Shown: piece by piece, positions 1 to 64,000 of the stretch
How the letters are laid out: every line of letters begins with the position of its first letter
Position numbering within the stretch: the stretch's first letter is position 1
Origin: Mycobacteriales bacterium
Lineage (GTDB): Bacteria > Actinomycetota > Actinomycetes > Mycobacteriales > SCTD01
Assembly (NCBI GenBank): GCA_035540755.1
Contig: DATLGD010000164.1
Span: 12-64,011, forward strand
Direction of reading: 5' to 3'
Length of the DNA stretch: 64,000 bases
Notes under the pieces: model-generated
Seen by the model: the letters and a program-made list of their open reading frames with translations, nothing else
Told to the model about the DNA's origin: nothing
Database searches by the model: none
Made by a program: the position numbers and the translations under genes

Positions 1-65
1 CACCCCGTCCCACCCCGCCCGACGGCGAGCACGTCGCCCGGCACGAGATCCTTCAGGAGGTCGCT

Positions 66-719
66 GTGACCGAGGAGCCCGGGCACGAAGGCGGCACCGG
101 CACCGGCACCACGGCGGCCGGCACCACGGCGCCGGACGGCTCGGCCGGCGGCACCCGGGCGCCGCTCGGGCTGCAGGGGACCCTGTTCGACGACCTGCCC
201 GAGGCCGAGCGTCCCGGCGCCGCCCCGGAGGACGTCGGCTACCGCGGCCCCACGGCCTGCAGCGCAGCCGGCATCACCTACCGCCAGCTCGACTACTGGG
301 CTCGCACCGGCCTGGTCGAGCCGGGCGTCCGCGAGGCCTCCGGCTCCGGCACGCAGCGGCTCTACTCCTTCCGCGACATCCTCGTGCTGAAGATCGTCAA
401 GAAGCTGCTCGACGCCGGAATCAGCCTGCAGAACATCCGCACCGCCATCTCCAGCCTGCGCGACCGGGGCGTCGCCGACCTCGCCGAGATCACGCTCATG
501 AGCGACGGCGCCACCGTGTACGAGTGCACCTCCACCGACGAGGTCGTCGACCTGCTGCAGGGCGGGCAGGCGGTCTTCGCCATCGCTGTGGGGCGGCACG
601 TCCGCGACGTCGAGGGCTCGCTCGCCTCGCTCCCGGGGGAGCGGGCCCGCGCGGACGCCCCAGCGTCCGCCGAGAGCGACGAGCTCGCGACGCGCCGCCG
701 GCGGCGCACGACCGCCTGA
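66..719 (+). CDS. MerR-family transcriptional regulator
   Basis: 217-aa ORF with a Gly/Thr/Ala-rich N-terminal tail followed by a MerR-type HTH (ITYRQLDYWARTGLVEP...RLYSFRDILVLKIVKKLLDAGISLQNIR). AGGAGG lies just upstream of the GTG start. Its position 5' of gcvP matches other actinobacteria. Confidence 0.8.
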   Translation: MTEEPGHEGGTGTGTTAAGTTAPDGSAGGTRAPLGLQGTLFDDLPEAERPGAAPEDVGYRGPTACSAAGITYRQLDYWARTGLVEPGVREASGSGTQRLYSFRDILVLKIVKKLLDAGISLQNIRTAISSLRDRGVADLAEITLMSDGATVYECTSTDEVVDLLQGGQAVFAIAVGRHVRDVEGSLASLPGERARADAPASAESDELATRRRRRTTA

Positions 720-817
720 CGTCCGGCGCCGCCACGCCGGGCCCGGCACCGATCCCGTCGTCGCGCCGCGACCGGACCGGACGCGCACGCGCTGTTACGC
801 TGGCGAGGCTGACGACC

Positions 818-1022
818 CCCCGCGGGAGAGTCTCCGGGCAGCCAGTCCGGGGCGCCGAAGGAGCAACTCCTCCCCACCGAACCTCTCAGGCCACCGGACC
901 GCGAGGGTCAGGCGACTCTGGAAAGCGGCGGTGCCCGGCTCCGGTCGGACACCGCCCACCGACGGTGAAAGCCGCCCGCCCGGGGCGGTGAAGCTCTCAG
1001 GTCCCAGGACAGAGCGGGGAGG
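818..1022 (+). promoter_or_regulatory. Tandem glycine riboswitch in the gcvP leader
   Basis: Aptamer 1 (~818-905): GGGAGAGTCTCCGG...GGCGCCGAAGGAGCAACTCC...CTCTCAGGCCACCGGACCG. Aptamer 2 (~911-1022): CTCTGGAAAGCGG...CACCGACGGTGAAAGCC...GCTCTCAGGTCCCAGGACAGAGCGGGG. Both carry the conserved 5' GGAGAG/CUCUGGA element, the CGAAGG/GACGG-UGAAAG core and the 3' CUCAGG...GGAC element. The element lies directly upstream of glycine dehydrogenase. Confidence 0.8.
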
Positions 1023-1076
1023 GCAGCGGCACGCGTCCGCGTCGTCGCGCCGGCACCCGAGCCTGGAGCCCTCCGC

Positions 1077-3959
<2,883 letters not shown>

Positions 3960-4017
3960 TTCCTTCCCGGCTCGAGGGCCAGGTCGGGCTCGACCGGCTT
4001 CCTGCCGGCCGGAGCGG

Positions 4018-4263
4018 TCAGGCGGCGGAGGTGGTCTCGACCCGGCTCTCCTGCAGGGGCACCCACCGGCGGCACGACGGCCGGTGCGGCGCGACGGTGC
4101 GGCCGTCCGGCAGGATCTCGCCGGTGTCGTCGAACACCACGACCCCGTTGCACAGCAGGCTCCACCCCTGCTCGGGATGAGCGCTCACCACGCGGGCGGC
4201 GTCGTGGTCGGGCGCCGTGGCACCGGGGCAGGCCGGGCGGTGCTGGCAGACGGACTGGCACAT
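4018..4263 (-). CDS. DUF5999-family small protein
   Basis: 81-aa ORF carrying the remembered family signature CQHRPACPG...AHPEQGWSLLCNGVVVFDDTGEILPDGR..APHRP. Codon third positions are GC-rich in this frame. Confidence 0.6.
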   Translation of the reverse strand: MCQSVCQHRPACPGATAPDHDAARVVSAHPEQGWSLLCNGVVVFDDTGEILPDGRTVAPHRPSCRRWVPLQESRVETTSAA

Positions 4264-4470
4264 CGTCGTGCTCCCTGCAGAGGGTCAGGCGGTACGGGGC
4301 CCGGGGGGCCGGGTCGAGGGTCCAGGTGTTCCATTCTGCTCTTCGGACGCCTCCACCGCCCCCTGAACACCCGATCGTGGACAACCGGTGTCGCGCCGGG
4401 GGAGCCGCGGTGAGCCGGCCGGCCGCGGCACAGGGGACCCCGGGACCGCCCGGCCGCCCTCGGCAGTGGC

Positions 4471-5619
4471 GTGGCCCCCTCCGCGAGCTCGAGCGGTGGG
4501 AGTGGCGGCGTGCCGACGCCGGCGATCCCGCGGCCGCGCTCCAATCCTTCCTCGGCGAGCACGGCCTGCCCGGCGAGCAGCACGACGGCGGTGCTGCCCG
4601 GTCCGGACCGCTTCTCCGCCCGGTGCTCGCCGGGCAGCACCGCCGTCGTGCTGCTCGCCGGCGCCGACGGGTGCGCCGCGCTGGGGGGGCTGCCGCTCGG
4701 GGCCGGAACACCGGTCCCGGCGGTGCCCGACATCGTCGCGGTGGCCGTCCGGCGCGGCGACCCGCCCGCTCCGCGGCGCCGGGGGACCGTCGTCGCTGCG
4801 GACGTGGCCCTCCCGCCCGATGCCTGGCGCACGACCTGGTCGGACACCGAGCACGCCGCCGCCGTGGAACAGGTGCGGGGCGCGATCGAGCGGGGGGAGG
4901 TCTACCAGGCCAACGTCGTCGGGCACCGGTCGGCGCCGCACGCCGCCGAGCCGCTCGCGGTCGCCGGCGCGGTGGCCGGCCTGCCGGGTGCCCGCTACGC
5001 CGGCGTGCTCGCCGGTGCCGGCTGGGCGGTCGGCAGCGCCTCGCCCGAGCAGCTGCTGGCGGTCCGCGGACGCCGGATCACGACGGTGCCGGTCAAGGGC
5101 ACGCGCCCGGTCCGGCCCGGCGCGCTCGAGGAGCTGCGGGCCAGTCCCAAGGAGCGCGCGGAGCACGTGATGATCGTCGACCTGGAGCGCAACGACCTGT
5201 CCCGGGTCGCCACGACCGGCAGCGTCGACGTCGAGCGGCTCTACGAGGTCACCGAGTGGTCGGGCCTGTGGCACGCCGGATCGCGCGTCGCGGCCCGGCT
5301 GCGCGAGGACGTCGGCGTGATCGACGTGCTGCGCGCCCTGCTGCCCGGCGGATCGGTGACCGGTGCCCCCAAGCGCGCGGCGTGCGCGCTGCTGGGTGCC
5401 CTGGAGCCGGTCGGGCGCGGACCGGCGATGGGCGCCTTCGGAATGCTGTGGCCAGGTGGCGCGGACCTCGGCCTGACCATCCGCACGGTCGCGGCCGACG
5501 CCGACCGGGTGCACCTGTGGGCCGGCGGGGGAGTGACGTGGGGCAGCGACCCGGACGAGGAGGTCGCCGAGGCCCATGCCAAGGCGGGCCCGCTGGTGCG
5601 CCGGCTGGCCGGGGGGTGA
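4471..5619 (+). CDS. Chorismate-binding enzyme (aminodeoxychorismate / anthranilate synthase component I-like)
   Basis: Chorismate-binding domain motifs are present: GEVYQANV, PEQLL..RGRRITTVPVKGTRP, ERAEHVMIVDLERNDLSRV, PGGSVTGAPKRAA, GGGVTWGSDPDEE. The N-terminus and start codon are uncertain. Confidence 0.7.
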   Translation: MAPSASSSGGSGGVPTPAIPRPRSNPSSASTACPASSTTAVLPGPDRFSARCSPGSTAVVLLAGADGCAALGGLPLGAGTPVPAVPDIVAVAVRRGDPPAPRRRGTVVAADVALPPDAWRTTWSDTEHAAAVEQVRGAIERGEVYQANVVGHRSAPHAAEPLAVAGAVAGLPGARYAGVLAGAGWAVGSASPEQLLAVRGRRITTVPVKGTRPVRPGALEELRASPKERAEHVMIVDLERNDLSRVATTGSVDVERLYEVTEWSGLWHAGSRVAARLREDVGVIDVLRALLPGGSVTGAPKRAACALLGALEPVGRGPAMGAFGMLWPGGADLGLTIRTVAADADRVHLWAGGGVTWGSDPDEEVAEAHAKAGPLVRRLAGG

Positions 5620-5623
5620 GGGC

Positions 5624-6139
5624 TCAGGTGCGGCCGTCGTCCTCCTGGGCGACCTGCAGGGAGAGCTGCTCGTCCGCGGCCGCGGCCATCCAGGTGGCCC
5701 GGAGCACCCGCCACCCGTCGCGCTCGTAGGCGTCGCAGACCTGCGCGTCGTCGTCGACGACCACCGCGACCGTCCTGCCTCGCGCGAGCCGGCGCAGCAG
5801 CTGCGGCTTGGCGATCCTCGCCGGCCGCCGGTCGCCGTGCGCGCGCATCGCCAGCGTGCCGTCCGGCAGCCCGTGGCGGCGGAACCAGTCGAGCGTGTCG
5901 GCACGGGACCGCTCCGGCCGTCCCGTGACGTAGACGACCTCGCAGTCCTCGGCGCTGGCGACGGCGAGCGCGACGCCCTCGCGCAGCGGCGGGTCGTCGA
6001 CCGCGGCGGCGAAGAAGCCGTCCCAGTCCTTGGGACGCCGCTCGACGTGGTGCAGCCGGTGCCGGACGTCGGCGAGCACGCCGTCGACGTCGAACACGGC
6101 GAGCGGCCGGAAGTCCCGGTCCGACGTGGGCGGTGTCAC
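5624..6139 (-). CDS. HAD-superfamily phosphatase-like protein
   Basis: 171-aa ORF with an N-terminal DxDxV motif (LAVFDVDGVLAD), then VVYVTGRPE and a C-terminal acidic motif (VVDDD). Confidence 0.65.
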   Translation of the reverse strand: MTPPTSDRDFRPLAVFDVDGVLADVRHRLHHVERRPKDWDGFFAAAVDDPPLREGVALAVASAEDCEVVYVTGRPERSRADTLDWFRRHGLPDGTLAMRAHGDRRPARIAKPQLLRRLARGRTVAVVVDDDAQVCDAYERDGWRVLRATWMAAAADEQLSLQVAQEDDGRT

Positions 6140-6216
6140 CCCGCGACCCTAGGGCGGCGGCGCGGCCGTCGACCGTAGGGTCGTGCCGGTCCGCACGACC
6201 GACGGTGAGGGGACCC

Positions 6217-6741
6217 GTGCACCTGCAGATCGAGCACCAGCCGGTGCTCGACGCCGCCCTGCGCGCCGAGCTGATCGGGATCTGGGTGGACGCCACCAAC
6301 GCCGGCGGGGCGCTCGGGCTGGTGGCGCCCACGAACCGGCAGGCGGCAGAAGCGCTGGCCGCGCCGACCTGGACGCGGGTCGAGGCGGGTCACGACGACC
6401 TGGTGCTGGGCCGCCGCGACGGGCGGGTGGTCGGCTGGTGCGTCCTCGAGAGCCGCGGCAACCCGCTGAGCCCGCACTGGCGCTCGCTCAAGCGCCTGCA
6501 GGTGCACCCCGACGTGCAGGGTCAGGGCCTGGGGCGGGCGCTGCTGGCCGGCGCCGAGGACGTGGCCCGCCGGCTCGGCCTGACGGCGGTGCACCTGACC
6601 GTCCGCGGCGGCACGGGCACCGAGTCGTTCTACACGGGGCTCGGGTACCGCGAGGTCGGCCGGCTGCCCGGGGCGCTGCGCCTGGCCGACGGTGACGACC
6701 GGGACGAGATCCACATGTGGCGCGACCTCGGCGCGGGCTGA
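6217..6741 (+). CDS. GNAT-family N-acetyltransferase
   Basis: Acetyl-CoA binding motif RLQVHPDVQGQGLGRALL and a C-terminal YTGLGYREVGR. A GTG start at 6217 preceded by GGTGAGGGGA was chosen to avoid overlap with the convergent HAD gene; the track ORF starts at 6133. Confidence 0.75.
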   Translation: MHLQIEHQPVLDAALRAELIGIWVDATNAGGALGLVAPTNRQAAEALAAPTWTRVEAGHDDLVLGRRDGRVVGWCVLESRGNPLSPHWRSLKRLQVHPDVQGQGLGRALLAGAEDVARRLGLTAVHLTVRGGTGTESFYTGLGYREVGRLPGALRLADGDDRDEIHMWRDLGAG

Positions 6742-6836
6742 CAGGCGCGGCTCCTCCGCCCGTCTGACATAATGTCGATTATCGGCGATACGGCCCGGGA
6801 GCGGGGAAGAGGCCGGAAGGCGGCGCCCCGCGCCGG

Positions 6837-7391
6837 TCACAACGCGCTGAGCAGCAGGAGCACGCCGAGGACCGCCAGCAGCGCCGCCGTGCCGCGGCGC
6901 ACGGCGGCCACGGGCAGCCGGCGGAACAGCCGGACGCCGACGAGCACCGCCAGCGCGTCGGCCGCCACGAACCCGGCCGTGCCGCCCAGCCAGACGAGCA
7001 CCGGCTGCTGCTTCGCCGCCAGAGCGGCCGTGGCGATCATGGTCTTGTCGCCGAGCTCCGCGGCCAGCAGGGTGACGAAGGCCAGCAGCACCGTCGAGCG
7101 CACCCGCCGGGGCGTCGAGACGTCCGAGTCGTCCGAGGACCGCAGGACCATGCCTGCCGCGAGGAGGAACCCCAGGCCCGCGACGACGGCCACGGCCGTG
7201 ACCGGGACCGCGGTCGCGACAGCGGCCCCCACGCCGGCGGACAGCCCCTGGAGCACCAGCGCGGCGAAGAACAGGCCGAGAAGCACCTTGCCGGCCGGGC
7301 GGCGGGCCGTGAGGCTCAGCGCGACGAGCTGGCTCTTGTCGCCCAGCTCGGCCAGGAAGACCACGCCGAAGGCGAGCGCGAGCGTCGACAT
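6837..7391 (-). CDS. TMEM165/GDT1 (UPF0016) family cation (Mn2+/Ca2+) transporter
   Basis: Two copies of the E-x-G-D-K-(S/T) signature (FLAELGDKSQL and LAAELGDKTMI) in a hydrophobic protein. The ATG at 7391 follows the riboswitch and a GGGAGAGG Shine-Dalgarno; the track ORF extends upstream to 7523. Confidence 0.85.
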   Translation of the reverse strand: MSTLALAFGVVFLAELGDKSQLVALSLTARRPAGKVLLGLFFAALVLQGLSAGVGAAVATAVPVTAVAVVAGLGFLLAAGMVLRSSDDSDVSTPRRVRSTVLLAFVTLLAAELGDKTMIATAALAAKQQPVLVWLGGTAGFVAADALAVLVGVRLFRRLPVAAVRRGTAALLAVLGVLLLLSAL

Positions 7392-7399
7392 GAGGACCT

Positions 7400-7560
7400 C
7401 TCCCGCACCGGGCGGAGGTCGGCGGACACCTCGGCCCGGTGCGTCGTGCACCGGCGCCGAAGGTCTCGCCCGCCCGCCTCGAGAGGCGGACCCGGCTGAC
7501 CGGGGGCCATCGGACCCCAGCATGTCGACCAGCCGATAGGGGGGCTACTCCCCTTCGTCG
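7400..7560 (-). promoter_or_regulatory. yybP-ykoY (Mn2+) riboswitch candidate
   Basis: The minus-strand leader reads ...GAAGGGGAGTAGCCCCCC...GTCGACATGCTGGGG...GGGCGAGACCTTCGGCGCC... It contains the conserved GGGGAGUAG 5' element, an ACAU(G/A) element and the 3' GAGACCUU element. A CCGGTGC-ACGAC-GCACCGG hairpin and the SD follow. The downstream gene is a GDT1 family member, a known partner of this riboswitch class. Confidence 0.65.
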
Positions 7561-7616
7561 AACGTCGAACAGGCTAGCCGACGGACCGACGGACCGACGG
7601 AGCCCGGGCGATCGGC

Positions 7617-8111
7617 TCAGCGGCGGTCCGCCAGCGCCGCGGTCTGCACCGCCGCGGCGGTGGTCGCCACGGCCGCCAGCCCGACGCCAGGGACGGCGTC
7701 GACCCGGCCGCGACCGAGGGCGCCCGCGACCGCGAGCGCGTCGACGGCGTCCGACAGCAGTCCCGCGGCCAGCCACAGTCGCGTCGCCCGGTCGTCACCG
7801 CGGCGCAGCGCGATCCACGCTCCGGCCCCCAGGGCCACCTCGCGCGCCCCGAGCATCTGCACCACCCAGCCGGTGCGCTCGGCCGAGAGCCGGTCGACCC
7901 CGAGCACGCGCGGCACGAGCGTGGGGCGCACGAGCATCGTCACCCCGACGCCGGTGCGCCCCTGCGCCAGCCGCAGCGGAGTCAGGTAGCGCCCGGCGCG
8001 CCGCCCCAGCCGCGTGGTCAGGCGGGCGCTCAAGGCGGCGGCCGAGCCGGCCGATGCCTGCAGGTGGTCCCCTGCTCGGTCGCGCGATGAGAGTCGGGTG
8101 AGCAACGTCAC
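7617..8111 (-). CDS. Hypothetical protein (hydrophobic C-terminal half)
   Basis: 164-aa reading frame starting at a GTG (VTLLTRLSS...) with high GC3. I recognise no family. The 5' part of the 309-aa track ORF overlaps rbpA antisense and was trimmed. Confidence 0.45.
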   Translation of the reverse strand: MTLLTRLSSRDRAGDHLQASAGSAAALSARLTTRLGRRAGRYLTPLRLAQGRTGVGVTMLVRPTLVPRVLGVDRLSAERTGWVVQMLGAREVALGAGAWIALRRGDDRATRLWLAAGLLSDAVDALAVAGALGRGRVDAVPGVGLAAVATTAAAVQTAALADRR

Positions 8112-8219
8112 GGCGGTGGGCTCCTTCCGGGCGCCGGGAGGGTGTCCCTCGCGGCATCGCGGGAATCCTTGCAGCAACTCGTCCGTTGGACTCGGCGACA
8201 CCTGACCCCGGAGGCATCC

Positions 8220-8618
8220 ATGAGCGACCGCGTCCTGCGAGGCACCCGCCTCGGAGCGGTGAGCTACGAGAGCGACCGGCACACCGAGTTCGCCCCTCGA
8301 CTGCGCACCGTGTACGACTGCCCCGAGGGGCACGAGACCGCCATGCCGTTCGCGGCCGAGGCCGACATCCCGCCCACCTGGGAGTGCAGGGTCTGCGGTG
8401 CGACAGCGCTGCAGCGCGACGGCGAGCAGCCCGAGCCGAAGAAGGGCAAGCCGGCCCGCACGCACTGGGACATGCTGCTCGAGCGGCGCTCGCCCGCCGA
8501 GCTCGAGGAGGTCCTGGCCGAGCGCCTGGCCGTCCTGCACGAGCACCAGGGCAAGGTCAAGGCGGCCCTCAAGGCCGACCGCGCCGCTGACCGGGCCGCG
8601 GGCAAGAAGAGCGCCTGA
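8220..8618 (+). CDS. rbpA: RNA polymerase-binding protein RbpA
   Basis: MSDRVLRGTRLGAVSYESDR...YDCPEGHE....PPTWECRVCG...KPARTHWDMLLERRS..ELEE.L.ERL closely matches the RbpA core. A GGAGG lies upstream of the ATG at 8220. Confidence 0.9.
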   Translation: MSDRVLRGTRLGAVSYESDRHTEFAPRLRTVYDCPEGHETAMPFAAEADIPPTWECRVCGATALQRDGEQPEPKKGKPARTHWDMLLERRSPAELEEVLAERLAVLHEHQGKVKAALKADRAADRAAGKKSA

Positions 8619-8635
8619 CGATCCCCCCGCATACG

Positions 8636-8666
8636 AGAGCCCCGTCCCCGCCGGACGGGGCTCTCG
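8636..8666. terminator. Bidirectional stem-loop between the convergent rbpA and fxsA genes
   Basis: Perfect 13-bp stem GAGAGCCCCGTCC / GGACGGGGCTCTC with a 5-nt loop (CCGCC), 18 nt after the rbpA stop. There is no U-tract, which is common in high-GC actinobacteria. Confidence 0.55.
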
Positions 8667-8732
8667 CGCGTTCGGGGCAGGGTGGTGCGTGGGCGCTCCC
8701 CAGCCGATGGCGGGTGATCCAGCGTCCGTCCC

Positions 8733-9275
8733 TCAGGTGTGTCGCGGCGGTTCGTCTCCGCGGCGCCGGTCCTCCGAGCCGTCGACCACCGAGCCGTCCA
8801 CCACCGAGCCGTCCACGACGGGCCCTGCCCGGTGCGCGGCGCTCCGCGCGCCGGCGCCGCGGCGGCGGGCCGCCAGCCGGTCGGCGGCGAAGGCGCCGGC
8901 CATGCCCGCCGGACCGAACCGGCGGACCGCGACGGCCATGAGCGCCTTGCGCACCACGGCGCGCGACCCCGGCAGCACGCAGGCCAGCCCGACGAGGTCG
9001 GTGGCGAAGCCGGGCGTGAGCAGCAGTGCTCCCCCGAAGATCACCAGGGCGCCGTCGGCGACCTCGGACGCCGGGACGGACCCCCGCCCCAGCGCGGCGC
9101 GGAAGGCCCGCCAGGTGCGGGTCCCCTCCCGCTTGAGCAGCACGCCGCCGAGCACGGACATGCCGACGAGCAGCGCCAGCGTGGGCAGGGTGCCGAGCCA
9201 CTGCCCCACCTGGATGAGCAGCGCGATCTCGACGAGCGGCACGACGACCAGCGCCGCGACGAGGACGGGGAGCAT
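8733..9275 (-). CDS. fxsA: FxsA-family membrane protein
   Basis: 180-aa protein: MLPVLVAALVVVPLVEIALLIQVGQWLG...GGALLLTPGFATDLVG. The C-terminal tail carries a VVDGS x3 repeat. The start codon shares one nucleotide with the ppm1 stop (TGATG). Confidence 0.85.
   Translation of the reverse strand: MLPVLVAALVVVPLVEIALLIQVGQWLGTLPTLALLVGMSVLGGVLLKREGTRTWRAFRAALGRGSVPASEVADGALVIFGGALLLTPGFATDLVGLACVLPGSRAVVRKALMAVAVRRFGPAGMAGAFAADRLAARRRGAGARSAAHRAGPVVDGSVVDGSVVDGSEDRRRGDEPPRHT
8776..8820 (-). repeat. 15-bp tandem repeat x3 inside the fxsA 3' end
   Basis: GAGCCGTCGACCACC / GAGCCGTCCACCACC / GAGCCGTCCACGACG on the plus strand, encoding (G)SVVDGSVVDGSVVDG. Confidence 0.8.
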
Positions 9276-10045
9276 CAGCGGCCTCCGGTGCTCGGACTGT
9301 CGATCGGGCGTGCCGCACGCCGGTGGGAGCGGCCGGTCGAGACGCCCCACCAGGTGACCCGCCAGAGCGCCTCGAGGACGATGGCGCGGCTCATCTTGGA
9401 CTCCCCGCGCACCCGCTCGACGAACGTGATCGGCACCTCGACGACGCGGCAGCCCGCGCGCCAGGCCTGCCAGGCGAGGTCGACCTGGAAGCAGTACCCC
9501 TGCGAGGCGACCTCGTCGAGCGGCAGGTGGTCGAGCACGGGGCGCCGGTAGGCGCGGTACCCGCCGGTGGCGTCGCGCAGCGGCAGCCCGAGCATGGTGC
9601 GCGTCCACCAGTTCCCACCCCGGGACAGGAGCTCGCGCGACCGCGGCCAGTTCACGACCCGTCCGCCGTCGACCCACCGGCTGCCGAGCACGACGTCGGC
9701 GTCGACGAGGGCGTCCAGCAGCCGCGGCAGCTCCTCCGGTGCGTGCGAGCCGTCGGCGTCCATCTCGACGACGACGTCGTAGCCGTGCTCGCGGGCCCAG
9801 CGGAACCCGGCGGTGTACGCGGCACCCAGACCGGCCTTCTCGGTGCGGTGCAGGACGTGGGCCCACTCGTGGGCGGCGGCCAGCCGGCCGGCGATCGCGC
9901 CGGTGCCGTCGGGGCTGCTGTCGTCGACGACGAGCAGGTCGGCGTCCGGTACGGCGGCGTGCAGCCGCTCGGCGATCGGCTCGACGTTCTCGGCCTCGTT
10001 GAAGGTGGGGACGACGACGAGAACGCGGCCCAGGGGCGCGCTCAT
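9275..10045 (-). CDS. ppm1: Polyprenol-phosphate mannosyltransferase (GT2, DPM1-like catalytic subunit)
   Basis: 256 aa with VVVPTFNEAENV, LLVVDDSSPDGT, VVVEMDADGSH, DATGGYRAYRR. An ATGA overlap joins it to the upstream lnt gene. The rbpA-fxsA-ppm1/lnt order resembles Mtb Rv2050-Rv2053c. Confidence 0.88.
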   Translation of the reverse strand: MSAPLGRVLVVVPTFNEAENVEPIAERLHAAVPDADLLVVDDSSPDGTGAIAGRLAAAHEWAHVLHRTEKAGLGAAYTAGFRWAREHGYDVVVEMDADGSHAPEELPRLLDALVDADVVLGSRWVDGGRVVNWPRSRELLSRGGNWWTRTMLGLPLRDATGGYRAYRRPVLDHLPLDEVASQGYCFQVDLAWQAWRAGCRVVEVPITFVERVRGESKMSRAIVLEALWRVTWWGVSTGRSHRRAARPIDSPSTGGR

Positions 10046-11640
10046 GCCCGGGTCCCCGCCCGGCGCCTGCCCAGGACCACGCCGGCGACGGCGAGCAGGA
10101 CGAGCAGGAGCTCGGGGACGACGCCGAGCCGGGTCGCCGGCGTCCGGGCGTCTCGCAGCGGCACCGACGTCACGGACACGTCCTGCGTGAACACCTGGGT
10201 CCGGTGGGACACGGTCCCGTCCGGCTGGATGACCGCGCTGACCCCGCTGGTGGCCGACACCACGACCGCGCGGCCGTGCTCGACCGCGCGCAGCCGGCTC
10301 ATGGCCAGCTGCTGCTCGGTCTGCGGGCTGCGCCCGAAGGTCGCGTTGTTGGTCTGCACGACCAGGAGCCGGCCGCCTTCGCGGACGGTGTCGCGCACCA
10401 GCGCGTCGTAGGCGACCTCGAAGCAGATGACGTCGCCGAGCCGGGCCGGCCCGACGTCGAGCACCCCCACGGTCTCCCCCGCGGCGAAGTCGCGGGGGAC
10501 GAGGTCGACCTGGCTGCTGACCCTGCGGGCCAGGGAGCGGAGCGGGATGTACTCGCCGAACGGCACCGGGTGGCGCTTGACGTACCGGTCCCCCGGGCCG
10601 GCCTCGGGGTCCCAGACGATGCCGGTGTTGCTGATCTTGTCGCCCGGCCCGTCGAGGACTGCGCCGACCAGCACGGGGACGCCGATGTCGCGCACCGCCG
10701 CGTCGATGGCAGCGAACGCGGTCGGGTCGGCGAAGGGGTCGATGTCGGAGCTGTTCTCCGGCCAGACGACCAGGTCGGGCTGCTCGGCCCGGCCGGCGCG
10801 GACGTCGGCGGCCAGCCCGCGGGTCGCCTCGACGTGGTTGGTGAGCACGGCGGCGCGCTGGGCGTTGAAGTCCAGGCCCAGCCGGGGCACGTTGCCCTGC
10901 ACGACGGCGACGGCCACCTGCTCGTCGTCGGCACCGCTGCGGACGGCGAGGGGGACGGCGGCCAGCGCCGGAAGCGCCACGGCGGCCGCGAGGCCGGCGG
11001 CCGTCAGCGCCGTGCGCCGGCTGCGGTCGAGCGCGACGAGGGCGAGCACGCCGCCGAGGGCCGCCACCCCCGCCGTGACCAGCGGGGCTCCCCCGAGCGC
11101 GGCCAGCGGGGTGAGCGGGGTGTCGGCCTGGCTGAAGGCCAGCCGCCCCCAGGGGAAGCCGCCGAACGGCAGTCGGGAGCGCAGCGCCTCCTGGGCCACC
11201 CACGCGCCGGCGACCCACAGCGGTGCCGCGGGCAGCCTGAGCAGGGTGGGCAGCGCGGCTCCGAGCGGCACGACGAACGCCGCCTGCGACAGCGCCAGCA
11301 GCAGCCACGGCACCGGCCCGACCTCGAGGCCCGACCAGCGCAGGAGCGGGACGAAGAAGGCGAGGCCGGCGAGCAGCCCGAGCAGCGCTCCTCGCCGCGC
11401 CGTGCCGCCGTGGCAGGCGACGGCCAGCAGGGCCACGCCGAGCGGGGCGACCGCCCACCACCCGAGCGGTGGGAACGCGGCGTAGAGCGACAGGCCGGCG
11501 GCGACCGCGAGCAGTGCCTGGCTCCAGGCCGAGCGGTCGCGGGCGCCCGCCGTCGGCGCGGGAGCGGCGCCGTCCGGAGCGGGCCCGCCGGCGCCGACGG
11601 CGACAGAGGTCGCTGAGCGCAGGGCGACGGGACGGTCCAC
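10042..11640 (-). CDS. lnt: Apolipoprotein N-acyltransferase
   Basis: 532 aa with a polytopic N-terminal region and a CN-hydrolase domain (VAVVQGNVP, VVWPENS, ICFEVAYD). It is translationally coupled to ppm1. Confidence 0.9.
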   Translation of the reverse strand: MDRPVALRSATSVAVGAGGPAPDGAAPAPTAGARDRSAWSQALLAVAAGLSLYAAFPPLGWWAVAPLGVALLAVACHGGTARRGALLGLLAGLAFFVPLLRWSGLEVGPVPWLLLALSQAAFVVPLGAALPTLLRLPAAPLWVAGAWVAQEALRSRLPFGGFPWGRLAFSQADTPLTPLAALGGAPLVTAGVAALGGVLALVALDRSRRTALTAAGLAAAVALPALAAVPLAVRSGADDEQVAVAVVQGNVPRLGLDFNAQRAAVLTNHVEATRGLAADVRAGRAEQPDLVVWPENSSDIDPFADPTAFAAIDAAVRDIGVPVLVGAVLDGPGDKISNTGIVWDPEAGPGDRYVKRHPVPFGEYIPLRSLARRVSSQVDLVPRDFAAGETVGVLDVGPARLGDVICFEVAYDALVRDTVREGGRLLVVQTNNATFGRSPQTEQQLAMSRLRAVEHGRAVVVSATSGVSAVIQPDGTVSHRTQVFTQDVSVTSVPLRDARTPATRLGVVPELLLVLLAVAGVVLGRRRAGTRA

Positions 11641-11973
11641 CCGTCCAGTGTGCCTGCTCCCGCGCTCGCCGCCCGCTGCAGACGGCTCGGCGAGGGCGGC
11701 GCCTGAAGGATGGCGCGGGGACAGGCGACCGGAGCCCTTCGGACCGACCCCGCGACGGATGGGTCCCGTCGCGCTGCCGTTGTCTACTGGACGCGGTCAC
11801 CTGTCCCGGCGCGCCACCTCGTTCAGGGAAGCGGTGCTCCGACGACCTCGCGGCGGCTCCGGTCCTGTCGCTGGCCTGCCGGTCCGGCGGAGGATGTCCG
11901 CCGGGCCGTCTCGCCAGGTCCGGAGCAGTGCGTCGACCGGGTCAGGTGGCCGTTCGTCGGTGGGACCGGCGCG

Positions 11974-12004
11974 AGGGTACTGCGGACCCTGCACGGCGTG
12001 TCAA
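11974..12004 (-). promoter_or_regulatory. Candidate sigma70-type promoter driving the lnt leader
   Basis: The minus strand reads TTGACA (12004-11999), a 19-nt spacer, then TACCCT (11979-11974, TAnnnT). The spacer is long. The call rests on sequence inspection alone. Confidence 0.3.
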
Positions 12005-12022
12005 CCGCCTGCACTCCTTGAC

Positions 12023-12062
12023 TTTCGGGCGATCAGCGGGACTTCTCGGCGATCAGCGGGGA
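12023..12062. repeat. Imperfect ~20-bp tandem duplication spanning the amidohydrolase stop codon
   Basis: TTCGGGCGATCAGCGGGAC / TTCTCGGCGATCAGCGGGGAC. The second copy contains the stop codon at 12053-12055. Confidence 0.7.
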
Positions 12063-13672
12063 CGCATCCGGTCGTCGAGCGCCACGTCGAGGCGGTCGGC
12101 GCCGTGCACGGCCCACCCCCTGACGACCGTGGCGAGGCAGACCGGGTCGTCGGCCGCCAGGTCCGGCAGCCCGGACACGCCGGCCCGGGGGTCGGTGGAC
12201 CAGCCGGCCACCCGGCCGTCGGGGACCTGCACCACGAGCTCGCCGGGAACCTCCCAGGCGGCGAAGGTGGCCGGAGCCCCCGGCACCAGGTCACCGGAGA
12301 CGTCGTCGCGGACGGCCCGCCAGCCGCCGCGGGTGTGCGCGGCGAAGGCGGCCCGCGCCGACAGCCCGCTGCCGGGTGTGCGGTGCAGCACGGCTGCCCG
12401 GACGCCGCCCCAGGGATCGAGCGGTGTCACCGGGGCGTCGGAGCCGAGCGCGAGCGGCACCCCGGCGGCAGCGAGTGCCGCGTACGGGTTCATCCGGGCG
12501 GCCCGCTCCGGTCCCAGGCGCTGCACGTACATGCCGTCCGGCCCGCCCCAGCGGGCGTCGAAGGCCGGCTGGACGCTCGCCACGGCACCGTGCGCGGCGA
12601 GGCCGGCGATGTGGGCGCCGGTGAGCAGCTCGGCGTGCTCGACGCGGTGGCGGGCCGCCCGGACGGCGTCGAGGCCCACGTCGCCCGCGGCTGCGGCCAG
12701 CCCGTCGACGACGGCCGTGAGCGCGGCATCGCCGATCGCGTGGAACCCGGCCTGCAGGCCGGCCCTGGTGCACGCTGCGACGTGCCGCCGTACCTGGTCG
12801 GACGACAGGTAGCCGACGCCGCAGGTGGCGGCGTCGGCGTACGGATCGGCCAGGCACGCGGTGTGGCTGCCGACGGCCCCGTCGGCGAACAGGTCGCCGC
12901 CGGCCCCCACGGCCCCGAGCTCACGGGCGCGCTCGACGCCGTCCAGCTCGCCCCAGTAGCCGAGGACGGCGGGGCCTGGCTCCTCCGCCGCCAGCGACAG
13001 CAGGGACCGGAAGTCGTCCTCGCCCCCGATCTCCGGGCCGCCGCACTCGTGCAGGCAGCCGATGCCGAGCTCGGCCGCGCGCTGCCGGGTGGCGCGCTGG
13101 GCGAGTCGGCGCTGGGCCGGTGACACCGCGGCGTACGCCGCGGTGCGGACGGCCAGGTGCGCCTGCTGCCGGACCAGGCCCTCCCCGACGAAGCCCGGCA
13201 GGTCCCGGGCGTGCGGCGTCGCGGCGAGCAGCGCGCTGGAGGCCACCGCGGAGTGCACGTCGGTACGGGCGAGGTAGACCACTCCCCCGTAGCTCGCCCG
13301 GTCCAGCTCAGCCGCCGTCGGGGGGCGCCGCTCGGGCCACGCGGTGTCGTCCCAGCCCGTGCCGAGCAGCACGCCGCCCCGCGCCACCCGGGCGGCCTGC
13401 GCCACCCGGTCCAGCGCTGCGGCGAGCGACGGCACGCCGGTGAGGTCCAGCCCGGCCAGCGCCAGCCCGGTCGACGTCGCGTGCACGTGTGCGTCGACGA
13501 AGGCCGGCGCCACCCACGCGTCCTCGAGGTCCACCACGCGGTCGGCCGCCAGGGCGTCGGCGGCCTGCTCGCCGCCGACCCAGGCGACCGTGCCGCCGTC
13601 GACGAGCAGGGCGGTGGCGAACGGGTCGGCCGACGACCGCACCCGGCCGCGGCGGAACAGCGTGGTCGGCAC
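12053..13672 (-). CDS. Amidohydrolase-family metallohydrolase (YtcJ-like, Amidohydro_3)
   Basis: 539 aa with an N-terminal metal motif (PAFVDAHVHAT), later HAIGD and RVEHAELL, and C-terminal LGSDAPVTPLDPW. Confidence 0.85.
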   Translation of the reverse strand: MPTTLFRRGRVRSSADPFATALLVDGGTVAWVGGEQAADALAADRVVDLEDAWVAPAFVDAHVHATSTGLALAGLDLTGVPSLAAALDRVAQAARVARGGVLLGTGWDDTAWPERRPPTAAELDRASYGGVVYLARTDVHSAVASSALLAATPHARDLPGFVGEGLVRQQAHLAVRTAAYAAVSPAQRRLAQRATRQRAAELGIGCLHECGGPEIGGEDDFRSLLSLAAEEPGPAVLGYWGELDGVERARELGAVGAGGDLFADGAVGSHTACLADPYADAATCGVGYLSSDQVRRHVAACTRAGLQAGFHAIGDAALTAVVDGLAAAAGDVGLDAVRAARHRVEHAELLTGAHIAGLAAHGAVASVQPAFDARWGGPDGMYVQRLGPERAARMNPYAALAAAGVPLALGSDAPVTPLDPWGGVRAAVLHRTPGSGLSARAAFAAHTRGGWRAVRDDVSGDLVPGAPATFAAWEVPGELVVQVPDGRVAGWSTDPRAGVSGLPDLAADDPVCLATVVRGWAVHGADRLDVALDDRMRPR

Positions 13673-13803
13673 CGCGCCAGGCTACGAGGGTGCGGGTTGA
13701 GGCCGGGACCGGCACCGGACCTCCCGTCACGCCCGTGACGAGCAGGAGAACGTCCCGCAACAGCCCTGGCGTGCAGGACGTCCTCCCGTCTACTCTCCGG
13801 ACC

Positions 13804-15135
13804 ATGACGGTCACCGCCAGCAGCAGCGCTCCGCCCGCCCCCGCCGAGGTCCACGAGACGCTCCGTCGGTCGATGCTCGTCGACGGCTTCGACCTGGTGC
13901 TCGACCTGGCCGCCTCGCGCGGCTCCACGCTGGTCGACGCGCGAGACGGCACCCGCTACCTGGACCTGTTCACCTTCTTCGCCTCGTCCGCGCTCGGGAT
14001 GAACGACCCGGCGCTGGCCGACGACCCGCTGTTCCGCGAGGAGCTGCTCGAGGCGGCGCTGAACAAGCCCAGCAACTCCGACGTCTACAGCGTGCCGATG
14101 GCGCGCTTCGTCGAGACCTTCGCCCGGGTGCTCGGCGACCCGGCGCTGCCGCACCTGTTCTTCGTCGAGGGGGGCGCGCTCGCCGTCGAGAACGCGCTCA
14201 AGGTCGCCTTCGACTGGAAGAGCCGGCGCAACGAGGCCGCCGGCCGCGACCCGGCCCTGGGCAGCCGGGTGCTCCACCTCGAGCACGCCTTCCACGGCCG
14301 CAGCGGCTACACGATGTCGCTCACCAACACCGACCCGAACAAGGTCGCCCGCTTCCCGACGTTCGACTGGCCGCGCATCCCGGCGCCCTACCTCAGCGAG
14401 GGGCGCGACGTCGCCGCCGCCGAGCGCACCGCCCTCGCCGCCGCTCGGGCCGCGTTCGAGCGCCACCCGCACGACATCGCCTGCTTCCTCATGGAGCCGG
14501 TGCAGGGCGAGGGCGGCGACCACCACTTCCGGCCGGAGTTCCTGCAGGCGATGCACGCGCTGTGCGTCGAGCACGACGCCCTGTTCGTGCTGGACGAGGT
14601 GCAGACCGGCTGCGGGCTCACCGGCACCGCCTGGGCCTACCAGCAGCTCGGCGTGCAGCCCGACGTCGTCGCGTTCGGCAAGAAGACGCAGGTGTGCGGG
14701 GTGATGGCCGGCGGGCGGGTCGACGACGTGGCCGAGAACGTCTTCGCCGTCGGCAGCCGCATCAACAGCACGTGGGGGGGCTCGCTGACCGACATGGTCC
14801 GGGCCCGCCGGATCCTCGAGGTGGTCGAGCGCGACGGGCTGATCGCCCGCGCCAGGGCGCTCGAGCCGGTGCTGCTCGGCCTCCTGCGGGACCTCGCCTC
14901 GCGCCACGCGTCCGTCACCGACGTGCGCGGCCGCGGCCTGATGTGCGCGCTGACCCTGCCCGAGCGCGCCGGACGGGACGCCGTCCTCGACCGGCTGCGC
15001 GACCACGAGCACGTCCTGCTGCTCGGCTGCGGGACGCGCAGCATCCGCTTCCGTCCCGCCCTGACGGTGACCGAGGACGAGCTCGCCGCCGGCGTCGCCG
15101 CGCTCGACCGGGCTCTGACGGCGTCGTCGCTCTGA
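13804..15135 (+). CDS. lat: L-lysine 6-transaminase (lysine epsilon-aminotransferase)
   Basis: 443 aa, near-colinear with the remembered Mtb Lat: RSMLVDGFDLVLDL, YLDLFTFFASSALGMN, NKPSNSDVYSVPMARFVETFARVLGDPALPHLFFVEGGALAVENALK, FDEVQTGCGLTGTAWAYQQL, FGKKTQVCG. The ATG at 13804 was chosen; the track ORF begins upstream at 13489. Confidence 0.92.
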   Translation: MTVTASSSAPPAPAEVHETLRRSMLVDGFDLVLDLAASRGSTLVDARDGTRYLDLFTFFASSALGMNDPALADDPLFREELLEAALNKPSNSDVYSVPMARFVETFARVLGDPALPHLFFVEGGALAVENALKVAFDWKSRRNEAAGRDPALGSRVLHLEHAFHGRSGYTMSLTNTDPNKVARFPTFDWPRIPAPYLSEGRDVAAAERTALAAARAAFERHPHDIACFLMEPVQGEGGDHHFRPEFLQAMHALCVEHDALFVLDEVQTGCGLTGTAWAYQQLGVQPDVVAFGKKTQVCGVMAGGRVDDVAENVFAVGSRINSTWGGSLTDMVRARRILEVVERDGLIARARALEPVLLGLLRDLASRHASVTDVRGRGLMCALTLPERAGRDAVLDRLRDHEHVLLLGCGTRSIRFRPALTVTEDELAAGVAALDRALTASSL

Positions 15136-15211
15136 GCCGTCCGGGTCGCGGCGCACCGCGGCCCCGGCTGGCAGTCTGACCTCCCCTCCCCTCGCTCCCC
15201 AGGAGACCCCG

Positions 15212-16783
15212 ATGACCTCGCGTGTGACTGCCTTCGTCGACGGCGCGTCCGTCGACGGCGCCGCCGGCACCGTCCGGACGACCAACCCCGCCCGGCTCGA
15301 CGACGTCGTCGCCGAGGTGGCTCTGTCGACGTCCGACCAGCTCGTCGAGGCGTTCCGCGCGGCGAAGGCCGCCCAGCCGGCCTGGGCGGCGACCCCTGCG
15401 CCGGTGCGCGGCAAGGTCATCGCCGCGGTGGGCAGGCTGGTCGAGGACAACCTGGAGGCGCTGGCGCAGCTGGTGACCCGGGAGGTCGGCAAGCCGATCG
15501 CCGAGGCGCGGGGCGAGGTCCAGGAGATCGTGGACACCTGCGACTTCTTCCTCGGCGAGGGCCGGCGCCTCTACGGCCAGACGGTGCCGAGCGAGATGCG
15601 CGACAAGCAGCTGTTCACCTTCCGGGTGCCGGTCGGCGTCGCGGGGATCATCACCGCGGGCAACTTCCCGGTCGCGGTGCCCTCCTGGTACCTCGTCCCG
15701 GCGCTGCTGTGCGGCAACGCCGTCGTCTGGAAGCCGGCCGAGTACAGCGCCGCGCTCGGCGACGCCCTCACCCGCCTGTTCGTGGCCGGAGGGGTCCCCA
15801 CCGGTGTGCTGAACACCGTGCACGCCGACGGCCCGACCACCTACGAGGGCCTGTCGCGCGCCCTCGAGCAGGGCCTGGTGAACAAGGTCGGCTTCACCGG
15901 CTCGTCCGAGGTCGGGGTCCGCATCGGCGAGCTCTGCGGCCGGCACCTGCAGAACCCCTGCCTGGAGCTCGGCGGCAAGAACCCGCTGGTCGTCATGCCC
16001 GACGCCGATCTCGACCTCGCCGCCGAGGGCGCGCTGTTCAGCGGCTTCGGCACGGCCGGCCAGCGGTGCACCTCGCTGGGTGTCGCGATCGTCCACGAGG
16101 ACGTCCACGACGAGTTCCTGCGCCGCCTGCTCGAGCGCCTGGCCGCGGCGAAGGTCGGCGACCCGACATCGGAGGAGGTGCTCTACGGGCCGATGCTGTC
16201 CGAGCGCTTCCTGCAGGGCTGGGAGAAGTGGCTCGGCGAGATCCAGCCGCACCACACCGCGCACGGCAAGCAGGGCCGCATCACCTCGTCGAATCCGCGC
16301 GACGGCTTCGTCGGCGACCCTGACGCCGGGGTGTTCGCGCACCCGGTCGTGGTCAGCGGCGTGCGACCCGACGACGCTCTCTACCGCAACGAGACCTTCG
16401 GCCCGCTGGTGTCGGTGATGCGCTTCTCGACCTTCGACGAAGCGGTGGAGCTGGCGAACGGGCACGGCTACGGGCTCTCCAGCGCCATCTACACCCGTGA
16501 CGCGCAGGCGGCGTTCCGGTTCCGCGAGCGGGTCAGCGCCGGGATGCTGTCGGTGAACAACTCGACGTCCGGGGCCGAGGCGCACCTGCCCTTCGGCGGC
16601 AACGGCAAGAGCGGCAACGGCTCGCGGCAGAGCGGCGTGTGGGTGCTCGACCAGTTCACCCGCTGGCAGTCGATGAACTGGGACTACGCCGGCAAGCTGC
16701 AGAAGGCCCAGATGGACACCGAGCAGCCGGCCGGAGGCAGCACGGTGGCCGATCCGCGCTTCCGGCTGCAGCAGACGCCCTGA
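15212..16783 (+). CDS. pcd: Aldehyde dehydrogenase, probable piperideine-6-carboxylate (alpha-aminoadipate semialdehyde) dehydrogenase
   Basis: 523-aa ALDH with LELGGKNP, FSGFGTAGQRCTS (catalytic Cys) and ETFGPL. It lies immediately downstream of lat. The specific substrate is inferred from that context. Confidence 0.8.
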   Translation: MTSRVTAFVDGASVDGAAGTVRTTNPARLDDVVAEVALSTSDQLVEAFRAAKAAQPAWAATPAPVRGKVIAAVGRLVEDNLEALAQLVTREVGKPIAEARGEVQEIVDTCDFFLGEGRRLYGQTVPSEMRDKQLFTFRVPVGVAGIITAGNFPVAVPSWYLVPALLCGNAVVWKPAEYSAALGDALTRLFVAGGVPTGVLNTVHADGPTTYEGLSRALEQGLVNKVGFTGSSEVGVRIGELCGRHLQNPCLELGGKNPLVVMPDADLDLAAEGALFSGFGTAGQRCTSLGVAIVHEDVHDEFLRRLLERLAAAKVGDPTSEEVLYGPMLSERFLQGWEKWLGEIQPHHTAHGKQGRITSSNPRDGFVGDPDAGVFAHPVVVSGVRPDDALYRNETFGPLVSVMRFSTFDEAVELANGHGYGLSSAIYTRDAQAAFRFRERVSAGMLSVNNSTSGAEAHLPFGGNGKSGNGSRQSGVWVLDQFTRWQSMNWDYAGKLQKAQMDTEQPAGGSTVADPRFRLQQTP

Positions 16784-16789
16784 GGCGCG

Positions 16790-17191
16790 TCAGCGCTGCT
16801 TGCGGTGGTTCACCCTCGTCGCGTCGACGAGGAAGGTGATCCGCTGCTCCCCCGGCTGCCGGAACGGGTAGCTGTCGGCGTCCAGGTACTTCTTGGCCAG
16901 CCGGTCGATGTGCGCGTCGGCCCCCTCGGTCGTGCCGCGGGCGGTGCCGCGCACCTCGACGTAGTCGTAGGGGTTGTCCTCGTCGTAGACGACGACGGTG
17001 ATGCGCGGGTCGCGCTCGAGGTTGCTCGGCCAGGTGCGCCCGACGGCGCTGTTCACCGCGAGCCGGCCGTCCTGCACGTCCACCCACACGACCGTGCTGT
17101 GCACCGAGCCGTCGCCGTTCACCGTCGACACGACGGCGTGGTTCCTCTTGTCCAGCAGCGCCTGGACACCGGGGTCGTCGATCGAGGCCAT
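16790..17191 (-). CDS. PPOX-class (pyridoxamine 5'-phosphate oxidase-like) probable F420-dependent enzyme
   Basis: 133 aa with the typical split-barrel pattern: NHAVVSTVNGDGSVHSTVVW.....GRLAVNS...R.W..NLERDPRITVVV. Confidence 0.75.
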   Translation of the reverse strand: MASIDDPGVQALLDKRNHAVVSTVNGDGSVHSTVVWVDVQDGRLAVNSAVGRTWPSNLERDPRITVVVYDEDNPYDYVEVRGTARGTTEGADAHIDRLAKKYLDADSYPFRQPGEQRITFLVDATRVNHRKQR

Positions 17192-17216
17192 CTGCGTGCA
17201 TCCTTCCGTTCGGGAG

Positions 17217-19028
17217 TCAGAACCAGGCGTCCTGCATGTCCAGGGTCGTGCGGTCGAGGCTGTTCAGCAGGTCGAGCTGCGGGCCGGTGCGCGGCAGCTC
17301 GAAGCCGAAGAAGTACCGCGCCGCCTGCCTCTTGCCCTCGTAGAAGTCGCCGGACGCGTCGCCCGCGGCGAGCAGCTGCTCGAGCCACAGCCAGGCGACG
17401 ACCACGTGCCCGACCGCCTCGAGGTAGACGCTCGCGTTGGCCAGTGCCACCTCGGGATCCATGCCGGCCCACAGCGCGGCGGTGACCTCGCCGACCCGCT
17501 GAACGACCGCGTCGAGCTCGTCGGCGTGCTCGGCCGCCTGACCGCCGGCGGCCCGCGCGCGAGCCGTCGTGGCGCCGATGGTCTCGACGAGCAGTGCGAG
17601 CCCCGCGCCGCCGTGCATGACCACCTTGCGGCCGAGCAGGTCGAGCGCCTGGATGCCGTGCGTGCCCTCGTGGATGGGGTTCAGCCGGTTGTCGCGGTAG
17701 TGCTGCTCGACGTCGTACTCGCGGGTGTAGCCGTAGCCGCCGAGCACCTGGATGGCGAGGCTGTTGGCCTCCAGGCACCACTGCGACGGCCAGCTCTTGG
17801 CGATCGGGGTGAGGGTGTCGAGAAGCAGGTGCGCCCGGTCGCGCTCCTCCTCTGTCTCGGCGGTCCTCTCGTCGTCGACCAGCCGGCCGCAGTACAGGAC
17901 CAGGGCCAGCGCTCCCTCGACGTAGGACTTCTGGGCCAGCAGCATCCGGCGCACGTCGGCGTGCTGCACGATCGGCACCTGGGGCGCGGACGGGTCCTTG
18001 GCGGCGATCGGCCGCCCCTGGGGCCGCTCGCGCGCGTACTGCAGCGACTTCAGGTAGCCGGTGTAGCCGAGCGCGGTGGCGCCCGAGCCGACGCCGATGC
18101 GCGCCTCGTTCATCATGTGGAACATGTAGGCCAGGCCGCGGTGCTGCTCGCCGACGAGGTACCCCACGGCCCCGGGCCGCCCGCCGGGGCGGTGCACCCC
18201 CTCCCCGAAGTTGAGCAGGGTGTTCGTGGTGCCGCGGTAGCCCATCTTGTGGTTGAGGCCGGCGAGCACCACGTCGTTGCGCTCGCCGAGCGCGCCGTCG
18301 TCGCCGACCAGCACCTTGGGCACGACGAACAGGCTGATGCCCTTCACCCCGGGCGGCGAGCCTGGGATCCGCGCCAGCACGAGGTGGACGATGTTCTCGG
18401 ACAGGTCGTGCTCGCCGGCGCTGATCCACATCTTGTTGCCGAACAGCCGGTAGGTGCCGTCGTCCTGCGGCTCGGCGCGGGTCGCGACGTCGGCCAGCGA
18501 GCTGCCGGCCTGCGGCTCCGACAGGCACATGGTGCCGAAGAAGCGGCCCTCGACCATGGCCGGCACGAACCGCTCGACCAGCTCGGGCGTGCCGTGCTCG
18601 AGCAGCAGGTTCGCGTTGCCGATGGTCAGGAACGGGTAGCTGCTGGTGCCGACGTTCGCGGCCTGGAACCAGCCGAAGCAGGCGCCCGACACCACGTGCG
18701 GCAGCTGCATGCCGCCGACGCTCTCGTCCATGCTGCTCGCAACCAGGCCGGTGCGCGCGAAGACGTCGAGGGCCGGCTTGACCTCGGGGATGACGGTGAC
18801 GCGCTCGCCGTCGAACACCGGCTCGTTCTCGTCGGCCTTCTTGTTGTGCGGCGCGAAGTGCTCGGTCGCGACCTCCTCGGCCAGCGACAGCACGGCGTCG
18901 AACGTCTCGCGGGAGTGCTCGGCGTAGCGCGGGCGCTTGGTGAGCAGCTCGACGTCGAGCCACTCGTACAGCAGGAAGTCGAGGTCGCGGCGCGACAGGA
19001 GCAGGCTCTTCAGCGGCGGGGTCGGCAC
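17217..19028 (-). CDS. Large acyl-CoA dehydrogenase (~600 aa, with extra N- and C-terminal domains)
   Basis: 603 aa starting at GTG 19028. ACAD core motifs are present (GTMCLSEPQAGSSL, NKMWISAGEHD, LNHKMGYRGTTN, GGYGYTREYDVEQHYRDNRLNPIHEGT). The start lies 4 nt after the stop of the upstream TPP enzyme. Confidence 0.88.
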   Translation of the reverse strand: MPTPPLKSLLLSRRDLDFLLYEWLDVELLTKRPRYAEHSRETFDAVLSLAEEVATEHFAPHNKKADENEPVFDGERVTVIPEVKPALDVFARTGLVASSMDESVGGMQLPHVVSGACFGWFQAANVGTSSYPFLTIGNANLLLEHGTPELVERFVPAMVEGRFFGTMCLSEPQAGSSLADVATRAEPQDDGTYRLFGNKMWISAGEHDLSENIVHLVLARIPGSPPGVKGISLFVVPKVLVGDDGALGERNDVVLAGLNHKMGYRGTTNTLLNFGEGVHRPGGRPGAVGYLVGEQHRGLAYMFHMMNEARIGVGSGATALGYTGYLKSLQYARERPQGRPIAAKDPSAPQVPIVQHADVRRMLLAQKSYVEGALALVLYCGRLVDDERTAETEEERDRAHLLLDTLTPIAKSWPSQWCLEANSLAIQVLGGYGYTREYDVEQHYRDNRLNPIHEGTHGIQALDLLGRKVVMHGGAGLALLVETIGATTARARAAGGQAAEHADELDAVVQRVGEVTAALWAGMDPEVALANASVYLEAVGHVVVAWLWLEQLLAAGDASGDFYEGKRQAARYFFGFELPRTGPQLDLLNSLDRTTLDMQDAWF

Positions 19029-19032
19029 CGGC

Positions 19033-20622
19033 TCACCGTACGGCCGCCCGGTACCAGCGCGGCGAGGTGTTCGGCGGTGGCACGAGGTCGGCCGGCACGA
19101 CCAGCAGCGACGGGCCGTCCGTGCGCATGTGCCGCTGCAGCGCGTCCGCCAGCTGCCCGATGCCGACCCGCTCGGCGGGCACCCGGAACGCCTCGGCCAG
19201 CGCGACGAAGTCGGGCGGCTCGAGGTCGCAGCCGACCGGCGTCTCGCCGTCCTTCTCGAAGTCGTAGGCGAGCATGCCGTAGCCGCCGTCGTCGACGAGG
19301 ACGACCGTGACCGGCAGGCGCTCCTGTGCCGCCGTCGCGAGGTCGCCGCAGGCGAACAGGAAGCCGCCGTCGCCGACCAGGGCGACTGTCGGGCGACCCG
19401 ACAGCGCGGCACCGAGCGAGGCCGGGAAGCCGAAGCCGAGCGTCCCCCAGCCGACCGGGTAGGCCAGGCCGCGGGCCGAGGCCACGCGGCCGTACCCGCC
19501 GTACCAGTAGCCGGCCTTGCACATGTCCGCGACGACCACGGCGTCCTCGGGCAGGGCCGCCTCGATCGCGTCGAGCAGCGCCGTCTCCTGACCGGCCAGG
19601 TGCGAGCGGTCGCCCGGCGGGCGCCACCACGGGCGGCGGCCGGGGTCGGGCAGCGCCTCTGCCAGGGCGCCGAGCGCCTGGCGGGCGTCGGCCCGCACCC
19701 ACAGGTCGGGCGGGTAGTTGACCGGCTGCACGAGGTCGACGGTGACCAGCCGGGGCGGGCGGGGCTGGCGGAAGCCCTGGGTGTTCATGGCGTCGAGGTC
19801 GCTGCCCACGCAGAGCACCAGGTCGGCGTCGTCCCAGAGCGCGCCGACGGCCGGCTCGTGCGGTGGCAGGGCGACCGAACAGGGGTGGTCGGGGGGCAGC
19901 GTGCCCCGGCCGCCGTAGGACGTCAGCACCGGTGCGCCGAGCAGTGCGGCGACCCGGCCGAGCGCCTCGCCGGCGTCGGACGCGGTGACACCGCCGCCGG
20001 CCCACAGCAGCGGGCGCCCGGCCGAGCCGAGCGCGGTGACGACGTCGTCGACGAGCAGCTCGACGTGCACCGCCGGTCGCAGGTCGGGCACCGGCTCTGG
20101 CACCGGCACCCGGGCGCTCAGCAGGTCGGTGGGGATCTCGACGTACACGGGACGCCGCGGCGCCTGCATCGCCAGTCGACCGGCGGCGACGACGTCGAAG
20201 TACAGGTCCTCGGCGCTCTCGACCCGGACCACGGCCTTGGTCACCGGCCGGAAGAACCCGGCCTGGTCGTTGGTCTCGTGGAGCACGCCGCGGTGGGCGC
20301 CGGGGCGGCGGACCGTGCTCGGGATGTCGGTGGCGATGACCAGCAGCGGCGAGTGGCACGCCCACGCCTCGCCGGTGGCGGCGACGACGTTCGCGGCGCC
20401 CGGACCGGTCGTCGTCAGGGCGACGCCGAGCCGGCCGGTGGCCCGCGCGTACCCGTCCGCGGCGTAGCCCGCCGTCTGCTCGTGCCGGACGCCGACCAGG
20501 CGCACGGCCGAGCCGGGGAAGGCCTTCCAGGCGGCCAGGTTGTGCACGCCCGGCAGCCCGAACGCCACCTCGACGTGCAGCGCCTCGAGCGCCTGCACGA
20601 GCACCTCACCGCCGGTGGGCAC
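19033..20622 (-). CDS. Thiamine-diphosphate-dependent enzyme (acetolactate synthase / oxalyl-CoA decarboxylase / 2-hydroxyacyl-CoA lyase superfamily)
   Basis: N-terminal PYR domain (FGLPGVHNL...RHEQTAGYAADGYAR..G..GVALTTTGPGAANV) and C-terminal TPP motif (LVGDGGFLF...LPVTVVLVDDGGYGML). The start is GTG at either 20622 or 20604. Confidence 0.85.
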   Translation of the reverse strand: MPTGGEVLVQALEALHVEVAFGLPGVHNLAAWKAFPGSAVRLVGVRHEQTAGYAADGYARATGRLGVALTTTGPGAANVVAATGEAWACHSPLLVIATDIPSTVRRPGAHRGVLHETNDQAGFFRPVTKAVVRVESAEDLYFDVVAAGRLAMQAPRRPVYVEIPTDLLSARVPVPEPVPDLRPAVHVELLVDDVVTALGSAGRPLLWAGGGVTASDAGEALGRVAALLGAPVLTSYGGRGTLPPDHPCSVALPPHEPAVGALWDDADLVLCVGSDLDAMNTQGFRQPRPPRLVTVDLVQPVNYPPDLWVRADARQALGALAEALPDPGRRPWWRPPGDRSHLAGQETALLDAIEAALPEDAVVVADMCKAGYWYGGYGRVASARGLAYPVGWGTLGFGFPASLGAALSGRPTVALVGDGGFLFACGDLATAAQERLPVTVVLVDDGGYGMLAYDFEKDGETPVGCDLEPPDFVALAEAFRVPAERVGIGQLADALQRHMRTDGPSLLVVPADLVPPPNTSPRWYRAAVR

Positions 20623-21841
20623 CGAGCACCTCCTCCACGAGGTCGTCGTCGAGGCCGAGGGCCGACAGCACCTCGGCGGTGTGCTGCCCGAGCAGCGGCG
20701 GCGCCCGGCGGACCCGGGGACGGACGCCGTCGAGCCGCATCGGTGACCCGACCACGCGCACGTCACCGGCGGGGTGCGCGACGCGCTGCACCAGCCCGGT
20801 GGCCACCACCTGCGGGTCGTCCTGCACCGCGGCGAGGTCCTGCACCGGCGCGCACGGCACGCCGGCGGCAGCGAGCAGCGGGACCCACTCGCGCGAAGTC
20901 CGCCGCCCCAGGGCCGCAGCCAGCGCGCGCGACAGCGCGGCGCGGTCGGCCACCCGGCCGGCGTTGGTCGCCCACTCGGGCCGGGGGGCCAGCGAGACCG
21001 CCCGGCACAGCGCGGCGAACTGCGCGTCGTTGCCGGCGCCGAGGACGAGGTCGGTGTCGGCGCACGGCACCGGCCCGTAGGGCGCGATGTTGGGGTGGTC
21101 GTTGCCGGTCGGTCCGGGGACGACGCCGCCGACCAGCGCGTTCGAGGCCTGGTTCACCAGCATCGACACCGCCGCCTCGAGCAGGCCGACCTCGACGCGC
21201 AGCCCAGGGCCGGGCCCCCTCCCCCGCGCGGCGAGGCCGGCGACGGCCCCGACGGCGGCGTAGAGGCCGCTGACGACGTCGGCGACCGCCACCCCCACCT
21301 TCGTCGGGCGGTCGGTTCCCGTGACGCTCATCAGCCCGCTGCGCGCCTGCGCCATGACGTCGTAGCCCGGCAGCTCGCTGTCGGGGCCGTCGCCGCCGGC
21401 GCCGCGCACCGAGACCCACACGGCCTCGCTGCGGCCGCGCAGCTCCTCGAGCCCGAGCGCGCGCAGGTGCCGCGGCAGGAAGTTCTCGACGACGACGTCG
21501 GCTCCCTCGACCAGGCTCGCCACGACAGCGCGCCCGGCGTCGGTCGTGAGGTCCAGCGCGACCGAGCGACGGTCCCGGTTGACGGCGAAGAAGTACGCGG
21601 CGTCGTCGCCGTGGAACGGCGGACCCCAATGCCGGGTGTCGTCACCGAGCCCCGGCCGCTCGACCTTGAGCACGTCGGCGCCGAGGTCGGCGAGCACCGT
21701 GCAGCAGAACGGACCGGCCAGCACGCGGGACAGGTCGAGGACGCGGACCCCGACGAGCGGCCCCTCCGGCGCCCCGGCGTCGTCCCGCAGCTCGGGCCAG
21801 CCCGGTCCGGCGGCGAGGGCGGCGGTGAGGGCGGAGGGCAC
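20606..21841 (-). CDS. CaiB/BaiF family III CoA-transferase
   Basis: 411 aa with GVRVLDLSRVLAGPFCCTVLADLGADVLKVERPG.GDDTR and, later, VENFLP. Confidence 0.9.
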   Translation of the reverse strand: MPSALTAALAAGPGWPELRDDAGAPEGPLVGVRVLDLSRVLAGPFCCTVLADLGADVLKVERPGLGDDTRHWGPPFHGDDAAYFFAVNRDRRSVALDLTTDAGRAVVASLVEGADVVVENFLPRHLRALGLEELRGRSEAVWVSVRGAGGDGPDSELPGYDVMAQARSGLMSVTGTDRPTKVGVAVADVVSGLYAAVGAVAGLAARGRGPGPGLRVEVGLLEAAVSMLVNQASNALVGGVVPGPTGNDHPNIAPYGPVPCADTDLVLGAGNDAQFAALCRAVSLAPRPEWATNAGRVADRAALSRALAAALGRRTSREWVPLLAAAGVPCAPVQDLAAVQDDPQVVATGLVQRVAHPAGDVRVVGSPMRLDGVRPRVRRAPPLLGQHTAEVLSALGLDDDLVEEVLGAHRR

Positions 21842-21952
21842 GACACGCGATCGTAGTGACCTTCGTCATGACATCGCGTGTGCGTCGGAGTAGAACGGGG
21901 CAGTTCCGGTCCGCCCCACACCGTCGTGGGGTGGAGCAGAGGTGGAGGGCGC

Positions 21953-23221
21953 ATGCGCTCGAGCACAGGGATCCTGGCGGCCGCACTCGTGCTGGCACCG
22001 CTGGCCGGGTGCGGTGGCGGCGAGGAGGTCGGCGCGGGCGGCGCTCCCGTCGTCAACTGGTACGTCGGCAACGAGTCGTGGCTGCCGGACGTCATCGAGG
22101 CCTGCAACGGCCAGGCCGACGGCGCCTTCGAGCTGCGCGCCGCGAGCCTGCCGACCAACCCCGACCAGCAGCGCGAGCAGCTGGTGCGCCGCCTCGCGGC
22201 GCGCGACTCCGCCATCGACCTGATCGGCATGGACGTCGTCTGGACCGGTGAGTTCAGCCAGGCCGGCTGGATCCAGCCGTTCGAGGAGGGCGAGCTCGCG
22301 AACGTCGGCAGCGAGGAGCAGGTGCTCGCCGGGCCGTACGAGAGCGCCCTCTACGACGGGCGGCAGTTCGGAGCGCCGCTGAACAGCAACACGCGGCTGC
22401 TCTGGTACCGCAAGTCCGTGCTCGGTGACACCCCTGTGCCTGAGACCTGGGACGAGCTCCTCGACACCGCCGACCAGCTCGGCACGCGGATCCAGGAGAC
22501 CGGCCGCCGCGCAGAGAGCCTGATGGTGTTCTTCAACGCCCTGGTCGAGAGCGCCGGCACCTCCATCGTCGAGACCGAGGACGGCGAGGCCCGGATCGGG
22601 CTGGAGAAGGAGCCCACTGTCCAAGCGCTCGAGATCATGGGCCGCTACGCGCAGTCCAGCGCCGCGCCCACGGCGCTGTCCACGTCCGGCGAGGACGACA
22701 ACCGGCTGGCCTTCCAGTCCGCCGACAGCGACAGCGCCTTCATGATCAACTGGCCGTACGTCTTCCCGAGCGTGCTCGAGGCCGATCCGGCCCTGGCCGA
22801 GGACTACGGCGTCGCGCCCTACCCGTCGGTCGAGAAGGGCACGCCGCCCGCAGCGCCGCTCGGCGGCTACAACCTCGGCATCTCCACCTACACCGAGAAC
22901 CGCGACGCGGCGCTGGCGGCCATCAACTGCCTGACCGAGCCCGAGCAGCAACGCACCATCAGCACCGTCGGCGGACAGCCCTCGGTGCTCCGCGAGCTCG
23001 CCGAGGACCCCGCCATCACCGAGGTCCTGCCGTTCCTGCCGATCATGACCGAGCAGCTCGAGAACGCCGCGCCGCGTCCGGTCACCCCGGCCTACAACGA
23101 CCTGTCCCTGGCGGTGCGGCAGGTCCTCCACCCGATGCGCGCGATCGACGACCCGGAGGCGACCTACGAGGAGCTCCGGAACCTGCTCGAGCGCGCTCTC
23201 AACAGCCAGGCGGTGCTCTGA
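21953..23221 (+). CDS. lpqY: ABC-transporter solute-binding lipoprotein (LpqY-like, probable trehalose/disaccharide binding)
   Basis: Signal peptide with a lipobox (ILAAALVLAPLAGCGG) and a family-1 sugar-binding protein. It is the first gene of a four-gene SBP, permease, permease, ATPase unit matching lpqY-sugABC. The substrate is inferred. Confidence 0.75.
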   Translation: MRSSTGILAAALVLAPLAGCGGGEEVGAGGAPVVNWYVGNESWLPDVIEACNGQADGAFELRAASLPTNPDQQREQLVRRLAARDSAIDLIGMDVVWTGEFSQAGWIQPFEEGELANVGSEEQVLAGPYESALYDGRQFGAPLNSNTRLLWYRKSVLGDTPVPETWDELLDTADQLGTRIQETGRRAESLMVFFNALVESAGTSIVETEDGEARIGLEKEPTVQALEIMGRYAQSSAAPTALSTSGEDDNRLAFQSADSDSAFMINWPYVFPSVLEADPALAEDYGVAPYPSVEKGTPPAAPLGGYNLGISTYTENRDAALAAINCLTEPEQQRTISTVGGQPSVLRELAEDPAITEVLPFLPIMTEQLENAAPRPVTPAYNDLSLAVRQVLHPMRAIDDPEATYEELRNLLERALNSQAVL

Positions 23222-23222
23222 C

Positions 23223-24164
23223 ATGGCGACGACGACACCCGGCCGCGCCCGACCGACGCAGCCCGGGCCCGATGGTGGGAACGGGAAGGGCAAGCCGGCG
23301 ATGACGGACCGGGCGCGGGCCGAGCGCGCCCTCGGGCTGAAGCTGGCGGCGCCGGCAGCGATCATCATGCTGCTGGTCACCGCGTACCCGATCCTCTACG
23401 CGTTCTACCTGAGCCTGTTCCGCTACGACCTGCGCACGCCCGAGATGAACGAGTTCGTCGGCCTGTCGAACTACGCGCTGATCCTCACCAGCGGCGTGTG
23501 GTGGCAGTCGGTGCTCGCCACGACGATCATCACGGTCGTCTCCGTGGCCCTCGAGCTCGTCATCGGGCTCGCCTTCGCCCTGGTGATGCACCGGGCGATC
23601 TTCGGCCGGCGCACGGTGCGCACCTCGATCCTCATCCCCTACGGGATCATCACCGTCATCGCGGCGTTCGCCTTCCGGTTCGCGGTCTCCCCCGACACCG
23701 GGTTCCTCCCCGGCGACCTGAACCCGCTCGGCAACAGCATCGGGTCGTTCGCCACGATCATCATCACCGAGGTCTGGAAGACCACGCCGTTCATGAGCCT
23801 GCTGCTCCTGGCTGGTCTGGCCACCGTGCCCGAGGAGATGCAGGAGGCGGCCAAGGTCGACGGGGCCACCGCCTGGCAGCGGCTGTGGAAGGTGACGCTG
23901 CCGAACATGAAGGCCGCGATCCTCGTCGCGCTGCTGTTCCGCACGCTGGACGCCTTCCGCATCTTCGACACCGTCTTCGTGCAGACCGCGGGAGCGAACA
24001 ACACCCAGACCATCAGCGGGGTCGGCTACAACACGCTGGTCAGCCGGGTGAACCTCGGCCTGGGCTCAGCGGTGTCGATGCTGCTCTTCCTGATGATCAT
24101 CCTCATCGCCTTCCTGTTCGTGAAGGGCTTCAAGACCAACCTCGGGACGGTGAAGGGCAAGTGA
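23223..24164 (+). CDS. sugA: ABC sugar transporter permease (SugA-like)
   Basis: Strong resemblance to the remembered Mtb SugA: [41 protein letters not shown]...[23 protein letters not shown]. The start could instead be the internal ATG at about 23301. Confidence 0.85.
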
Positions 24165-24219
24165 CCGCGTCGACGACCCCCCACGCTGCGCGCACCGCCG
24201 CCGGGCAGGGAGGCACCCC

Positions 24220-25140
24220 ATGAGCGTCGGGACCACCCTCGGCGGCGAGAAGACCGGGGCCGAGCGCCGTCGGCCGGGCGGGAAGAACAGGGACGACAGG
24301 CCCGCGGCCGACGCCAGCCGCACCAAGGGGCAGACCCTGTGGATCGTCGGGACGATCGTCATCGTCGCGTACGCCATGTTCCCGGTGCTGTGGATCGCGT
24401 CGCTGAGCTTCAAGCCGGCGGCCGACGTCGGCGACGGCCGGCTGATCCCGCAGACCTTCTCGCTGGACAACTACCGCGACATCTTCACCAGCGGCGAGTT
24501 CGTCCGGCCGCTCATCAACTCCATCGGCATCTCGCTCATCACGACCCTGATCGCGGTCGTGGTGGCCGCGTTCGCCGCCTACGCCATCGCCCGCCTGGAG
24601 TTCCCCGGCAAGACGATCCTGCTGTCGGGAGCCCTGGCCATCGCGATGTTCCCGCCGGTGTCGATCATCGGCCCGCTGTTCAACATCTGGCGCACGATCG
24701 GCCTGTACGACACCTGGCCCGGGCTGATCCTGCCGTACATGACCTTCGCCCTGCCGCTGGCGATCTGGACGCTGACGGCGTTCTTCCGGGAGATCCCCTA
24801 CGACCTCGAGGAGGCCGCGCAGGTCGACGGGGCCACGCCGTTCCAGGCGTTCCGGCAGGTCATCATGCCGCTGGCGCTGCCGGGCATCTTCACCGCCGCG
24901 ATCATCGTGTTCATCTTCTGCTGGAACGACTTCCTGTTCGCCATCTCGCTGACGTCGACCGACAACGCGCGCACCGTCCCGGCGGCCACCGCGTTCTTCA
25001 CGGCGAGCAGCAACTTCATCAACCCGACGGGGCAGATCGCCGCTGCCGCCATCGTCGTGACCGTCCCGATCATCATCATGGTGCTGGTCTTCCAGCGCCG
25101 CATCGTTGCCGGCCTCACCGCCGGCGCAGTGAAGGGCTGA
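24220..25140 (+). CDS. sugB: ABC sugar transporter permease (SugB-like)
   Basis: 306 aa with six predicted TM segments and the EAA loop ([27 protein letters not shown]). Confidence 0.88.
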
Positions 25141-25143
25141 CCC

Positions 25144-26349
25144 GTGGCTGAGATCTCCATGCGAGGCATCACCAAGCGCTACCCCGACGGGACGGCAGCG
25201 GTGAACGACGTCGACCTCGACATCGCCGACGGCGAGTTCGTCATCCTCGTCGGGCCCTCCGGCTGCGGGAAGTCGACGCTGCTGCGGATGATCGTCGGCC
25301 TCGAGGACATCAGCGAGGGCGAGATGCGCATCGGCGGCGAGGTGGTCAACGGCAAGGCCGCCAAGGACCGCAACCTGGCGATGGTGTTCCAGAACTACGC
25401 CCTGTACCCGCACCTGTCGGTGCGGGAGAACATGGCGTTCCCGCTGCGACTGGCCAAGGTCCCGGACGACGAGGTCAACCGTCGCGTCGAGGAGGCCGCG
25501 GCGGTCCTCGAGCTCACCGAGAACCTGGACCGGAAGCCGGCGAACCTGTCCGGTGGGCAGCGCCAGCGCGTCGCGATGGGGCGCGCGATCGTGCGCGACC
25601 CGAACGCCTTCCTGTTCGACGAGCCCCTGTCGAACCTCGACGCGAAGCTGCGCGTGCAGATGCGCACCGAGATCGCCCGGGTGCAGAAGAAGTACGGCAC
25701 CACCACCGTCTACGTCACCCACGACCAGACCGAGGCCATGACGCTCGGCGACCGGGTGGCGGTGCTCAAGAAGGGCGTCGTGCAGCAGGTCGACTCACCG
25801 CGGGAGCTGTACAACAACCCGGCCAACCTGTTCGTCGCCGGCTTCATCGGCTCACCGGCGATGAACCTGGTGCCGGCCACGCTCAAGGGCCGCTCGCTGA
25901 CACTGCCGTTCGGCACGTTCGACCTGCCCGACGAGCTGGCCTCGCTGCTCCCCCGCGGCGAAGGGGAGCGCCAGGTCATCGCCGGCGTGCGCCCCGAGCA
26001 CTTCGAGGACGCCTCGCTCGTGGCGGAGGCCGACCGTGGCAACGGCGGGGTCTTCCGCAGCCGGGTCGACGTCATCGAGTGGATGGGCTCGGAGCTCTAC
26101 GCCTACCTGCCGTACACCGCCACCGGCGACATGGCCAGCAAGCTCGACGCGCTCGCCGCCGACCTCGACATGGAGCAGCTGTCGACCGACGAGAGCCAGC
26201 TGGTGACCCGCCTCGACGCGCAGAGCCAGGTCAGCGCCGCCGGCGAGGCCGAGATCTGGGTCGACCTGCGCCGCCTGCACCTGTTCGACCCCGAGACCGG
26301 CGAGGCGCTCGCCCGCCGTCCGGCCGGCTCGGGAGCGGCCGCCGGCTGA
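25144..26349 (+). CDS. sugC: ABC sugar transporter ATP-binding protein (SugC/MsiK/MalK-like)
   Basis: Walker A (GPSGCGKST), Q-loop, signature (LSGGQRQRVAMGRA), Walker B (FLFDEPLSNLD) and a MalK-type C-terminal regulatory domain. Confidence 0.92.
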   Translation: MAEISMRGITKRYPDGTAAVNDVDLDIADGEFVILVGPSGCGKSTLLRMIVGLEDISEGEMRIGGEVVNGKAAKDRNLAMVFQNYALYPHLSVRENMAFPLRLAKVPDDEVNRRVEEAAAVLELTENLDRKPANLSGGQRQRVAMGRAIVRDPNAFLFDEPLSNLDAKLRVQMRTEIARVQKKYGTTTVYVTHDQTEAMTLGDRVAVLKKGVVQQVDSPRELYNNPANLFVAGFIGSPAMNLVPATLKGRSLTLPFGTFDLPDELASLLPRGEGERQVIAGVRPEHFEDASLVAEADRGNGGVFRSRVDVIEWMGSELYAYLPYTATGDMASKLDALAADLDMEQLSTDESQLVTRLDAQSQVSAAGEAEIWVDLRRLHLFDPETGEALARRPAGSGAAAG

Positions 26350-26356
26350 CGGGCGG

Positions 26357-27202
26357 TCACTTTCCGGCACGGAGGCGGAGCCGCTCCAGCACGTCGTCGT
26401 CCCAGCGGTGCGTGCGCAGCACGTGGTACCGCTCCCTGGCCAGCTGCAGGTAGACCTGCGCGTCGAGCGCGCCGTCGCCGGGGTGGAGTCCCGCCTCGCG
26501 CAGCAGTGACAGCACCGGCTCGTACTCCTCGGTGAACCAGGCGAGGGCGACGGCGGTGCGGTCGGCGTGCCGCCCCTGCTCCTGCATCCAGCGGAAGCCC
26601 CATGCCTCGACGCCCTCGGCGAGCTGGGCCCAGTCGTCGGGGGCGTGCAGCCGGACCCGGTCACGCAGGGCGGCCGGCAGCGGGACCCGCTCGCGGAACA
26701 GCCGCTCGTGCCCCTTCAGCGGCAGGTCGGCCAGCTTCAGGTCGGCGCCGGCCCCCAGAGCCGTCCGGACGAGCGTGACCCGGGCCGACACCAGCTCGCG
26801 GCCGAGGGCACGCAGCACCGCGACCCGGTGGTGCCCGTCGCGGACGAAGTGCACCTCGCCCACCCGGTAGAGGTCGACGGGCGGAAGGTCCTCGCCGCGC
26901 CGGACGGCGTTCGCGAGCCGCTCGAAGCGACGGCGGGAGATCTCGCTGGTCGGCCGGAACCGGCGGTCGAAGCCGGTGCGGCGGTCGACCGACCCGACGA
27001 TGCTGTCGAGGTCCACCTGCTGCAGCCCCAGGTTCTGCTCCCCCCGGTGGCCCAGTGCTCCCACCACCTCGTCGAAGGGCAGCAGCACGTCGACGTCACC
27101 GGCGCGCATGCGCAGCCTGGCCGCCATGCGGGACAGCACGGCGTTGCGCCGTGCCCGCGCGAAGTCGTCGCGGGAGTCAGCACTCGGGAACCCGGTGTCC
27201 AC
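26357..27202 (-). CDS. ParB/sulfiredoxin-fold (ParB N-terminal-like) domain protein
   Basis: 281 aa. A central ParB/Srx-like segment (LPPVDLYRVGEVHFVRDGHHRVAVLRALG) is followed by a helical C-terminal half of unknown function. No parA or HTH partner is nearby. Confidence 0.55.
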   Translation of the reverse strand: MDTGFPSADSRDDFARARRNAVLSRMAARLRMRAGDVDVLLPFDEVVGALGHRGEQNLGLQQVDLDSIVGSVDRRTGFDRRFRPTSEISRRRFERLANAVRRGEDLPPVDLYRVGEVHFVRDGHHRVAVLRALGRELVSARVTLVRTALGAGADLKLADLPLKGHERLFRERVPLPAALRDRVRLHAPDDWAQLAEGVEAWGFRWMQEQGRHADRTAVALAWFTEEYEPVLSLLREAGLHPGDGALDAQVYLQLARERYHVLRTHRWDDDVLERLRLRAGK

Positions 27203-27271
27203 GTCGCATCACTCCCCCACGGACGACCGTGCACGCCCGGCGCACGGCAGACGACGCCCTACCTTGTCACC

Positions 27272-27679
27272 GTGGCCTTCGACCCCGCCGCCCTGCCCGA
27301 CGCGGTGCGCTCCTTCCTCGAGGAGCGGCACCTCGCGACGCTGACCACGCTGCGGCCGGACGGCACACCGCACGTCGTCGCCGTCGGGTTCACGTGGGAC
27401 GACGAGGCGGGGCTCGCGCGGACCATCACGAACGGGTTCTCGACGAAGGCCCGCAACGTCGTGGCCGGCTCGCCCCGAGCCGTCGTGGCCCAGATCGAGG
27501 GTCGACGCTGGCTGTCGCTGGAGGGCGTGCCCGCCGTCAGCGCCGACCCGGAGCGGGTCGCTGAAGCCGTGCGTCGCTACGCGCTGCGCTACCGCCAGCC
27601 GTCGGAGAACCCGCAGCGCGTCGTCGTCGAGATCGCGGTCGACCGGGTGCTCGGGAGCGCCGGCCTCGCGGACGGCTGA
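27272..27679 (+). CDS. PPOX-class (PNPOx-like) probable F420-dependent protein
   Basis: 135 aa from a GTG start: FLEERHLATLTTLRPDGTPHVVAVGFTWD......R.ITNG.S.KARNV....RAVV. Confidence 0.7.
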   Translation: MAFDPAALPDAVRSFLEERHLATLTTLRPDGTPHVVAVGFTWDDEAGLARTITNGFSTKARNVVAGSPRAVVAQIEGRRWLSLEGVPAVSADPERVAEAVRRYALRYRQPSENPQRVVVEIAVDRVLGSAGLADG

Positions 27680-27714
27680 CCGGACAGGCGTCGGCGCGGT
27701 CGCGTCGCTGCTGC

Positions 27715-28173
27715 TCAGCCGCGGGGCGGCGCGGTCCGGTCCTGCCACGGCGTGCTGAGGACGACGGTCGTGCGCGTGGAGACGCCGGCGGCAGCGCGGA
27801 TGTCCTGCAGCAGCACCTCGAGCTCGGCCGGTCCGCCGACGCGCACCTGCAGGATGTAGCTCTCCTCGCCCGCGACGCTGTGGCAGGCCTCGACCGCGTC
27901 GAGGTCCCGCAGCCGCTCCGGGGCGTCGTCGGGGGCGGCCGGGTCGATGGGCTTGACGGACACGAACGCGGCCAGCGGCAGCCCGATCGCGTCCGGGCTG
28001 ATCTGCGCGCGGTAGCCGGTGATGACGCCGCGCGACTCGAGCCGACGCACCCGCTGGTGGGCGGCGCTGGTCGACAGCCCGGTCTCGCGGGCGAGGTCGG
28101 CGTAGCTGCGACGTCCGTCGGACAGCAGCAGCGCCAGCAGCTGCCGGTCGACCGCGTCGAGGTCGACGGTCAC
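27715..28173 (-). CDS. Lrp/AsnC-family transcriptional regulator
   Basis: 152 aa: DAVDRQLLALLLSDGRRSYADLARETGLSTSAAHQRVRRLESRGVITGY plus an ACT-like C-terminal domain. A GTGA overlap joins it to the upstream acyl-CoA dehydrogenase stop. Confidence 0.88.
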   Translation of the reverse strand: MTVDLDAVDRQLLALLLSDGRRSYADLARETGLSTSAAHQRVRRLESRGVITGYRAQISPDAIGLPLAAFVSVKPIDPAAPDDAPERLRDLDAVEACHSVAGEESYILQVRVGGPAELEVLLQDIRAAAGVSTRTTVVLSTPWQDRTAPPRG

Positions 28174-29318
28174 GGTCCGGTGAGGGAGCGGCCGATGACC
28201 AGCCGCTGCACCTGGTTGGTGCCTTCGACGATCTGCAGGATCTTGGCCTCGCGCAGGTAGCGCTCGGCCGGGAAGTCCTCGACGTAGCCGTAGCCGCCCA
28301 GCACCTGGACGGCGTCGGTGGCCACGCGCATGCCGGTGTCGGTGGCGAACAGCTTGGCCATCGCCGCCTGCGGCCCGTACGGCTGCCCGGCGTCGCGTCG
28401 GCGGGCAGCGGCCAGGTACAGCGACCGGGCGGCCTCGACCTGCGTCGCCATGTCGGCCAGCAGGAAGGACAGCCCCTGGAAGTCGGCGATGCGCCGACCG
28501 AACTGGGTGCGCTCCTTCGCGTAGTCGACGGCGAGGTCGAGCGCCGACTGGGCCAGACCGACCGCGCATGCGGCGATGCCGAGCCGCCCGCCGTCGAGGG
28601 CGCTCATGGCGATCCGGAAGCCGATGCCCTCCTCCCCCAGCAGCCGGTCCGCGGGAACGCGCGCGCCGTCGAGCCGGATGCTGGCCGTGGTGCTCGACCG
28701 CATGCCGGTCTTGCGCTCAGGCGCCGCCGCGGACAGCCCCGGCGTCGCCGCCGGGGCGAGCAGGCACGAGATCCCCTTCGGCCCGGGCCCGCCGGTGCGC
28801 ACCATGAGGTTGTAGAAGTCGGCCTCGCCGCCGTGCGTCACCCACGCCTTCGTCCCGTCGACGACGAACTCCTCGCCGTCACGCACCGCTCTGGTGGTGA
28901 GCGCTGCTGCATCGGAGCCGCTGCTCGGCTCGGACAGGCAGTACGCCCCCAGCAGCTCCCCGCCGAGCATGTCGGGCAGCCACTGCTCTCGCTGGCGGGT
29001 GCTGCCGAAGGCGGCCAGCGGGAAGCAGGACAGCGTGTGGACGCTGACACCGAGGCCCACGGCCAGCCAGCCGCGACTGAGCTCCTCGAGGACCTGCAGG
29101 TACACCTCGTAGGGCTGTGCGCCGCCGCCGTGCTCCTCGGGGTACGGCAGGCCGAGCAGGCCTGCCTTGCCGAGGGTCCGGAAGACCTCCCTGGGGAACT
29201 CCGACCGCTGCTCGAACGCCGCGGCACGCGGAGCCAGCTCCGCGTCGACCAGGTCGCGGGTGAGCTCCAGCAGGGCCTCGGCCTCGGGCGTCGGCAGGCT
29301 CCGGACGACGGACGGCAT
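28170..29318 (-). CDS. Acyl-CoA dehydrogenase (short/medium-chain type)
   Basis: About 382 aa from the ATG at 29318: GLLGLPYPEEHGG, GAYCLSEPSSGSDAAAL, DGTKAWVTHGG, QVLGGYGYVEDFPAERYLREAKILQIVEGTNQVQR. Confidence 0.9.
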   Translation of the reverse strand: MPSVVRSLPTPEAEALLELTRDLVDAELAPRAAAFEQRSEFPREVFRTLGKAGLLGLPYPEEHGGGAQPYEVYLQVLEELSRGWLAVGLGVSVHTLSCFPLAAFGSTRQREQWLPDMLGGELLGAYCLSEPSSGSDAAALTTRAVRDGEEFVVDGTKAWVTHGGEADFYNLMVRTGGPGPKGISCLLAPAATPGLSAAAPERKTGMRSSTTASIRLDGARVPADRLLGEEGIGFRIAMSALDGGRLGIAACAVGLAQSALDLAVDYAKERTQFGRRIADFQGLSFLLADMATQVEAARSLYLAAARRRDAGQPYGPQAAMAKLFATDTGMRVATDAVQVLGGYGYVEDFPAERYLREAKILQIVEGTNQVQRLVIGRSLTGP

Positions 29319-29518
29319 GCGGCACCCTCTCCACGGCGTGTGCGGACCGCCCACGCTATCGCCCACCACCGCGGCCTGCTCCTCACCGACGCTGCGCAAC
29401 TGCCCCGGCCCGGCGGGGCAGCTGCGCAGCCGCGGACGGCCGACGCCGCTTCCGACGCCTAGGCACAGCGCGGCCTCGCGCCGGATGCGCGGACGGCGAA
29501 CGGTGCACGGTCGGCACC

Positions 29519-29770
29519 ATGGACCCCGCTCACCTGCTCCGGACGGCCCGGCGCCAGGCCGGGCTCAGCCAGCGCCAGATGGCGGCGCGCTCCGGGGTCG
29601 CGGCCTCCACCGTCGCCGACGTGGAGCGGGGTGCGGTCCGCCCGTCCCTGCAGGTGCTCGACCGGTTGCTCGACGCGGCCGGTCTCGAGGTGACCCTCGA
29701 CCGCCGCCTTCCCGCGCCCTGCCCGCACCTCGTGCGCTACCTCCGGCTGCCGCTGGCGACCCGGCTCTAA
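29519..29770 (+). CDS. XRE-family helix-turn-helix protein, possibly the 5' fragment of a disrupted longer gene
   Basis: LLRTARRQAGLSQRQMAARSGVAASTVADVERGAVRPSLQVLDRLLDAAGLEV. The ORF ends at a TAA (29768-29770), after which the coding-like frame continues; see findings. Confidence 0.6.
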   Translation: MDPAHLLRTARRQAGLSQRQMAARSGVAASTVADVERGAVRPSLQVLDRLLDAAGLEVTLDRRLPAPCPHLVRYLRLPLATRL

Positions 29771-30267
29771 CTGACGTTCGGCGGCCGGACGGGGAGCCCC
29801 GGCGTCGACCGGTCCGTCCCGGCATGGACCAGCCTGTGGACGATGTCGACATGGGGGCGCGTCGACCTGGTGGAGGGGCTCGCGCTCGGCGTGTGGTGCC
29901 CGCAGCCGACGGTCGGCCCGCGGGTGGTGGTCCGGCCGCGGCGCCACGCGGGCGAGCGACCCCACCCGGGACTCGAGGTGGTGGTCGGGACCGGAGCGCC
30001 GCCGGTGGGCACCGTGCCGGTGGCGCTCGGCAGTCAGGCTGTGCACGTCCTGCCGCCGGAGGCGCTCGCTCTCGGGCACGTGACGCCGGGCGAGCGGCTC
30101 ATGCTGCGGGCGGCCGCGTCGGCGCTGCACGCGAGGTCCGGCACTGCCGTTGCCCGAGCGGCACGCCGGGCGGGGCTGGCAGCTGGAGGGGCCGGGCAGC
30201 CTCGCCCAGTGGCTGCGGGACCACGGCTACCCCACCTGAGCGCCGGACGGTGCGGCAGAGTGAGGAC

Positions 30268-31179
30268 GTGGCCGGACAGCTGACCCTCCTCGACGCCCCG
30301 TCGCTCTGGTACCGGGCGTTCCACGGCGTCCCGTCGTCGGTGGTGGCGCCCGACGGGTCGCCGGTCGCGGCCGTGCGGGGCTTCCTCGACGTCGTCGCGC
30401 GGATCGTGCGCGACACCCGGCCGGCCCGGCTGGTCGCCTGCCTGGACCTCGACTGGCGGCCTGCCTTCCGGGTGGCGGCGGTGCCGAGCTACAAGCTGCA
30501 CCGCACCGTCGAGGGCGGCGCGGAGGACGAGCCGCCGACGCTCGGACCGCAGGTCGACGCGATCCTGCAGGTGCTGGACGCGCTGGGCCTCGCGACCGCC
30601 GGGGCGAAGGGGTACGAAGCCGACGACGTCATCGGCACGCTCGCGACCCGCGCGGCCGGCGCCGTCGACGTGGTCACCGGCGACCGCGACCTGTTCCAGC
30701 TCGTGCGCGACGACGGGCCGGTCCGGGTGCTCTACACCGTCGAGAAGCTCCGGCCCTACGACGAGGCCGCGGTGGCCGCGAAGTACGGCATCCCTGGACG
30801 CGCCTACGCCGAGCTCGCAGTGCTGCGCGGTGACCCGAGCGACGGACTGCCGGGGGTCAAGGGCGTCGGTGAGAAGACGGCAGCCGCGCTCGTGAACCGG
30901 TTCGGCGACGTCGACGGGATCCTCGCCGCGCTCGACGCCGGCGGCGACGCCGGCTTCCCCGCCGGGGCGCGGGCCAGGCTCGAGGCGGCCCGCGACTACC
31001 TCGCCGTCGCGCCCGCCGTGACGAGGGTCGTGCGCGACCTGCCGCTTCCCGAGCTCGACGACGCCCTCCCCCGCGCGCCGCGGTCTCCCGAGCGGCTGGT
31101 CGAGCTCGCCGACCGGTGGGGGCTCGACAGCCCGCTCGAGCGGCTGCTCGCCGCGCTCGAGGTGGCGCACACCGGCTGA
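30268..31179 (+). CDS. 5'-3' exonuclease (FEN / Pol I N-terminal domain-like)
   Basis: 303 aa from a GTG start: LLDAPSLWYRAFHG, GYEADDVIGTLA, VVTGDRDLFQLV and the H3TH motif (LRGDPSDGLPGVKGVGEKTAAALV). Synteny with helY-tatCA-pafCBA matches Mtb Rv2090. Confidence 0.88.
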   Translation: MAGQLTLLDAPSLWYRAFHGVPSSVVAPDGSPVAAVRGFLDVVARIVRDTRPARLVACLDLDWRPAFRVAAVPSYKLHRTVEGGAEDEPPTLGPQVDAILQVLDALGLATAGAKGYEADDVIGTLATRAAGAVDVVTGDRDLFQLVRDDGPVRVLYTVEKLRPYDEAAVAAKYGIPGRAYAELAVLRGDPSDGLPGVKGVGEKTAAALVNRFGDVDGILAALDAGGDAGFPAGARARLEAARDYLAVAPAVTRVVRDLPLPELDDALPRAPRSPERLVELADRWGLDSPLERLLAALEVAHTG

Positions 31180-31193
31180 CGCCGCCGGCGGGA

Positions 31194-33932
31194 TCAGCCC
31201 GCCATGCCGTAGGCGACCACGCCGCGGCGGATCGCGGCGATCGCGGTGCGCGCCGTGGACCGCAGGGCAGGATCGTCGGAGGCGGCCGCGACGTCGGCGA
31301 CCTGGTCGAGCAGGTCGACGAGCTGCTTGCACCAGCGCACGAAGTCGCCCGCCGTCAGCTCGCTGTCGTCGAGCACTTCCTCCAGCCGCGCGCCGCCCAC
31401 CCACCGGTAGGCGGCCTCGGAGAAGCCGCGGTCGGGGCTGCGCAGGAACTGCACGTGCGCGTCCTGCTCGACCGACGCGAGCCGGCCCCAGAGCCGCTCC
31501 GTCTCGGCGAGCGTGGCCTCGACCCGGCCCGACGGCACGTGTCCGACCGGCTCGTCCGGGCGGCGGCTCTCGTAGACGAGCGCCGCCACGACGGCAGCCA
31601 GCTCCGCCGGGCCCAGCCCGTTCCACAGCCCGGCCCGCAGGCACTCCGCGACGAGCAGGTCGGACTCGCTGTAGACCCGGGCCAGCTGTCGCCCGGCATC
31701 GGTGACGCGCTCGCCGTCGAGGTAGTCGAGCCGCTCGAGCACCGCGCACACCCGGTCGAAGGTGCGCGCGACCGAGGAGGTCTTGCCCTGCACCCGCTTC
31801 TCGAGGGCGTCGGTGTCGGCGCGCAGCCGCGTCCAGCGCTCCGCCCAGCGCATGTGCGCCTCGCGCTCGTCGCACCCGTGCACCGGGTGCCGGCGCAGCT
31901 CGGCCCGCAGCCCGGTCAGGCGGTCGTCGTCGGCGGCGGACCGCCGCTTGCCCTTGCGGTCCTCCGGCGGGACGTCGAGGTTGCGGATCGACGCAGCCAG
32001 GTCGCGCCGCGACTGCGGTGAGCGGGTGTTGACCTGCTTGGGCAGCTTCAGCCGGCCGACGACGAGCACCGGGCCCGGGAAGTCGGCCACCGACAGCCGC
32101 CCGGCCCACCGGTCCTCGGTCACCACCAGCGGGTGGGTCTCGCCGCGCAGCCCGACCCCGGGGTCGACGACGACGGCGAGTCCCGAGCGCCGTCCGCCCG
32201 GCACGCGGACGACGTCGCCGGGCCGGAGCTGCTCGAGCGACTCGGCGGCCGCGGCCCGGCGCGAGGCCGAGCCCTGCTTGACCAGCTCCGTCTCGCGGCG
32301 CTTGAGGTCCGCGCGCAGCCGCGCGTACTCCTCGGCGTCGCCGAGGTGGCAGGTCATCGACTCGCGGTAGCCCTCGAGCGCCTCGAGGTTGCGCGCCACC
32401 TGCCGGGCCAGCCCCACGACCGAGCGGTCGGCCTGGAACTGCGCGAAGGACGACTCGAGCAGCGCGCGCGCCTGCTCCCGGCCGACCGCGCCGACCAGGT
32501 TGACCGTCATGTTGTAGCTCGGCCGGAAGCTCGACCGCAGTGGGTACGTGCGGGTGGACGCCAGGCCGGCCACCGCCCGGGGGTCGAAGCCGGGCTGCCA
32601 GAGGACGACGGCGTGTCCCTCGACGTCGATGCCCCGCCGGCCGGCCCGCCCGGTGAGCTGGGTGTACTCCCCCGGCGTCACGTCGGCGTGGGTCTGGCCG
32701 TTCCACTTGACGAGCTTCTCGAGCACCACGGAGCGGGCCGGCATGTTGATGCCGAGGGCGAGCGTCTCGGTGGCGAAGACCGCCTTGACGAGGCCGTCGA
32801 CGAACAGCTCCTCGACGACCTCCTTGAAGGCCGGCAGCATGCCGGCGTGGTGGGCGGCCAGGCCCCGCTGCAGCCCTTCGAGCCACTCCCAGTAGCCGAG
32901 CACCCGCAGGTCCTCGCGCGGCAGCGTGGCGGTGCGCGCCTCGACGACCCGGCGGACCCGCTCGGCCTCCTCGACGGTGTTGAGGCGCAGCCCCGAGCGC
33001 AGGCACTGCTCGACGGCGGCCTGGCAGCCGGCCCGGCTGAACACGAACGTGATCGCCGGCAGCAGTCCCTCGCGGTCGAGCCGCTCGAGCACGTCGGGGC
33101 GGTTCGCGACGCGGGTGCGTGGCCCGGACGAGCCGCGGCCGCGCTCGCGCGGGGTGAAGCGGCTGTCCTCTCGCGCGAGCCGGAGCAGCTGCGGGTTCAC
33201 CTCCGGCCCCTCGTCCTGCGGCGCGCCGCCCGCCGGCTCGACGAACAGGTCGTGCAGCCGGGTGCCGACCATCACGTGCTGCCAGAGCGGGACCGGCCGA
33301 TGCTCCTCGACGACGACCTCGGTCTGACCGCGCACCGTGACCAGCCACTCGCCGAACTCCTCGGCGTTGCTCACCGTGGCCGACAGGGACACGAGCACGA
33401 CGTCGTCCCGGAGGTGGATGATCACTTCCTCCCACACCGCGCCGCGGGACCGGTCGGCGAGGTAGTGCACCTCGTCCATGACCACGTGCGAGAGCCCTCG
33501 CAGCGCGTCGCTGCCCGCGTACAGCATGTTGCGCAGGACCTCGGTGGTCATGACGACGACGTCGGCGTCGCCGTTGATCGACGTGTCGCCGGTGAGCAGG
33601 CCCACCCGGTCCTCGCCGTGCCGCGCCTTCAGGTCGGCGAACTTCTGGTTCGACAGCGCCTTGATCGGGGTCGTGTAGAAGCACTTCCCGCCGGCCGCCA
33701 GCGCCAGGTGGACGGCGAACTCGCCGACGACGGTCTTGCCCGCACCCGTCGGGGCGGCGACGAGCACGCCGCGGCCGTCCTCCAGGGCTGCGCACGCGGT
33801 GCGCTGGAAGGCGTCGAGCCCGAACGGGTAGTGCGCCTCGAACTCGCTCAGCCTCGGACCGGCCTGACGGCGCCGGAAGGCGGCGTACCGCTCGGCCGGC
33901 GAGAGCGCGCCCTCGGACAGGGGGCTGGTCAC
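31194..33932 (-). CDS. helY: Ski2-like DEAD/DEAH-box RNA helicase HelY
   Basis: 912 aa with APTGAGKTVVGE, VMDEVHYL, SATVSN and QLTGRAGRRGID plus a long Ski2/DSHCT-like C-terminal region. It is adjacent to tatC as in mycobacteria. Confidence 0.93.
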   Translation of the reverse strand: MTSPLSEGALSPAERYAAFRRRQAGPRLSEFEAHYPFGLDAFQRTACAALEDGRGVLVAAPTGAGKTVVGEFAVHLALAAGGKCFYTTPIKALSNQKFADLKARHGEDRVGLLTGDTSINGDADVVVMTTEVLRNMLYAGSDALRGLSHVVMDEVHYLADRSRGAVWEEVIIHLRDDVVLVSLSATVSNAEEFGEWLVTVRGQTEVVVEEHRPVPLWQHVMVGTRLHDLFVEPAGGAPQDEGPEVNPQLLRLAREDSRFTPRERGRGSSGPRTRVANRPDVLERLDREGLLPAITFVFSRAGCQAAVEQCLRSGLRLNTVEEAERVRRVVEARTATLPREDLRVLGYWEWLEGLQRGLAAHHAGMLPAFKEVVEELFVDGLVKAVFATETLALGINMPARSVVLEKLVKWNGQTHADVTPGEYTQLTGRAGRRGIDVEGHAVVLWQPGFDPRAVAGLASTRTYPLRSSFRPSYNMTVNLVGAVGREQARALLESSFAQFQADRSVVGLARQVARNLEALEGYRESMTCHLGDAEEYARLRADLKRRETELVKQGSASRRAAAAESLEQLRPGDVVRVPGGRRSGLAVVVDPGVGLRGETHPLVVTEDRWAGRLSVADFPGPVLVVGRLKLPKQVNTRSPQSRRDLAASIRNLDVPPEDRKGKRRSAADDDRLTGLRAELRRHPVHGCDEREAHMRWAERWTRLRADTDALEKRVQGKTSSVARTFDRVCAVLERLDYLDGERVTDAGRQLARVYSESDLLVAECLRAGLWNGLGPAELAAVVAALVYESRRPDEPVGHVPSGRVEATLAETERLWGRLASVEQDAHVQFLRSPDRGFSEAAYRWVGGARLEEVLDDSELTAGDFVRWCKQLVDLLDQVADVAAASDDPALRSTARTAIAAIRRGVVAYGMAG

Positions 33933-33941
33933 CCCCGCAGG

Positions 33942-34841
33942 CTACGTGCCGCGCGGCCCGCCGGCGCCCGCGCCGCTGGGGACGTCCTCGTCGAGCGAGG
34001 AGGGCTGCGGGTCGAGCGTGGAGGTCTCGTCGTCGGCCAGGCCCGCCACCGGGTCGGTGGCGCGACGGCGGCGGGCGGCCCGCTCGCGCAGCCGGGCGAG
34101 CAGGATGCACAGCTCGTACAGCCCGCAGATCGGGATCGCCATGATCATGAAGGTGAACGGGTCCTGCGAGGGCGTGATGATCGCTGAGGCGATGAAGATC
34201 GCGAGGTACATGCCGCGCCGCCAGCGCTTCATGGTCGCGACCGGGAAGATCCCCACCATGTTGAGGAACGTGACCACCACCGGGAACTCGAACGCGAACC
34301 CGAACGCCAGCAGGCACAGGGTCACGAAGTTCAGGTAGGCGTGCACCGACGTGATCGTCGTGATGCCGTCGCCGCCGATGCGGAGCAGGAAGTCCAGGCC
34401 CTGCGAGATGGTCAGGTAGGCGAAGGTCGTCCCGATCGCGAACAGCACCAGCGAGGCGGCCAGGAACCCGGCCGCGTACTTCCTCTCCTGCCGGTGCAGG
34501 GCCGGGGTGATGAACGCCCCGACCTGGTACAGCCAGACAGGAGCGGCGAGGACGATCCCGCCGATGGCCGCGACCCGCAGCCGGACCCGGATCTGGTCGA
34601 AGACGCTGATCGCGAACAGCTCGCAGTCCGCCTCGGCACCCGCTCCGGTGTCGCAGTACGGCTGCTTGAGGAAGTCGAACAGCGGCACCCACAGGAACCA
34701 CACCACGACCATGCAGACCGCGATCGCGAGAGCGCTGATGCCGAGCCGGGTCCGCAGCTCGCGGATGTGGTCGACCAGGCTCATCCGCCCGTCGGGCTGG
34801 CGCGGACGCACCGGACGGCGCCGCCGTGGCAGTGCGGCCAC
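33942..34841 (-). CDS. tatC: Twin-arginine translocase subunit TatC
   Basis: 299 aa: MSLVDHIRELRTRL, six TM segments, typical FAFEFPVV and TPSQDP motifs. Confidence 0.93.
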   Translation of the reverse strand: MAALPRRRRPVRPRQPDGRMSLVDHIRELRTRLGISALAIAVCMVVVWFLWVPLFDFLKQPYCDTGAGAEADCELFAISVFDQIRVRLRVAAIGGIVLAAPVWLYQVGAFITPALHRQERKYAAGFLAASLVLFAIGTTFAYLTISQGLDFLLRIGGDGITTITSVHAYLNFVTLCLLAFGFAFEFPVVVTFLNMVGIFPVATMKRWRRGMYLAIFIASAIITPSQDPFTFMIMAIPICGLYELCILLARLRERAARRRRATDPVAGLADDETSTLDPQPSSLDEDVPSGAGAGGPRGT

Positions 34842-35192
34842 CTACGGGCGGGGCTGCTGCGCCTGGTCGCCGTGCGGCGTCCCACCGGCCGGCGGCGTGC
34901 CGTAGGACGGGTCCTGCGGAGCGGCCCCCGGCTGCGGCTGCCCGTACCCGTGCGGCGGCGGAGGCGTCACCGGCGGGAGCGGCTCGGCGGTCACCGTCGT
35001 GTCGGGACGTCCCGTGCGGCCGTGTCCGGCGACGTCGGTGTCGTCGTCGTCGCGCAGCCCCTTGGTCTCGGCCTTGAGGATCCGCATCGAGCGGCCGAGC
35101 GCCCGCGCGCTGTCCGGCAGGCGCTTGGCTCCGAACAGGAGCAGGACCACGACGAGGATGAGGACGAGCTCCCAGCCTCCGGGGGTTGTCAC
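34842..35192 (-). CDS. tatA: Twin-arginine translocase subunit TatA/E
   Basis: N-terminal TM plus hinge (WELVLILVVVLLLFGAKRLPDSARALGRSMRILK), followed by an acidic and Pro-rich tail. It lies directly upstream of tatC. Confidence 0.88.
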   Translation of the reverse strand: MTTPGGWELVLILVVVLLLFGAKRLPDSARALGRSMRILKAETKGLRDDDDTDVAGHGRTGRPDTTVTAEPLPPVTPPPPHGYGQPQPGAAPQDPSYGTPPAGGTPHGDQAQQPRP

Positions 35193-35261
35193 GATGCTCT
35201 CCTCACGAGGTGGTTCTCGCTCCGTGGCACGGGGCCGCGCCTGCAGGACACGGTACGCCGC

Positions 35262-35543
35262 TCAGTCCCGGGATGCGCGTCCCTCTCCGACCCGCGCGGC
35301 GAGCGAGGTCCCGTCCGCGCCCGGGCCGCGCGGGGAGGACGTGGCCGGCCGGCCCTGCGGCGCCCGCCGCTGCAGCTCCTCGAGCTGCCGGGTCAGGCCG
35401 GCCGAGGCCTGCTCGACCCGCTCCCCCACCAGGCCGACGAGCCGCCCCAGCGCCTTGCCCTGCCGGTAGGCGGACAGCCCGACCAGGCCGACCACGACGA
35501 TCGCGGCTCCGGCGACGAGCACGGCGAGCAGGTACCCCAGCAC
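35262..35543 (-). CDS. Hypothetical small membrane-anchored protein
   Basis: 93 aa with a single N-terminal TM (LGYLLAVLVAGAAIVVVGLVGL) and then a predicted helical segment. I recognise no family. Confidence 0.4.
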   Translation of the reverse strand: MLGYLLAVLVAGAAIVVVGLVGLSAYRQGKALGRLVGLVGERVEQASAGLTRQLEELQRRAPQGRPATSSPRGPGADGTSLAARVGEGRASRD

Positions 35544-35576
35544 GACGTCAGGCTAGCCGTCGGCGGAAGCCGAAGG

Positions 35577-35909
35577 TCAGGAGCGCACCCGGTCGGCGGC
35601 CGCAGGCGCCAGCAGGTCGGTGCTGGCCAGCTGCAGGCCGAGGTCGAGCAGGTCGTCGTAGGTCAGGGCCGGGCCGGTGCGCGGCTCGATCGCCTCGGCC
35701 GGCACGTCCCACACGGTGGCCGGGACGCCGCCGGAGACCAGCAGGCTCACGACGTGGTCGTCGGCGGGCTTCCTCACCTCGTCGGCGCAGCCGGGGCAGG
35801 TGAAGGCGTAGTACGAGAGGCGCGCGTGGCTGCAGACCATGAGCGAGACGTCGGCCGGGGTCAGCTCGACCTCGCCGCAGCCGGGGCAGGACGCCTTGAT
35901 CGTGGTCAT
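35577..35909 (-). CDS. Small zinc-ribbon-like protein (two CxxC pairs)
   Basis: 110 aa: MTTIKASCPGCGEVEL...FTCPGCADEV (CxxC-N26-CxxC) with an acidic C-terminal half. Good GC3. It sits immediately downstream of pafC. Confidence 0.55.
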   Translation of the reverse strand: MTTIKASCPGCGEVELTPADVSLMVCSHARLSYYAFTCPGCADEVRKPADDHVVSLLVSGGVPATVWDVPAEAIEPRTGPALTYDDLLDLGLQLASTDLLAPAAADRVRS

Positions 35910-36019
35910 GAGGGGCCAGTCCTCTCGGTCGACCGCAGTAGTGCGGCACTGACACCTTCGGCAGCGGTGGCGAGGGCCTTGAACCGAGGTCTTGACACGC
36001 AGACGTGGACGTGGTGGGG

Positions 36020-36985
36020 CTAGTCCATCCGGCCGTCGTCGCCGTACTCCGACAGGGCCAGGGCGGCCTCCCGGCGCACGTCTGCGGCGAGGTCGTCGGG
36101 GGCGAGCACCCGGCCGTGCGGCCCGAGCCGCAGCGCGAGCCGGCGCACCCAGCCGGCGTCGGCGACGCGCAGCGTGACGACCAGGCCGCCGTCGCTGCTC
36201 TCCTTCACCGACTCGCACGGGTGGTACTCGGCGACCCAGGCCGCGGCTGGGCGCAGCGCGAGGGTGACCAGCAGGGCGTCGGGCGAGGGGCGGAACAGCC
36301 CCTGCGAGACGTCGCGCGGCTCGGCGTGCGGTGGCGGCTCGGCGGGGAGGTCGAGCAGCTGCACGTCCTCGACCCGGTCGAGCCGGAACAGCCGGACTCC
36401 CTCGGTGCGGCGGCACCAGGCCTCGAGGTAGGTGCGCCCCTCGACGACGAGCACGCGCATCGGGTCGACGTCCCGGGCGGTGGTCTCGTCGCGGGCGGGC
36501 ACGTAGTAGGTCAGGTGCAGCCGGCGCCGGCTGTCGAGCGCCTGCTGCACGACCGGCAGAACCCGCTCCTCGCCCTCGACGATGACCTCGACCCGGTCGG
36601 CGGGCAGGGCCGAGGAGCCGGCGGCCTGCTCGACCTTCGCGAGCGCGCGGTCGACGGCGTCGCGCGAGGACAGCCCCGGGGTCTCGGCGAGCGCCCGCAG
36701 CGCCACGACGAGGGCGAGCGCCTCGTCGACGGTCAGCCGCAGCGGACGCTCGACGCCGGCGTCCTGCACGAGGGTGACGGTCTCGCCCTCGAAGGCGAAG
36801 TCGATGAGGTCGCCCGGGCCGTGCCCCGGCAGGCCGCACACCCAGAGCAGGTCCAGCTCCTTGCGCAGCCGCTGCTCGTTGATGCCGAACTCGCGGGCGA
36901 CGTCGGCGATCGCCGCGCCGGGGTGCGACTGCAGGTACGGCAGCAGGGCGAGCAGCCGCGAGAGCTGCGCCGAGGTGCCGCTCAC
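36020..36985 (-). CDS. pafC: Proteasome accessory factor C (HTH-WYL regulator)
   Basis: 321 aa from GTG 36985: SRLLALLPYLQSHPG..IADVAREFGI.E.QLRKEL.LLWVCGLPG and a WYL-type region (LHLTYYVPARDETTARDVDPMRV..VEGRTYLEAWC). A GTGA overlap joins it to pafB. Confidence 0.88.
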   Translation of the reverse strand: MSGTSAQLSRLLALLPYLQSHPGAAIADVAREFGINEQRLRKELDLLWVCGLPGHGPGDLIDFAFEGETVTLVQDAGVERPLRLTVDEALALVVALRALAETPGLSSRDAVDRALAKVEQAAGSSALPADRVEVIVEGEERVLPVVQQALDSRRRLHLTYYVPARDETTARDVDPMRVLVVEGRTYLEAWCRRTEGVRLFRLDRVEDVQLLDLPAEPPPHAEPRDVSQGLFRPSPDALLVTLALRPAAAWVAEYHPCESVKESSDGGLVVTLRVADAGWVRRLALRLGPHGRVLAPDDLAADVRREAALALSEYGDDGRMD

Positions 36986-37938
36986 GAGCGGGCCAGGGCG
37001 CTCAGCCGGCGCACGACGGCCTCGCGGGCCTGCGGTGGGCCGACGACCACGGCGTCCGCGCCGTAGCCGGCGACCCGGTCGGCCAGGCGCTCGGGGTCGG
37101 AGAACCCGATCTCGACGACGTCCCATCCCTCTCGCTCGTCCGGGCGGGAGGCGAGCGACTCGCGTCGCAGCTCCCAGCCGGCCCCCGCACGCAGGCAGAC
37201 GGTCGCCGTCTCGCGGGGCTCGTCCGCGGCCAGAGCGGCGACCGCGGCGACCGGGTCGAGGCCGCTGGGCGGCACGACGGCGCCGGGCTCGCCCTCGAGA
37301 GCGACCTCGCCCACCACGCGGGACAGCCGGAAGACGCGCTGCGCGCCACGGACGACGTCGTGGCCCACCAGGTACCAGCGACCCCGCCAGGACACGACGC
37401 TCCACGGCTCGACGTGCCGCGCCTCGGGTGCGGAACGCCCGCCGGCCCGGTAGGAGAAGCGCACGGCCCGGCCGTCGCGCACGGCCTCCCAGCAGCGCGA
37501 GAACGCCGGCTCGCTGGCGGCCACCCGGGGCTCGAGCAGGGCAGGAGCCGACGGAGCCTCCACGCCGGCGGCGCGGAGCTTCAGCAGCGCGCTGGCGGTG
37601 GCGTCGGCCAGGGGCGCGGACTGCCAGAGGCGCGCGGCAAGCCCCAGAGCGGCGGCCTCGTCCGGCTCCAGCGAGATCTCGGGGAGCTCGTAGTCGCGGC
37701 GGGCGATGCGGTAGCCCGGCTCGTCGTCGTGCGCCGCGCTGTTGGTGCCCGTCTCGAGCGGGATGCCGAGCTCACGCAGCTCGTCCTTGTCCCGCTCGAA
37801 CATGCGGCGGAAGGAGTCCTCGGTGTCCTGGTCGTAGCCCGGGACGGCCGCGCGGATCTGCTGCACGGTCAGGAACCGCCGGGTGGCGAGCAGGCAGATG
37901 ACCAGGTTGAGCAGTCGCTCGGTCTTCTTCGCCGACAC
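36982..37938 (-). CDS. pafB: Proteasome accessory factor B (HTH-WYL regulator)
   Basis: 318 aa from GTG 37938: KTERLLNLVICLLATRRFLTVQQIR..VPGY....E.SF.RMFERDKDELRELGIPLET and a WYL region (VRFSYRAGG....RHVEPWSVVSWRGRWYLVGHD). Confidence 0.88.
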   Translation of the reverse strand: MSAKKTERLLNLVICLLATRRFLTVQQIRAAVPGYDQDTEDSFRRMFERDKDELRELGIPLETGTNSAAHDDEPGYRIARRDYELPEISLEPDEAAALGLAARLWQSAPLADATASALLKLRAAGVEAPSAPALLEPRVAASEPAFSRCWEAVRDGRAVRFSYRAGGRSAPEARHVEPWSVVSWRGRWYLVGHDVVRGAQRVFRLSRVVGEVALEGEPGAVVPPSGLDPVAAVAALAADEPRETATVCLRAGAGWELRRESLASRPDEREGWDVVEIGFSDPERLADRVAGYGADAVVVGPPQAREAVVRRLSALARS

Positions 37939-38013
37939 GAGGCGGGACGCTAGTGCAGACCGGGCCGGGCGGGGGCCGGATGTGCACGGGCGGGTCGCGC
38001 GTACCCTCCCCCG

Positions 38014-39108
38014 GTGATCACCTGGCGCCGCGGCACGGTGCGCGAGGTGCGCCGGGCCTGGCGCGGCGCGGTGGAGCTGGTCGTGGCCCTGGAGGCCGAC
38101 GGACCGCCGGAGGTCGGACCGCCTGAGGTGCGCGCGCTGGCGCACCCGGACCTGGTCGGAACGCCGGAGCCGGGTGACGCCGTCCTGCTCAACACCACCG
38201 CCGTCGACCTCGGCCTCGGCACCGGCGGATACGCGCTGGTCGTGGCCCTCCCCGACCGGCTGCCGCCGGACCGGACCGGGCCGGGGCACCTGGTCAAGGC
38301 CCGGTACACCCCTCTGCAGGCCGTGGTCCTCGGCGCGGACGAGCCGGCGGCGCCCTCCCACGCGGTGCTGGCCGATGACCGGCCGCTGGCGGCGCCCGGA
38401 CTGCCGGTGGTGGTGGCCGACCTGCACTCGTCGCTGCCCGCGGTGCTCGCCGGGGTCCTCGACGCCCGTCCGGAGGCCCGGGTCGCCTACGTCATGACCG
38501 ACGGCGGCGCCCTGCCGCTCTGGTTCTCGCGCACGGTGGCCGCGCTCTGCAGCGGCGCGGCGCCCGGTCGCCTCGTCGGCACCGTGACGGTCGGGCAGGC
38601 CTTCGGCGGCGACCTCGAGACGGTCACGCTGCACTCCGGCCTGCTCGCCGCCGCCCGGGTGCTGCACGCCGACGTCGCCGTGGTGACCCAGGGCCCCGGC
38701 AACCTGGGCACCGGCACGGCCTGGGGCTTCTCCGGCGTCGCTGCCGGTGAGGCGGTCAACGCGGCCGCGGCCGTGGGAGCCCGCCCGGTGGCGGTGCTGC
38801 GCATGTCGGAGGCCGACCCTAGGCCCCGCCACCGGGGGGTCAGCCACCACAGCGTCACCGCCTACGGACGGGTGGCGCTCGCCCCTGCCGACGTCGTCGT
38901 GCCGTCGTCGTGGGCGGCACTGGTCGAGCCGGTGCGGCCGGCCCTGGGGCGGCACCGGCTGGTCGAGGTCGACGACGACGGCCTGCGCGCGGCGCTCGAG
39001 CCCTGGGCCGGCCTGCTCTCGACGATGGGCCGCGGTCTGGCCGAGGACCCGGTGGCCTTCGTCGCCGCGGCCGCTGCCGGACGGCACGCCACCGGGCTGC
39101 TGGCGTGA
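38014..39108 (+). CDS. DUF3866-family protein
   Basis: 364 aa with the remembered family pattern: NTTAVDLGLGTGGYALVV....GHLVKARYTPLQ...VTQGPGNLGTGT.WGFSG...RHRG.SHHS. Confidence 0.7.
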   Translation: MITWRRGTVREVRRAWRGAVELVVALEADGPPEVGPPEVRALAHPDLVGTPEPGDAVLLNTTAVDLGLGTGGYALVVALPDRLPPDRTGPGHLVKARYTPLQAVVLGADEPAAPSHAVLADDRPLAAPGLPVVVADLHSSLPAVLAGVLDARPEARVAYVMTDGGALPLWFSRTVAALCSGAAPGRLVGTVTVGQAFGGDLETVTLHSGLLAAARVLHADVAVVTQGPGNLGTGTAWGFSGVAAGEAVNAAAAVGARPVAVLRMSEADPRPRHRGVSHHSVTAYGRVALAPADVVVPSSWAALVEPVRPALGRHRLVEVDDDGLRAALEPWAGLLSTMGRGLAEDPVAFVAAAAAGRHATGLLA

Positions 39109-40595
39109 GGACCGCGCGGCTCGACGCCCGGCAGCGCCTCGCCCGGCGCTTCGCCGCGACGATGTCGCTGGCGATGATCGGCTCGAACACCATCGGCGCC
39201 GCAGTCGTGTTCACCTACCTGACCTTCGTCGTGCCCGACCGGCCCACCGACAGCCCGACCGCGACCCTGGTGAACACGATCGTCGCGGCCGCCTACCTGC
39301 TCCTCGCGCTCGTCGTGGGCACCATCGGCAGCTTCCTGCTGCAGCGCCGCCTGCTCCGCTGGCTGCGGCCGGGGCACGTCATCGGCCCGGAGGACCGCCG
39401 GACGACGCTGCGCCTGCCGGCCCGCCTCGTGCGCTTCTACGGCGCGCTGTGGGCGGTCGCCGTCGTCGTCTTCGCGGTGCTGAACCTGCCCCGGTCGCTC
39501 GCCGGAGGGCTCGACGTCGTCGCGACCATCGCCGCGGGCGGCGCGACGACCTGCGCGCTGTGCTACCTGCTGGCCGAGCGCATCGTCCGGCCGCTGGTCG
39601 CGGAGGTGATGGGCGACGGCTCCGACCCGCCGCCGGTCGTGCTCGGTGTGCGCCGCCGCGTGCTGCTCTCCTGGGCCCTCGGCACCGGGATCCCGCTGCT
39701 CGGCATCGCCCTGGCGGTGGTGCCCGACGGCCGTGAGGAGCCGGTCGGTGCCCTGCCGGTGCTGTTCCTGTGCGGGGTGGGCCTGGCCGTCGGACTGCTC
39801 GCGATGGACGTCGCCGCCCGCTCGGTCAGCGAGCCGGTGCAGACGATGACCGGCGCCCTCCGTGCGGTCGGCGAGGGCCGCCTCGACAGCGCCGTCCCGG
39901 TGGACGACGTGAGCGAGCTCGGGCAGCTGCAGGCCGGCTTCAACGCGATGGTGGCGGGGCTGCGCGAGCGCGAGCAGCTGCGCGACCTGTTCGGGCGCCA
40001 GGTCGGCACCGCGGCTGCCCGGCTCTCGCTCGAGCAGGGCGTGCAGCTCGGCGGCGAGCGCCGGGACGTCGCCGTGCTGTTCGTCGACGTCGTCGGGTCG
40101 ACGTCGCTGGCGGTCGAGGCGGAGCCGGAGGAGGTGGTGCGGCGGCTGAACGAGTTCTTCGCCGTCGTGGTCGACGTCGTGACCGCCCACCACGGCTGGG
40201 TGAACAAGTTCGAGGGCGACGCCGCGCTCTGCGTCTTCGGCGCGCCCGAGCGGCGGACCGACGCCGCCGCCTGCGCACTCGCGTGCGCCCGGGTCATGGC
40301 CGGGCGGCTGTCACCGCTGCCGCTGGACGCGGCGATCGGCGTCAGTGCCGGGCCGGTGGTCGCCGGGCACATCGGCACCGAGGAGCGCTTCGAGTACACC
40401 GTCATCGGCGACCCGGTGAACGCCGCCGCCCGGCTCACCGACCTGGCCAAGAAGGAGCCGCGGCGGGTGCTCGCCGACGCCGCCGTCGTGGCCGCCGCCG
40501 GACCGGAGTCCGCCGAGTGGGAGGAGTGCGGGCAGGCCGTGCTGCGCGGCCGGGCGAGGCCGACCGGGCTCTCCCGGCCGAGGGCCGGCCGCTAG
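39105..40595 (+). CDS. Membrane-anchored HAMP-domain class III adenylate/guanylate cyclase
   Basis: 496 aa from GTG 39105, which overlaps the DUF3866 stop as GTGA. N-terminal TM segments and a HAMP-like linker (SELGQLQAGFNAMVAGL) precede the cyclase core (VAVLFVDVVGSTSLA, NKFEGDAALCVFGAP, YTVIGDPVNAAARL). Confidence 0.85.
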   Translation: MRTARLDARQRLARRFAATMSLAMIGSNTIGAAVVFTYLTFVVPDRPTDSPTATLVNTIVAAAYLLLALVVGTIGSFLLQRRLLRWLRPGHVIGPEDRRTTLRLPARLVRFYGALWAVAVVVFAVLNLPRSLAGGLDVVATIAAGGATTCALCYLLAERIVRPLVAEVMGDGSDPPPVVLGVRRRVLLSWALGTGIPLLGIALAVVPDGREEPVGALPVLFLCGVGLAVGLLAMDVAARSVSEPVQTMTGALRAVGEGRLDSAVPVDDVSELGQLQAGFNAMVAGLREREQLRDLFGRQVGTAAARLSLEQGVQLGGERRDVAVLFVDVVGSTSLAVEAEPEEVVRRLNEFFAVVVDVVTAHHGWVNKFEGDAALCVFGAPERRTDAAACALACARVMAGRLSPLPLDAAIGVSAGPVVAGHIGTEERFEYTVIGDPVNAAARLTDLAKKEPRRVLADAAVVAAAGPESAEWEECGQAVLRGRARPTGLSRPRAGR

Positions 40596-40972
40596 GAGAC
40601 GCCCAGCAGGTCGACGACGAACACCAGCGTCTCGTTCGGGGCGATCACACCGCCGGCGCCGCGGGCGCCGTAGCCCAGGTGCGGCGGGATCGTCAGGCGG
40701 CGGCGCCCGCCGACCTTCATCCCGGCCACGCCCTGGTCCCAGCCGCCGATGACCCGGCCGGCCCCGAGCGGGAACGAGAACGGCTCCCCGCGGTCCCAGG
40801 ACGCGTCGAACTGCCGCCCGGTCGACCAGGAGTGCCCGACGTAGTGCATGGTGCAGGTGGTGCCCGGCACGGCCTCCCTCCCGTCGCCGACGGCGAGGTC
40901 CTCCATCTGCAGCTCCTGCGGCGGCGGGCCGGAAGGGATCTCGACGGTCGGCTTGCTGATCGGGGCGCTCAT
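40592..40972 (-). CDS. FKBP-type peptidyl-prolyl cis-trans isomerase (cytosolic type)
   Basis: 126 aa: HYVGHSWSTGRQFDASWDRGEPFSFPLGAGRVIGGWDQGVAGMKVGGRRRLTIPPHLGYG. It shares a CTAG stop overlap with the convergent cyclase gene. Confidence 0.88.
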   Translation of the reverse strand: MSAPISKPTVEIPSGPPPQELQMEDLAVGDGREAVPGTTCTMHYVGHSWSTGRQFDASWDRGEPFSFPLGAGRVIGGWDQGVAGMKVGGRRRLTIPPHLGYGARGAGGVIAPNETLVFVVDLLGVS

Positions 40973-40985
40973 GGCGCCCACGCTG

Positions 40986-42344
40986 TCACATGGACGCGAT
41001 GAGCTTGTCGACGCGGTCGTCGACGGAGCGGAACGGGTCCTTGCAGAGCACGGTGCGCTGCGCCTGGTCGTTGAGCTTGAGGTGCACCCAGTCGACGGTG
41101 AAGTCGCGCCGCTTGTCCTGGGCGTGCCGGATGAACTCACCGCGCAGCCGCGCCCGGGTGGTCTGCGGCGGCACCGACTTGGCCTCGAAGACCGCCAGGT
41201 CGGTGGTTGCCCGCGCGACCGCGCCCTTCTTCTCCAGCAGGTAGTACAGGCCCCGGTCCCGGTGCACGTCGTGGTAGGCGAGGTCGAGCTGGGCCACCCG
41301 CGGCGACGAGAGCGGCAGGTCGTGCTTGGCCCGGTAGCGCTCGATCAGCTGGTACTTGGTCACCCAGTCGATCTCGCGGTCGACCAGCGACAGGTCTCCG
41401 GTGTCGACCGCCTGCAGCGTGCGGCCCCACAGGTCGAGGACGCGGTCGACGGTGGCGTCGGACCCGCGCCGGGCGATGAAGTCGACCGCCTTGCCGTAGT
41501 ACTCCCGCTGGATCTCGAGGGCGCTGGCCTCCCGCCCGTTGACCAGCTTGACCTTGCGCCGGCCGGTGATGTCGTGGCTGATCTCGCGGATCGCCCGGAT
41601 CGGGTTCTCCAGGGTGAGGTCGCGCATGACGACCCCGGCCTCGATCATCCGCAGCACCAGGTCGGCGGTGCCCACCTTGAGCAGCGTCGTGACCTCGTTC
41701 ATGTTGCTGTCGCCGACGATGACGTGCAGCCGGCGGAACCGCTCGGCGTCGGCGTGCGGCTCGTCCCTGGTGTTGATGATCGGGCGCGAGCGGGTAGTCG
41801 CCGACGACACGCCCTCCCAGATGTGCTCGGCCCGCTGGCTCACGCAGTAGACGGCGCCGCGCGGCGTCTGCAGCACCTTGCCCGCGCCGGCGATGATCTG
41901 GCGCGACACCAGGAACGGGATGAGGACGTCCGCGAGCCGGCTGAACTCCCCGTGCCGCCCCACGAGGTAGTTCTCGTGGCAGCCGTAGGAGTTGCCGGCC
42001 GAGTCGGTGTTGTTCTTGAACAGGTAGATGTCGCCGGCGATGCCCTCCTCGCGCAGCCGCCGCTCGGCGTCCACGAGCAGGCCCTCGAGGATGCGCTCGC
42101 CGGCCTTGTCGTGCGTGACCAGGTCGACGGCGTCGTCGCACTCGGGCGTCGCGTACTCGGGATGGGAGCCGACGTCGAGGTACAGGCGGGCGCCGTTGCG
42201 CAGGAAGACGTTCGAGCTCCGGCCCCAGCTGACCACCCGGCGGAACAGGTAGCGCGCCACCTCGTCCGGCGAGAGCCGCCGCTGCCCGCGGAAGGTGCAG
42301 GTGACGCCGTACTCGTTCTCGATCCCGAAGATCCGACGCTCGAT
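40986..42344 (-). CDS. pafA: Pup--protein ligase PafA (non-canonical ATC start inferred)
   Basis: Colinear with the remembered Mtb PafA throughout: [16 protein letters not shown]...[48 protein letters not shown] ... [21 protein letters not shown]. The track ORF starts only at GTG 42260, but the conserved N-terminus continues in frame up to a TGA at 42351-42353. An ATC at 42344-42342 aligns with Met1 and gives 452 aa. Confidence 0.88.
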
Positions 42345-42432
42345 CTTGGCTCAGCTCCTGAATCACGTCGCGAACAGCTGCTCGTCCTCATCCTGACACG
42401 CTGTGGCGCCTTCAGGGCGGCTCCGTACTCCG

Positions 42433-43032
42433 TCAGCGGATCGGGGTGAGCAGGCGGAAGTAGATCGCCGAGCGCACCGTGCCGCCGAGGTTGAGCGTTC
42501 CGGTGTGACCGAGCTGCGGGTGCATGACCAGCGCGTCACCGGCCTCCAGCGGCACCGGCACAGGCTCGGTGTGCTCACCGCGGTGCGAGCGCGGCCACAC
42601 CCAGGCCACCCCGTCGTCAGGTCCCGCGGTGGTCAGCGCGACCCCGACGACGCCGCGGTAGCGCTTGTCCTGCGCCCACGGCGGAAGGGCGTCGACGTGC
42701 GGCTCGAGCGGCCAGTCCTGCGCCTCGTCGGGGAAGCGCAGCAGGATCTGCGGCTCGGCCCAGTCGTCGCCCTCCTGCCAGCCGAGCAGCTCGGCGGCCG
42801 GATCCGGCAGCACGCCCCACACCTCGGGTTCCCAGCGCAGGTGGGGGAAGAAGGTTCCTGGCTGCCACGCGCGGATCTGCTCGGCTGTCAGGCCCTGCCT
42901 GCGGATCTCGAGGTTCAGCAGCCGCAGCGCGGCGGCCACCCGGGAGGCAGAGACCACCTCGCGCAGGACGGTGTAGCCCTCCTGCTCCAGGTCGGTGCGG
43001 GCGGCCTGCAGAGCGGGGGCCGAGGTCGTCAC
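42433..43032 (-). CDS. Small Fe(II)/2-oxoglutarate dioxygenase-like protein (PhyH-type HxD...H)
   Basis: 199 aa from GTG 43032 with EGYTVLREVV, WPLEPHVDALPPW (HxD) and LVMHPQLGHTG. This is short for a PhyH protein. It is the last gene of the glycosyltransferase operon. Confidence 0.55.
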   Translation of the reverse strand: MTTSAPALQAARTDLEQEGYTVLREVVSASRVAAALRLLNLEIRRQGLTAEQIRAWQPGTFFPHLRWEPEVWGVLPDPAAELLGWQEGDDWAEPQILLRFPDEAQDWPLEPHVDALPPWAQDKRYRGVVGVALTTAGPDDGVAWVWPRSHRGEHTEPVPVPLEAGDALVMHPQLGHTGTLNLGGTVRSAIYFRLLTPIR

Positions 43033-43070
43033 GGGAGCGCTCCTTCGCGGCGGGGCTGTCCGCGTCGAAC

Positions 43071-44162
43071 CTAGCGACCGGCCGCGCGCACCTCGGCGAC
43101 GTGCGCCTCGAGCTCGTCGGCGCGGTGCTCGGCCGTGTGCTCGGCCAGCACCCTCCTGCGAGCCGCCTCCCCGATCCGTGCGCGCCGGTCGTCGTCGACC
43201 GCCCGCAGGTGCTCGACGACGTCTGCCGCCGACCGCGCGACGAGGATCTCCTCCCCCGGGGTGAAGAAGGCGTCCAGGCCCGCCCACACGTCCGAGACGA
43301 CGGGCACACCGCACGCCGCGGCCTCGAACAGGCGCACGCTGGGCGACCAGCCGGCGCGGACCATGTCGGCGCGGGTGACGTTCAGGGTCAGCCGCTGGGC
43401 GCTGTAGAAGCCGACGTGCTCGGCCGGCGGCAGGTGCTCGATGCGCTGCACGTTGGCCGGCCACGGGACGTCCGCCGGGTACTGCGGCCCGGCGACCACG
43501 AAACGCTCCTCCGGCAGGGCGCGGGCCGGGGCCGCGAGCAGCTCGTCCAGCACCGGCTGGCGGTCGGCGCTCCACGTGCCGAGGTAGCCCAGGGTCCAGT
43601 GCCGCTCGACCTCGACGGGGGCGTACGCGCTCTCGTCGACCAGGCAGTGGAAGGCCCGCGCCCGGGGCGAGCCGAGCGCCTGCTCGAGATGGTCGAGGGT
43701 CGGCCCGCCGGTGAACGACAGGTAGAGGTCGTAGCCCGGCACGAGCTCCGGGACGAGGTACTCGCACTCCCCCCGCCCGAGCGCCGCCAGCGTGACGGGA
43801 GTGTCGATGTCGTAGAAGGCGGTGACGCCGGTGGCGGTCTCCTGCACCCACCGCCCGACGTCCACCCCCTGCGGGACGTACGAGCCGACGACCACGAGGT
43901 CGGCGTCGCGCACGGCCGCGGCGTGCTCGTCGCGCAGCTGCTCCATCGAGGCGTACAGGGCGGTGCGGCCCCAGGGCGGCTCCGGCAGATCGCGGTGCTC
44001 GGCGTACCAGGGGACGTCGCGCTCGAGGAACAGCACGTCGTGCCCGCGCCCGTCCAGCGCCCGGACCAGGGCCCGGAAGTTCGTGGCGTGCCCGTTGCCC
44101 CACGAGGAGGTGATGGACAGCCCGAGGACGACGATGCACAGCCCCTCGGCGGACGGCCTCAT
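43071..44162 (-). CDS. CgeB-like / DUF3880-type glycosyltransferase, paralog 1
   Basis: 363 aa. N-terminal SSWGNGHATNFRALVRALDGRGHDV and C-terminal GT1-like region NVTRADMVRAGWSPSVRLFEAAACGVPVVSDVWAGLDAFFTPGEEILVA. A 4-nt overlap joins it to paralog 2. Confidence 0.72.
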   Translation of the reverse strand: MRPSAEGLCIVVLGLSITSSWGNGHATNFRALVRALDGRGHDVLFLERDVPWYAEHRDLPEPPWGRTALYASMEQLRDEHAAAVRDADLVVVGSYVPQGVDVGRWVQETATGVTAFYDIDTPVTLAALGRGECEYLVPELVPGYDLYLSFTGGPTLDHLEQALGSPRARAFHCLVDESAYAPVEVERHWTLGYLGTWSADRQPVLDELLAAPARALPEERFVVAGPQYPADVPWPANVQRIEHLPPAEHVGFYSAQRLTLNVTRADMVRAGWSPSVRLFEAAACGVPVVSDVWAGLDAFFTPGEEILVARSAADVVEHLRAVDDDRRARIGEAARRRVLAEHTAEHRADELEAHVAEVRAAGR

Positions 44163-45229
44163 CGCACCCGCTCGCGCAGGATCTCGTCGACCTGCACCGC
44201 CCGGTGCCCGTAGGTGTGCTCGGAGAGCACCCGCTCCAGCGCCGCCTTGCCGAGCAGCCGCGCCCGCTCGGGATCGAGGTCGCGCAGGTGATCGGCGACC
44301 TGCCGGCCGTCGTAGGCCACGAGCACCTCGCGGTCCGGCACGAGGAAGTCCTCGATACCCTGCCAGCCGTCGGTGATCTGGCAGGCCGCGGCCCCGGCGA
44401 CCTCGAAGACGCGGGTGGCGGGTGACCACCCGTTGGCGACCATGCTGTCGCGGGTGACGTTCGAGACCGCGAGCGGCGTGGAGTTGAACGCGTTGTGGTC
44501 GGCGGTGCCGACGTGACCGAGCAGGCGCACGTTCGGCGGCACCGGCTTGTCGCCCCAGCCGTTGCCGGCCAGCAGGAACGTGCGGTCCGGCAGCAGCGAG
44601 GCCGGCCGCAGGAAGAACTCCTCGACGCGCGCCTCGCGGTCCGGCAGCCGGTTCGCGAGCAGGGCCAGGTCGACGTCGAAGCGCGGGTCGGGGTCGGCCG
44701 GGTGGTGCGTCGTCGGGTCGAGCGCGTTGTAGACGACGATGCACTCGCGGGCGCCGAGAGCGGTGTAGCGCTGCACCACCGGGTCGCCGCCGCCGTAGGT
44801 CAGCACCAGGTCGTACGACGGCAGCAGGGCCCGGAAGGAGTCCGCCGGGTCGTCCTCCATCCGCGACAGCGTCGCGGGCGCGTCGACGTCCCAGAAGGCG
44901 GTGCAGGTGCCGAGCGAGAGCACGGCGTCCTCGAGCACGTCGTCGAAGACCCCGACGCCGCTGGTCTTCACGACCAGGTCGGCGCCGCGCGCCCGCTCCA
45001 CCGTCGCCCGCACCGCGGCCTCGTCCGGCGCCTCGTAGATGACGACCGTCGCCCAGTCCGGGTCGGGGATGTCGCGGTGCTCCTGCCGCTCGTAGGCGAC
45101 CGGCTCGTAGAACGTGACGCGGTGGCCGAGCTCGTGCAGGCCGCGGATGATGCCGCGGTAGTAGGTGCACGAGCCGTTCCACCACGAGGAGACCAGGCTC
45201 GATCCGAAGAAGGCGATGTCCAGGCTCAT
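44159..45229 (-). CDS. CgeB-like / DUF3880-type glycosyltransferase, paralog 2
   Basis: 356 aa with SSWWNGSCTYYRGIIRGLHELGHRV and NVTRDSMVANGWSPATRVFEVAGAAACQITDGWQGIEDFLVPDREVLVA. It has 4-nt overlaps on both sides. Confidence 0.72.
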   Translation of the reverse strand: MSLDIAFFGSSLVSSWWNGSCTYYRGIIRGLHELGHRVTFYEPVAYERQEHRDIPDPDWATVVIYEAPDEAAVRATVERARGADLVVKTSGVGVFDDVLEDAVLSLGTCTAFWDVDAPATLSRMEDDPADSFRALLPSYDLVLTYGGGDPVVQRYTALGARECIVVYNALDPTTHHPADPDPRFDVDLALLANRLPDREARVEEFFLRPASLLPDRTFLLAGNGWGDKPVPPNVRLLGHVGTADHNAFNSTPLAVSNVTRDSMVANGWSPATRVFEVAGAAACQITDGWQGIEDFLVPDREVLVAYDGRQVADHLRDLDPERARLLGKAALERVLSEHTYGHRAVQVDEILRERVR

Positions 45230-46344
45230 GCGGTGCTCCCTGCGGTCGGGACGGTGTGCAGGCCGAGCTCGGCCACGACCGCCAGCAGCTCGTCGACGCG
45301 GTGCGCGCAGGTGTGCCGCGCGCCGATGGTGCGCAGGCCGCTCTCCCGCAGCGACTGCGCCAGGTCCGGGTCGTGCAGGACGTCGCGCAGGTGCGCCTCC
45401 ATCTGCGCGCCGTCCGTCGCGACGAGGTAGTCGCTGCCGGGCGTGAACAGGCCCTCCGCGTCGTCCCACGGGGCGGTGACCAGCGGGATGCCGCAGGCCA
45501 GCGCCTCGAACGGCCGGATGGTCGGGATGCCCGGCAGCGCCTCGACGTACGGCCGCCGCGGCACGTGCACGGTGACGCCGTGCGCGGCGAAGGCCCGCGG
45601 GGCGAGGTGGTTGGCGATCCACCCGCCGTAGCGGATGCCCGCCTCCCTCAGCGCCTGCTTCGCGCCAACCGGGTAGCGCACCCCGTGCACCGTCGCCCGC
45701 AGCCCGAGCCGGTGCACCGGGGCGAGCAGGAACTCGTGCAGCTCGGCCGTGCGCTCGCCGTCGCCCCAGTTGCCGATCCAGACCAGGTCTCCCTCGCGCT
45801 GCACTCCGTCGACGGGGGTGAAGACGCGGGCGTCGGCGGCCTCGTGCCACGTCCAGGCGCGCCCGGTCCAGCCGCGGTCGAGGTAGATCCGCCGGATCAC
45901 CTCGCCGAAGGCGAGCACGCCGTCGTACTGCGAGAGGTCGTAGGCCGCCATGTCCTCAGGTGCGGTGGCAGCCCGGTGGTGGGTGTCGTGGAAGAGCAGC
46001 CGGTAGCCGCCCGCGGCCTTGTGCGCGCCGACCGCGGCGACCAGCGACGGCTCGTTCCACTCGTGCACCAGGACGAGGTCGGCGCCCTCGGTCATGGCGG
46101 GCACGTCGGGCTCGAGCGGGTCGTAGACCCGGCTGCGCAGCCGCGGGAACGCCCGGAGCACGTCGTCGACGGCGCCGCGGCCCTGGTCGACGACGAGGTT
46201 CGCGCGGCTCCAGGCGTCCAGCGGCTCGTGGACCCGGACGTCGTGGCCGCGGTCGAGCAGGTCGCGAACGACGCCACGCAGGAAGTGCGCGTTGCCGTGG
46301 TTCCAGTCGCTGACCAGCGAGTGGCAGAACACGACGATCCTCAT
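45226..46344 (-). CDS. CgeB-like / DUF3880-type glycosyltransferase, paralog 3 (more divergent)
   Basis: 372 aa with SDWNHGNAHFLRGVVRDLLDRGHDV and HVPRRPYVEALPGIPTIRPFEALACGIPLVTAPWDDAEGLFTPGSDYLVA. It has 4-nt overlaps on both sides. Confidence 0.72.
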   Translation of the reverse strand: MRIVVFCHSLVSDWNHGNAHFLRGVVRDLLDRGHDVRVHEPLDAWSRANLVVDQGRGAVDDVLRAFPRLRSRVYDPLEPDVPAMTEGADLVLVHEWNEPSLVAAVGAHKAAGGYRLLFHDTHHRAATAPEDMAAYDLSQYDGVLAFGEVIRRIYLDRGWTGRAWTWHEAADARVFTPVDGVQREGDLVWIGNWGDGERTAELHEFLLAPVHRLGLRATVHGVRYPVGAKQALREAGIRYGGWIANHLAPRAFAAHGVTVHVPRRPYVEALPGIPTIRPFEALACGIPLVTAPWDDAEGLFTPGSDYLVATDGAQMEAHLRDVLHDPDLAQSLRESGLRTIGARHTCAHRVDELLAVVAELGLHTVPTAGSTA

Positions 46345-47369
46345 CGCGCACCCACCGGCAGAGCGGCATAGGCGGCGAGGTAGCCGGCGGCGGTCCGCTC
46401 CGGGGTGTAGGTCAGCGCCCGGGCCCGGGCAGCGGCACCTCGCGACGGGTCCTGCAGCGCCTCCTCCAGCGCGTCCACGAGCGAGGCGTCGTCGTGCACG
46501 TAGGTGGCGGCCTCGCCCCACACCTCGCGCAGGCTCGGGAGGTCCCCCAGCACCAGCGCGCAGCCGGCGAGAGCGGCCTCGAGGATGCCGAGCCCGAACG
46601 GCTCGTAGCGCGCCGGGGCGGCGTAGACCGCTGCCCGGGCCAGGAGCGCAGCCAGCGCCGGGAAGGCTAAGGGGCCGAGCACGTCGACACCGGGCAGGTC
46701 GCCCGGTCCCTCCCCGGCCACCCGCACCGGTGCGGACAGCGACGGCGCGACGCGGCAGAGCGCGTCCACACCCTTGGCGTCGTCCCAGGTCCGGCCGGCG
46801 GCCAGCACGAGCGGCTCCTTGTCGGCCGGCGCGAGGAGCTCCCCCCGGCGGCAGTTCGGGACGACGGTCGCGCCCTCGAAGCCGTACGAGGCGCGCAGGT
46901 CGGCCGCGACGGCGGCCGTCGGCGCGACGACCCGCCCGGCGGCGCGCAGCCCCGCGGCCACCGCCGCCCGGTAGACGTCCCACTCGGCCGGCGCCTCAGT
47001 GCCCCGCACGGCGCGGAACCAGGAGACGACGTCGGAGTGCGCGACGACCAGCGGGCGCGTGCGCCAGGCCAGGGCGGCGTGCACGTAGCCGTTGAGGTGC
47101 ACGACGTCGGGCTGCAGCTCCTGCTCCAGCGAGAGCAGCCAGCCGCCGGCCTGCTCGACGCCCGGCCACGGGTCGTGCTGCCACTCGAGCGGGAAGGTCG
47201 AGACGTGCACCGAGGCGAAGGCGCCGGCCTCCTCCGCCTGCGCCGGCGACAGGCCGCGCCCCATGGTCGCCAGGTGCACCTCCACCCCGCAGGGGCGCAG
47301 TGCGTGCGCGAGCTCGACCGCGTAGGTCCAGACGCCGCCGACGGTGTCGGCCGTCATGAGCACCCTCAC
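46341..47369 (-). CDS. GT4-family (GT-B, retaining-type) glycosyltransferase
   Basis: About 342 aa: MTADTVGGVWTYAVELA and the E-x7-E region YEPFGLGILEAALAGCALVLGD. A GTG start at 47369 gives a GTGA overlap; the ATG at 47357 is the alternative start. Confidence 0.8.
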   Translation of the reverse strand: MRVLMTADTVGGVWTYAVELAHALRPCGVEVHLATMGRGLSPAQAEEAGAFASVHVSTFPLEWQHDPWPGVEQAGGWLLSLEQELQPDVVHLNGYVHAALAWRTRPLVVAHSDVVSWFRAVRGTEAPAEWDVYRAAVAAGLRAAGRVVAPTAAVAADLRASYGFEGATVVPNCRRGELLAPADKEPLVLAAGRTWDDAKGVDALCRVAPSLSAPVRVAGEGPGDLPGVDVLGPLAFPALAALLARAAVYAAPARYEPFGLGILEAALAGCALVLGDLPSLREVWGEAATYVHDDASLVDALEEALQDPSRGAAARARALTYTPERTAAGYLAAYAALPVGAR

Positions 47370-48340
47370 CGGCCGTACACCCGGTCGAGCACCGCAGCGG
47401 TGGTGACCAGCTCCTCGTTGGCCGGGTCGTACCGCTCGCCCGCGGCGAGCCGCCGGGTCCAGTCGACGGCGGCGCGGCCGCCCCAGGCGTCCGGCGGCTC
47501 GACCAGCACCGAGCGACTCGTCCCGGTGTGCCGGGTGGCGCGGAAGTCGTAGAAGGAGCCCCCGACGTTGGTGAGCGCGACGGCGCCGGAGGTGCCGTGG
47601 AAGGTCGCGGCGATGACCGCCTCCTGCCCGGCGTGCAGGTTCCACGAGCAGCCGAGCGTCAGGACCCGGCCACCGGTGAGGTCGATCCTCGCGGTGGCGA
47701 AGTCCTCGACGACGTCGGTGCGGCCGTCGAGCGGGCGGCCGCCGGCGAACAGCCGCGAGCAGACGCCCTCGACTCCGGCTCCGGGCAGCAGGTGCAGCGC
47801 GAGGTCGACCAGGTGGGTGCCGAGGTCGATGACGCAGCCGCCGCCGGACAGCTCCGGGTCCCGGAACCACGGCTTGTCCGGCCCGTAGGCGTTGTGGAAG
47901 ACGAGCTCCGCGGCGTAGACCTCGCCGAGCTCGCCGGACTCGAGCACCTTGCGCAGCGCCTCGGTGGCGGCCAGGTGGCGGTAGGACAGGTCGACCCCGA
48001 GCAGCCGGTCGGCGACGCGGGCGGCAGCCACCACCTCCGCGGTCTCGGCGGCGGTGCGGCCGAGCGGCTTCTGGCAGAAGACGGCGCTGCCGCCCCGCAG
48101 CGCCGCGAGCGTCTGCTCGGCGTGCAGCGCGCTCGGGGTGGCGATGACGACGCCGTCGAGGCCGGCTGCGAGCAGCTCCTCCGGACGGACGGCCTCGGCA
48201 CCCGCCTCGGCGGCGGCCTCCGCGGCGGCCTGGGGGGAGGCGTCCGCAACCAGCGTCGCCTCGGCCAGCCCGCTGGCGACGATCGCCCGCATCCGGTCCC
48301 GGCCGATCCACCCGACGCCGAGGAAGCCCAGCCGGGTCAT
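47366..48340 (-). CDS. Gfo/Idh/MocA-family NAD(P)-dependent oxidoreductase
   Basis: 324 aa with a Rossmann N-terminus (RLGFLGVGWIGRDR), the consensus EKP-like motif (FCQKPL) and a C-terminal alpha/beta domain. Confidence 0.85.
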   Translation of the reverse strand: MTRLGFLGVGWIGRDRMRAIVASGLAEATLVADASPQAAAEAAAEAGAEAVRPEELLAAGLDGVVIATPSALHAEQTLAALRGGSAVFCQKPLGRTAAETAEVVAAARVADRLLGVDLSYRHLAATEALRKVLESGELGEVYAAELVFHNAYGPDKPWFRDPELSGGGCVIDLGTHLVDLALHLLPGAGVEGVCSRLFAGGRPLDGRTDVVEDFATARIDLTGGRVLTLGCSWNLHAGQEAVIAATFHGTSGAVALTNVGGSFYDFRATRHTGTSRSVLVEPPDAWGGRAAVDWTRRLAAGERYDPANEELVTTAAVLDRVYGR

Positions 48341-49272
48341 GAGGTGACCAGGGCCTTGACGAAGCCCTCCGGCCGCTCGGCGGCGGCATCCATCGCCGCC
48401 TTCAGGTCCTCCAGCGGGAAGGCGTGCGTGTAGAGCGGCCGCGGGTCGAGCCGGCCGGACGCGACGGCGTCGACAGCTGCGCGGATCCCCCGCAGCTGCA
48501 CCTCGGGGTCGCGCTCGTGGGCGTTGACGACGTCGATCCCGCGCCAGTTCCACAGCTGGACGTTCACCGACCGCAGGCCGTCCTGGTGGAATCCGGCGAT
48601 GACCAGCCGGCCGCCGAAGCCGGTGAGCTCTCCGGACAGGTCGAGCGGCCAGGGCGCGCCGGTTCCCTCGACCACCCGCTCGCAGAACGTCCCTCCGGTC
48701 AGGCCGGCGACCTCGTCGATCACGCGCGCGTGGTCGTCCATGAGGACCGTCTCGGCGGCCCCCATCTGCCGGGCCACCTGCAGGGCCGACTCCTTCCGAG
48801 CGACCGCGACGACGCGGCAGCCGGCCGCCGCGGCCAGGGCCACGAGCAGCGCGCCGAGGAAGCCCACGCCGACCACCGCGACGGTCTGCCCCGGCTCGAA
48901 GCCGCTGCGCCGGGCGGCGTTGAACGCGCAGCCGATCGCCTCGCCGGGGAACGGCTGGCCGTCCAGCTCGGGCGGCAGCGGGACGAGCCGGTCCGCCGGC
49001 ACCACCAGCTCGTCGGTGAAGGCGTCCTCGGCCAGCAGCGCGACGCGCGTGCCTTCGCCGCGCCCCTCCACGACCCGACCCCAGGCCTCGTGGCCGGGGT
49101 TGCCCGGCCGCAGCGGGTAGTCGAACCACGGTCGCCCCTCCCAGGCGGGCAGGTTCGAGCCGCAAACGCCGCAGCCCTCGACCGCGACCCGGACGCTGCC
49201 GGGGACCAGCGGCGGTGAGGCGCCCTGCACCAGCTCGACGGACCCGGGGCTCGTCACCACCGCGCTGCGCAC
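48337..49272 (-). CDS. Zinc-type medium-chain alcohol/polyol dehydrogenase
   Basis: 311 aa with CGVCGSNL, GHEAWGRV and the NAD-binding motif VAVVGVGFLGALLV. Confidence 0.85.
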   Translation of the reverse strand: MRSAVVTSPGSVELVQGASPPLVPGSVRVAVEGCGVCGSNLPAWEGRPWFDYPLRPGNPGHEAWGRVVEGRGEGTRVALLAEDAFTDELVVPADRLVPLPPELDGQPFPGEAIGCAFNAARRSGFEPGQTVAVVGVGFLGALLVALAAAAGCRVVAVARKESALQVARQMGAAETVLMDDHARVIDEVAGLTGGTFCERVVEGTGAPWPLDLSGELTGFGGRLVIAGFHQDGLRSVNVQLWNWRGIDVVNAHERDPEVQLRGIRAAVDAVASGRLDPRPLYTHAFPLEDLKAAMDAAAERPEGFVKALVTS

Positions 49273-49280
49273 GACCGCGC

Positions 49281-50318
49281 TCAGCCCGCTCTCGACGCCG
49301 CGACCCGCGCGCCCGAGGACGCCAGCCAGTCGTGCAGCAGCTTCACGCCCTCCTCGGGCGAGGTCTTCGGCGCCCAGCCAGTGGCCTCGGCGAAGCGGCG
49401 GGTGTCGGAGACGTAGTAGCGCTGGTCACCGACGCGCCAGTCGCCGAAGCGGACCTCCGGAGCCGGGCCTAGCGTCCCGATGAGCTCCAGCAGCTCGAGC
49501 AGGCTGACCGTGCTCTGCGGGCCGCCACCCATGTTGAAGGCCTGTCCCCGGAGGTCGTCGGCGGCGCCGATCGCGAGCTCCATCGCGTCGAGCAGGTCGT
49601 CGACGTAGAGCACGTCGCGGACCTGCCGGCCGTCGCCGTACAGCGTGATCGGGGCGCGGTCGCGGGCCTGCAGGAGGAAGTGCGCGACCCAGCCCTGGTC
49701 CTCGTTGCCCTGCTGGTGCGGCCCGTAGATGCAGCTCATCCGGAAGACGACGTGCGGCATCCCGTAGGTCTGCGCGTAGTCCAGGACGTACTGGTCCGCC
49801 CCGCCCTTGGAGCAGCCGTACGGGCTGGCGAACTGCAGCGGCCAGTGCTCGCCGATGCCGTGCTCGCGCACCTGCTCGTCGACCGGCTCGTACCGCCCGC
49901 CCCGCTGCTCGACCCGCAACCCGGCGAGCTTGCCGTAGACCTTGTTGGTGGAGGTGAACAGCAGCGGCGGTGGGTCGCTGCGACGGCGCAGCTCCTCGAG
50001 CAGCGCGATCGTGCCGCCGAGGTTGACCGAGTAGTCGTGCACCGGCTCGGTCACCGACGTCGTCACCGCGACCTGCGCGGCGAAGTGGAAGACCCGGTCG
50101 GCCTTCCGGGCGGCGGTGCGGACGTCGTCGGCGCTGCGGACGTCGCCGCGCACGACCTCGAGGCGGTCGGGATGGGTGTGCTCCAGCCACTGCAGGTTGG
50201 TCCGGACACCGGGGCGCGACAGGTCGTCGAGCACGACCACCCGCTCCCCCGCCTGCAGCAGGCGGGCCGCGAGGTTGGTCCCGACGAAGCCGGCTCCTCC
50301 GGTGACGAGGGAGGTCAT
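49281..50318 (-). CDS. NAD-dependent SDR epimerase/dehydratase (CDP-paratose 2-epimerase / UDP-hexose 4-epimerase-like)
   Basis: 345 aa from the ATG at 50318: LVTGGAGFVGTNL, SPYGCSKGGADQY (YxxxK), QGWVAHF. Only the C-terminal third of the 1067-aa track ORF is real. Confidence 0.85.
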   Translation of the reverse strand: MTSLVTGGAGFVGTNLAARLLQAGERVVVLDDLSRPGVRTNLQWLEHTHPDRLEVVRGDVRSADDVRTAARKADRVFHFAAQVAVTTSVTEPVHDYSVNLGGTIALLEELRRRSDPPPLLFTSTNKVYGKLAGLRVEQRGGRYEPVDEQVREHGIGEHWPLQFASPYGCSKGGADQYVLDYAQTYGMPHVVFRMSCIYGPHQQGNEDQGWVAHFLLQARDRAPITLYGDGRQVRDVLYVDDLLDAMELAIGAADDLRGQAFNMGGGPQSTVSLLELLELIGTLGPAPEVRFGDWRVGDQRYYVSDTRRFAEATGWAPKTSPEEGVKLLHDWLASSGARVAASRAG

Positions 50319-51433
50319 ACGGCGAGCCCGCGCCGGGCCAGCTCGGCGGTCGCGGCATCGACGCCGTCCACCGCCACCTGCCCCTCGAGCCACTCGGCCA
50401 GCTCGGTCAGGCCCTTCTCCAGCGTCACCTGGGGCACGTACCCGAGCACCTGCCCGGCGCGCGAGACGTCGGCGAAGCAGTGCCGGATGTCGCCGACGCG
50501 GAACGTCCCGGTGGCCTCCGGGGTGATGTCGGTCCGGTCGAGGATCTGCGCCAGCGAGGTGGCGATCTCGTTGACCGTGATGCTCTGGCCGCTGCCGACG
50601 TTGAGCACCTCCCCGGCCGCCGCCTCGCCCGCGGACAGGGCGAGGGCGCAGGCCCGGGCCACGTCGTGCACGCTGACGAAGTCGCGCTGCTGCGCGCCGT
50701 CCTCGAAGATCAGCGGCGGGCGGCCGTTGAGCAGCCGCGAGGCGAAGATCGCCAGCACGCCGGTGTAGGGGTTCGACAGGGCCTGGTAGGGCCCGTAGGC
50801 GTTGAAGAAGCGCAGCGCGACGGTCGGGACCTTGTACGCCTCGCCGAACATCAGGCAGAGCCGCTCCTGGTCGTACTTGCCCAGGGCGTAGACGCTGGAC
50901 AGCGTCGGCGGCTTGTCCTCCGCGGTAGGCACCGGGGTCAGGGCCTGCCCCTGCGGCCCCACCGGCTCCCAGCGCCCGGCCTCGAGGTCGCTGCGCCGGC
51001 GCATCACGGCGGGCACCGGGTCGCCGACGGCGTCGACGTAGCGGCCCTCGCCGTACACGCTCATGCTGGACGCCACGAGCAGCTGCTCCACCGGCGTCTC
51101 GGCCAGCGCCTCGAGCAGCACGCCGGTGCCGACGCCGTTGACCGAGGTGTACTCGGCGATCTCGTACATGCTCTGGCCGACGCCGACCCGGGCCGCCAGG
51201 TGCGCCACCCGGTCCGCGCCCGCGAGGGCGCGGCGGACGGCCTCGGGGTCGCGGACGTCGCCGACCACCAGCTCGACGTCGTCCGGGAGGTAGCCCGGCC
51301 GCTCGCCGGAGGGGTGGACCTGAGGGTGGAGCACGTCGAGCACCCGGACCCGGTCCCCGGCCTCCAGCAGCTCGCGGGCGAGGTGAGCGCCGATGAAGCC
51401 GGCGCCGCCGGTGATGAGGACGGTGCGGGACAT
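50315..51433 (-). CDS. NAD-dependent SDR epimerase/dehydratase
   Basis: 372 aa: [25 protein letters not shown] (YxxxK), RFFNAYGP. It carries an insertion relative to GalE-type enzymes. It is the first gene of the minus-strand operon. Confidence 0.85.
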
Positions 51434-51554
51434 GCGTTCTCTCTTCGCTCGGCGAACGGCTGATCCTCAGATCTGGTCCATCTCCGGACAACCTAAACGA
51501 GATGCTGCTGATGCTGCTGACGTCGATCCGCGGCGCGTCGGCCATAGTGTGCCG

Positions 51555-52511
51555 ATGACGAAGAGGACCGTGGTGACGGGCGGCGCCGGCTTCCTGGGGT
51601 CGCACCTGTGCGAGCAGCTGCTGCAGCGGGACCACGAGGTGGTGGCCCTCGACAACTTCCTGACCGGCTCGGCGGCCAACGTCGAGCACCTGATGGAGGA
51701 CGACCGCTTCCGGCTGATCAAGGCCGACGTCACCGACTACGTGCACGTTCCGGGGCCGGTGGACGACGTCCTGCACTTCGCCAGCCCTGCCTCGCCGGTC
51801 GACTACCTCGAGCTGCCGATCGAGACGATGAAGGTCGGCTCGATCGGCACGCTGCACGCCCTCGGCCTGGCCAAGGAGAAGGGCGCCCGCTTCCTGCTCG
51901 CCTCCACCTCCGAGACCTACGGGGACCCGCAGGTCCACCCCCAGCCCGAGGACTACTGGGGGCACGTGAACCCGGTGGGCCCCCGAGGGGTGTACGACGA
52001 GGCGAAGCGGTTCGCCGAGGCCCTGACGATGGCCTACCGGCGCACCCACGACGTCGACACGGCGATCGTGCGGATCTTCAACACCTACGGCCCCCGGATG
52101 CGGCCCAACGACGGACGGGCCATCCCGACCTTTATCCGCCAGGCGCTGGCCGACGAGCCGATCACGGTCGCCGGCGACGGCACCCAGACCCGCAGCGTCT
52201 GCTACGTGGACGACCTGGTCACCGGCCTGCTGGCGCTGCTGGAGTCCGACCTGGCTGGGCCGGTCAACATCGGCAACCCGCAGGAGCTGTCGATGCTCGA
52301 GCTGGCGACGCGCATCGTCGACCTCACCGGCTCCTCGAGCCCGATCACCTTCGTCGAGCGGCCGGTCGACGACCCGAGCGTGCGCCGGCCCGACATCCGG
52401 CTGGCCCGGAACGCGCTGGGCTGGGAGCCGACCGTCGACCTCGACGCCGGCCTGCGGCAGACGATCGCCTGGTTCGAGCGGCACGAGGCGCTGCAGCGCG
52501 ACGTCGCCTGA
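51555..52511 (+). CDS. uxs: UDP-glucuronate decarboxylase (UDP-xylose synthase)
   Basis: 318 aa from the ATG at 51555: [90 protein letters not shown]. It is divergent from the glycosyltransferase operon. Confidence 0.88.
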
Positions 52512-52527
52512 GCCGGCCGGCCGGTGC

Positions 52528-53910
52528 TCAGCGCAGCTCGGTCCAGCCGGACCACGCCGTGCCGGCCCCGGTCGCCCGGTAGAGCTTGCCGTCGGTGCCG
52601 TGCACCACGACGTCGGCGCGGTCGCTGCCGGTCGTGGCCGCGACGCTGGGCGCCGACGACAGGGCGCCGCCGAGGGCCGTCCAGCCGGCGTCGCCGGTCG
52701 GTCGCATCCGCTGGACGTAGGTGCGGTCGTCCGGCCCGCGCACGGCCAGGACGGGCCCGCTCGCGGACGGAGCCAGCCCCACGTCGCCCTTGGCCGCGCC
52801 GCCCAGGCGCGACCACGGCGTCCAGGTGCTGCCGGCGCGGGTGCGCCGCCAGGGGCCGCCGTCGGTGCCGAGCACGACCACCTCGAGCACCTCGGGGCCG
52901 GAGCGCACCAGGCCGGGGCCGGATGCCTCGAGGACGCCGCCGCCGGCGCTCGCCCAGCCGCCCTGCTTCAGGCCGGCGTCGAAGGACGTCAGCCAGGTCC
53001 TGCCGTCGGCGCCGCGCACGGCGACGTCGAACCCGCCGGCGAGGTCGGAGGCCACGGCGGGTCGGGTCGACAGCAGACCGCCGCCGGGCAGCCAGCCGGT
53101 CCAGGCCTTGCCGGGCGGCCTGGTGTTCACCCAGAGCGCGTCGTCGGTGCCGCGGCCGGCCGCCACCAGCGTGCCGTCGGTGAGGACCGCGGTGCCGAGG
53201 CCGCCGACCACGGAGCCGCCCAGCCCGGTGGCCGTGCCGAACCCGCCGCCGGGGCGCCAGGTGCGCTGGGTGCCGGACCCGGCAGTGCTGCGCAGCACCA
53301 GGGAGAGCCCGTCGCCGTCGATCGCCAGCCCCGGCGTCGGTGCCGACGTGCGCAGCCACCAGCTGGTGCTCTGCCGGGCGCCGCTCCAGCTGAGCGAGAA
53401 GTGCACGTGGTCGACGTGCGGGTTGCTGCCCGTGTACGGGCTCCACCCGGGGTTGGTGCCGTAGGCCTTGAAGACCTGCTTGTTCCAGATGATGTACATG
53501 ATGCCGAGCCGGCGCGCCCTGGCGTGCGCGTTGCCGTTGTCGTCGGGCTCGGTGAGCCAGGCGAGCAGCTCGTCGGCCGCCGCCTTCTCCTCCGGCTTGT
53601 CCGCGTGGACCGGCCAGTCCCAGGCCCGGCCGTCCTTGTGCTCGCTGGTGCCGCCCGAGGCGCAGTCGCGCAGCAGGTACCCCTTGCGGAACGCCGGGTA
53701 GGCCGAGGTGACGAGCTCCTGCAGGGCGACGACGCCCGGGGTGGGCACGGCGGCGCAGCGGGTCTGGCCGTCGTAGCGGGCGTAGGGGTCGACGGTCGCG
53801 GTGCTGAAGGTGGGCGTGGCCGGCGGCGCGGCCAGCGCGGTCCCGCCGACGAGCAGGGCGGCGGCGAGGGCCACAGGCAGCAGGGCACGACGGGTGGAAC
53901 GGCGGGGCAT
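52528..53910 (-). CDS. Secreted LAS/M15-type metallopeptidase-like domain fused to a C-terminal Trp-rich beta-propeller repeat domain
   Basis: Signal peptide MPRRSTRRALLPVALAAALLVGGTALAAP. The N-domain has SEHKDGRAWDW (SxHxxGxAxD) and NPHVDHVHFS (HxH-containing), typical of VanY/M15 peptidases. The C-terminal ~280 aa carry 5-6 repeats of about 47 aa (WTGWLPGGG, WTPWSRLGG, GWTALGG ... VVVHGTDGKLY) and end in WSGWTELR. Confidence 0.7.
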   Translation of the reverse strand: MPRRSTRRALLPVALAAALLVGGTALAAPPATPTFSTATVDPYARYDGQTRCAAVPTPGVVALQELVTSAYPAFRKGYLLRDCASGGTSEHKDGRAWDWPVHADKPEEKAAADELLAWLTEPDDNGNAHARARRLGIMYIIWNKQVFKAYGTNPGWSPYTGSNPHVDHVHFSLSWSGARQSTSWWLRTSAPTPGLAIDGDGLSLVLRSTAGSGTQRTWRPGGGFGTATGLGGSVVGGLGTAVLTDGTLVAAGRGTDDALWVNTRPPGKAWTGWLPGGGLLSTRPAVASDLAGGFDVAVRGADGRTWLTSFDAGLKQGGWASAGGGVLEASGPGLVRSGPEVLEVVVLGTDGGPWRRTRAGSTWTPWSRLGGAAKGDVGLAPSASGPVLAVRGPDDRTYVQRMRPTGDAGWTALGGALSSAPSVAATTGSDRADVVVHGTDGKLYRATGAGTAWSGWTELR

Positions 53911-54023
53911 GGGATCTCTTCCACGTCAGGGCGCGTCCGGAGGCGGACGGCTCTCGGTGCGGCTCTGCGGGAGCCGGTCTGTCTCTGCAGGTCTCGACCA
54001 GGTCCGGCCGGCCCTGTAGGCCG

Positions 54024-56216
54024 TCAGCTCAGGCGTCTCCATCCGCTCCAGGGACCGGTCGTCCGGGAGGTGACGTAGAAGGCTCCGTCCAGGCCGACCG
54101 CGAAGGCGTCGACGCGACCGCCGCCGAGGGCCGCCGCAGCCGCGGGAGCGCCCAGCAGCTGTCCTCCGAGGGTGCTCCACGACGCGCTGTCGGTGCGGGT
54201 CCAGCCCGCGAGATCGGGCCCGCGGCCGGTGACGACCAGCTCACCACCGGGGCTCGCTGCGCCGACGCCGCCGGCGAGGCCGCCGCCCAGCGGCTGCCAC
54301 GCCTTCCAGCCGCCGTCGTAGGAGCGCCGCCAGGCGCGGTTGTCGGTGCCCTGGACGACGACGTCGAGCCGGCCGGCGCTGACCTGCGCCACCGCGGGGC
54401 CCGTGCCGTTCGCGGCGGTGCCGCCCAGGGCGTACCACCCCGACCAGACGCCCGGCCTCGGGGAGTGCCTGTGCCACAGCTGCCGGTCGGGTCCGACGAC
54501 GACCACGTGCATCCCGTCGCCGTACGCGGCCGCTGCGGGACGGCCGGCCAGCTTCCCGCCGAGCGGCTGCCAGCCGGTCCACGACGACGAGTCCGGCGCC
54601 CGGCGGTTGGTCCAGAGCTGGTCGTCGGTACCCCAGGCGAAGACCTCCCGCCAGCCGGACGTGCGGCCGGCGACGGCCGGGCCGCCCCGGGAGGCCCCGC
54701 CCAGCGAGGTCGTCGCGCTCACCGCGCTCCCCCCGGCCCACCTGCCGACCGCGACGCTGCCGTCCGGCCGGCGCCATGCCAGCTCGACGGCGCCGCCTGG
54801 AGCCGCCCAGGCTCCGGTCAGGTCGGTCTGCGGCGGCAGCCGCAGCGACCACCAGCTCGACCGGATGCCGTCGGACCGCCCGCTGCCGTAGGCGTAGGCG
54901 TTGCGGATGCCGTCGCCGGTGGTGCGCACCGACGTGGTGGCGCCGTTGGCGGCGGTGCCGCGCAGCTCGACGTCGAGCACCCGGCCGCCCCACTCGCCGT
55001 TGCCGTCGCGCCGGTGCACCACCACGGCGGTGAGCCGGCCGACCGCTGGGAAGGCCGACTGCAGCGCAGACACCGGCAGCCTGCCGCTCCAGCGGTGGTG
55101 CGGGTTGTTCCCGAGACCGTCCCAGCCGTCCTGCTGCGCCGGCAGCCACGACTGGCCCCCGGCGACCGTCCAGCCGCCGTTGCTCGAGCTGAACTCGGCC
55201 CGGATCGGCTCCCCGCCCGAGGTGCGGACCAGATGGGCAGTGCTGCGGATGGCCGCATCGGTGCTCGCGACCTCGACGGACGTCGTCGTGCCCCGGTCGG
55301 TGATGGTCATGCCCGCGTAGACCTGGCAGTAGGTGCTGTCGCAGATGTCCCATACCGAGCCGGCGGGCCGGCTCCGGCGGTAGTTCTCGGCGTAGGAGCG
55401 GGCCGCCACCGCCTGGGCCTCGAGCGCGGCCGGGCGCCAGCTGGTGATCGCCTCCCGGGGCACCACGGCGCGCAGGTACTCCTCGCGCGGCACGTGGTTG
55501 ATCCGGGCCATGGTCGTCGGGGAGGTGCGGACCGCGGCCAGGCTCCCCCGGTACTGGCGGTTGCTCCCGTCCTCGTACTGCACCCGCAGCACGGAGGCCG
55601 AAGGCCGCCACAGCTCGACCTGCGTCGCATGCACGTAGATGCCGCCGAGCGGGTACGCACGCCAGCGCAGTCCGGCCCAGGCCTCGAGGACCAGGCCCTC
55701 GGGGTCGTTGCGGACCCGCCAGCTCTCCACCCGGGCGCCCTCGACGGACTCGGGCAGGGCGGTGTCCGTCCCGGACCTCGAGCGCGCCCACAGGCCCGGC
55801 TGCACCAGCACCTCGAGCTCGCAGAACCGGGCGCCGCTGCTGTCGCACTCGTACCGCCGGTCGGTGCTCGCCGAGCCGCCGGGCAGCCGACCCTCCCTGC
55901 CCTCGCGGGTCAGCACGACCCGCACGGGCGCCCCCGACGGCCAGGCCGTCGAGGCGGTGCCGCGGTAGTAGGCGCTGAGGATCGTCGCCGACGACACGCC
56001 CTGCAGGGCGGCACCCTGCATGCCGTACTGCGACATGCCCCGGCCGTGGCCGAAGCCGCGGCCGTCGACCTCGAAGACGCCGCTGGACGGCACGGGGTAG
56101 ATCTCGGCGGCGACGGCAGACGGCGCGACGAGGGCGAGGCCGCTGGCGGCGACGACGGTCGCCAGCCCGGCGACGGACGCCCGCCGGAGCGCGGTGCGAA
56201 GAGCAGTGGTGGGCAT
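54024..56216 (-). CDS. Secreted SpoIID/LytB-domain protein fused to a C-terminal Trp-rich beta-propeller repeat domain
   Basis: 730 aa from the ATG at 56216, preceded by a GGAGGA SD. Signal peptide ...LATVVAASGLALVAPSAVAAE. SpoIID signature GRGFGHGRGMSQYGMQGAA and a later YCQVYAG. The C-terminal repeats include WTGWQPLGG, WSGWYALGG, WKAWQPLGG, WSTLGG and end in WSGWRRLS. Confidence 0.75.
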   Translation of the reverse strand: MPTTALRTALRRASVAGLATVVAASGLALVAPSAVAAEIYPVPSSGVFEVDGRGFGHGRGMSQYGMQGAALQGVSSATILSAYYRGTASTAWPSGAPVRVVLTREGREGRLPGGSASTDRRYECDSSGARFCELEVLVQPGLWARSRSGTDTALPESVEGARVESWRVRNDPEGLVLEAWAGLRWRAYPLGGIYVHATQVELWRPSASVLRVQYEDGSNRQYRGSLAAVRTSPTTMARINHVPREEYLRAVVPREAITSWRPAALEAQAVAARSYAENYRRSRPAGSVWDICDSTYCQVYAGMTITDRGTTTSVEVASTDAAIRSTAHLVRTSGGEPIRAEFSSSNGGWTVAGGQSWLPAQQDGWDGLGNNPHHRWSGRLPVSALQSAFPAVGRLTAVVVHRRDGNGEWGGRVLDVELRGTAANGATTSVRTTGDGIRNAYAYGSGRSDGIRSSWWSLRLPPQTDLTGAWAAPGGAVELAWRRPDGSVAVGRWAGGSAVSATTSLGGASRGGPAVAGRTSGWREVFAWGTDDQLWTNRRAPDSSSWTGWQPLGGKLAGRPAAAAYGDGMHVVVVGPDRQLWHRHSPRPGVWSGWYALGGTAANGTGPAVAQVSAGRLDVVVQGTDNRAWRRSYDGGWKAWQPLGGGLAGGVGAASPGGELVVTGRGPDLAGWTRTDSASWSTLGGQLLGAPAAAAALGGGRVDAFAVGLDGAFYVTSRTTGPWSGWRRLS

Positions 56217-56293
56217 CTGTGGTCCTCCGGTCGTGCGGACCGCAGGGGGTCCGGTTTGCGTCGGGCGGCACGTGGCCGCCGGGGGGTGGGCCG

Positions 56294-58426
56294 CTAGCCC
56301 AGGCGCTGCCAGCCGCTCCACGTGGAGCCGATGCGCACGGTGCGCCAGACGGCCTCGTCGGCACCGACCGCGGTGACCTCGACCCGGCCGGTGCCGGGGA
56401 CGGCGGTGACGGACGGGGCGCTGAGCAGCTTGCCGCCCAGGCTCCGCCACGTGCCGACGCCGGTCGCGCTCACGTCACGCACCCAGATGGCGCTGTCGGT
56501 GCCGCGGGCGGCGACCAGGACGTTGTCCGCCGAGGGCGACGCCGCCGAGACGTCGTCGAGCGTGCGCCCGCCGATCGCCTGCCAGGCGGACCAGCCCCTG
56601 GCCGCGGTCCAGGCCCGCCGGTGCAGCTGCCCGTCCAGGCCGACGACGACGACCTCGTAGCGCCCGGCGGGCGTCCACGTCGACGCGGGGCCCGTGCCGA
56701 CGAGCATGAGGCCCCCGAGCCGCTCCCAGCTGGACCACTGACCCGCCTTGTGCGAGAACCGGTAGGCCGCCGCGCCGTCGGTCTGGCGGACGAGCACGTT
56801 GAGGCTGCTGCCGCTCGCGGCGACCGACGGCCGCGACGTGACGCTGCCGCCGAGCGACGACCACCCGACCCAGCTGCTCGTGCCGGCCAGCTGTCCGTTG
56901 ACCCAGAGCTGGTCGTCGGTGCCGCGAGCGAAGACGTTGAGCACCGAGGTGCCGCGCCAGGCGGCCGTGGGGGCGCCGACCACGACGCCGCCGAGGGCGG
57001 TGGCGGGGCGCAGGGCGCCGTTCTCGATCCGACGGTGGGTCGCGGCGCCGGTCGACGAGCGCTGCACGAGATCGGTGCTCCCGGTGCTGCGCGCGGCCGT
57101 GGTGAGCGGACCCCAGCTCGGCCCGACGGCGGGAGCCGGAGCCGGCGCAGGGGCGGGTGCCGGAGCGGGTGCCGGAGAAGGCGACGGAGAAGGCGACGGT
57201 GAAGGCGCCGGCGCTGTGCTGCCGCCCTGCTGCGCCTCCCAGGCCTTCGTCCGCATGGCGGGCAGCGTGGCCATCCCGTTGTTGCCCGGGCAGTCGGTGG
57301 TGCTGACGTCCCGGTGGCCGTGGACGCGCGGCAGGGTCACGACCGTGCCCTTCTTGTAGCGGGTGCTGCCGCCGGAGGTCATCTGCACGGTGCTGCGGGG
57401 GTCCCGGCCGTACAGGCCCAGCTTCCAGCCGACCAGCTTGGCCACGGTGTCCTGCATGGCCGCGGGCGGCGTCACGCTGCTGTAGGTGCCGATCATCGAG
57501 ATGCCGACCGTGTTGGTGTTGAAGCCGCCGGCGTGCGCACCGATGACGGGCCGCTCCACGCCGCCGTGGCGGCCCTCCCAGGCGGTGCCGAACTTGTCGA
57601 CCAGGACGTTGTAGCCGATGTCGGACCACCCCAGGCTGTTGACGTGGTAGGCGTAGAAGCCGCGGATGATCCCCGGCACGTCGCTCGCCGTGTAGGAGTT
57701 CGAGCTGGCGGTGTGGTGGATGGTCGCCGCGCTGAGGGTCGAGGAGTAGGACGGGCTGCCCTTGCGGATCGACTCGTCGGCGCCCCACTGCGCACGGGTG
57801 CGGATCGCGGGCCTCGCGGCGGCGGCGTGAGCGGTCGACGCCGGGGCGCCGGTGCGCACGACCGCCGCGTCGGCCGGTGACTCGCCCGGGTCGATGAGCT
57901 CGAGCCGCACCTTGCGGGGAGCGGCTCCGGACACGACGTCGACCCGCGCCTGCACGCCGTCGGCCTCGCCGACCCACAGCGGAGAGGTGCCGGCGCGGCC
58001 GGTGGCCGCGTCGAGGTGCTGCAGGTCGGGCTCCTCGTCGGCGAGGCCGCCGATGTCCTCCCAGTCCGACCAGGTGCCGTCCGTGCGGGTGCGGACGAAC
58101 GCCTCGACCTCACCCACCTCCGGGCCGTGCTCCCAGGTGACGCCGACCATCTCGAACGGCTGCGTGCTGCGCTCTGCGGTGAGGGCGAGCGTGCGCCGGC
58201 TCCGGCCGGCGGCGGCGAGGTCGCTGCGCCGGGCAACGGCGGGCGCCCCGACCTCGGGCACCGCCGGTGCGCTCGCGGCGGCCACCGGCTCCACGGCGTC
58301 GAGGGCGACCGTGACGACCTCCGGCGCCACCGGCCGCGGGGCCGGCTCCGGTCGGTCGACCACCGGGAGCGCCAGCAGGACCGGGGTCAGGACGGACAGC
58401 AGGGCCAGGTCACGGGGCTTGCGCAC
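56294..58426 (-). CDS. Secreted N-acetylmuramoyl-L-alanine amidase (Amidase_2/PGRP type) fused to a C-terminal Trp-rich beta-propeller repeat domain
   Basis: 710 aa from GTG 58426, with GGAG 8 nt upstream. After the signal/TM segment comes the amidase core: RAQWGADES, ATIHHTAS, FYAYHVNSLGWSDIGYNVLVDKFG..WEGR, GAHAGGFNTNTVGISMIG. A (PS)n(PA)n linker follows, then repeats WVGWSSLGG, WSSWERLGG, WSAWQAIGG, WRSLGG, ending in WSGWQRLG. Confidence 0.8.
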   Translation of the reverse strand: MRKPRDLALLSVLTPVLLALPVVDRPEPAPRPVAPEVVTVALDAVEPVAAASAPAVPEVGAPAVARRSDLAAAGRSRRTLALTAERSTQPFEMVGVTWEHGPEVGEVEAFVRTRTDGTWSDWEDIGGLADEEPDLQHLDAATGRAGTSPLWVGEADGVQARVDVVSGAAPRKVRLELIDPGESPADAAVVRTGAPASTAHAAAARPAIRTRAQWGADESIRKGSPSYSSTLSAATIHHTASSNSYTASDVPGIIRGFYAYHVNSLGWSDIGYNVLVDKFGTAWEGRHGGVERPVIGAHAGGFNTNTVGISMIGTYSSVTPPAAMQDTVAKLVGWKLGLYGRDPRSTVQMTSGGSTRYKKGTVVTLPRVHGHRDVSTTDCPGNNGMATLPAMRTKAWEAQQGGSTAPAPSPSPSPSPSPAPAPAPAPAPAPAPAVGPSWGPLTTAARSTGSTDLVQRSSTGAATHRRIENGALRPATALGGVVVGAPTAAWRGTSVLNVFARGTDDQLWVNGQLAGTSSWVGWSSLGGSVTSRPSVAASGSSLNVLVRQTDGAAAYRFSHKAGQWSSWERLGGLMLVGTGPASTWTPAGRYEVVVVGLDGQLHRRAWTAARGWSAWQAIGGRTLDDVSAASPSADNVLVAARGTDSAIWVRDVSATGVGTWRSLGGKLLSAPSVTAVPGTGRVEVTAVGADEAVWRTVRIGSTWSGWQRLG
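57128..57210 (-). repeat. Low-complexity dinucleotide-codon repeat encoding a (Pro-Ser)n(Pro-Ala)n linker
   Basis: The region encodes APSPSPSPSPSPAPAPAPAPAPAPAPA, between the amidase domain and the propeller domain. Confidence 0.85.
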
Positions 58427-58754
58427 GCGAGGAGCTCCAAACGTCTCACCGGCGACACGGCACTGGACCGGGCGGCCTTCCGGGCCGCCGCGTCCGCGTC
58501 GACGAGGTCTTCCTGCTGTTCGACCGGTTCCCCCGCAGGCTTGACCCCGCAAGGAGCGCCGCTTGTCACAGCAGCCACAGGAGTCTCACCGGGATCGGAG
58601 CCGTTGACCAGGGGTTCGGGCCGCTTTTCCCGCTTCGGCCCGCCGACCGGTCACGTTCAGTAGCAGGTCGATGACAGTCACGCTCAAGGAAGTGACGCAG
58701 AGCGACGAGAGAACGGGGGTGCCCCTCTCTGCCAGCCGCCTGGAAGGTTCGACG

Positions 58755-60116
58755 ATGACAGACCGACGGAGCTCCCGTCCTCCGGACCGCCCGACGCCCA
58801 CGCAGCGACTGCTCGCCGTCGTCCTCGCGATCGTCGCCTCCCTGGCCGCCTTCGCGGTCGCCGCGTCACCGGCGTCGGCGGCGTCGGCCGACCCCGGCGC
58901 CGAGCTCGACATGCTCACCTCGCTGAACGCCGAGCGCAGCTCCCGCGGCCTGCACACCCTCCGCGCCACCGTCGACCTCGTCGACGTCGCCCGCCGGCAC
59001 GCCGGCTGGATGGCCGACAACGGCTCGCTCCAGCACAACGGCCGGCTGGCCACGGACGTGGCGGGCTGGACGATGCTGTCGGAGAACGTCGGCTACAGCG
59101 GCAACCCGACGACCCTGCACAACGCGCTCATGAACAGCACCGGCCACCGGGCCAACATCCTCGACGGCCGTCCCACCCAGGTCGGCGTCGGCGCGGCGCG
59201 CGACTCCCGCGGCGTCCTGTGGGTCACCCAGGTGTTCCGCCGTCCGGATGCCTCGACGGTCAACGCCCCCACCGCCGTGCTCGGCCTCGGTGCCGCCGGG
59301 ACGCCCGATGTGGCAGTGGCCTCGGTCGGCACCCTGTACACCGCCGAGCGCGGCTCCGACGGCACCACCGGCGTGCGCCTGATGACCGACTCCGGGTTCT
59401 CCGGCGGCGCGACGCCGCTGGGCGGAGCCAGCCTGGAGTCGCCGGCGATCGACGCCACACCGAAGGGGCAGATCAGCGTCGTCGCCCGCGGCACCGACAG
59501 GGCGCTGTGGCTGCGCAGCAAGGCCGACTCCGGGTCGGGCTGGCAGCCCTGGCTGCGGCTCGGCGGGAGCGGCACCTCCCGCCCTGCGGTGGCGTCGTGG
59601 GCCCAGGGCCGGCTCGACGTCGTCGTGCGCGGTGGCGACGGTGCCCTGTGGCACCGCAGCCAGACCTCCCCCGGCTCCTGGACCGGCTGGATGCCGCTCG
59701 GCGGCGCCATCGCCGAGGGGGCCGACGCCGACATCGTGTCGACCGGCTTCGGCAAGCTGACGGTCGCCGTGCAGGGCCGCGACTCCCAGATCTGGGCGCG
59801 CAGCTTCTCGCTCGGCTCCGGCTGGACCCCGTGGACGCCGCTGCGCGGGCACTCCAAGGGCGGCCCGACGCTGTCGTCCCCCGGCAGCGGCCGCGTCGTC
59901 GTCGCGATGAAGGGACTGGACGACGCCGGCTGGACGATGAACCTCGACGGCGGCCGGCTCGGGAGCTGGAACCGCCTGGGCGGTGTGCTGAAGACCGCAC
60001 CGACCTCCGCCGGCAGCGGCGGCCGCGTGGACGTGGTGACCGTCGGCACCGACGGCCTGCTCTACCGCGTCACGCAGGTCGACGGCCGCTGGTCCTCCTG
60101 GCGCCGCGTCAGCTGA
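58755..60116 (+). CDS. Secreted CAP/SCP (PR-1-like) domain protein fused to a C-terminal Trp-rich beta-propeller repeat domain
   Basis: 453 aa from the ATG at 58755; the track ORF starts at 58671. Signal peptide LLAVVLAIVASLAAFAVAASPASA. CAP domain: LNAERSSRGLHTL.....ARRHAGWMA..GSLQHN....NVGY......LHNALMNSTGHRANIL....QVGVG......LWVTQVF. Repeats include WQPWLRLGG, WTGWMPLGG, WTPWTPLRG, WNRLGG and end in WSSWRRVS. Confidence 0.75.
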   Translation: MTDRRSSRPPDRPTPTQRLLAVVLAIVASLAAFAVAASPASAASADPGAELDMLTSLNAERSSRGLHTLRATVDLVDVARRHAGWMADNGSLQHNGRLATDVAGWTMLSENVGYSGNPTTLHNALMNSTGHRANILDGRPTQVGVGAARDSRGVLWVTQVFRRPDASTVNAPTAVLGLGAAGTPDVAVASVGTLYTAERGSDGTTGVRLMTDSGFSGGATPLGGASLESPAIDATPKGQISVVARGTDRALWLRSKADSGSGWQPWLRLGGSGTSRPAVASWAQGRLDVVVRGGDGALWHRSQTSPGSWTGWMPLGGAIAEGADADIVSTGFGKLTVAVQGRDSQIWARSFSLGSGWTPWTPLRGHSKGGPTLSSPGSGRVVVAMKGLDDAGWTMNLDGGRLGSWNRLGGVLKTAPTSAGSGGRVDVVTVGTDGLLYRVTQVDGRWSSWRRVS

Positions 60117-60126
60117 CCTCGGCTGG

Positions 60127-62439
60127 CTACGCCTCCACGGCGGCCGGTCCCTCGGGGGCCGGCCGCCGTCGGCGTCCGCGGGGCCGGGCGGTCGACAGCG
60201 GCACCAGCACCGAACCGACCCCGAGTGCCACCAGCGAGGCGCCGGCCAGCACGGTGAGTCGCAGCACGCGGGGCGATCGATACGTCAGCTCGAGCCGGCC
60301 GGCGTCCCCGGGAGCGACGTCGACCGCGACGAGCAGGTCCCCGTGCCGCTGCACCTCGACCGGCTCCCCGTCGAGGGTGGCGGAGTACCCGGGGAACCAG
60401 AGCCGCGCGAACACCAGGCGGCCCTCCTCCGTCCCGCCCCGGACGTCCACGCACTCGTGGTTCGGACCGGCGCCGCACTCCTGTTCGGTGACCGCCGCCA
60501 CCGCCGTGCCGGGGGACACGTAGGACAGCAGGCCCGGCAGGTCGTAGGTCGGTCCGCGGTAGGTGGCGGTCCACTCCCCCTCGGACGTCCGGGTCCAGGG
60601 TGCACCGAGGACGTCCTCGAGCTCGTCGGCGCGGTCGCCGAGCAGCGCGATGACCTGGTCCACGCGGAGCAGCTCGAGCCAGGTCACGCCGGTCGCGGGG
60701 TCGAAGGCGGCGAAGCGCGCCGCTCCGCCGGCGCGGAAGTTGCCCTGGTCGTCCATCGGGAAGCGGTCCCGGAAGAAGCGGTTGCCCAGCGGGCTGTAGC
60801 CGTTGACCTGCCGGGTGCCGGCCATCAGGCCGGTCGAGGACGGGTGGTACTCCGCGTAGAACGAGCGCAGCTCCTCGGCGCTGGCGTCAGTGCGCGGATA
60901 GGTGCCGTAGAAGAGCGTGTAGTCCTCGAGGCTGAGCGGCTCGACGGTGCGCAGGTCGCTCGGGAAGCCGTAGTCGATGCCTCGCGGCTCAGGGTGCAGC
61001 ACCGCCAGCCAGCCCAGCAGCAGGACCGTGCCTGAGGCGATCACGGCGTCGGCGAGCGGGCCGCGCCAGCGGGCGGCGCGGGCATGCGATCGGCTCCCGA
61101 GCCACCAGGTCGCCGCGACGAGGGCGGCGAGCGCCAGGCACAGCGGCAGGATCCGGTCCCCGCCCAGCGGGTCGGCCTGCAGCGAGTTGAGCGTCAGCAG
61201 GGCCACCAGCCCGAGCAGCACCCCGAGCCTGCGGCGGGTGAAGGCGAAGCTGCCCCGGGCCACCAGGAGCGCCGCGGTCACCAGCAGGAAGAAGCCGAAG
61301 TACTGCAGGAAGCGGGTCGGGAAGCGGAACACGAGCACGCGCTCGGGACCGAGCGCTCCCAACGCGGCCAGGACCACGGCGGCGACCGCGGTCAGCAGCA
61401 GCGCCCGGGTGCGCGCCTCGAACGGCCCCCGTCGCCAGAGCACCAGCACCGGCAGCACGAACCAGGCGACGTAGAAGTGCGGCAGCTCCTGCCGGGCCAG
61501 CCCGCCGAAGTTGACGAACCAGCCCCAGTAGCTGGGGTCGGCGAAGTGCAGCAGGCCCTCCAGCGGCACCACGTTGAAGTTGGCGTTGTTGCGCATGCCG
61601 GCGCTGCGGGTGGCCAGCGCGAAGGACGCGACCAGGGGGTACAGGGCCACCAGCGACGCGATGACGCCGCCGGCGTACCAGGCGCCGAGCCATGCCGTGT
61701 CGCGGCGCGGCGCCCGCAGCGCCAGCCGCGCCAGCAGCAGCGTGGCCACGACGATGCCGAGGAACGGGATGGCCAGCGGCCACCCGCTCGTGCAGGCGCC
61801 GTAGGTGCCGAGCAGCACGGCCCAGCCGTACCGGCGGCGCGGCTGCTGGTGGAAGGCCATCGCCGCGGCGACGGCCACGACGAACCAGGTGAAGGACGTC
61901 ACCGCCTGGTACCAGCCCGCTCCCCACACCCACGTGTAGGGCTGGAAGCCCACCGACACGGCGAAGGCCACGGTCCAGCCCGCGGACAGCCCGAGCGTGC
62001 GGCCGAGCCAGGCCGCCGCCGCGGTGAGGACCACGGCGTGGACGAGGAAGTAGACGAACGAGCCGAACGCGACGTCGTCCACGCCGGCCAGGAACACGCT
62101 GAGCGCGACGTTGACCGGGTTGTAGATGGCGTTCTGGTACTCGATCGCGTGCCCGCTGCTCTCGACGAGGTCGGTGCTGAGCCACGGCCAGTGGCCCGAC
62201 CGGACGATGCGCCCGATGTCGATGAGCTTGGGGACGGCGTCGGCCTGCCGGTCGTCGACGAAGAAGAAGCGGGAGTTGCGCAGGTACAGCAGGGACACCA
62301 GGCCGGCCACCGCGAGCACCGACACGGCCCCCGACAGCGGGCCGCTCCAGGTGCGAGGGCGGGGGCGCTCCGCGACCGGCCAGGGGGCCCCCCGGACGTC
62401 CGGTGCGCTCAGGGTGTCCACCGGCGCGGCTGTGCGCAT
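60127..62439 (-). CDS. Large polytopic membrane protein with YfhO-like (GT-C glycosyltransferase-like) architecture
   Basis: 770 aa. About 12-14 TM segments fill the first ~480 aa, followed by a ~240-aa soluble (extracytoplasmic) domain and one C-terminal TM anchor (LAGASLVALGVGSVLVPL). A motif near the end, LWFPGYSATLDGEPV, resembles the YfhO C-terminal pattern. The call rests on architecture and is not verified. Confidence 0.55.
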   Translation of the reverse strand: MRTAAPVDTLSAPDVRGAPWPVAERPRPRTWSGPLSGAVSVLAVAGLVSLLYLRNSRFFFVDDRQADAVPKLIDIGRIVRSGHWPWLSTDLVESSGHAIEYQNAIYNPVNVALSVFLAGVDDVAFGSFVYFLVHAVVLTAAAAWLGRTLGLSAGWTVAFAVSVGFQPYTWVWGAGWYQAVTSFTWFVVAVAAAMAFHQQPRRRYGWAVLLGTYGACTSGWPLAIPFLGIVVATLLLARLALRAPRRDTAWLGAWYAGGVIASLVALYPLVASFALATRSAGMRNNANFNVVPLEGLLHFADPSYWGWFVNFGGLARQELPHFYVAWFVLPVLVLWRRGPFEARTRALLLTAVAAVVLAALGALGPERVLVFRFPTRFLQYFGFFLLVTAALLVARGSFAFTRRRLGVLLGLVALLTLNSLQADPLGGDRILPLCLALAALVAATWWLGSRSHARAARWRGPLADAVIASGTVLLLGWLAVLHPEPRGIDYGFPSDLRTVEPLSLEDYTLFYGTYPRTDASAEELRSFYAEYHPSSTGLMAGTRQVNGYSPLGNRFFRDRFPMDDQGNFRAGGAARFAAFDPATGVTWLELLRVDQVIALLGDRADELEDVLGAPWTRTSEGEWTATYRGPTYDLPGLLSYVSPGTAVAAVTEQECGAGPNHECVDVRGGTEEGRLVFARLWFPGYSATLDGEPVEVQRHGDLLVAVDVAPGDAGRLELTYRSPRVLRLTVLAGASLVALGVGSVLVPLSTARPRGRRRRPAPEGPAAVEA

Positions 62440-62570
62440 CGTTCCTTCACGTGTCGGCTCGGGCCTGGGCCGAGGACGGAACGCCCTCCGGCCGGTGCCG
62501 GCGGCGGCGCGCAGTGCGGCTCGCCGCTCCTGCCGGATCGGACCCTAGCCTGCGGCGCGGCCGTCGCGGA

Positions 62571-63140
62571 CTAGGACGCGGCCGCCGAGACGATGTCGAT
62601 GACGAAGACCAGGGTGCTGTTCGGCGGGATCGGTCCCTGACCCGTCGGTCCGTAGCCCAGCTCGCTCGGGATGACGATCTCCCGCCGTCCGCCCTCGCGC
62701 ATGCCGAGCACCCCCTGGTCGAAGCCGGGGATGAGGTTGCCGCCGCCGGCCTGGAACGGCAGCGTGCTCTCCGGCCCCCGCCGCCAGGAGGCGTCGAAGA
62801 CCTCCCCGGTCTCGTAGAAGGCGCCGACGTACCGGGCCTGGACCTGCACGCCCTCGACCACCTCGGCGCCCTCGCCGACGACGACGTCGCGGACCACCAG
62901 CCCGCAGGGCGGCAGCTCCTCGCTGGGCTCGACCACCGGCTGCACGGCCAGGTCGGTCGAGGTGCTCGGACGCGGCTCCTGCACCTCGGGCACGTCGTCG
63001 CACGGCGTCGCCGGCGCGGCGGCGGTCGGCGTGGCCTCGGTGGCCTGCACCGTCGGGTCGTCGCCGTCCCCGCCGCAGCCGGCGAGCAGGACGGCCGAGA
63101 CGAGGGCAGCGGCCGCCCAGCGGCCGGTGCGGGCGCTCAC
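62571..63140 (-). CDS. FKBP-type peptidyl-prolyl isomerase lipoprotein
   Basis: 189 aa with the lipobox AVLLAGCGG and an FKBP core ([58 protein letters not shown]). A 4-nt overlap joins it to prcA. Confidence 0.87.
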
Positions 63141-63841
63141 GACCCCGCCGGGTCGAGCAGGCGCGCGAGGCGGGTGCCCTGCAGGCGCGAGAACGCGCGG
63201 CGCGGTCGGGTCCGGTCGAGCACAGCGGCCTCCAGGGCCTCGGGGGCGATGGTGCGCCGTTCGCCGTCGGAACCGGCGGCGCCGAGCGCCTCGACCCCCA
63301 GACGTAGAGCGGCGTCGAGGGGCGCGGAAGGGTCGTGCTGGTCGCGCACGTGCGCGGCGATCGGGTCGGCGGCGCCGCCCATGACGACGAAGCCGTGCTC
63401 CTCGGCCACGGAGCCGTCGTAGGTGAGCCGGTAGATCTGGTCCTCGGCCTGCGAGCCGCCCACCTCCGCGACGACAAGCTCGACCTCGTACGGCTTGCCC
63501 GACTCGGTGAAGATCGTGCCGAGCGTCTGCGCGTAGGCGTTGGCCAGACCGCGGCTGGTGACGTCGCGCCGGTCGTACTGGTAGCCGCGCAGGTCGGCGT
63601 ACCGCACGCCGGCCAGGCGCAGGTTCTCGAACTCGTTGTACTTGCCGACGGCGGCGAAGGCGATCCGGTCGTAGATCTCGCTGATCTTGTGCAGCGCGCC
63701 GTTGGGGTTCTCCCCGACGAACAGGATGCCGTCGGCCCAGGTCAGCACGAGCACCGAGCGGCCGCGCGCGATGCCCTTGCGCGCGAAGTCGCTCTTGTCC
63801 TTCATGATCTGCTCGGGCGACACGTAGAACGGCATCGACAC
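63137..63841 (-). CDS. prcA: 20S proteasome alpha subunit
   Basis: 234 aa: [30 protein letters not shown]...[49 protein letters not shown]. Confidence 0.92.
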
Positions 63842-63902
63842 GGCGGTCGGTCTCCTCGGGGCTGCGTTGCTGCGGAGTGCGGGAGGGCGTGGCGGGCGGG
63901 CG

Positions 63903-64000
63903 TCAGCCGCCGGGCTGGGTCATCCGGTCGTCGACGACGGCCTGCACCACCGCGCCGATCTCGTCGTCGGCGAGCGTGCGCACGCCCTCGTCGGTGGCCG
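63903..64000 (-). CDS. prcB: 20S proteasome beta subunit, C-terminal fragment (gene continues beyond the window)
   Basis: The minus-strand frame ending at the TGA (63905-63903) reads ...[31 protein letters not shown]. The position immediately upstream of prcA supports the call, but too little sequence is present for a firm family assignment. Confidence 0.55.

Follow-up and report, generated by a model that had tools for sequence, protein, structure and literature searches.

The interval between pafA and the FKBP2-prcA pair of this Mycobacteriales bacterium is probably a composite of two independently inherited modules gathered in the variable prcBA-FKBP2/pafA spacer, and not a three-stage pathway. 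Module 1 (42433-52511) is a cassette of sugar-modifying and glycosyltransferase genes, and module 2 (52528-62439) encodes four propeller-fused wall enzymes (proteins A to D) and a membrane protein with a predicted GT-C fold (protein E). Coordinates are those of the window, i.e., the whole 64,000-nucleotide stretch of DNA that was analyzed.

Fifteen genes occupy a variable spacer of the Pup-proteasome locus

Third-position GC gene calling, combined with Pfam, NCBIfam, and PDB searches, placed exactly 15 genes between pafA and FKBP2 (42433-62439), their content and order agreeing with an earlier note made from the sequence alone. They comprise a nine-gene minus-strand operon (42433-51433) with 4-nt start/stop overlaps, a divergent UXS gene (51555-52511, plus strand), the four propeller-fused proteins (52528-60116), and a 770-aa membrane protein (60127-62439), with 13 of the 15 on one strand. 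The genes that frame them are as follows.

40592-40972, minus strand, FKBP1, a cytoplasmic FKBP-type PPIase directly downstream of pafA (FKBP_C E 2.8e-32)
40986-42344, minus strand, pafA, Pup ligase (Pup_ligase E 7.7e-168)
62571-63140, minus strand, FKBP2, a lipoprotein FKBP downstream of prcA (FKBP_C E 6.6e-23)
63137-63841, minus strand, prcA, proteasome alpha subunit (Proteasome E 7.6e-13)

The other flank reads pafA-FKBP1-(HAMP cyclase and DUF3866, on the opposite strand)-pafB-pafC-x-x-tatA-tatC-helY, where pafB/pafC (WYL, HTH_PafC), TatA, and TatC carry precomputed annotation in the window. pafA, prcA, pafB/pafC, tatA/tatC, and helY hence follow the conserved order of the Pup-proteasome backbone, which is common to at least 60 related loci. 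The apparent start codon of pafA, at 42344, is ATC, the aligned codon in relatives being GTG or ATG. Orthologues of prcA (59-79%) were found upstream of pafA in 66 loci, those of FKBP1 (74-80% identity) follow pafA in L001-L003, and an adjacent prcA-FKBP2 pair also occurs in L004 and L040; a lipobox, LLAGC, could be read in the FKBP2 sequence. Because the order prcA-FKBP2-gap-pafA-FKBP1 recurs in L004, L040, and L002, the two FKBP genes, previously described as bracketing the block, are indeed present but represent ancestral backbone and not the borders of an island.

The prcA-pafA gap spans 20,792 bp in the window vs. 177 to 8255 bp (median 2.56 kb) in 66 related PafA loci, and none of the 80 nearest PafA loci, of which the closest matched at 93%, had a block gene in this gap. 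Synteny across related pafA-prcA intervals thus bears out the proposal that the block is lineage-specific at this site. Since the nearest relatives have different cargo at this position, the spacer is a naturally variable site: PAP2_3 and LPG_synthase_TM were found in L004 and L001, the latter also having a Phd antitoxin, while L003 had an integrase-family gene and L040 a DUF7507 gene.

The 64 kb contain no tRNA, the block genes have no Pfam integrase or transposase domain, and flanking direct or inverted repeats are absent, the only repeats being those of the propeller blades. GC, GC3 (0.92-0.98), and codon usage of the block genes fell inside the range of the flank genes, with codon-usage scores of -0.57 to -0.75 for the block vs. 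-0.57 to -0.79 for the flanks. The lack of mobility genes, tRNA, and flanking repeats in the earlier note, and of a GC shift as judged there by eye, held in these searches and computations, and the block is not a genomic island or integrative mobile element by these marks. It is quite improbable that it represents a decayed island, acquired in one horizontal transfer event and since stripped of its mobility genes. The spacer genes of L003 (integrase family) and L001 (Phd) would fit such a history, as would a phage-integrase fragment near the module 1 cassette in L084 and cassette orthologues of ~70% identity or more in other phyla and classes (Kofleriaceae, Solirubrobacteraceae), which imply horizontal spread. 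However, the window carries no trace of such an element in gene content, repeats, or composition, and the differing distributions of modules 1 and 2 elsewhere speak for two events or more.

Module 1 is a predicted self-contained sugar cassette

Module 1 consists of UXS and the nine-gene operon, which encodes two SDRs, a Zn-ADH, a GFO oxidoreductase, a GT4 enzyme, three CgeB-like glycosyltransferases, and a PhyH protein.

42433-43032, minus strand, PhyH-like 2OG/Fe(II) oxygenase of 199 aa, last gene of the operon (PhyH E 4.8e-9)
43071-44162, minus strand, CgeB-like GT-B glycosyltransferase, paralogue a (Glyco_trans_1_2 E 2.6e-44)
44159-45229, minus strand, CgeB-like glycosyltransferase, paralogue b (Glyco_trans_1_2 E 9e-35)
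45226-46344, minus strand, CgeB-like glycosyltransferase, paralogue c (Glyco_trans_1_2 E 1.4e-34)
46341-47357, minus strand, GT4-family GT-B glycosyltransferase (Glyco_transf_4 E 3.7e-18, Glyco_trans_1_4 E 3.6e-14)
47366-48340, minus strand, GFO/IDH/MocA oxidoreductase (Pfam matches; NCBIfam matches all far below cut-offs)
48337-49272, minus strand, Zn-dependent alcohol dehydrogenase-like protein (ADH_zinc_N E 4.1e-15)
49281-50318, minus strand, extended SDR closest to CDP-tyvelose 2-epimerase (PDB 9rl0 E 3.6e-78, 1orr E 8.1e-77)
50315-51433, minus strand, extended SDR like nucleotide-sugar 4-epimerases, first gene of the operon (PDB 6wjb, MoeE5 (6kv9), and 4zrm, E 1e-40 to 1e-36)
51555-52511, plus strand, divergent UXS, UDP-glucuronate decarboxylase (human UXS1 E 4.4e-109)

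UXS belongs to its family over almost its entire length, residues 1-307 of 315 matching the human UXS1 structures 4gll and 2b69, with the next family at 1e-38. All three CgeB-like proteins scored above the PF13524 gathering threshold (151, 120, and 119.5 bits vs. a cut-off of 25) and are predicted to be glycosyltransferases; paralogue b is 33-36% identical to paralogues a and c. A PDB search with one of them returned no close relative, a literature search for a characterised actinobacterial CgeB-like member found none, and in an NCBIfam scan no module 1 gene reached the cut-off of any model. Orthologues of paralogue a (GT12a) form >120 clusters at 69-87% identity from many lineages. The PhyH gene comes after GT12a in L084 and L085, and a fused GT1_2+PhyH protein is known (P0033). 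The public call of the GT4 gene is 338 aa long. UXS, the two SDRs, the Zn-ADH, the GFO protein, and the PhyH-like oxygenase would make or tailor nucleotide sugars, which the GT4 and the three CgeB-like GT-B transferases may then assemble on an acceptor. The cassette includes no flippase, polymerase, exporter, or priming transferase.

The cassette was found in the same gene order at 31 metagenome loci and four genome or assembly loci, and intact, same-order copies occupy sites unrelated to the one described here (L084, L085/L086, and L087). The metagenome scan was queried with the first-gene SDR (50315-51433), and 31 of the 80 loci recovered had at least five cassette genes. No match to the propeller genes, the GT-C gene, pafA, prcA, FKBP, tatC, or helY occurred in any of the 80, and 25 of them extended at least 5 kb on the side where module 2 sits in the window. 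Cassettes of 8-10 genes retain 60-87% identity across many uncultured lineages, with variants having a B12-radical SAM gene in place of the Zn-ADH and GFO pair. UXS accompanies the cassette as an 85% orthologue in the same divergent position in L084, and is also nearby in L096, L106, L136, L141, L155, L162, and L174. Judged from these sequences, module 1 is an apparently autonomous, self-contained cytoplasmic cassette. With ten genes, including three CgeB-like transferases, it provides a well-defined target for pathway discovery.

Module 2 links lectin-propeller enzymes to a putative GT-C glycosyltransferase

Module 2 encodes the following proteins.

52528-53910, minus strand, protein A: signal peptide, LAS/VldE-type metallo-endopeptidase, PLL-type propeller (precomputed PF26571, PF26607)
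54024-56216, minus strand, protein B: signal peptide, SpoIID/LytB domain, PLL-type propeller (SpoIID E 3.8e-20)
56294-58426, minus strand, protein C: Rv3811_N-type N-terminus, Amidase_2 (MurNAc-L-Ala amidase), Pro/Ala linker, PLL-type propeller (Amidase_2 E 6e-15)
58755-60116, plus strand, protein D: signal peptide, CAP/YkwD domain, PLL-type propeller (CAP E 5.1e-12)
60127-62439, minus strand, protein E: polytopic, putative GT-C-fold glycosyltransferase, distant YfhO branch (structure model and Foldseek)

The four propeller-fused enzymes named in the earlier note were recovered, and their propellers can now be placed among the PLL/PHL-type lectins, since the tandem repeats of ~47 aa are homologous to those of that family in both sequence and fold. 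The propeller of protein B matched PDB 8q82 (phmmer E 5.1e-73) and seven other PLL/PHL chains, and Beta-prop_PLL (PF26607) is a precomputed annotation on proteins A and B, and all four proteins have L091 orthologues that carry it too. Protein A was modeled (pLDDT 80) with approximately six four-stranded blades at residues 194-460, and the model matched PHL/PLL in Foldseek (5e-20, TM ~0.62 on the target). As a refinement of the first description, this fourth propeller protein carries a LAS/VldE-type endopeptidase domain, in which H91, D98, H168, and H170 are invariant. Protein B passed TIGR02669 (131.9 bits vs. a cut-off of 83.3). Protein C has an uncertain start, between 58426 and 58552, and its L091 orthologue combines Rv3811_N, Amidase_2, and Beta-prop_PLL; protein D matched YkwD (E 5.8e-16) and the CV39L lectin (E 1.6e-10), its L091 orthologue being 60% identical. 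When the translations were read by eye, A, B, and D had signal-peptide-like N-termini and C a charged-then-hydrophobic one. The VldE+PLL architecture is rare (nine clusters), and PLL is also fused to M23, C39_2, polysaccharide deacetylase, M43, and other lytic domains.

Protein E is encoded 131 bp downstream of FKBP2 on the same strand. Its model (pLDDT 84, pTM 0.89) has ~13 helices and a beta-rich domain at 595-720, and its top 11 Foldseek matches were all GT-C enzymes with a probability of at least 0.99, at E values of only ~1e-3 and TM scores of 0.39-0.45; the confident matches were STT3, EmbB, DPY19, AftA, AftD, and PglB. An FFVDDRQ stretch (family consensus YxDDRQ) follows the first transmembrane helix, D63 being invariant and D62 present in at least 90% of members. 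Protein E thus combines the fold, the acidic motif in the first extracytoplasmic loop, and the C-terminal soluble domain of the GT-C superfamily. A profile search of all PDB chain sequences, EmbB, AftA, and AftD included, detected no relative. The YfhO likeness noted earlier stands as family kinship, since 8 of 26 family members match Pfam YfhO (PF09586; best E 2.3e-9), but not as a match of the protein itself, which fell below threshold (E 6.2, 5.5 bits vs. a cut-off of 28.5); it is its structure model that points to the GT-C fold. We therefore regard protein E as a distant branch of YfhO and not a scored member. Neither a GT2 polyprenyl-phosphate-sugar synthase nor a GtrA-type flippase was found in the block or among the Pfam-scanned genes of the window, and such partners adjoin protein E homologues in L088, L089, and L093.

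Synteny supports module 2 as a coherent envelope module in which protein E and the lectin-propeller enzymes travel together. L091 has all five genes, E, D, C, B, and A, arranged and oriented as in the window (56-73% identity over aligned segments), L092 has C, B, and A, and in L175/L176 a GSDH+PLL protein is encoded after an E homologue within a GlfT2-Wzm-Wzt-Glf-GlfT2-TylF locus. In L094, GlfT2-ABC-E precedes an Rv3811_N-Amidase_2-LGFP gene, LGFP being a wall-anchor repeat typical of Corynebacteriales surface proteins, and in L093 the E gene lies between GT2 and methyltransferase genes and GtrA, with GlfT2 and TylF nearby. Elsewhere, E-family genes are surrounded by GlfT2, Glf, Wzm/Wzt, GT2, GtrA, and O-methyltransferase genes and not by the CgeB-like cassette. 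A PLL protein adjoins the E family in three of eight contexts, and the full five-gene module occurs on one other contig. The link between GT-C protein and lectin-propeller hydrolases that the earlier note had drawn hence survives in reduced form (L091, L175/L176, and L094).

PLL lectins bind L-fucose and O-methylated sugars (PMC12203525). Because the E family occurs with GlfT2, Glf, Wzm/Wzt, and O-methyltransferase genes, and given these sugar preferences, the propellers most likely bind a decoration on a wall polysaccharide of the galactofuranan type whose genes lie outside the window. Like YfhO, AftA, and Emb proteins, E would move a sugar from a polyprenyl-phosphate donor to a wall polysaccharide outside the membrane, and the shared propeller may dock the four enzymes on one glycan ligand, uniting complementary peptidoglycan-cutting activities.

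The same four enzymes could instead be secreted weapons and not housekeeping autolysins, with a lectin that targets surface glycans of competing bacteria, for example O-methylated glycolipids in other actinobacteria, and catalytic domains that lyse these competitors, which we consider unlikely. Characterised PLL/PHL lectins do recognise glycans of foreign origin, among them the PGL-1 disaccharide of Mycobacterium leprae (PMC12203525), the enzyme set spans amide, peptide, and glycan bonds of peptidoglycan, all four N-termini look exported, and both the rarity of VldE+PLL and the many other lytic domains joined to PLL would suit this role. Against it, immunity gene, toxin-delivery system, and secretion apparatus are absent nearby, PLL-enzyme genes repeatedly adjoin the cell's own wall-polysaccharide genes (protein E, GlfT2), and the orthologous amidase of L094 has LGFP repeats in place of the propeller.

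A wall-directed role can be extended, tentatively and with somewhat less than even likelihood, to a scheme in which uncultured Actinomycetota "write and read" addresses that direct the remodelling of their walls. Protein E would install a sugar mark, possibly deoxy or later O-methylated, on a GlfT2-type polysaccharide, and the propeller would dock the amidase, SpoIID-type enzyme, L,D-endopeptidase, and CAP protein to cut together at marked sites, while the neighboring 10-gene cassette would, as part of the same joint proposal, be a separate, widespread, and strongly conserved route to an undescribed glycoconjugate. PLL-type propellers, known biochemically only from Photorhabdus virulence lectins, would serve soil actinobacteria as an exchangeable targeting module for no fewer than four classes of wall enzyme, and they are genetically tied to a GT-C/GlfT2 polysaccharide pathway. 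The question of how autolysins are directed to secondary wall polymers in high-GC Gram-positives thereby becomes accessible to tests.

Two modules, probably inherited independently

Linkage was examined within ~10 kb of the anchor genes. In the sequenced flanks of the 35 other cassette loci, neither protein E nor any PLL protein or wall hydrolase was encoded, and none of the other E and PLL loci had the cassette; only E and PLL enzymes co-occurred (L091 and L175). The joint presence of the sub-modules in other genomes, as expected of a single co-inherited cluster, was not observed.

The earlier note had joined the three parts into one functional unit, in which a glycan is built in the cytoplasm by the cassette, then transferred or decorated by protein E beyond the membrane, its final form being what the propeller hydrolases recognise. 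Such a pathway has little probability. In its favor, the modules adjoin each other, the convergent stops of UXS and protein A being 17 bp apart, most block genes share a strand, codon usage is uniform, all parts are glycan-related, and PLL lectins favor deoxy and methylated sugars, often the products of SDR-rich cassettes. However, the glycosyltransferase operon is intact at unrelated sites without module 2, which has no match in the 80 metagenome loci, so that synteny does not support a link of the operon to the GT-C protein and hydrolases, an outcome that the earlier note had itself named as refuting its model; the cassette also lacks a lipid-carrier priming enzyme, flippase, or exporter to feed a GT-C, and at other loci the E family is partnered by GT2, GtrA, GlfT2, and Wzm/Wzt genes. 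A chance juxtaposition of two modules is plausible. UXS, a source of UDP-xylose at their junction, could in principle serve either, and a functional link of modules 1 and 2 in trans is possible.

Comparison with known systems

The multi-component transmembrane systems that glycosylate wall polymers of Gram-positives, made up of a CsbB/GtrB GT2, a GtrA flippase, and a YfhO GT-C (PMC5836110, PMC8035078), resemble module 2 in that protein E has a predicted GT-C fold and its family overlaps YfhO, and in L093, L088, and L089 homologues of E are accompanied by a GT2 and by a small membrane protein of the GtrA or EamA type. In the window, however, E has no adjacent GT2 or flippase, leaving the three-component set incomplete, and the likely acceptor is a GlfT2-type polysaccharide and not teichoic acid. 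The mycobacterial arabinogalactan locus (glfT2, glf, wzm/wzt, AftA/AftB/Emb, and the Rv3811/Csp LGFP protein) draws on the same families that lie near E elsewhere (L094 and L175), and the best structural matches of E include AftA, EmbB, and AftD. Unlike that locus, the window has no GlfT2 or Glf gene, no similarity in sequence between E and Aft or Emb proteins could be detected, and the amidase has PLL instead of LGFP.

The Bacillus subtilis CgeB spore-crust glycosyltransferases (Glyco_trans_1_2, PF13524) match the three cassette proteins at E 1e-34 to 3e-44, and JGI labels cassette orthologues "spore maturation protein CgeB". The PF13524 match, however, is confined to the C-terminal 145 aa, no family being assigned to the N-terminal 200 aa, and the cassette context (four oxidoreductases, GT4, and PhyH) is unrelated to the cge operon. 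Photorhabdus PLL/PHL lectins share the repeat family, W..W..LGG blades, and Beta-prop_PLL (PF26607) with the propellers of module 2. They are stand-alone, secreted proteins of ~370 aa with seven blades, whereas here a C-terminal module of ~265 aa with approximately six modeled blades with predicted sugar binding is fused to peptidoglycan-active domains in an actinobacterium.

Those who study the Pup-proteasome will find this result deflationary: the spacer takes up cargo, and no observation made here connects the function of the proteasome with the synthesis of glycans. The Mycobacterium tuberculosis Pup locus has the same backbone, arc/dop/pup/prcBA ... pafA-pafBC-tatAC-helY (PMC8223512), and by their locus tags prcA (Rv2109c) and pafA (Rv2097c) are also parted there by unrelated genes. 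What differs in the window is the cargo, which reaches 20.8 kb vs. at most 8.3 kb in the 66 compared loci and consists of glycan and cell-wall genes.

Results

Gene content and backbone of the prcA-pafA interval

In the window, which has a G+C content of ~75%, genes were called from third-position GC and start/stop overlaps and annotated afterwards. Its sequence is public as metagenome contig k141_309188 (ENA ERZ27256763) and again within a MAG deposited as "Mycobacteriales bacterium". One flank of the block carries, in order, helY, tatC, tatA, two small ORFs, pafC, pafB, a two-gene insert, FKBP1 (cytoplasmic PPIase) and pafA, and the opposite flank carries FKBP2 and prcA. Gene calling and annotation bore out the earlier note's count of 15 genes between pafA and FKBP2, arranged as two modules:

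40592-40972, FKBP1, beside pafA
40986-42344, minus strand, pafA (Pup_ligase, E 7.7e-168)
42433-52511, module 1, a compact operon on the minus strand (4-nt overlaps) and one divergent gene
52528-62439, module 2, five genes
62571-63140, FKBP2, lipoprotein, opposite flank of the block
63137-63841, prcA, opposite flank of the block

The two-gene insert (38014-40595, + strand, opposite to its surroundings) encodes a DUF3866 protein and a HAMP-adenylate cyclase; lying between FKBP1 and pafB, it separates pafA from pafBC, and a homologue of the cyclase (45%) occupies the equivalent position in the PafA locus L005. From the upstream in-frame TGA of pafA to its conserved RIFGIENEY motif (42332-42350, minus strand), no ATG, GTG or TTG occurs. 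Seven relatives start pafA with GTG or ATG at the codon that aligns with an ATC at 42344 here, and the public gene call, starting at GTG 42260, loses ~28 conserved residues. The ATC is either a non-canonical start or a base error; frameshift and truncation were ruled out, the frame being intact and the start codon alone unusual.

To place the block, all window proteins were mapped onto the 80 best PafA loci, one genome per species. prcA lay upstream of pafA in 66 loci with a gap of 177 to 8255 bp (median 2.56 kb), compared with 20,792 bp in the window, and none of the loci compared carried block genes in this gap, in agreement with the earlier view that the insertion is lineage-specific at this site. 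The closest relatives available (PafA 89 to 93% identical) retain the order prcA-FKBP2-gap-pafA-FKBP1; hence, both FKBP genes are part of the backbone, and the site of insertion falls between FKBP2 and pafA. Because relatives conserve both as backbone, the FKBP pair was ruled out as the ends of an island.

The closest relatives carry different cargo in the gap, namely PAP2_3 and LPG_synthase_TM genes (L004 and L001), additionally a Phd/YefM antitoxin in the L001 gap (2573-2980), an integrase-family gene immediately upstream of pafA in the L003 gap (503-2308), and a DUF7507 protein (L040). The prcA-pafA spacer is thus a site of lineage-specific cargo, as it is in Mycobacterium tuberculosis, where such cargo lies between Rv2109c and Rv2097c (PMC8223512). 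The integrase-family gene and the antitoxin hint that the site receives mobile DNA, though the block in the window is unmarked: no tRNA was found in the whole 64 kb, a repeat search returned no repeats flanking the block, annotation of its genes gave no integrase or transposase domains, and by GC3 and codon usage block genes were indistinguishable from flank genes. The absences reported from the sequence by eye, including that of a GC shift, therefore hold. Operon boundaries are inferred from spacing because a promoter and terminator scan over 20 kb found nothing. Convergent stop codons lie 10 bp apart between D and E (60116-60127) and 17 bp apart between UXS and A (52511-52528), with no recognisable terminator.

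An autonomous cassette of CgeB-like glycosyltransferases

In transcription order, the module 1 operon encodes a 4-epimerase-like SDR, a CDP-tyvelose-2-epimerase-like SDR (E 3.6e-78), a Zn-ADH, a GFO/IDH/MocA oxidoreductase, a GT4, three CgeB-like GT-B transferases (PF13524; GT12a, GT12b and GT12c, 33 to 36% mutually identical), and a small PhyH-like oxygenase. The gene transcribed divergently from the operon specifies a UDP-glucuronate decarboxylase (UXS; human UXS1 matched at E 4.4e-109). An NCBIfam scan of the cassette genes yielded no assignment, every match falling far below the model cut-off, and a literature search for CgeB in actinobacteria returned nothing relevant. A 583-aa protein (P0033) fuses a GT12a-type Glyco_trans_1_2 domain with PhyH, which as a Rosetta-stone fusion suggests that the oxygenase works directly with the GT12a-type transferase.

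GT12a orthologues were abundant and unusually conserved (69 to 87% identity, >120 clusters). Three of them (P0038, P0104 and P0105), at ~70% identity or more, are assigned by annotation to MAGs of Kofleriaceae (Myxococcota) and Solirubrobacteraceae (Thermoleophilia), implying either that the cassette has crossed between phyla or that the bins contain errors. The whole cassette, with its order kept, was found elsewhere between unrelated genes: between a beta-lactamase-fold gene and pyruvate carboxylase (L085/L086), between STAS/hemerythrin genes and putA (L087), and near ald, an integrase fragment and scpAB (L084), where the divergent UXS gene was also present. The L084 copy (2555-11655, on a 928-kb contig) is the closest relative of the cassette (GT12a 87%) and is broken into many frame-shifted pieces, a state that errors in a long-read assembly or decay of the copy could explain; the phage-integrase fragment near it is 74 aa long.

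A metagenome scan with the first operon gene as query returned 80 loci with orthologues, 31 of which had at least five cassette genes in order. In 25 loci, at least 5 kb of flank was present on the side matching the place of module 2 in the window. Within the sequenced extent of the 80 loci, there were no matches to module 2 genes, pafA, prcA, FKBP, tatC, or helY. Variant cassettes have a B12-binding radical SAM enzyme in place of Zn-ADH and GFO (L138, 10973-12373; L145, 12681-14531), and L138 gains an NTP-transferase, a methyltransferase, and one more CgeB-like paralogue, its fourth. These variants point to one scaffold that is tailored by different chemistries. The cassette is autonomous.

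Propeller-bearing wall enzymes and a GT-C-fold protein form a coherent module

The first four module 2 proteins, A to D, have exported-looking N-termini, as read by eye from the translations, and share a C-terminal repeat domain homologous to the Photorhabdus PLL/PHL lectins (sequence E 5e-73; Foldseek E 5e-20, model pLDDT 80). The local Pfam copy gave no propeller match even at E 10, and the family was identified via a PDB sequence search and precomputed PF26607 matches; a literature search for DUF346/PF26607 returned nothing relevant. Blade number was taken from the structure model alone, a regex count being unreliable. The catalytic parts comprise a LAS/VldE-type endopeptidase with invariant H, D and HxH (A), a SpoIID/LytB domain (B; TIGR02669, 131.9 bits vs. 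a cut-off of 83.3), and an Rv3811_N and Amidase_2 amidase (C), while D carries a CAP/YkwD domain.

E is a 770-aa polytopic protein (model pLDDT 84, pTM 0.89); its first helix is followed by a DD motif, of which D63 is invariant and D62 nearly so. All confident Foldseek matches to the model were GT-C proteins (STT3, EmbB, DPY19, AftA, AftD, and PglB); a profile of the E family had no match among PDB sequences, and the placement is by fold comparison only. The earlier label "YfhO-like" applies in part: E itself scores below the Pfam YfhO threshold and 8 of 26 homologues match YfhO, so "distant YfhO-like GT-C" is fair.

In a locus from a different metagenome (L091), E, D, C, B, and A occur with order and orientation kept (56 to 73% identity over aligned segments), followed by a GlfT2-type gene, and L092 contains C, B, and A. 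In Geodermatophilus, Blastococcus, and L093, E is surrounded by GT2, methyltransferase, and GtrA/EamA genes, with GlfT2 and TylF also present. L175/L176 run GT2-GlfT2-Wzm-Wzt-Glf-GlfT2-TylF-E and continue directly into a GSDH and PLL-propeller protein, two methyltransferases, and another PLL fragment, and in L094 GlfT2-Wzm-Wzt-E adjoins an Rv3811_N-Amidase_2-LGFP gene. E stands alone amid housekeeping genes in L090. Across the eight E contexts, a PLL protein was a neighbour in three and GlfT2 in five. Module 2 is coherent. Since the distributions of modules 1 and 2 differ, it is most improbable that the block is a single decayed island.

The orthologous Rv3811_N-Amidase_2 proteins beside E carry LGFP repeats in L094 (6800-8677) and the PLL propeller in the window (56294-58426), a clean exchange of one wall-binding module for another. 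This swap bears on whether the PLL enzymes are antagonistic lysins directed at competitors, a reading that the foreign-glycan role of Photorhabdus PLLs favours. Such a role is unlikely, given both the swap on the amidase and the repeated adjacency of PLL enzyme genes to self wall-polysaccharide genes.

Discussion

The block is real and comprises two modules carried as cargo by a variable spacer, an ordinary finding as regards the Pup-proteasome locus. The earlier note had joined GT operon, GT-C protein, and lectin-hydrolases into one functional unit. That reading is half right. Its link between the GT-C protein and the lectin-hydrolases is supported by L091 and the E contexts; no support emerged for joining the GT operon to either, as the cassette occurs at unrelated sites with no module 2 matches. 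That cassette, E, and propeller hydrolases form one pathway is contradicted by this distribution and now has very little likelihood, although the contradiction does not reach a link in trans.

The analysis shows domain identities, folds, N-termini of export type (read by eye), and gene order together with its conservation; going beyond these, different roles are envisaged for the two separate modules. The cassette would make some glycoconjugate; no membrane protein, flippase, exporter, or priming transferase was found among its genes, and there is no sign of the product leaving the cytoplasm. E would transfer a sugar from a polyprenyl-phosphate donor to an exported wall polysaccharide. In the window, rbpA (8091-8618) and lnt (10042-11796, minus strand) surround an ORF (8718-9551, +) with no Pfam match in the chosen (+) frame; in mycobacteria, a polyprenol-phosphate-mannose synthase gene (ppm1) occupies the position between rbpA and lnt, and such an enzyme could supply the donor for a GT-C. 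The shared propeller would dock A to D on a common glycan ligand, where the amidase would remove peptides, the SpoIID-type enzyme act on denuded strands, and the LAS endopeptidase cut cross-links, forming a complementary set. Action of SpoIID on denuded strands is established for the SpoIID/SpoIIP pair of sporulation. Given the preference of characterised PLL lectins for L-fucose and O-methylated sugars (PMC12203525), and the many methyltransferase genes, TylF-type and others, in E-family loci, a methylated or deoxy decoration is a reasonable guess at the ligand.

The more interesting part of the result lies in the CgeB-like cassette, widespread and orphan, and in the PLL propellers, which probably serve as a targeting module for a conserved group of wall enzymes linked to GT-C/GlfT2 loci. 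For the transfer proposed for E, analogues exist in YfhO within three-component systems (PMC5836110, PMC8035078) and in AftA/Emb acting on galactan.

Follow-up and report, generated by a model that had tools for sequence, protein, structure and literature searches.

What do the nine co-oriented genes make that occupy positions 42433–51433 on the minus strand of a 64-kb stretch of DNA from a member of the Mycobacteriales (here termed the window)? A preliminary description of the locus had proposed a candidate uncharacterised pathway of atypical composition, with enzymes for nucleotide-sugar modification and transfer and no genes for priming, flipping, polymerising or exporting a glycan.

Organisation of the gene block

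The nine genes were confirmed among the open reading frames of the window, and the calls were checked with a second, GC3-based gene caller (Table 1). This reproduced the originally proposed coordinates for eight genes; for the ninth it shared the stop at 49281 and selected an alternative start further upstream. The junctions are also as first described, with six 4-nt start/stop overlaps (five ATGA and one GTGA), two gaps of 8 and 38 nt, and a 121-bp region separating the genes from the divergent uxs. This region is the sole sizeable non-coding gap in the block and is presumed to carry promoters for both transcription units; a scan of it for the sigma-70 consensus, uninformative at this G+C content, gave zero matches. 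No terminator-like sites were found inside the block, and an RBS-like GAAGGAG lies upstream of the g9 start. From its sequence, the block is a tightly coupled predicted operon, and recurrence of the gene order in dozens of unrelated genomes puts the arrangement well outside chance. None of the ten encoded proteins (g1–g9 and uxs) contains a hydrophobic stretch that would point to a transmembrane segment.

Table 1. Coordinates and predicted products of the genes in the block.
Feature	Coordinates	Strand	Predicted product	Length
g1	50315..51433	-	GalE-like extended SDR, NDP-sugar 4-epimerase family	372 aa
g2	49281..50318	-	Extended SDR, CDP-tyvelose 2-epimerase-like NDP-hexose C2-epimerase	345 aa
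g3	48337..49272	-	Short MDR Zn-dehydrogenase, polyol-dehydrogenase type	311 aa
g4	47366..48340	-	Gfo/Idh/MocA oxidoreductase	324 aa
g5	46341..47369	-	GT4-family GT-B glycosyltransferase	342 aa
g6	45226..46344	-	CgeB-like GT-B paralogue 1	372 aa
g7	44159..45229	-	CgeB-like GT-B paralogue 2	356 aa
g8	43071..44162	-	CgeB-like GT-B paralogue 3	363 aa
g9	42433..43032	-	Small PhyH-type Fe(II)/2-oxoglutarate oxygenase	199 aa
uxs	51555..52511	+	UDP-glucuronate decarboxylase (UDP-xylose synthase), divergent from operon	
Divergent intergenic region	51434..51554	.		121 bp

Predicted activities of the encoded enzymes

Pfam bore out the proposed order of enzyme families along the operon. g1 matches the Epimerase family (4e-49) and, among proteins in the PDB, PelX (6wjb, 1e-40), MoeE5 (4e-39) and TmGalE. 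These alignments fall into two stretches, residues 5–131 and 168–343, g1 having an insertion of about 35 residues relative to the solved homologues; it carries the motifs GGAGFIG at 9 and YALGK at 182, and its orthologues in 47 loci are 52–71% identical. The best PDB matches of g2 are TaTyvE (9rl0, 3.6e-78) and 1orr (8e-77). TyvE-like C2-epimerases share a signature comprising a TNK segment, a VAM segment and a Tyr/Lys catalytic pair (PMC13098431). In g2, TNK is found at the identical position (124–126), VAV replaces VAM at 83–85, and YGCSK is present at 167. It is a putative CDP-tyvelose 2-epimerase-like C2-epimerase of NDP-hexoses. The uxs product aligns with human UXS1 over residues 3–310 (E 7e-110, 370 bits), carries the SDR motifs GxxGxxG (GGAGFLG at 9) and Tyr-x3-Lys (YDEAK at 147) and is 52% identical to the cassette-linked protein of S. 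meliloti (UniRef name ‘UDP-xylose synthase 2’). By homology it is a genuine UDP-xylose synthase, as had been proposed.

g3 contains the Pfam domains ADH_zinc_N and ADH_N, with CGVC at 34 and GHE at 60. Its PDB matches are a ketose reductase and sorbitol dehydrogenase, and its best NCBIfam match, to the scyllo-inosose 3-dehydrogenase IolM (1e-20), is under the model cut-off. g4 belongs to the GFO_IDH_MocA family and matches a PDB entry named ‘Dehydrogenase’ (6jw6, 3e-27), DgpA (3e-23) and 1,5-anhydro-D-fructose reductase; IolG and levoglucosan dehydrogenase are its best NCBIfam matches, both under cut-off. g3 and g4 look like oxidoreductases of free sugars or polyols, not like NDP-sugar enzymes. 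The preliminary description had assigned all four redox and epimerase enzymes to donor synthesis, which fits the two SDRs, of NDP-sugar type, but appears not to fit the Zn-dehydrogenase and Gfo protein.

The GT4 enzyme g5 matches the Pfam families Glyco_transf_4, Glycos_transf_1 and Glyco_trans_1_4 and, weakly, PimA. It has an EX7E motif (EPFGLGILE at 256) and is the least conserved core gene, with a median identity of 50%. g6, g7 and g8 all match PF13524 (Glyco_trans_1_2; 1.4e-34, 9e-35 and 2.6e-44, respectively). Orthologues of g6 (62 loci) and g7 (70 loci) are 54–76% and 56–78% identical; g6 shares 28–30% identity with g7 and g8. Overall, the paralogues are 54–78% identical to their cross-phylum orthologues and 28–35% to their neighbours, and each has its own family-specific motifs that are at least 95% conserved. 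All three carry FEA or FEV at 275–279; in g8, as read from the sequence, Ser replaces the first Glu of EX7E. Membership of the GT-B (GT4-like) group is borne out by this C-terminal FEA/Glu donor-binding motif and by the two Rossmann-like domains of the AF2 model of g8, a complete GT-B fold (pLDDT 90). Foldseek placed this model closest to MshA, sucrose-phosphate synthase (SPS), BshA, the MMP mannosyltransferase, GlgM and TreT, a ranking that may mirror which GT4 structures are solved. The probability was 1.00 for MshA, SPS and BshA. Superposition was best on MshA (mycothiol), BshA (bacillithiol), SPS with the tll1591 glucosyltransferase, and MMP ManT (TM 0.65–0.73), but identity to these small-acceptor enzymes is only 13–18% and no NCBIfam cut-off was reached. 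A mycobacterial polymethylated-polysaccharide (MMP) cluster, which would comprise a ManT-type GT4, 1-O- and 3-O-methyltransferases and the MmpH hydrolase, was not recognised: the likeness of g8 to ManT (7qsg) is at the fold level only (14% identity), and the window has no methyltransferase or hydrolase.

The small oxygenase g9 matches PhyH (5e-9). Across 20 homologues its HxD...H...R residues (H112, D114, H176 and R187) do not vary, and the AF2 model (pLDDT 93) has a double-stranded beta-helix fold, so that the facial triad, the 2-oxoglutarate-binding Arg and the fold of the PhyH family are all present. Foldseek matches were GriE, SnoN/SnoK, AviO1 and PhyH. The model matches the natural-product oligosaccharide-tailoring oxygenases SnoN/SnoK (nogalamycin) and the similarly small AviO1 (avilamycin) at E about 4e-10 and TM 0.69, but identity is only 17–20% and the block has no aglycone or polyketide context. 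The amino-acid hydroxylase GriE matches equally well, so the substrate class cannot be inferred from the fold alone.

A cassette found across phyla

To place the block in context, 88 related loci were mapped by tblastn. The order 12AG4678 (SDR-SDR-MDR-Gfo-GT4-CgeB-CgeB-CgeB) recurs in about 14 phyla at 38–78% amino-acid identity, with core-gene medians of 50–63% against orthologues. Among the first 80 loci, 22 have all eight genes and 42 the six-gene core, many others lying on short or truncated contigs. Relatives of g8 were found at no fewer than 597 loci in species-level genomes. Hosts include Sinorhizobium (S.) meliloti, Azospirillum brasilense, Rhizobium etli and Sorangium cellulosum. Plasmids or chromids account for 148 of the records with the cassette, including S. 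meliloti pSymB (242.4–253.3 kb of NC_003078), and close relatives have it in differing chromosomal contexts. On these sequence comparisons, the block represents the form that a very widespread and horizontally mobile cassette takes in Actinomycetota. The doubt that it might be peculiar to this genome is decisively dispelled, and its composition, first seen as atypical, is rather the standard make-up. Conservation across phyla implies that the product is under strong, general selection; the CgeB-like transferases have a median cross-phylum identity of 62–63%, against 52% for the adjacent UDP-xylose synthase. No description of a product, name, structure or phenotype, and no matching characterised locus, was found in the literature and libraries searched, which supports the idea of an uncharacterised pathway.

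Whereas the eight core genes travel together in fixed order, other components vary. The Zn-dehydrogenase and Gfo genes are a swappable module, absent from some loci and in nine others replaced, between the second SDR and the GT4 gene, by the B12-radical-SAM enzyme TIGR04295 (785 bits in cassette loci; cut-off 400). A TIGR04290 methyltransferase (344 and 328 bits; cut-off 300), expected beside the last CgeB-like gene, is present in 51 of the 88 loci, including the close relatives L085 and L086, and in the pSymB copy it is so labelled by PGAP. Both families (‘meth_Rta_06860’ for TIGR04290, ‘B12_rSAM_oligo’ for TIGR04295) are typed in NCBIfam as hypothetical equivalogs. Loci with these markers, which we take to be the TIGRFAMs ‘rhizo-twelve system’, have eight orthologous genes in the same order as the block. 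The window differs in that it has the MDR and Gfo version without TIGR04295, gave no match to the S. meliloti methyltransferase in tblastn over its 64 kb, and carries the PhyH gene instead. In relatives L084, L085, L087 and L088 a PhyH gene lies directly 3′ of g8 or of the methyltransferase gene, and a g8–PhyH fusion protein (P0033) exists; g9 is a lineage-specific, actinobacterial accessory tailoring gene.

Further genes adjoin the cassette elsewhere: UXS in 16 of the 88 loci, a histidine phosphatase in 15, UGDH in 9 and an MsbA/PglK-type ABC exporter in 6. A GH-A-like barrel accessory is often present, and in Pontibacter and R. etli is fused to the 2-epimerase. The window itself has no methyltransferase, phosphatase, GH-like gene or UGDH. 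Pfam searches of the block and of the window's large ORFs likewise gave no priming phosphoglycosyltransferase, Wzx/Wzy, polysaccharide ABC exporter or UDP-glucose dehydrogenase, in agreement with the preliminary description; the only other glycosyltransferase that these searches found belongs to a housekeeping lnt/ppm1-like pair some 32 kb distant. Reliance on distal genes is a live option, as UGDH and the ABC exporter adjoin the cassette in some other lineages.

The product of the cassette

We put at about 0.5 the probability that the product is a short hetero-oligosaccharide or glycoside which the cassette assembles and tailors in the cytoplasm, from donors that would comprise epimerised NDP-hexoses and UDP-glucuronate-derived sugars. 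On this reading the predicted 4- and 2-epimerase-type SDRs g1 and g2, together with uxs, which would convert UDP-glucuronate to UDP-xylose, diversify common donor pools. Four predicted soluble GT-B transferases would then act: g5 would glycosylate a small, possibly phosphorylated acceptor, and the three anciently diverged CgeB-like paralogues (g6–g8) would each contribute one additional, specific sugar. The Gfo protein and Zn-dehydrogenase may oxidise and then re-reduce a sugar or polyol position, and oxidative tailoring would fall to the PhyH oxygenase in this lineage, with the TIGR04290 methyltransferase in its place in most others. Overlapping stop and start codons probably couple translation along the eight core genes.

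A cytoplasmic location is suggested by the lack of membrane spans, by the fusion of the GH-A-like accessory to a cytoplasmic 2-epimerase, by the structural neighbours of g8, which include retaining GT4-type enzymes acting on small soluble molecules, and by the adjacent histidine phosphatase. The link to UDP-glucuronate is drawn from the adjacent UXS and UGDH genes, and the tailoring role of g9 from the sugar-modifying oxygenases SnoN, SnoK and AviO1 among its neighbours. The combination of glycosyltransferases, methyltransferase, hydrolase and phosphatase across the cassette would, by analogy, resemble compatible-solute and polymethylated-polysaccharide pathways, although four different transferases are unlike the one processive enzyme of small-acceptor GT4-type pathways. 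Counting against this model, the supporting methyltransferase, phosphatase, GH-like gene and UGDH are not in the window, and the exporter and the R. etli neighbours fit an exported or lipid-linked glycan.

Those neighbours (noeL, an O-antigen-ligase-like gene and other glycosyltransferases, beside LPS/EPS genes), the pyruvyl transferase beside the S. meliloti copy and the adjacent ABC exporters would suit a role as one module in making a cell-envelope polysaccharide, LOS or EPS, with the priming transferase, the ligase and a flippase or exporter supplied by genes at other sites. PF13524 proteins are also reported at LOS outer-core loci of A. baumannii. Wzx/Wzy- and ABC-dependent loci resemble the block in clustering nucleotide-sugar enzymes with several glycosyltransferases. 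However, the scanned window genes and most related loci have no priming enzyme, flippase, polymerase, chain-length regulator or ligase, and neither priming enzyme with flippase/polymerase nor ABC-2 exporter was seen in the scanned genes; most of the 88 loci have no co-travelling priming or export gene. Surface-glycan loci usually vary from strain to strain, whereas gene order here is fixed and sequence conserved across phyla, alike in monoderm Actinomycetota and diderm phyla; the GH-like accessory is moreover fused to a cytoplasmic enzyme. We consider an envelope glycan unlikely.

Somewhat less probable again is a membrane glycolipid, formed by GT4 transfer to phosphatidylinositol, diacylglycerol or polyprenol at the inner leaflet, extended by the CgeB-like enzymes and flipped by the exporter in the lineages that have it. 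g5 and g8 weakly match PimA and PimB′, and g8 an N-acetylglucosaminyl-phosphatidylglycerol synthase model, but these scores are far under family cut-offs, no acyltransferase or lipid-synthesis gene co-travels, and the phosphatase and GH-like accessories suit soluble intermediates better. Protein glycosylation, on the model of B. subtilis CgeB and the spore crust, is quite improbable. The PF13524 family is named after CgeB/YkvP and databases label these transferases ‘spore maturation protein CgeB’, but PF13524 spans only their C-terminal half, the name is annotation transfer, no conserved target-protein gene co-travels, and genomic context and the mostly non-spore-forming hosts are unrelated to sporulation. 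Oxidoreductive breakdown of an imported glycoside is hardly credible: the DgpA-like and levoglucosan dehydrogenase-like Gfo protein, the GH-like gene and a sugar ABC importer adjoining the S. meliloti copy would fit, but four conserved glycosyltransferases, two NDP-sugar epimerases, UXS/UGDH and a methyltransferase are biosynthetic, and many loci do without the oxidoreductase pair or carry a replacement for it.

Returning to a cytoplasmic oligosaccharide or glycoside, we tentatively suggest that the cassette might direct synthesis of an undiscovered, phylogenetically widespread glycoconjugate of this kind, in which xylose or a sugar derived from a uronate would probably be present and O-methylation would be frequent. 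The CgeB-like trio would co-evolve and may act as one complex, with an interchangeable modification module (MDR and Gfo, or B12-radical-SAM) and lineage-specific caps added by a methyltransferase or Fe/2-oxoglutarate oxygenase. As the cassette occurs in genetically tractable model bacteria, the question is open to direct genetic test, and solving it would give a function to the PF13524 family outside Bacillus and to TIGR04290 and TIGR04295.

Organisation of the block and its surroundings

At a G+C content of approximately 75%, raw ORF lists for the window were useless, so genes were called from third-position G+C (GC3). An independent GC3-based caller reproduced identically eight of the nine minus-strand gene coordinates of the preliminary description; for the gene at 49281-50318 the stop was the same and the start differed, the caller choosing an alternative upstream start. 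GC3 is 0.92-0.99 across all block genes. The six 4-nt stop/start overlaps reported previously are present in the sequence (five ATGA, one GTGA), as are the gaps of 8 nt and 38 nt at the two remaining junctions, and the 121-bp gap across which uxs is divergently oriented. GAAGGAG precedes g9, the gene downstream of the 38-nt gap. No terminator-like site was found inside the block by a terminator scan, which is uninformative at 75% G+C, as is a sigma-70 scan, and Rfam yielded no RNA element in its vicinity.

Every earlier domain call was upheld by Pfam: two extended SDRs (g1, g2), an MDR Zn-dehydrogenase (g3), a Gfo/Idh/MocA protein (g4), a GT4 (g5), three PF13524 'CgeB-like' proteins (g6-g8) and a PhyH-type protein (g9). 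The divergent gene encodes, as proposed, a UDP-glucuronate decarboxylase (UDP-xylose synthase, UXS) that matches human UXS1 at E 7e-110. Pfam scans of the large ORFs in the window likewise bore out the reported absence of a priming transferase, Wzx/Wzy, a polysaccharide exporter and UDP-glucose dehydrogenase (UGDH). No hydrophobic segment suggesting a membrane span was found in the ten window proteins, the sole high Kyte-Doolittle peak being the NAD-binding GVGFLG stretch of g3. At the level of sequence, g1-g9 have the layout of a translationally coupled operon, predicted to encode soluble enzymes.

The block is inserted immediately upstream of pafA, in a gene run that is conserved among actinobacteria (pafA ... 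pafB/pafC, tatC, helY). The pafA start is approximately 70-170 nt from the g9 stop (42433), depending on the start codon chosen, a distance short enough that read-through from g9 into pafA is possible. A functional link to this Pup-proteasome gene was considered and rejected, since the cassettes of relatives are found in other chromosomal contexts. Recent horizontal transfer into the window genome was also rejected, because neither G+C nor GC3 is anomalous and the window copy therefore shows no sign of recent acquisition. Other features of the window are listed in the table. The glycine riboswitch pair precedes gcvP in the ordinary arrangement. The Lnt and GT2 genes represent an lnt/ppm1-like (polyprenol-phosphate-mannose synthase) pairing as in mycobacteria, and this GT2 is the sole further glycosyltransferase that the Pfam scans found in the window outside the cassette. 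Three high-GC3 ORFs stayed unmatched in Pfam with the threshold relaxed to E<=1; the 460-aa ORF is convergent with uxs and was not seen beside the cassette in relatives.

Coordinates of features in the window and in related loci
Feature	Location	Strand	Remarks
Tandem glycine riboswitch aptamers	813-1014	+	Rfam RF00504, 57.7 and 42.7 bits
gcvP	1077-3959		glycine-cleavage P-protein
Apolipoprotein N-acyltransferase (Lnt) gene, then GT2 gene	9275-11562	-
helY-like helicase, tatC, pafC, pafB, then pafA	31194-42350	-/+	conserved actinobacterial synteny (Pfam)
DUF3866 gene	38014-39108		between pafB and pafA (Pfam)
HAMP-adenylate cyclase gene	39105-40595		between pafB and pafA (Pfam)
FKBP isomerase gene	40592-40981		between pafB and pafA (Pfam)
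g1-g9	42433-51433	-	block
uxs	51555-52511	+	divergent from g1
High-GC3 ORF	52528-53910	-	460 aa
High-GC3 ORF	56294-57067	-	257 aa
High-GC3 ORF	60127-62439	-	770 aa
Fused GH-A-like/epimerase protein	L044, 2317-4386
Fused GH-A-like/epimerase protein	L082, 6647-8689		R. etli IE4803_PD00366
Closest long-contig relative (L084)	ENA ERZ25039504 contig_4570, 806437-827519		g8 87% identical

Distribution and variation of the cassette

Thousands of close homologues of g8 are found in soil metagenomes, the best 120 being 70-87% identical. In a scan limited to a single genome for each species, at least 600 pattern matches were obtained, at least 597 of them encoding a g8 relative, and the best 80 of these at least 597 loci fall in approximately 14 phylum-level groups: Actinomycetota, Myxococcota, Desulfobacterota, Pseudomonadota, Gemmatimonadota, Acidobacteriota, Cyanobacteriota, Planctomycetota, Armatimonadota, Bacteroidota, Rhodothermota, Chloroflexota, Verrucomicrobiota/Lentisphaeria and Candidatus Eisenbacteria. 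When all ten window proteins were placed on related loci, orthologues of g1-g8 were found in the same order across these groups, so that the gene set is conserved well beyond this genome. The complete g1-g8 set was present at 22 of the first 80 loci, many of the remainder being short or truncated contigs, and the six-gene core (g1, g2, g5-g8) at 42. Median identities to the window proteins are 61% (g1), 59% (g2), 53% (g3), 57% (g4), 50% (g5), 62% (g6), 62% (g7) and 63% (g8), and by this measure the cross-phylum values of the CgeB-like trio exceed that of the neighbouring UXS (52%).

Among themselves the three CgeB-like paralogues share only 28-35% identity, whereas each shares 54-78% with its orthologues from other phyla, and a private set of residues is conserved at >=95% in each of them. 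Together these observations indicate that the CgeB triplication is older than the spread of the cassette, and each paralogue is therefore predicted to have a distinct, constrained role. The cassette is carried on 148 plasmid or chromid records (Sinorhizobium pSymB, Rhizobium, Roseomonas, Azospirillum, Paracoccus) and occupies four different chromosomal contexts among close actinobacterial relatives (g8 identity 75-87%), and is therefore mobile as a unit. At L084 gene calling gave short fragments for the cassette genes upstream of g8, reflecting either assembly frameshifts or cassette decay; the locus retains PhyH and a UXS-like SDR in divergent orientation.

A census of 88 loci gave the minimal core 1-2-4-6-7-8 (4 denoting the GT4 gene, g5), with three alternatives between g2 and GT4: MDR plus Gfo, as in the window (MDR at 44 loci, Gfo at 39), a B12-binding radical-SAM enzyme (9 loci; 785 bits on NCBIfam TIGR04295, 'B12_rSAM_oligo'), or nothing. 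A TIGR04290 methyltransferase follows g8 at 51/88 loci, and UGDH lies directly after g8 at 9/88; UXS is found at 16, a histidine phosphatase at 15 and an MsbA-type ABC exporter at six. Between g1 and g2, 30/88 loci encode a GH-A-like TIM barrel (NEPNN...ITEAG) with sub-threshold Pfam matches, the S. meliloti copy of which is named 'beta-xylosidase' by PGAP. In Pontibacter and Rhizobium etli this barrel forms the N-terminal part of a 680-689-aa fusion protein with the TyvE-like epimerase, which links both activities physically. A nucleotidyltransferase is present at seven loci, and at five of these the census also records a fourth CgeB-like gene. Further CgeB-like copies, 45-50% identical to g8, occur at L040, L046, L064, L068 and L071, and also at L011 and L073; these loci include some Acidobacteriota, Alphaproteobacteria and Verrucomicrobiota and usually carry a sugar-phosphate nucleotidyltransferase, forming an extended cassette.

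PhyH of the g9 type was found at six of the 88 loci, all in Actinomycetota. It follows g8 by a 4-nt overlap at L084, L087 and L088, follows the methyltransferase at L085, and is fused to g8 in one homologue record (P0033), which argues that g9 is part of the unit in the actinobacterial lineage. At five Thermoanaerobaculia/Acidobacteria loci (L010, L021, L027, L041, L053) the cassette is followed, after a few kb, by a gene of GT20, the trehalose-6-phosphate-synthase family; either the synteny of that lineage or a connection with stress solutes may account for this.

On S. meliloti pSymB, one arm is annotated as beta-xylosidase, histidine phosphatase, hypothetical, Gfo and MDR, and the divergent arm as SDR, SDR, GT4, three GTs, UXS ('UDP-xylose synthase 2' in UniRef) and the TIGR04290 methyltransferase. 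In strain 1021 this cassette occupies about 242.4-253.3 kb of NC_003078.1, and from gene order we infer that it spans approximately SMb20238-SMb20249. The only locus-tag match in the literature searched was to SMb20231, a neighbouring sugar-binding protein.

The TIGR04290 and TIGR04295 models, both 'hypothetical equivalogs', mark accessory genes of the cassette, which has evidently been noticed by curators already. Neither model, nor the literature searched, assigns it a product or phenotype. In contrast to the cassettes so marked, the window copy lacks the methyltransferase and the radical-SAM gene and has PhyH and a divergent UXS. It is a variant of a widespread cassette and, in kind, a glycan-biosynthesis operon; composition, distribution and undescribed product set it apart from every characterised system. 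A study of bacterial UDP-apiose synthase was rejected as a description of it, since it reports no conserved operon and is unrelated, and the first TaTyvE paper contains no genomic context. The MSMEG_0565 system was rejected on a 43-bit partial match against a 260-bit cut-off; no window protein had an above-cut-off NCBIfam match. With no matching characterised system among the NCBIfam models and literature searched, the proposal of an uncharacterised pathway is supported.

Enzyme assignments and the candidate product

g2 is of the CDP-tyvelose-2-epimerase type (PDB sequence match 9rl0 at 3.6e-78), and its TNK (124-126), VAV (83-85) and Tyr/Lys pair coincide with the TNK, VAM and catalytic-residue positions of TaTyvE, which interconverts CDP-glucose and CDP-mannose (PMC13098431). 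In PDB sequence searches g1 falls with the NDP-sugar 4-epimerases PelX, MoeE5 and TmGalE. The nearest solved chains to g4 are 6jw6 (deposited as 'Dehydrogenase' only), DgpA and 1,5-anhydro-D-fructose reductase, and its best NCBIfam models, both sub-cut-off, are inositol 2-dehydrogenase IolG and levoglucosan dehydrogenase. Such enzymes act on free sugars or glycosides, not on nucleotide sugars. g3 is nearest to polyol and ketose dehydrogenases (best NCBIfam IolM, sub-cut-off). Although Gfo and GH-like similarities could be read as catabolism, we regard this as highly improbable.

The AF2 model of g8 (pLDDT 90) has a complete GT-B fold, with retaining GT4-type enzymes as best structural matches: MshA, sucrose-phosphate synthase, BshA, methylmannose-polysaccharide ManT, GlgM, tll1591 and TreT. 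For several of these the acceptor is a small soluble molecule. A PDB sequence search with g9 gave no useful match, but its HxD...H...R is invariant, and structural matches to its model (pLDDT 93) include GriE, PhyH, two sugar-modifying enzymes (SnoN and SnoK) and AviO1, which oxidises an oligosaccharide.

By homology, the window copy is shown to comprise a UXS predicted to supply UDP-xylose, two epimerase-type SDRs, four putative GT-B transferases and one putative Fe/2OG oxygenase. We propose that sugar donors would be drawn from common NDP-hexose pools and UDP-glucuronate, the recurrent linkage of UXS and UGDH supporting UDP-glucuronate-derived donors. GT4 would begin the chain by glycosylating a small acceptor, and the histidine phosphatase at 15 loci hints that this acceptor is phosphorylated; each of the three CgeB-like enzymes would then extend the chain by a single defined residue. 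The Gfo and MDR pair may oxidise and reduce a sugar or polyol, and the product would be capped by methylation in most lineages and by oxidative tailoring in that of the window. Fusion of the GH-like accessory to a cytoplasmic epimerase suggests a cytoplasmic location, for the intermediates at least. To this reading as a whole, a tailored, CgeB-extended chain built in the cytoplasm, we assign a probability of about 0.5.

The exporter at six loci, and the LPS/EPS genes adjoining the R. etli cassette, would fit an envelope-glycan module with priming and export encoded distally. We consider this unlikely; what speaks most strongly against a typical surface-glycan locus is the extreme cross-phylum conservation and fixed gene order, together with the unchanged occurrence of the cassette in monoderm and diderm phyla alike. 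A membrane glycolipid, to which the exporter at some loci and the weak PDB sequence matches of g5 and g8, confined to PimA/PimB', could point, seems slightly less likely still. Protein glycosylation, as for CgeB, is suggested by the Pfam family name and appears improbable.

Recognition of a predicted soluble-enzyme, CgeB-containing glycan cassette in this way adds a pan-bacterial 'conserved unknown' that is directly testable in model rhizobia.

Follow-up and report, generated by a model that had tools for sequence, protein, structure and literature searches.

Three adjacent, mutually similar glycosyltransferase-like genes raise the question of whether their products form one composite enzyme or carry out successive steps towards a single product. 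We addressed this question for positions 43,071 to 46,344 of the window, the 64,000-nucleotide stretch of a Mycobacteriales bacterium contig (DATLGD010000164.1) analysed here, by combining homology searches, gene neighborhoods of related loci and structure prediction.

Three paralogs of the CgeB/YkvP family

The triplet consists of paralog C (45226..46344, 372 aa), which is transcribed first, paralog B (44159..45229, 356 aa) and paralog A (43071..44162, 363 aa), all PF13524 glycosyltransferase-like proteins with clean translations on the minus strand. BLASTP aligned them over essentially their full length, with 35% identity between A and B (E 1e-59), 30% between A and C (E 2e-27) and 28% between B and C (E 2e-16). 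This bears out the reading of an earlier note, made from the letters alone, that these are three tandem paralogs, and the N-terminal strings it quoted occur verbatim in all three translations; the GWSP of its C-terminal pattern is present in A and B, whereas C reads PGIPTIRPFEA instead. Each paralog has its own signature motifs: HSLxSDWNHGNAHFLRG, VHEWN, FHDTHHRA, HVPRRPY and IPTIRPFEALACGIP in C; GSSLVSxYWNGAATYYRG, WDVDAPATL, TYGGG, NRLPDREARVEEFF and SPATRVFEAAGAGAC in B; and GLSITSSWGNGHAT, FLERDVPWY, FYDIDTPVTL, LSFTGGPTL and GWSPSVRLFEAAACG in A.

All three proteins carry PF13524 (Glyco_trans_1_2, the CgeB/YkvP domain) in their C-terminal half, at 151.1 bits for A (E 2.6e-44), 120.2 bits for B (E 9e-35) and 119.5 bits for C (E 1.4e-34) against a gathering cut-off of 25 bits, and nearly the whole 144-position model is covered in each. 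Glyco_trans_1_2 had been anticipated in the earlier note and was found far above its cut-off; DUF3880, anticipated along with it, had no Pfam match in A, B or C at E ≤ 0.1. In the listed clusters of homologues, about 120 for each search, the Pfam annotation was PF13524 with or without PF13692, PF13439 or PF13579, and nothing else. Public databases call the orthologues "spore maturation protein CgeB" or "CgeB family protein", and the HMM searches led to no well-characterised family with a known product, in keeping with the earlier description of the family as poorly defined. Judged by their shared domain, the paralogs resemble Bacillus subtilis CgeB/YkvP in the C-terminal PF13524 (E 1e-34 to 1e-44), in the two-lobed architecture of a nucleotide-sugar transferase and in the database name (COG "spore maturation protein CgeB"). 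They differ from CgeB in having neither a detected DUF3880 N-terminal domain nor a CgeA-like substrate gene, and in forming a conserved triplet within a sugar-nucleotide- and inositol-modifying operon of non-sporulating bacteria from many phyla.

The three 4-nt overlaps that the earlier note had described are all present in the raw sequence, as ATGA at 44159-44162 (B/A), at 45226-45229 (C/B) and at 46341-46344, where the stop of the upstream GT4 gene meets the start of C. Overlaps of the same type join Epi1 to Epi2 (50315-50318) and ADH to GFO (48337-48340), and a probable one, GTGA at 47366-47369, joins GFO to GT4, so the entire operon is coupled and the "strictly coupled set" proposed for the triplet is not peculiar to it. 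Among related loci, the overlap is kept at B/A in 54 of 72, at C/B in 40 of 62 and at GT4/C in 32 of 57. Such retention across phyla would favor a hetero-oligomeric enzyme, but coupling that extends operon-wide and is frequent in high-GC operons carries little information on complex formation.

The sugar-building cassette and its distribution

The triplet closes a row of sugar-modifying genes. A gene for UDP-glucuronate decarboxylase (UDP-xylose synthase, UXS; 51549..52511, plus strand; human UXS1 in the PDB, E 6.5e-110) is divergent from the operon, whose first gene, on the minus strand like all that follow, encodes Epi1 (50315..51433, 372 aa), a 4-epimerase-like SDR NAD-dependent epimerase/dehydratase with an insertion. 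It is followed by Epi2 (49281..50318; Pfam Epimerase), an SDR epimerase near CDP-tyvelose 2-epimerase (PDB 9rl0, E 4e-78; 1orr, E 8e-77) and by this likeness a probable nucleotide-sugar C2 epimerase. Then come ADH (48337..49272), a Zn-type alcohol dehydrogenase whose best match, the IolM scyllo-inosose 3-dehydrogenase model, lies well under that model's cut-off, and GFO (47366..48340), a Gfo/Idh/MocA oxidoreductase resembling sugar and inositol dehydrogenases (IolG, glycoside 3-dehydrogenases). The GT4 glycosyltransferase (46341..47369; Glyco_transf_4 and Glyco_trans_1_4), a putative priming enzyme whose stop overlaps the start of C, probably begins at the GTG at 47369, overlapping the GFO stop; its best NCBIfam matches, all weak, are MSMEG_0565-type, BshA and MshA. 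After C, B and A, 38 nt downstream of A, lies a gene for a PhyH-family Fe(II)/2-oxoglutarate dioxygenase (42433..43032, minus strand, 199 aa; Pfam PhyH E 4.8e-9).

We counted the triplet in the 67 related loci with sufficient upstream DNA and the cassette genes in 84. One orthologue each of A, B and C was found in 64 of the 67 loci, 62 of them in the order C-B-A, which answers the earlier query about conservation as a unit in the affirmative. These loci span at least 10 phyla, including Actinomycetota, Pseudomonadota (alpha, beta and gamma), Myxococcota, Acidobacteriota, Planctomycetota, Verrucomicrobiota, Gemmatimonadota, Armatimonadota and Sumerlaeota, and the hosts are mostly non-sporulating Gram-negative bacteria. 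Orthologues of C are 52-81% identical (61-63 loci) and those of B 54-92% (about 70 loci); since identity within ortholog groups (52-92%) far exceeds that between paralogs (28-35%), the triplication is older than its spread, and the triplet is, on these comparisons, ancient. A, B, C and Epi1 are the best-conserved cassette proteins (median 60-61%) and GT4 the least (median 47%). Conservation of the triplet above most of its operon partners suggests a precise, shared product under strong selection. The association is not absolutely obligatory: one locus (L041) has GT4 and A with B and C absent, and in Anaeromyxobacter (L018, L065) B and A stand together with C in a divergent operon.

In dozens of loci, orthologues of each of the window's eight operon genes stand in unchanged order, and the same cassette lies on Sinorhizobium meliloti 1021 pSymB, Rhizobium etli CFN42 p42b and Azospirillum megaplasmids. 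The question had been framed as one of function in an actinobacterium; the cassette is instead cross-phylum and plasmid-borne. The cassette includes a UXS homologue in L001, L044, L081, S. meliloti, where it is annotated "UDP-xylose synthase 2", and R. etli. Inositol-3-phosphate synthase occurs in 15 of the 84 loci, histidine phosphatase in 17, and a conserved glycoside-hydrolase-like protein annotated "beta-xylosidase" beside the cassette in 24; none of the three was found in the window. Across the related loci the cassette has no recurring gene for a transporter, flippase or polymerase.

In the related loci, two marker families adjoin C-B-A, the methyltransferase TIGR04290 (meth_Rta_06860; 324-326 bits, cut-off 300) and the radical SAM protein TIGR04295 (B12_rSAM_oligo; 737 bits, cut-off 400), and PGAP annotates both in R. 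etli p42b and A. brasilense. Their curators presumably described a roughly twelve-gene rhizobial oligosaccharide system. Both are NCBIfam/TIGRFAM "hypothetical equivalog" models that carry no function. We defined the marked cassette as a syntenic Epi-Epi-(ADH+GFO or B12-rSAM)-GT4-C-B-A, and by this synteny the window operon is assigned to the same cassette. It differs from the marked loci in carrying neither marker: the Zn-dehydrogenase and Gfo take the position occupied by the radical SAM protein in about 20 loci, and PhyH that of the methyltransferase in others. The TIGR04290 methyltransferase is present in 48 of the 84 loci, usually following A, and a search of the window for a homologue found none. 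PhyH also follows A in the Frankiales-like loci L001-L003 and is fused to A in one natural protein (P0033); the gene is an addition specific to its lineage, at the site that the methyltransferase occupies in most cassettes. A literature search with limited reach into subscription journals found no experimental study of the cassette.

Fold and conserved residues

The AlphaFold2 model of paralog A (pLDDT 93.8, pTM 0.91) has alternating beta/alpha elements in two halves, consistent with the two-part architecture noted earlier; A, B and C are two-domain, GT1/GT4-like proteins. Foldseek returned 318 PDB matches at E ≤ 1e-3, of which the best 50 were all GT-B enzymes, the best being MshA, sucrose-phosphate synthase, BshA, PglA and the mannosyltransferase of polymethylated polysaccharide (MMP) synthesis. 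By its model, paralog A has a predicted GT-B fold nearest to retaining GT4 enzymes: MshA, BshA, sucrose-phosphate synthase, PimA/PimB' and the MMP mannosyltransferase share the fold at E 1e-14 to 1e-9 and TM 0.6-0.74, and hhalign matched A to the cassette GT4 family with 85% probability, spanning both domains. In profile alignments with the cassette GT4, the N-terminal GNGHAT loop of A coincides with the Gly-Gly loop of that enzyme, and E280 lines up with the second Glu of E-x7-E. The likeness to MshA extends to gene context at loci with inositol-3-P synthase and phosphatase. Sequence identity to these enzymes is, however, no higher than 13-18%, E-x7-E lacks its first Glu, and the triplet motifs SxW..G.A...R, R-x-F-E-A and H-T-x-x-H-R are foreign to GT4. 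The model that passed its threshold was PF13524, not Glycos_transf_1 or GT4: Glycos_transf_1 reached 16.8-17.4 bits in A and C (cut-off 26.4) with no match in B, and Glyco_transf_4 matched none of the three. Only the second Glu of E-x7-E is in place (E280 in A), and by motif and models alike A, B and C fall outside canonical CAZy GT4. The first Glu is absent from all three, and catalysis may differ from that of canonical GT4 enzymes or be absent.

The three ortholog groups share 23 columns that have the same residue and are conserved at 90% or more in every group, among them R30, E47, D118, D176, R201, R264, R277, E280, H342 and R347. N-terminal and C-terminal domains are conserved to an equal degree, and the acceptor-side domain has invariant motifs peculiar to each group. 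Every shared conserved polar residue is kept, so none of the three looks like a pseudoenzyme; we infer that all three are catalytically active. Such retention is more readily reconciled with three catalytic steps than with helpers around a single catalytic subunit.

Subunits, polymerase or successive transferases

On balance, we favor a reading in which C, B and A are three non-redundant, successive GT-B transferases, B and A working as a pair, that elongate a GT4-primed glycoside in a mobile cassette. An ancient triplication within the CgeB/YkvP (PF13524) family would have given rise to the chain-extending part of a cytoplasmic pathway, mobile by horizontal transfer, for a glycan or glycoside. 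The SDR epimerases, the Zn-dehydrogenase/Gfo pair and the divergent UXS would remodel the substrates, namely nucleotide sugars and possibly an inositol acceptor; GT4 would form the first glycosidic bond, after which C, B and A would follow in a set order, each attaching a single sugar different from the others, with B and A acting as a physically associated pair. The TIGR04290 methyltransferase would finish the product in most lineages, its place after A being taken here by the PhyH dioxygenase. The order of action of C, B and A, the nature of the acceptor and the presence of xylose as one product sugar are inferred.

The pairing of B with A has a basis in natural gene fusions. In L044 and L059, B and A are joined in frame over their full length; more than 100 protein clusters at the 90% identity level are likewise B-A fusions, full-length at about 100% coverage in almost all of the 120 listed (P0121 onward), and P0186 and P0187 are B-A-methyltransferase triple fusions. 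Such fusions favor a physical association of B with A. In the AlphaFold2 model of a natural B-A fusion (pLDDT 92.6, pTM 0.55), both halves are well folded and take the GT-B fold of A, and the packing of B against A is not confident.

Heteromeric glycosyltransferases such as GtfA/GtfB of streptococcal serine-rich-repeat glycosylation and Alg13/Alg14 provide precedents for a different arrangement. These systems, like the WbdA type, resemble C-B-A in having adjacent paralogous GT-B genes, sometimes fused, that serve a single product. C, B and A might accordingly be one obligate hetero-oligomeric enzyme with one or two catalytic subunits and the rest acting as scaffold, chaperone or acceptor-binding partner, an arrangement we regard as unlikely. 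The 1:1:1 co-occurrence in fixed order (62 of 67 loci), the plentiful B-A and B-A-methyltransferase fusions and an identity of about 60% across phyla, unusually high for glycosyltransferases and above that of the GT4 partner, all fit such an enzyme. In the known heteromers, however, one partner is without catalytic residues, whereas A, B and C keep all 23 shared residues, including the putative nucleotide-binding Arg and Glu; furthermore, the fusion model offers no confident interface, C is separable from B-A in Anaeromyxobacter, and A occurs without B and C in L041.

Fused or multi-domain glycosyltransferases with a methyltransferase, such as WbdA/WbdD and ManT/MeT, are typical of polymerases of repeating-unit polysaccharides. 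Less likely still is that C, B and A together polymerize such a chain, which could be intracellular and polymethylated (MMP/MGLP-like) or a surface glycan with its export genes at other sites, and which the methyltransferase would modify or cap. This family does contain B-A and B-A-methyltransferase fusions, the MMP mannosyltransferase is among the best structural matches of A, and the "beta-xylosidase" hydrolase-like protein of 24 loci recalls the hydrolase of the MMP cluster. That structural match is nevertheless generic to GT4 (13-18% identity), the window has neither the methyltransferase nor the hydrolase-like gene, and across the related loci the cassette shows no recurring chain-length regulator, ABC transporter, Wzx/Wzy or lipid-carrier-initiating transferase. 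Glycosylation of a protein, as proposed for B. subtilis CgeB acting on the spore-crust protein CgeA, is highly improbable: PF13524 is shared with CgeB, itself weakly characterised, and a weak shift of CgeA by CgeB with UDP-glucose in vitro has been reported (PMC13577073), but DUF3880 was not detected in A, B or C, and most hosts do not sporulate. Enzymes that modify sugars and inositol abound in the cassette instead; in the 84 related loci no conserved protein in or beside it qualifies as a candidate substrate, and no small or substrate-like protein family recurs in those loci or the window.

Within the preferred reading of successive transferases, inositol-3-phosphate synthase and histidine phosphatase beside an MshA-like GT4 (15-17 loci) suggest an inositol phosphate acceptor, a link drawn from gene neighborhood in a minority of loci (15 of 84 for the synthase). 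More tentatively, the product could be a new class of soluble cytoplasmic glycoside built on an inositol (phosphate) core: the MshA-like GT4 would prime this core, and C, B and A, the latter two as a physical pair, would extend it with three different sugars including xylose; the glycoside would in most lineages be O-methylated, in some altered by the B12-radical-SAM enzyme, and the C-B-A module would have spread horizontally among soil, rhizosphere and lichen-associated bacteria of at least 10 phyla.

CgeB/YkvP-family glycosyltransferases have almost no biochemistry, and here three of them are kept together, at about 60% identity, in at least 10 phyla. By its gene content the cassette is a predicted sugar-building operon of roughly ten genes that soil bacteria from many phyla share with little change. 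The natural B-A and B-A-methyltransferase fusions are ready constructs for studying the channelling of intermediates between paralogous GT-B enzymes, and the copies on pSymB, p42b and the Azospirillum megaplasmids make the question of the product testable in genetically tractable bacteria. The cassette could explain the production of UDP-xylose by rhizobia. What it makes might be the xylose-containing Sinorhizobium glycan that still lacks an explanation, or else a solute that serves under stress or desiccation.

A coupled operon with three paralogous glycosyltransferase genes

A GC3-based gene map of the window, whose G+C content is ~75%, revealed a long minus-strand operon. Within it, paralogs C (46344-45226, 372 aa), B (45229-44159, 356 aa), and A (44162-43071, 363 aa), named here in order of transcription, are clean ORFs whose translations recovered exactly all of the N-terminal strings by which an earlier note had recognized three coupled CgeB/DUF3880-like paralogs. 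Their mutual homology was borne out by pairwise alignments over the full length of the proteins (A–B, 35% identity, E 1e-59; A–C, 30%, E 2e-27; B–C, 28%, E 2e-16). The C-terminal motif GWSP, ascribed to all three, is found in A and B but not in C. The 4-nt overlaps read as strict coupling of the triplet do exist, with ATGA present in the DNA at 44159-44162, 45226-45229, and 46341-46344. However, Epi1/Epi2, ADH/GFO, and probably GFO/GT4 overlap by 4 nt too; the whole operon is thus translationally coupled, and we rejected the ATGA overlaps as a special mark of the triplet.

The first gene of the operon is Epi1 (51433-50315), followed on the minus strand by the CDP-tyvelose-2-epimerase-like Epi2 (50318-49281, E 4e-78), a Zn-dependent dehydrogenase (ADH; 49272-48337), a Gfo/Idh/MocA enzyme (GFO; 48340-47366), and GT4 (about 47369-46341). 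The operon continues with C, B, A, and a gene for a PhyH dioxygenase (43032-42433, minus strand), and a UDP-glucuronate decarboxylase/UDP-xylose synthase gene (UXS; 51549-52511, E 6.5e-110 to human UXS1) is divergent from the operon. We rejected membership in the MSMEG_0565 nitrogen-related cluster because GT4, at 43 bits, falls short of the cut-off of 260.

Directly downstream of the cassette lies pafA (42260-40986), in the actinobacterial pafA-pafBC-tatC-helicase neighborhood (31194-42260). This region also holds genes for an FKBP isomerase (40981-40592), a HAMP-adenylate cyclase (39105-40595), DUF3866 (38083-39108), two PafB/PafC-like WYL regulators (37938-36020), TatC (34841-33942), and a DSHCT helicase (33932-31194). 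The position of the cassette beside pafA is therefore consistent with an insertion into a conserved neighborhood. Three high-GC3 ORFs in the window gave no Pfam match: one of 460 aa just past the UXS gene (52528-53910, minus strand), which is not conserved beside the cassette in other loci, one of 805 aa (60127-62544, minus strand), and one of 183 aa (54340-54891, plus strand).

Fold, conserved residues, and distribution of the triplet

Pfam placed PF13524 (Glyco_trans_1_2, CgeB/YkvP domain) in the C-terminal half of A, B, and C (120-151 bits, cut-off 25), while DUF3880, expected in the earlier note, matched none of them. NCBIfam assigned neither B nor C to a family, and its hits to A were all far below threshold; in a PDB sequence search, C matched nothing and A gave only marginal GT4 matches (E 1e-3). 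An AlphaFold2 model of A (pLDDT 93.8, pTM 0.91) adopts a GT-B fold. Its best solved structural neighbors are retaining GT4 enzymes, namely MshA, sucrose-phosphate synthase, BshA, PglA, PimA, and methylmannose-polysaccharide mannosyltransferase, which resemble A in fold at 13-18% identity. Furthermore, a profile-profile alignment of A with the cassette GT4 family covered both domains (85% probability). In it, the G-N-G-H-A-T loop of A fell on the GT4 Gly-Gly loop; of the two Glu in the GT4 E-x7-E motif, the second aligned with E280 of A and the first has no counterpart.

Residue conservation was assessed in an alignment of 202 orthologues, counting columns that were identical and ≥90% conserved in all three groups. 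We identified 23 such columns common to the A, B, and C groups, including R30, E47, D118, D176, R201, R264, R277, E280, H342, and R347 (A numbering). Conservation is equal for the N-terminal and the C-terminal domain in each group, and each group has invariant motifs of its own, mostly in the acceptor-side domain.

Relatives of A number in the thousands at 57-87% identity, mostly named 'spore maturation protein CgeB' or 'glycosyltransferase', and 553 representatives of a library clustered at 50% identity match it at E ≤ 1e-30. A scan with one genome per species yielded 80 related loci from Actinomycetota, Alpha-, Beta-, and Gammaproteobacteria, Myxococcota, Acidobacteriota, Planctomycetota, Verrucomicrobiota, Gemmatimonadota, Armatimonadota, and Sumerlaeota. 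Searching the loci with the window proteins (tblastn) recovered single orthologues of C, B, and A in the same order at 52-92% identity, usually in the context Epi1-Epi2-ADH-GFO-GT4-C-B-A. The triplet is indeed kept as a unit elsewhere: among the 67 loci with sufficient upstream DNA, 64 encode all three paralogs and 62 have C-B-A contiguous. In Anaeromyxobacter (L018, L065), B and A lie together and C, GT4, and the oxidoreductases form a divergent operon; locus L041 has GT4 and A only, and L009 is fragmentary. The closest genome match, a long-read actinomycetotal MAG (L001, 87% for A), has each cassette gene split into several tblastn pieces, and these breaks look like assembly frameshifts rather than pseudogenes. 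By median identity, A, B, and C rank with Epi1 as the most conserved cassette proteins (60-61%; GT4, 47%). Since orthologues are ~60% identical and paralogs ~30%, the triplication is older than the spread of the cassette.

Proposed successive transfers and possible physical association

The start/stop overlap is retained in 54 of 72 loci for B/A, 40 of 62 for C/B, and 32 of 57 for GT4/C, against a chance expectation that we estimate at no more than about 20% with the start codon placed in the right frame. In-frame B–A fusions occur in two loci (L044, L059), and a search with a fusion query returned at least 120 clusters at the 90% identity level, nearly all of them full-length B–A fusions; those among the matches listed span about 709-843 aa and come mostly from Myxococcota. 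Two clusters (P0186, P0187; 963 and 971 aa) are triple fusions of B, A, and a TIGR04290 methyltransferase, and a separate protein, P0033 (583 aa), fuses A to PhyH, so that tailoring enzymes are physically tied to A. In an AlphaFold2 model of a natural B–A fusion (P0121), both halves are confidently folded (pLDDT 92.6), and the pTM of 0.55 for this single-chain model gives no confident relative placement of the halves.

The conserved overlaps at all three junctions and the natural fusions would also suit a hetero-oligomeric enzyme, which the earlier note had proposed alongside successive transfers, in the form of an obligate heteromer with non-catalytic subunits. We consider this unlikely, however: the 23 columns are common to all three groups, each group has invariant motifs of its own, and no paralog has the look of the degenerate partner expected if one enzyme were assisted by helper subunits. 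Judged by sequence, a paralog that has lost its function was rejected too, as all 23 shared conserved residues are kept. A repeat-unit polymerase seems less likely still. CgeB-like protein glycosylation is highly improbable. The family namesake, Bacillus CgeB, is a putative CgeA transferase for which in vitro evidence is weak (PMC13577073). Given the overlaps and fusions, the retained shared residues, and the motifs proper to each group, we lean towards three transfers that are successive and non-redundant, in which B and A would act close together, joined by the methyltransferase in cassettes that have one.

Cassette variants, hosts, and possible product

Recurrent members absent from the window emerged when the ORFs of the related loci were clustered all against all and targeted searches were then run. 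A SAM methyltransferase lies directly 3′ of A in 48 of 84 loci (tblastn), and two tested representatives passed NCBIfam TIGR04290 (324-326 bits, cut-off 300). In ~20 loci, mostly alphaproteobacterial, a B12-binding radical SAM protein (TIGR04295, 737 bits, cut-off 400; L032:5357-6643, L084:6334-7662, and about 18 others) replaces the ADH and GFO pair at the same position, which suggests alternative chemistries for one step. Both models are 'hypothetical equivalog' models, whose curators presumably noticed the neighborhood without giving a function. Further members are a fourth PF13524 paralog that shares 47-51% identity with A, in ~11 loci (L022, L024, L044, L057, L063, L072, and others), often adjoined by a sugar-1-phosphate nucleotidyltransferase; a histidine phosphatase in 17 cassette loci; and an inositol-3-phosphate synthase in 15, scoring 530 bits against the mycothiol INO1 model. 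A ~300-aa hydrolase-like protein, called 'beta-xylosidase' by PGAP and 64-75% conserved over 24 cassette loci (L084:1428-2354, minus strand, and 23 others), is sub-threshold for Pfam Glyco_hydro_cc (19 bits, cut-off 21), has no NCBIfam model, and is an unrecognized family tied to the cassette. In Rhizobium etli p42b, the tyvelose-2-epimerase-like gene (L083:6644-8683, WP_011427519.1) encodes a 679-aa fusion whose N-terminal ~330-aa domain is weakly similar (31%) to this protein; in L060, L068, and L073, the domain has a gene to itself, lying between Epi1 and Epi2.

A protein search of a plasmid collection located the cassette on 148 replicons, among them those of Sinorhizobium (66, pSymB), Rhizobium (48, with R. 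etli CFN42 p42b among them), Roseomonas, Azospirillum, Paracoccus yeei, and Bradyrhizobium. Horizontal transfer is suggested by the patchy occurrence across phyla and by the location on plasmids. R. etli p42b is annotated with GFO and Zn-dehydrogenase, then an SDR, an epimerase, GT4, three 'glycosyltransferases', a UDP-glucuronic acid decarboxylase, and the TIGR04290 methyltransferase. S. meliloti 1021 pSymB carries the same set plus inositol-phosphate synthase and phosphatase; in UniRef, its cassette UXS, which differs from SMb20458 Uxs1, is 'UDP-xylose synthase 2' and its A orthologue 'CgeB family protein'. In A. brasilense, one arm encodes inositol-1-phosphate synthase, histidine phosphatase, TIGR04290 methyltransferase, and 'beta-xylosidase', and the divergent arm an epimerase, the TIGR04295 radical SAM protein, GT4, C, B, and A. 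Proteomics of A. brasilense Sp7 found a 'CDP-tyvelose-2-epimerase' and a nearby epimerase FlcA-responsive under flocculation (PMC4264754); these may be cassette genes.

The cassette combines one C2-epimerase-like and one C4-epimerase-like SDR with a UDP-xylose synthase. The closest relatives of its Gfo/Idh/MocA enzyme are inositol 2-dehydrogenase and glycoside 3-dehydrogenases, scyllo-inosose 3-dehydrogenase is the best model for the Zn-dehydrogenase, below cut-off, and the weak best matches of GT4 include MshA, which glycosylates inositol phosphate. From these assignments, together with the inositol-3-phosphate synthase and histidine phosphatase of 15-17 loci, we infer a coherent scheme in which GT4 would glycosylate inositol phosphate, the histidine phosphatase would then strip the phosphate, C, B, and A would extend the glycoside by three more sugars, of which one is probably xylose, and the methyltransferase would complete a product that the 'beta-xylosidase'-like hydrolase might trim or recycle. 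Among the related cassette loci, we found no recurring gene for a transporter, flippase, polymerase, or lipid-carrier transferase, and a cassette free of export genes suggests that the product is cytoplasmic. As the window version lacks the methyltransferase and adds the PhyH dioxygenase, its product may differ in decoration. Gu et al. 2011 reportedly described structurally undefined rhizobial glycans that contain xylose and arabinose, and the cassette is a candidate source of these.

The cassette occurs in model rhizobia, yet literature searches found no published study of it or of a product. As GT-B transferases encoded in a sugar-biosynthesis operon, A, B, and C belong to a Pfam family that has a name but little characterization. 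What is unusual is this lack of a described product in combination with a triplicated module kept across phyla, natural B–A(–methyltransferase) fusions, and alternative dehydrogenase-pair and radical-SAM versions of the cassette.
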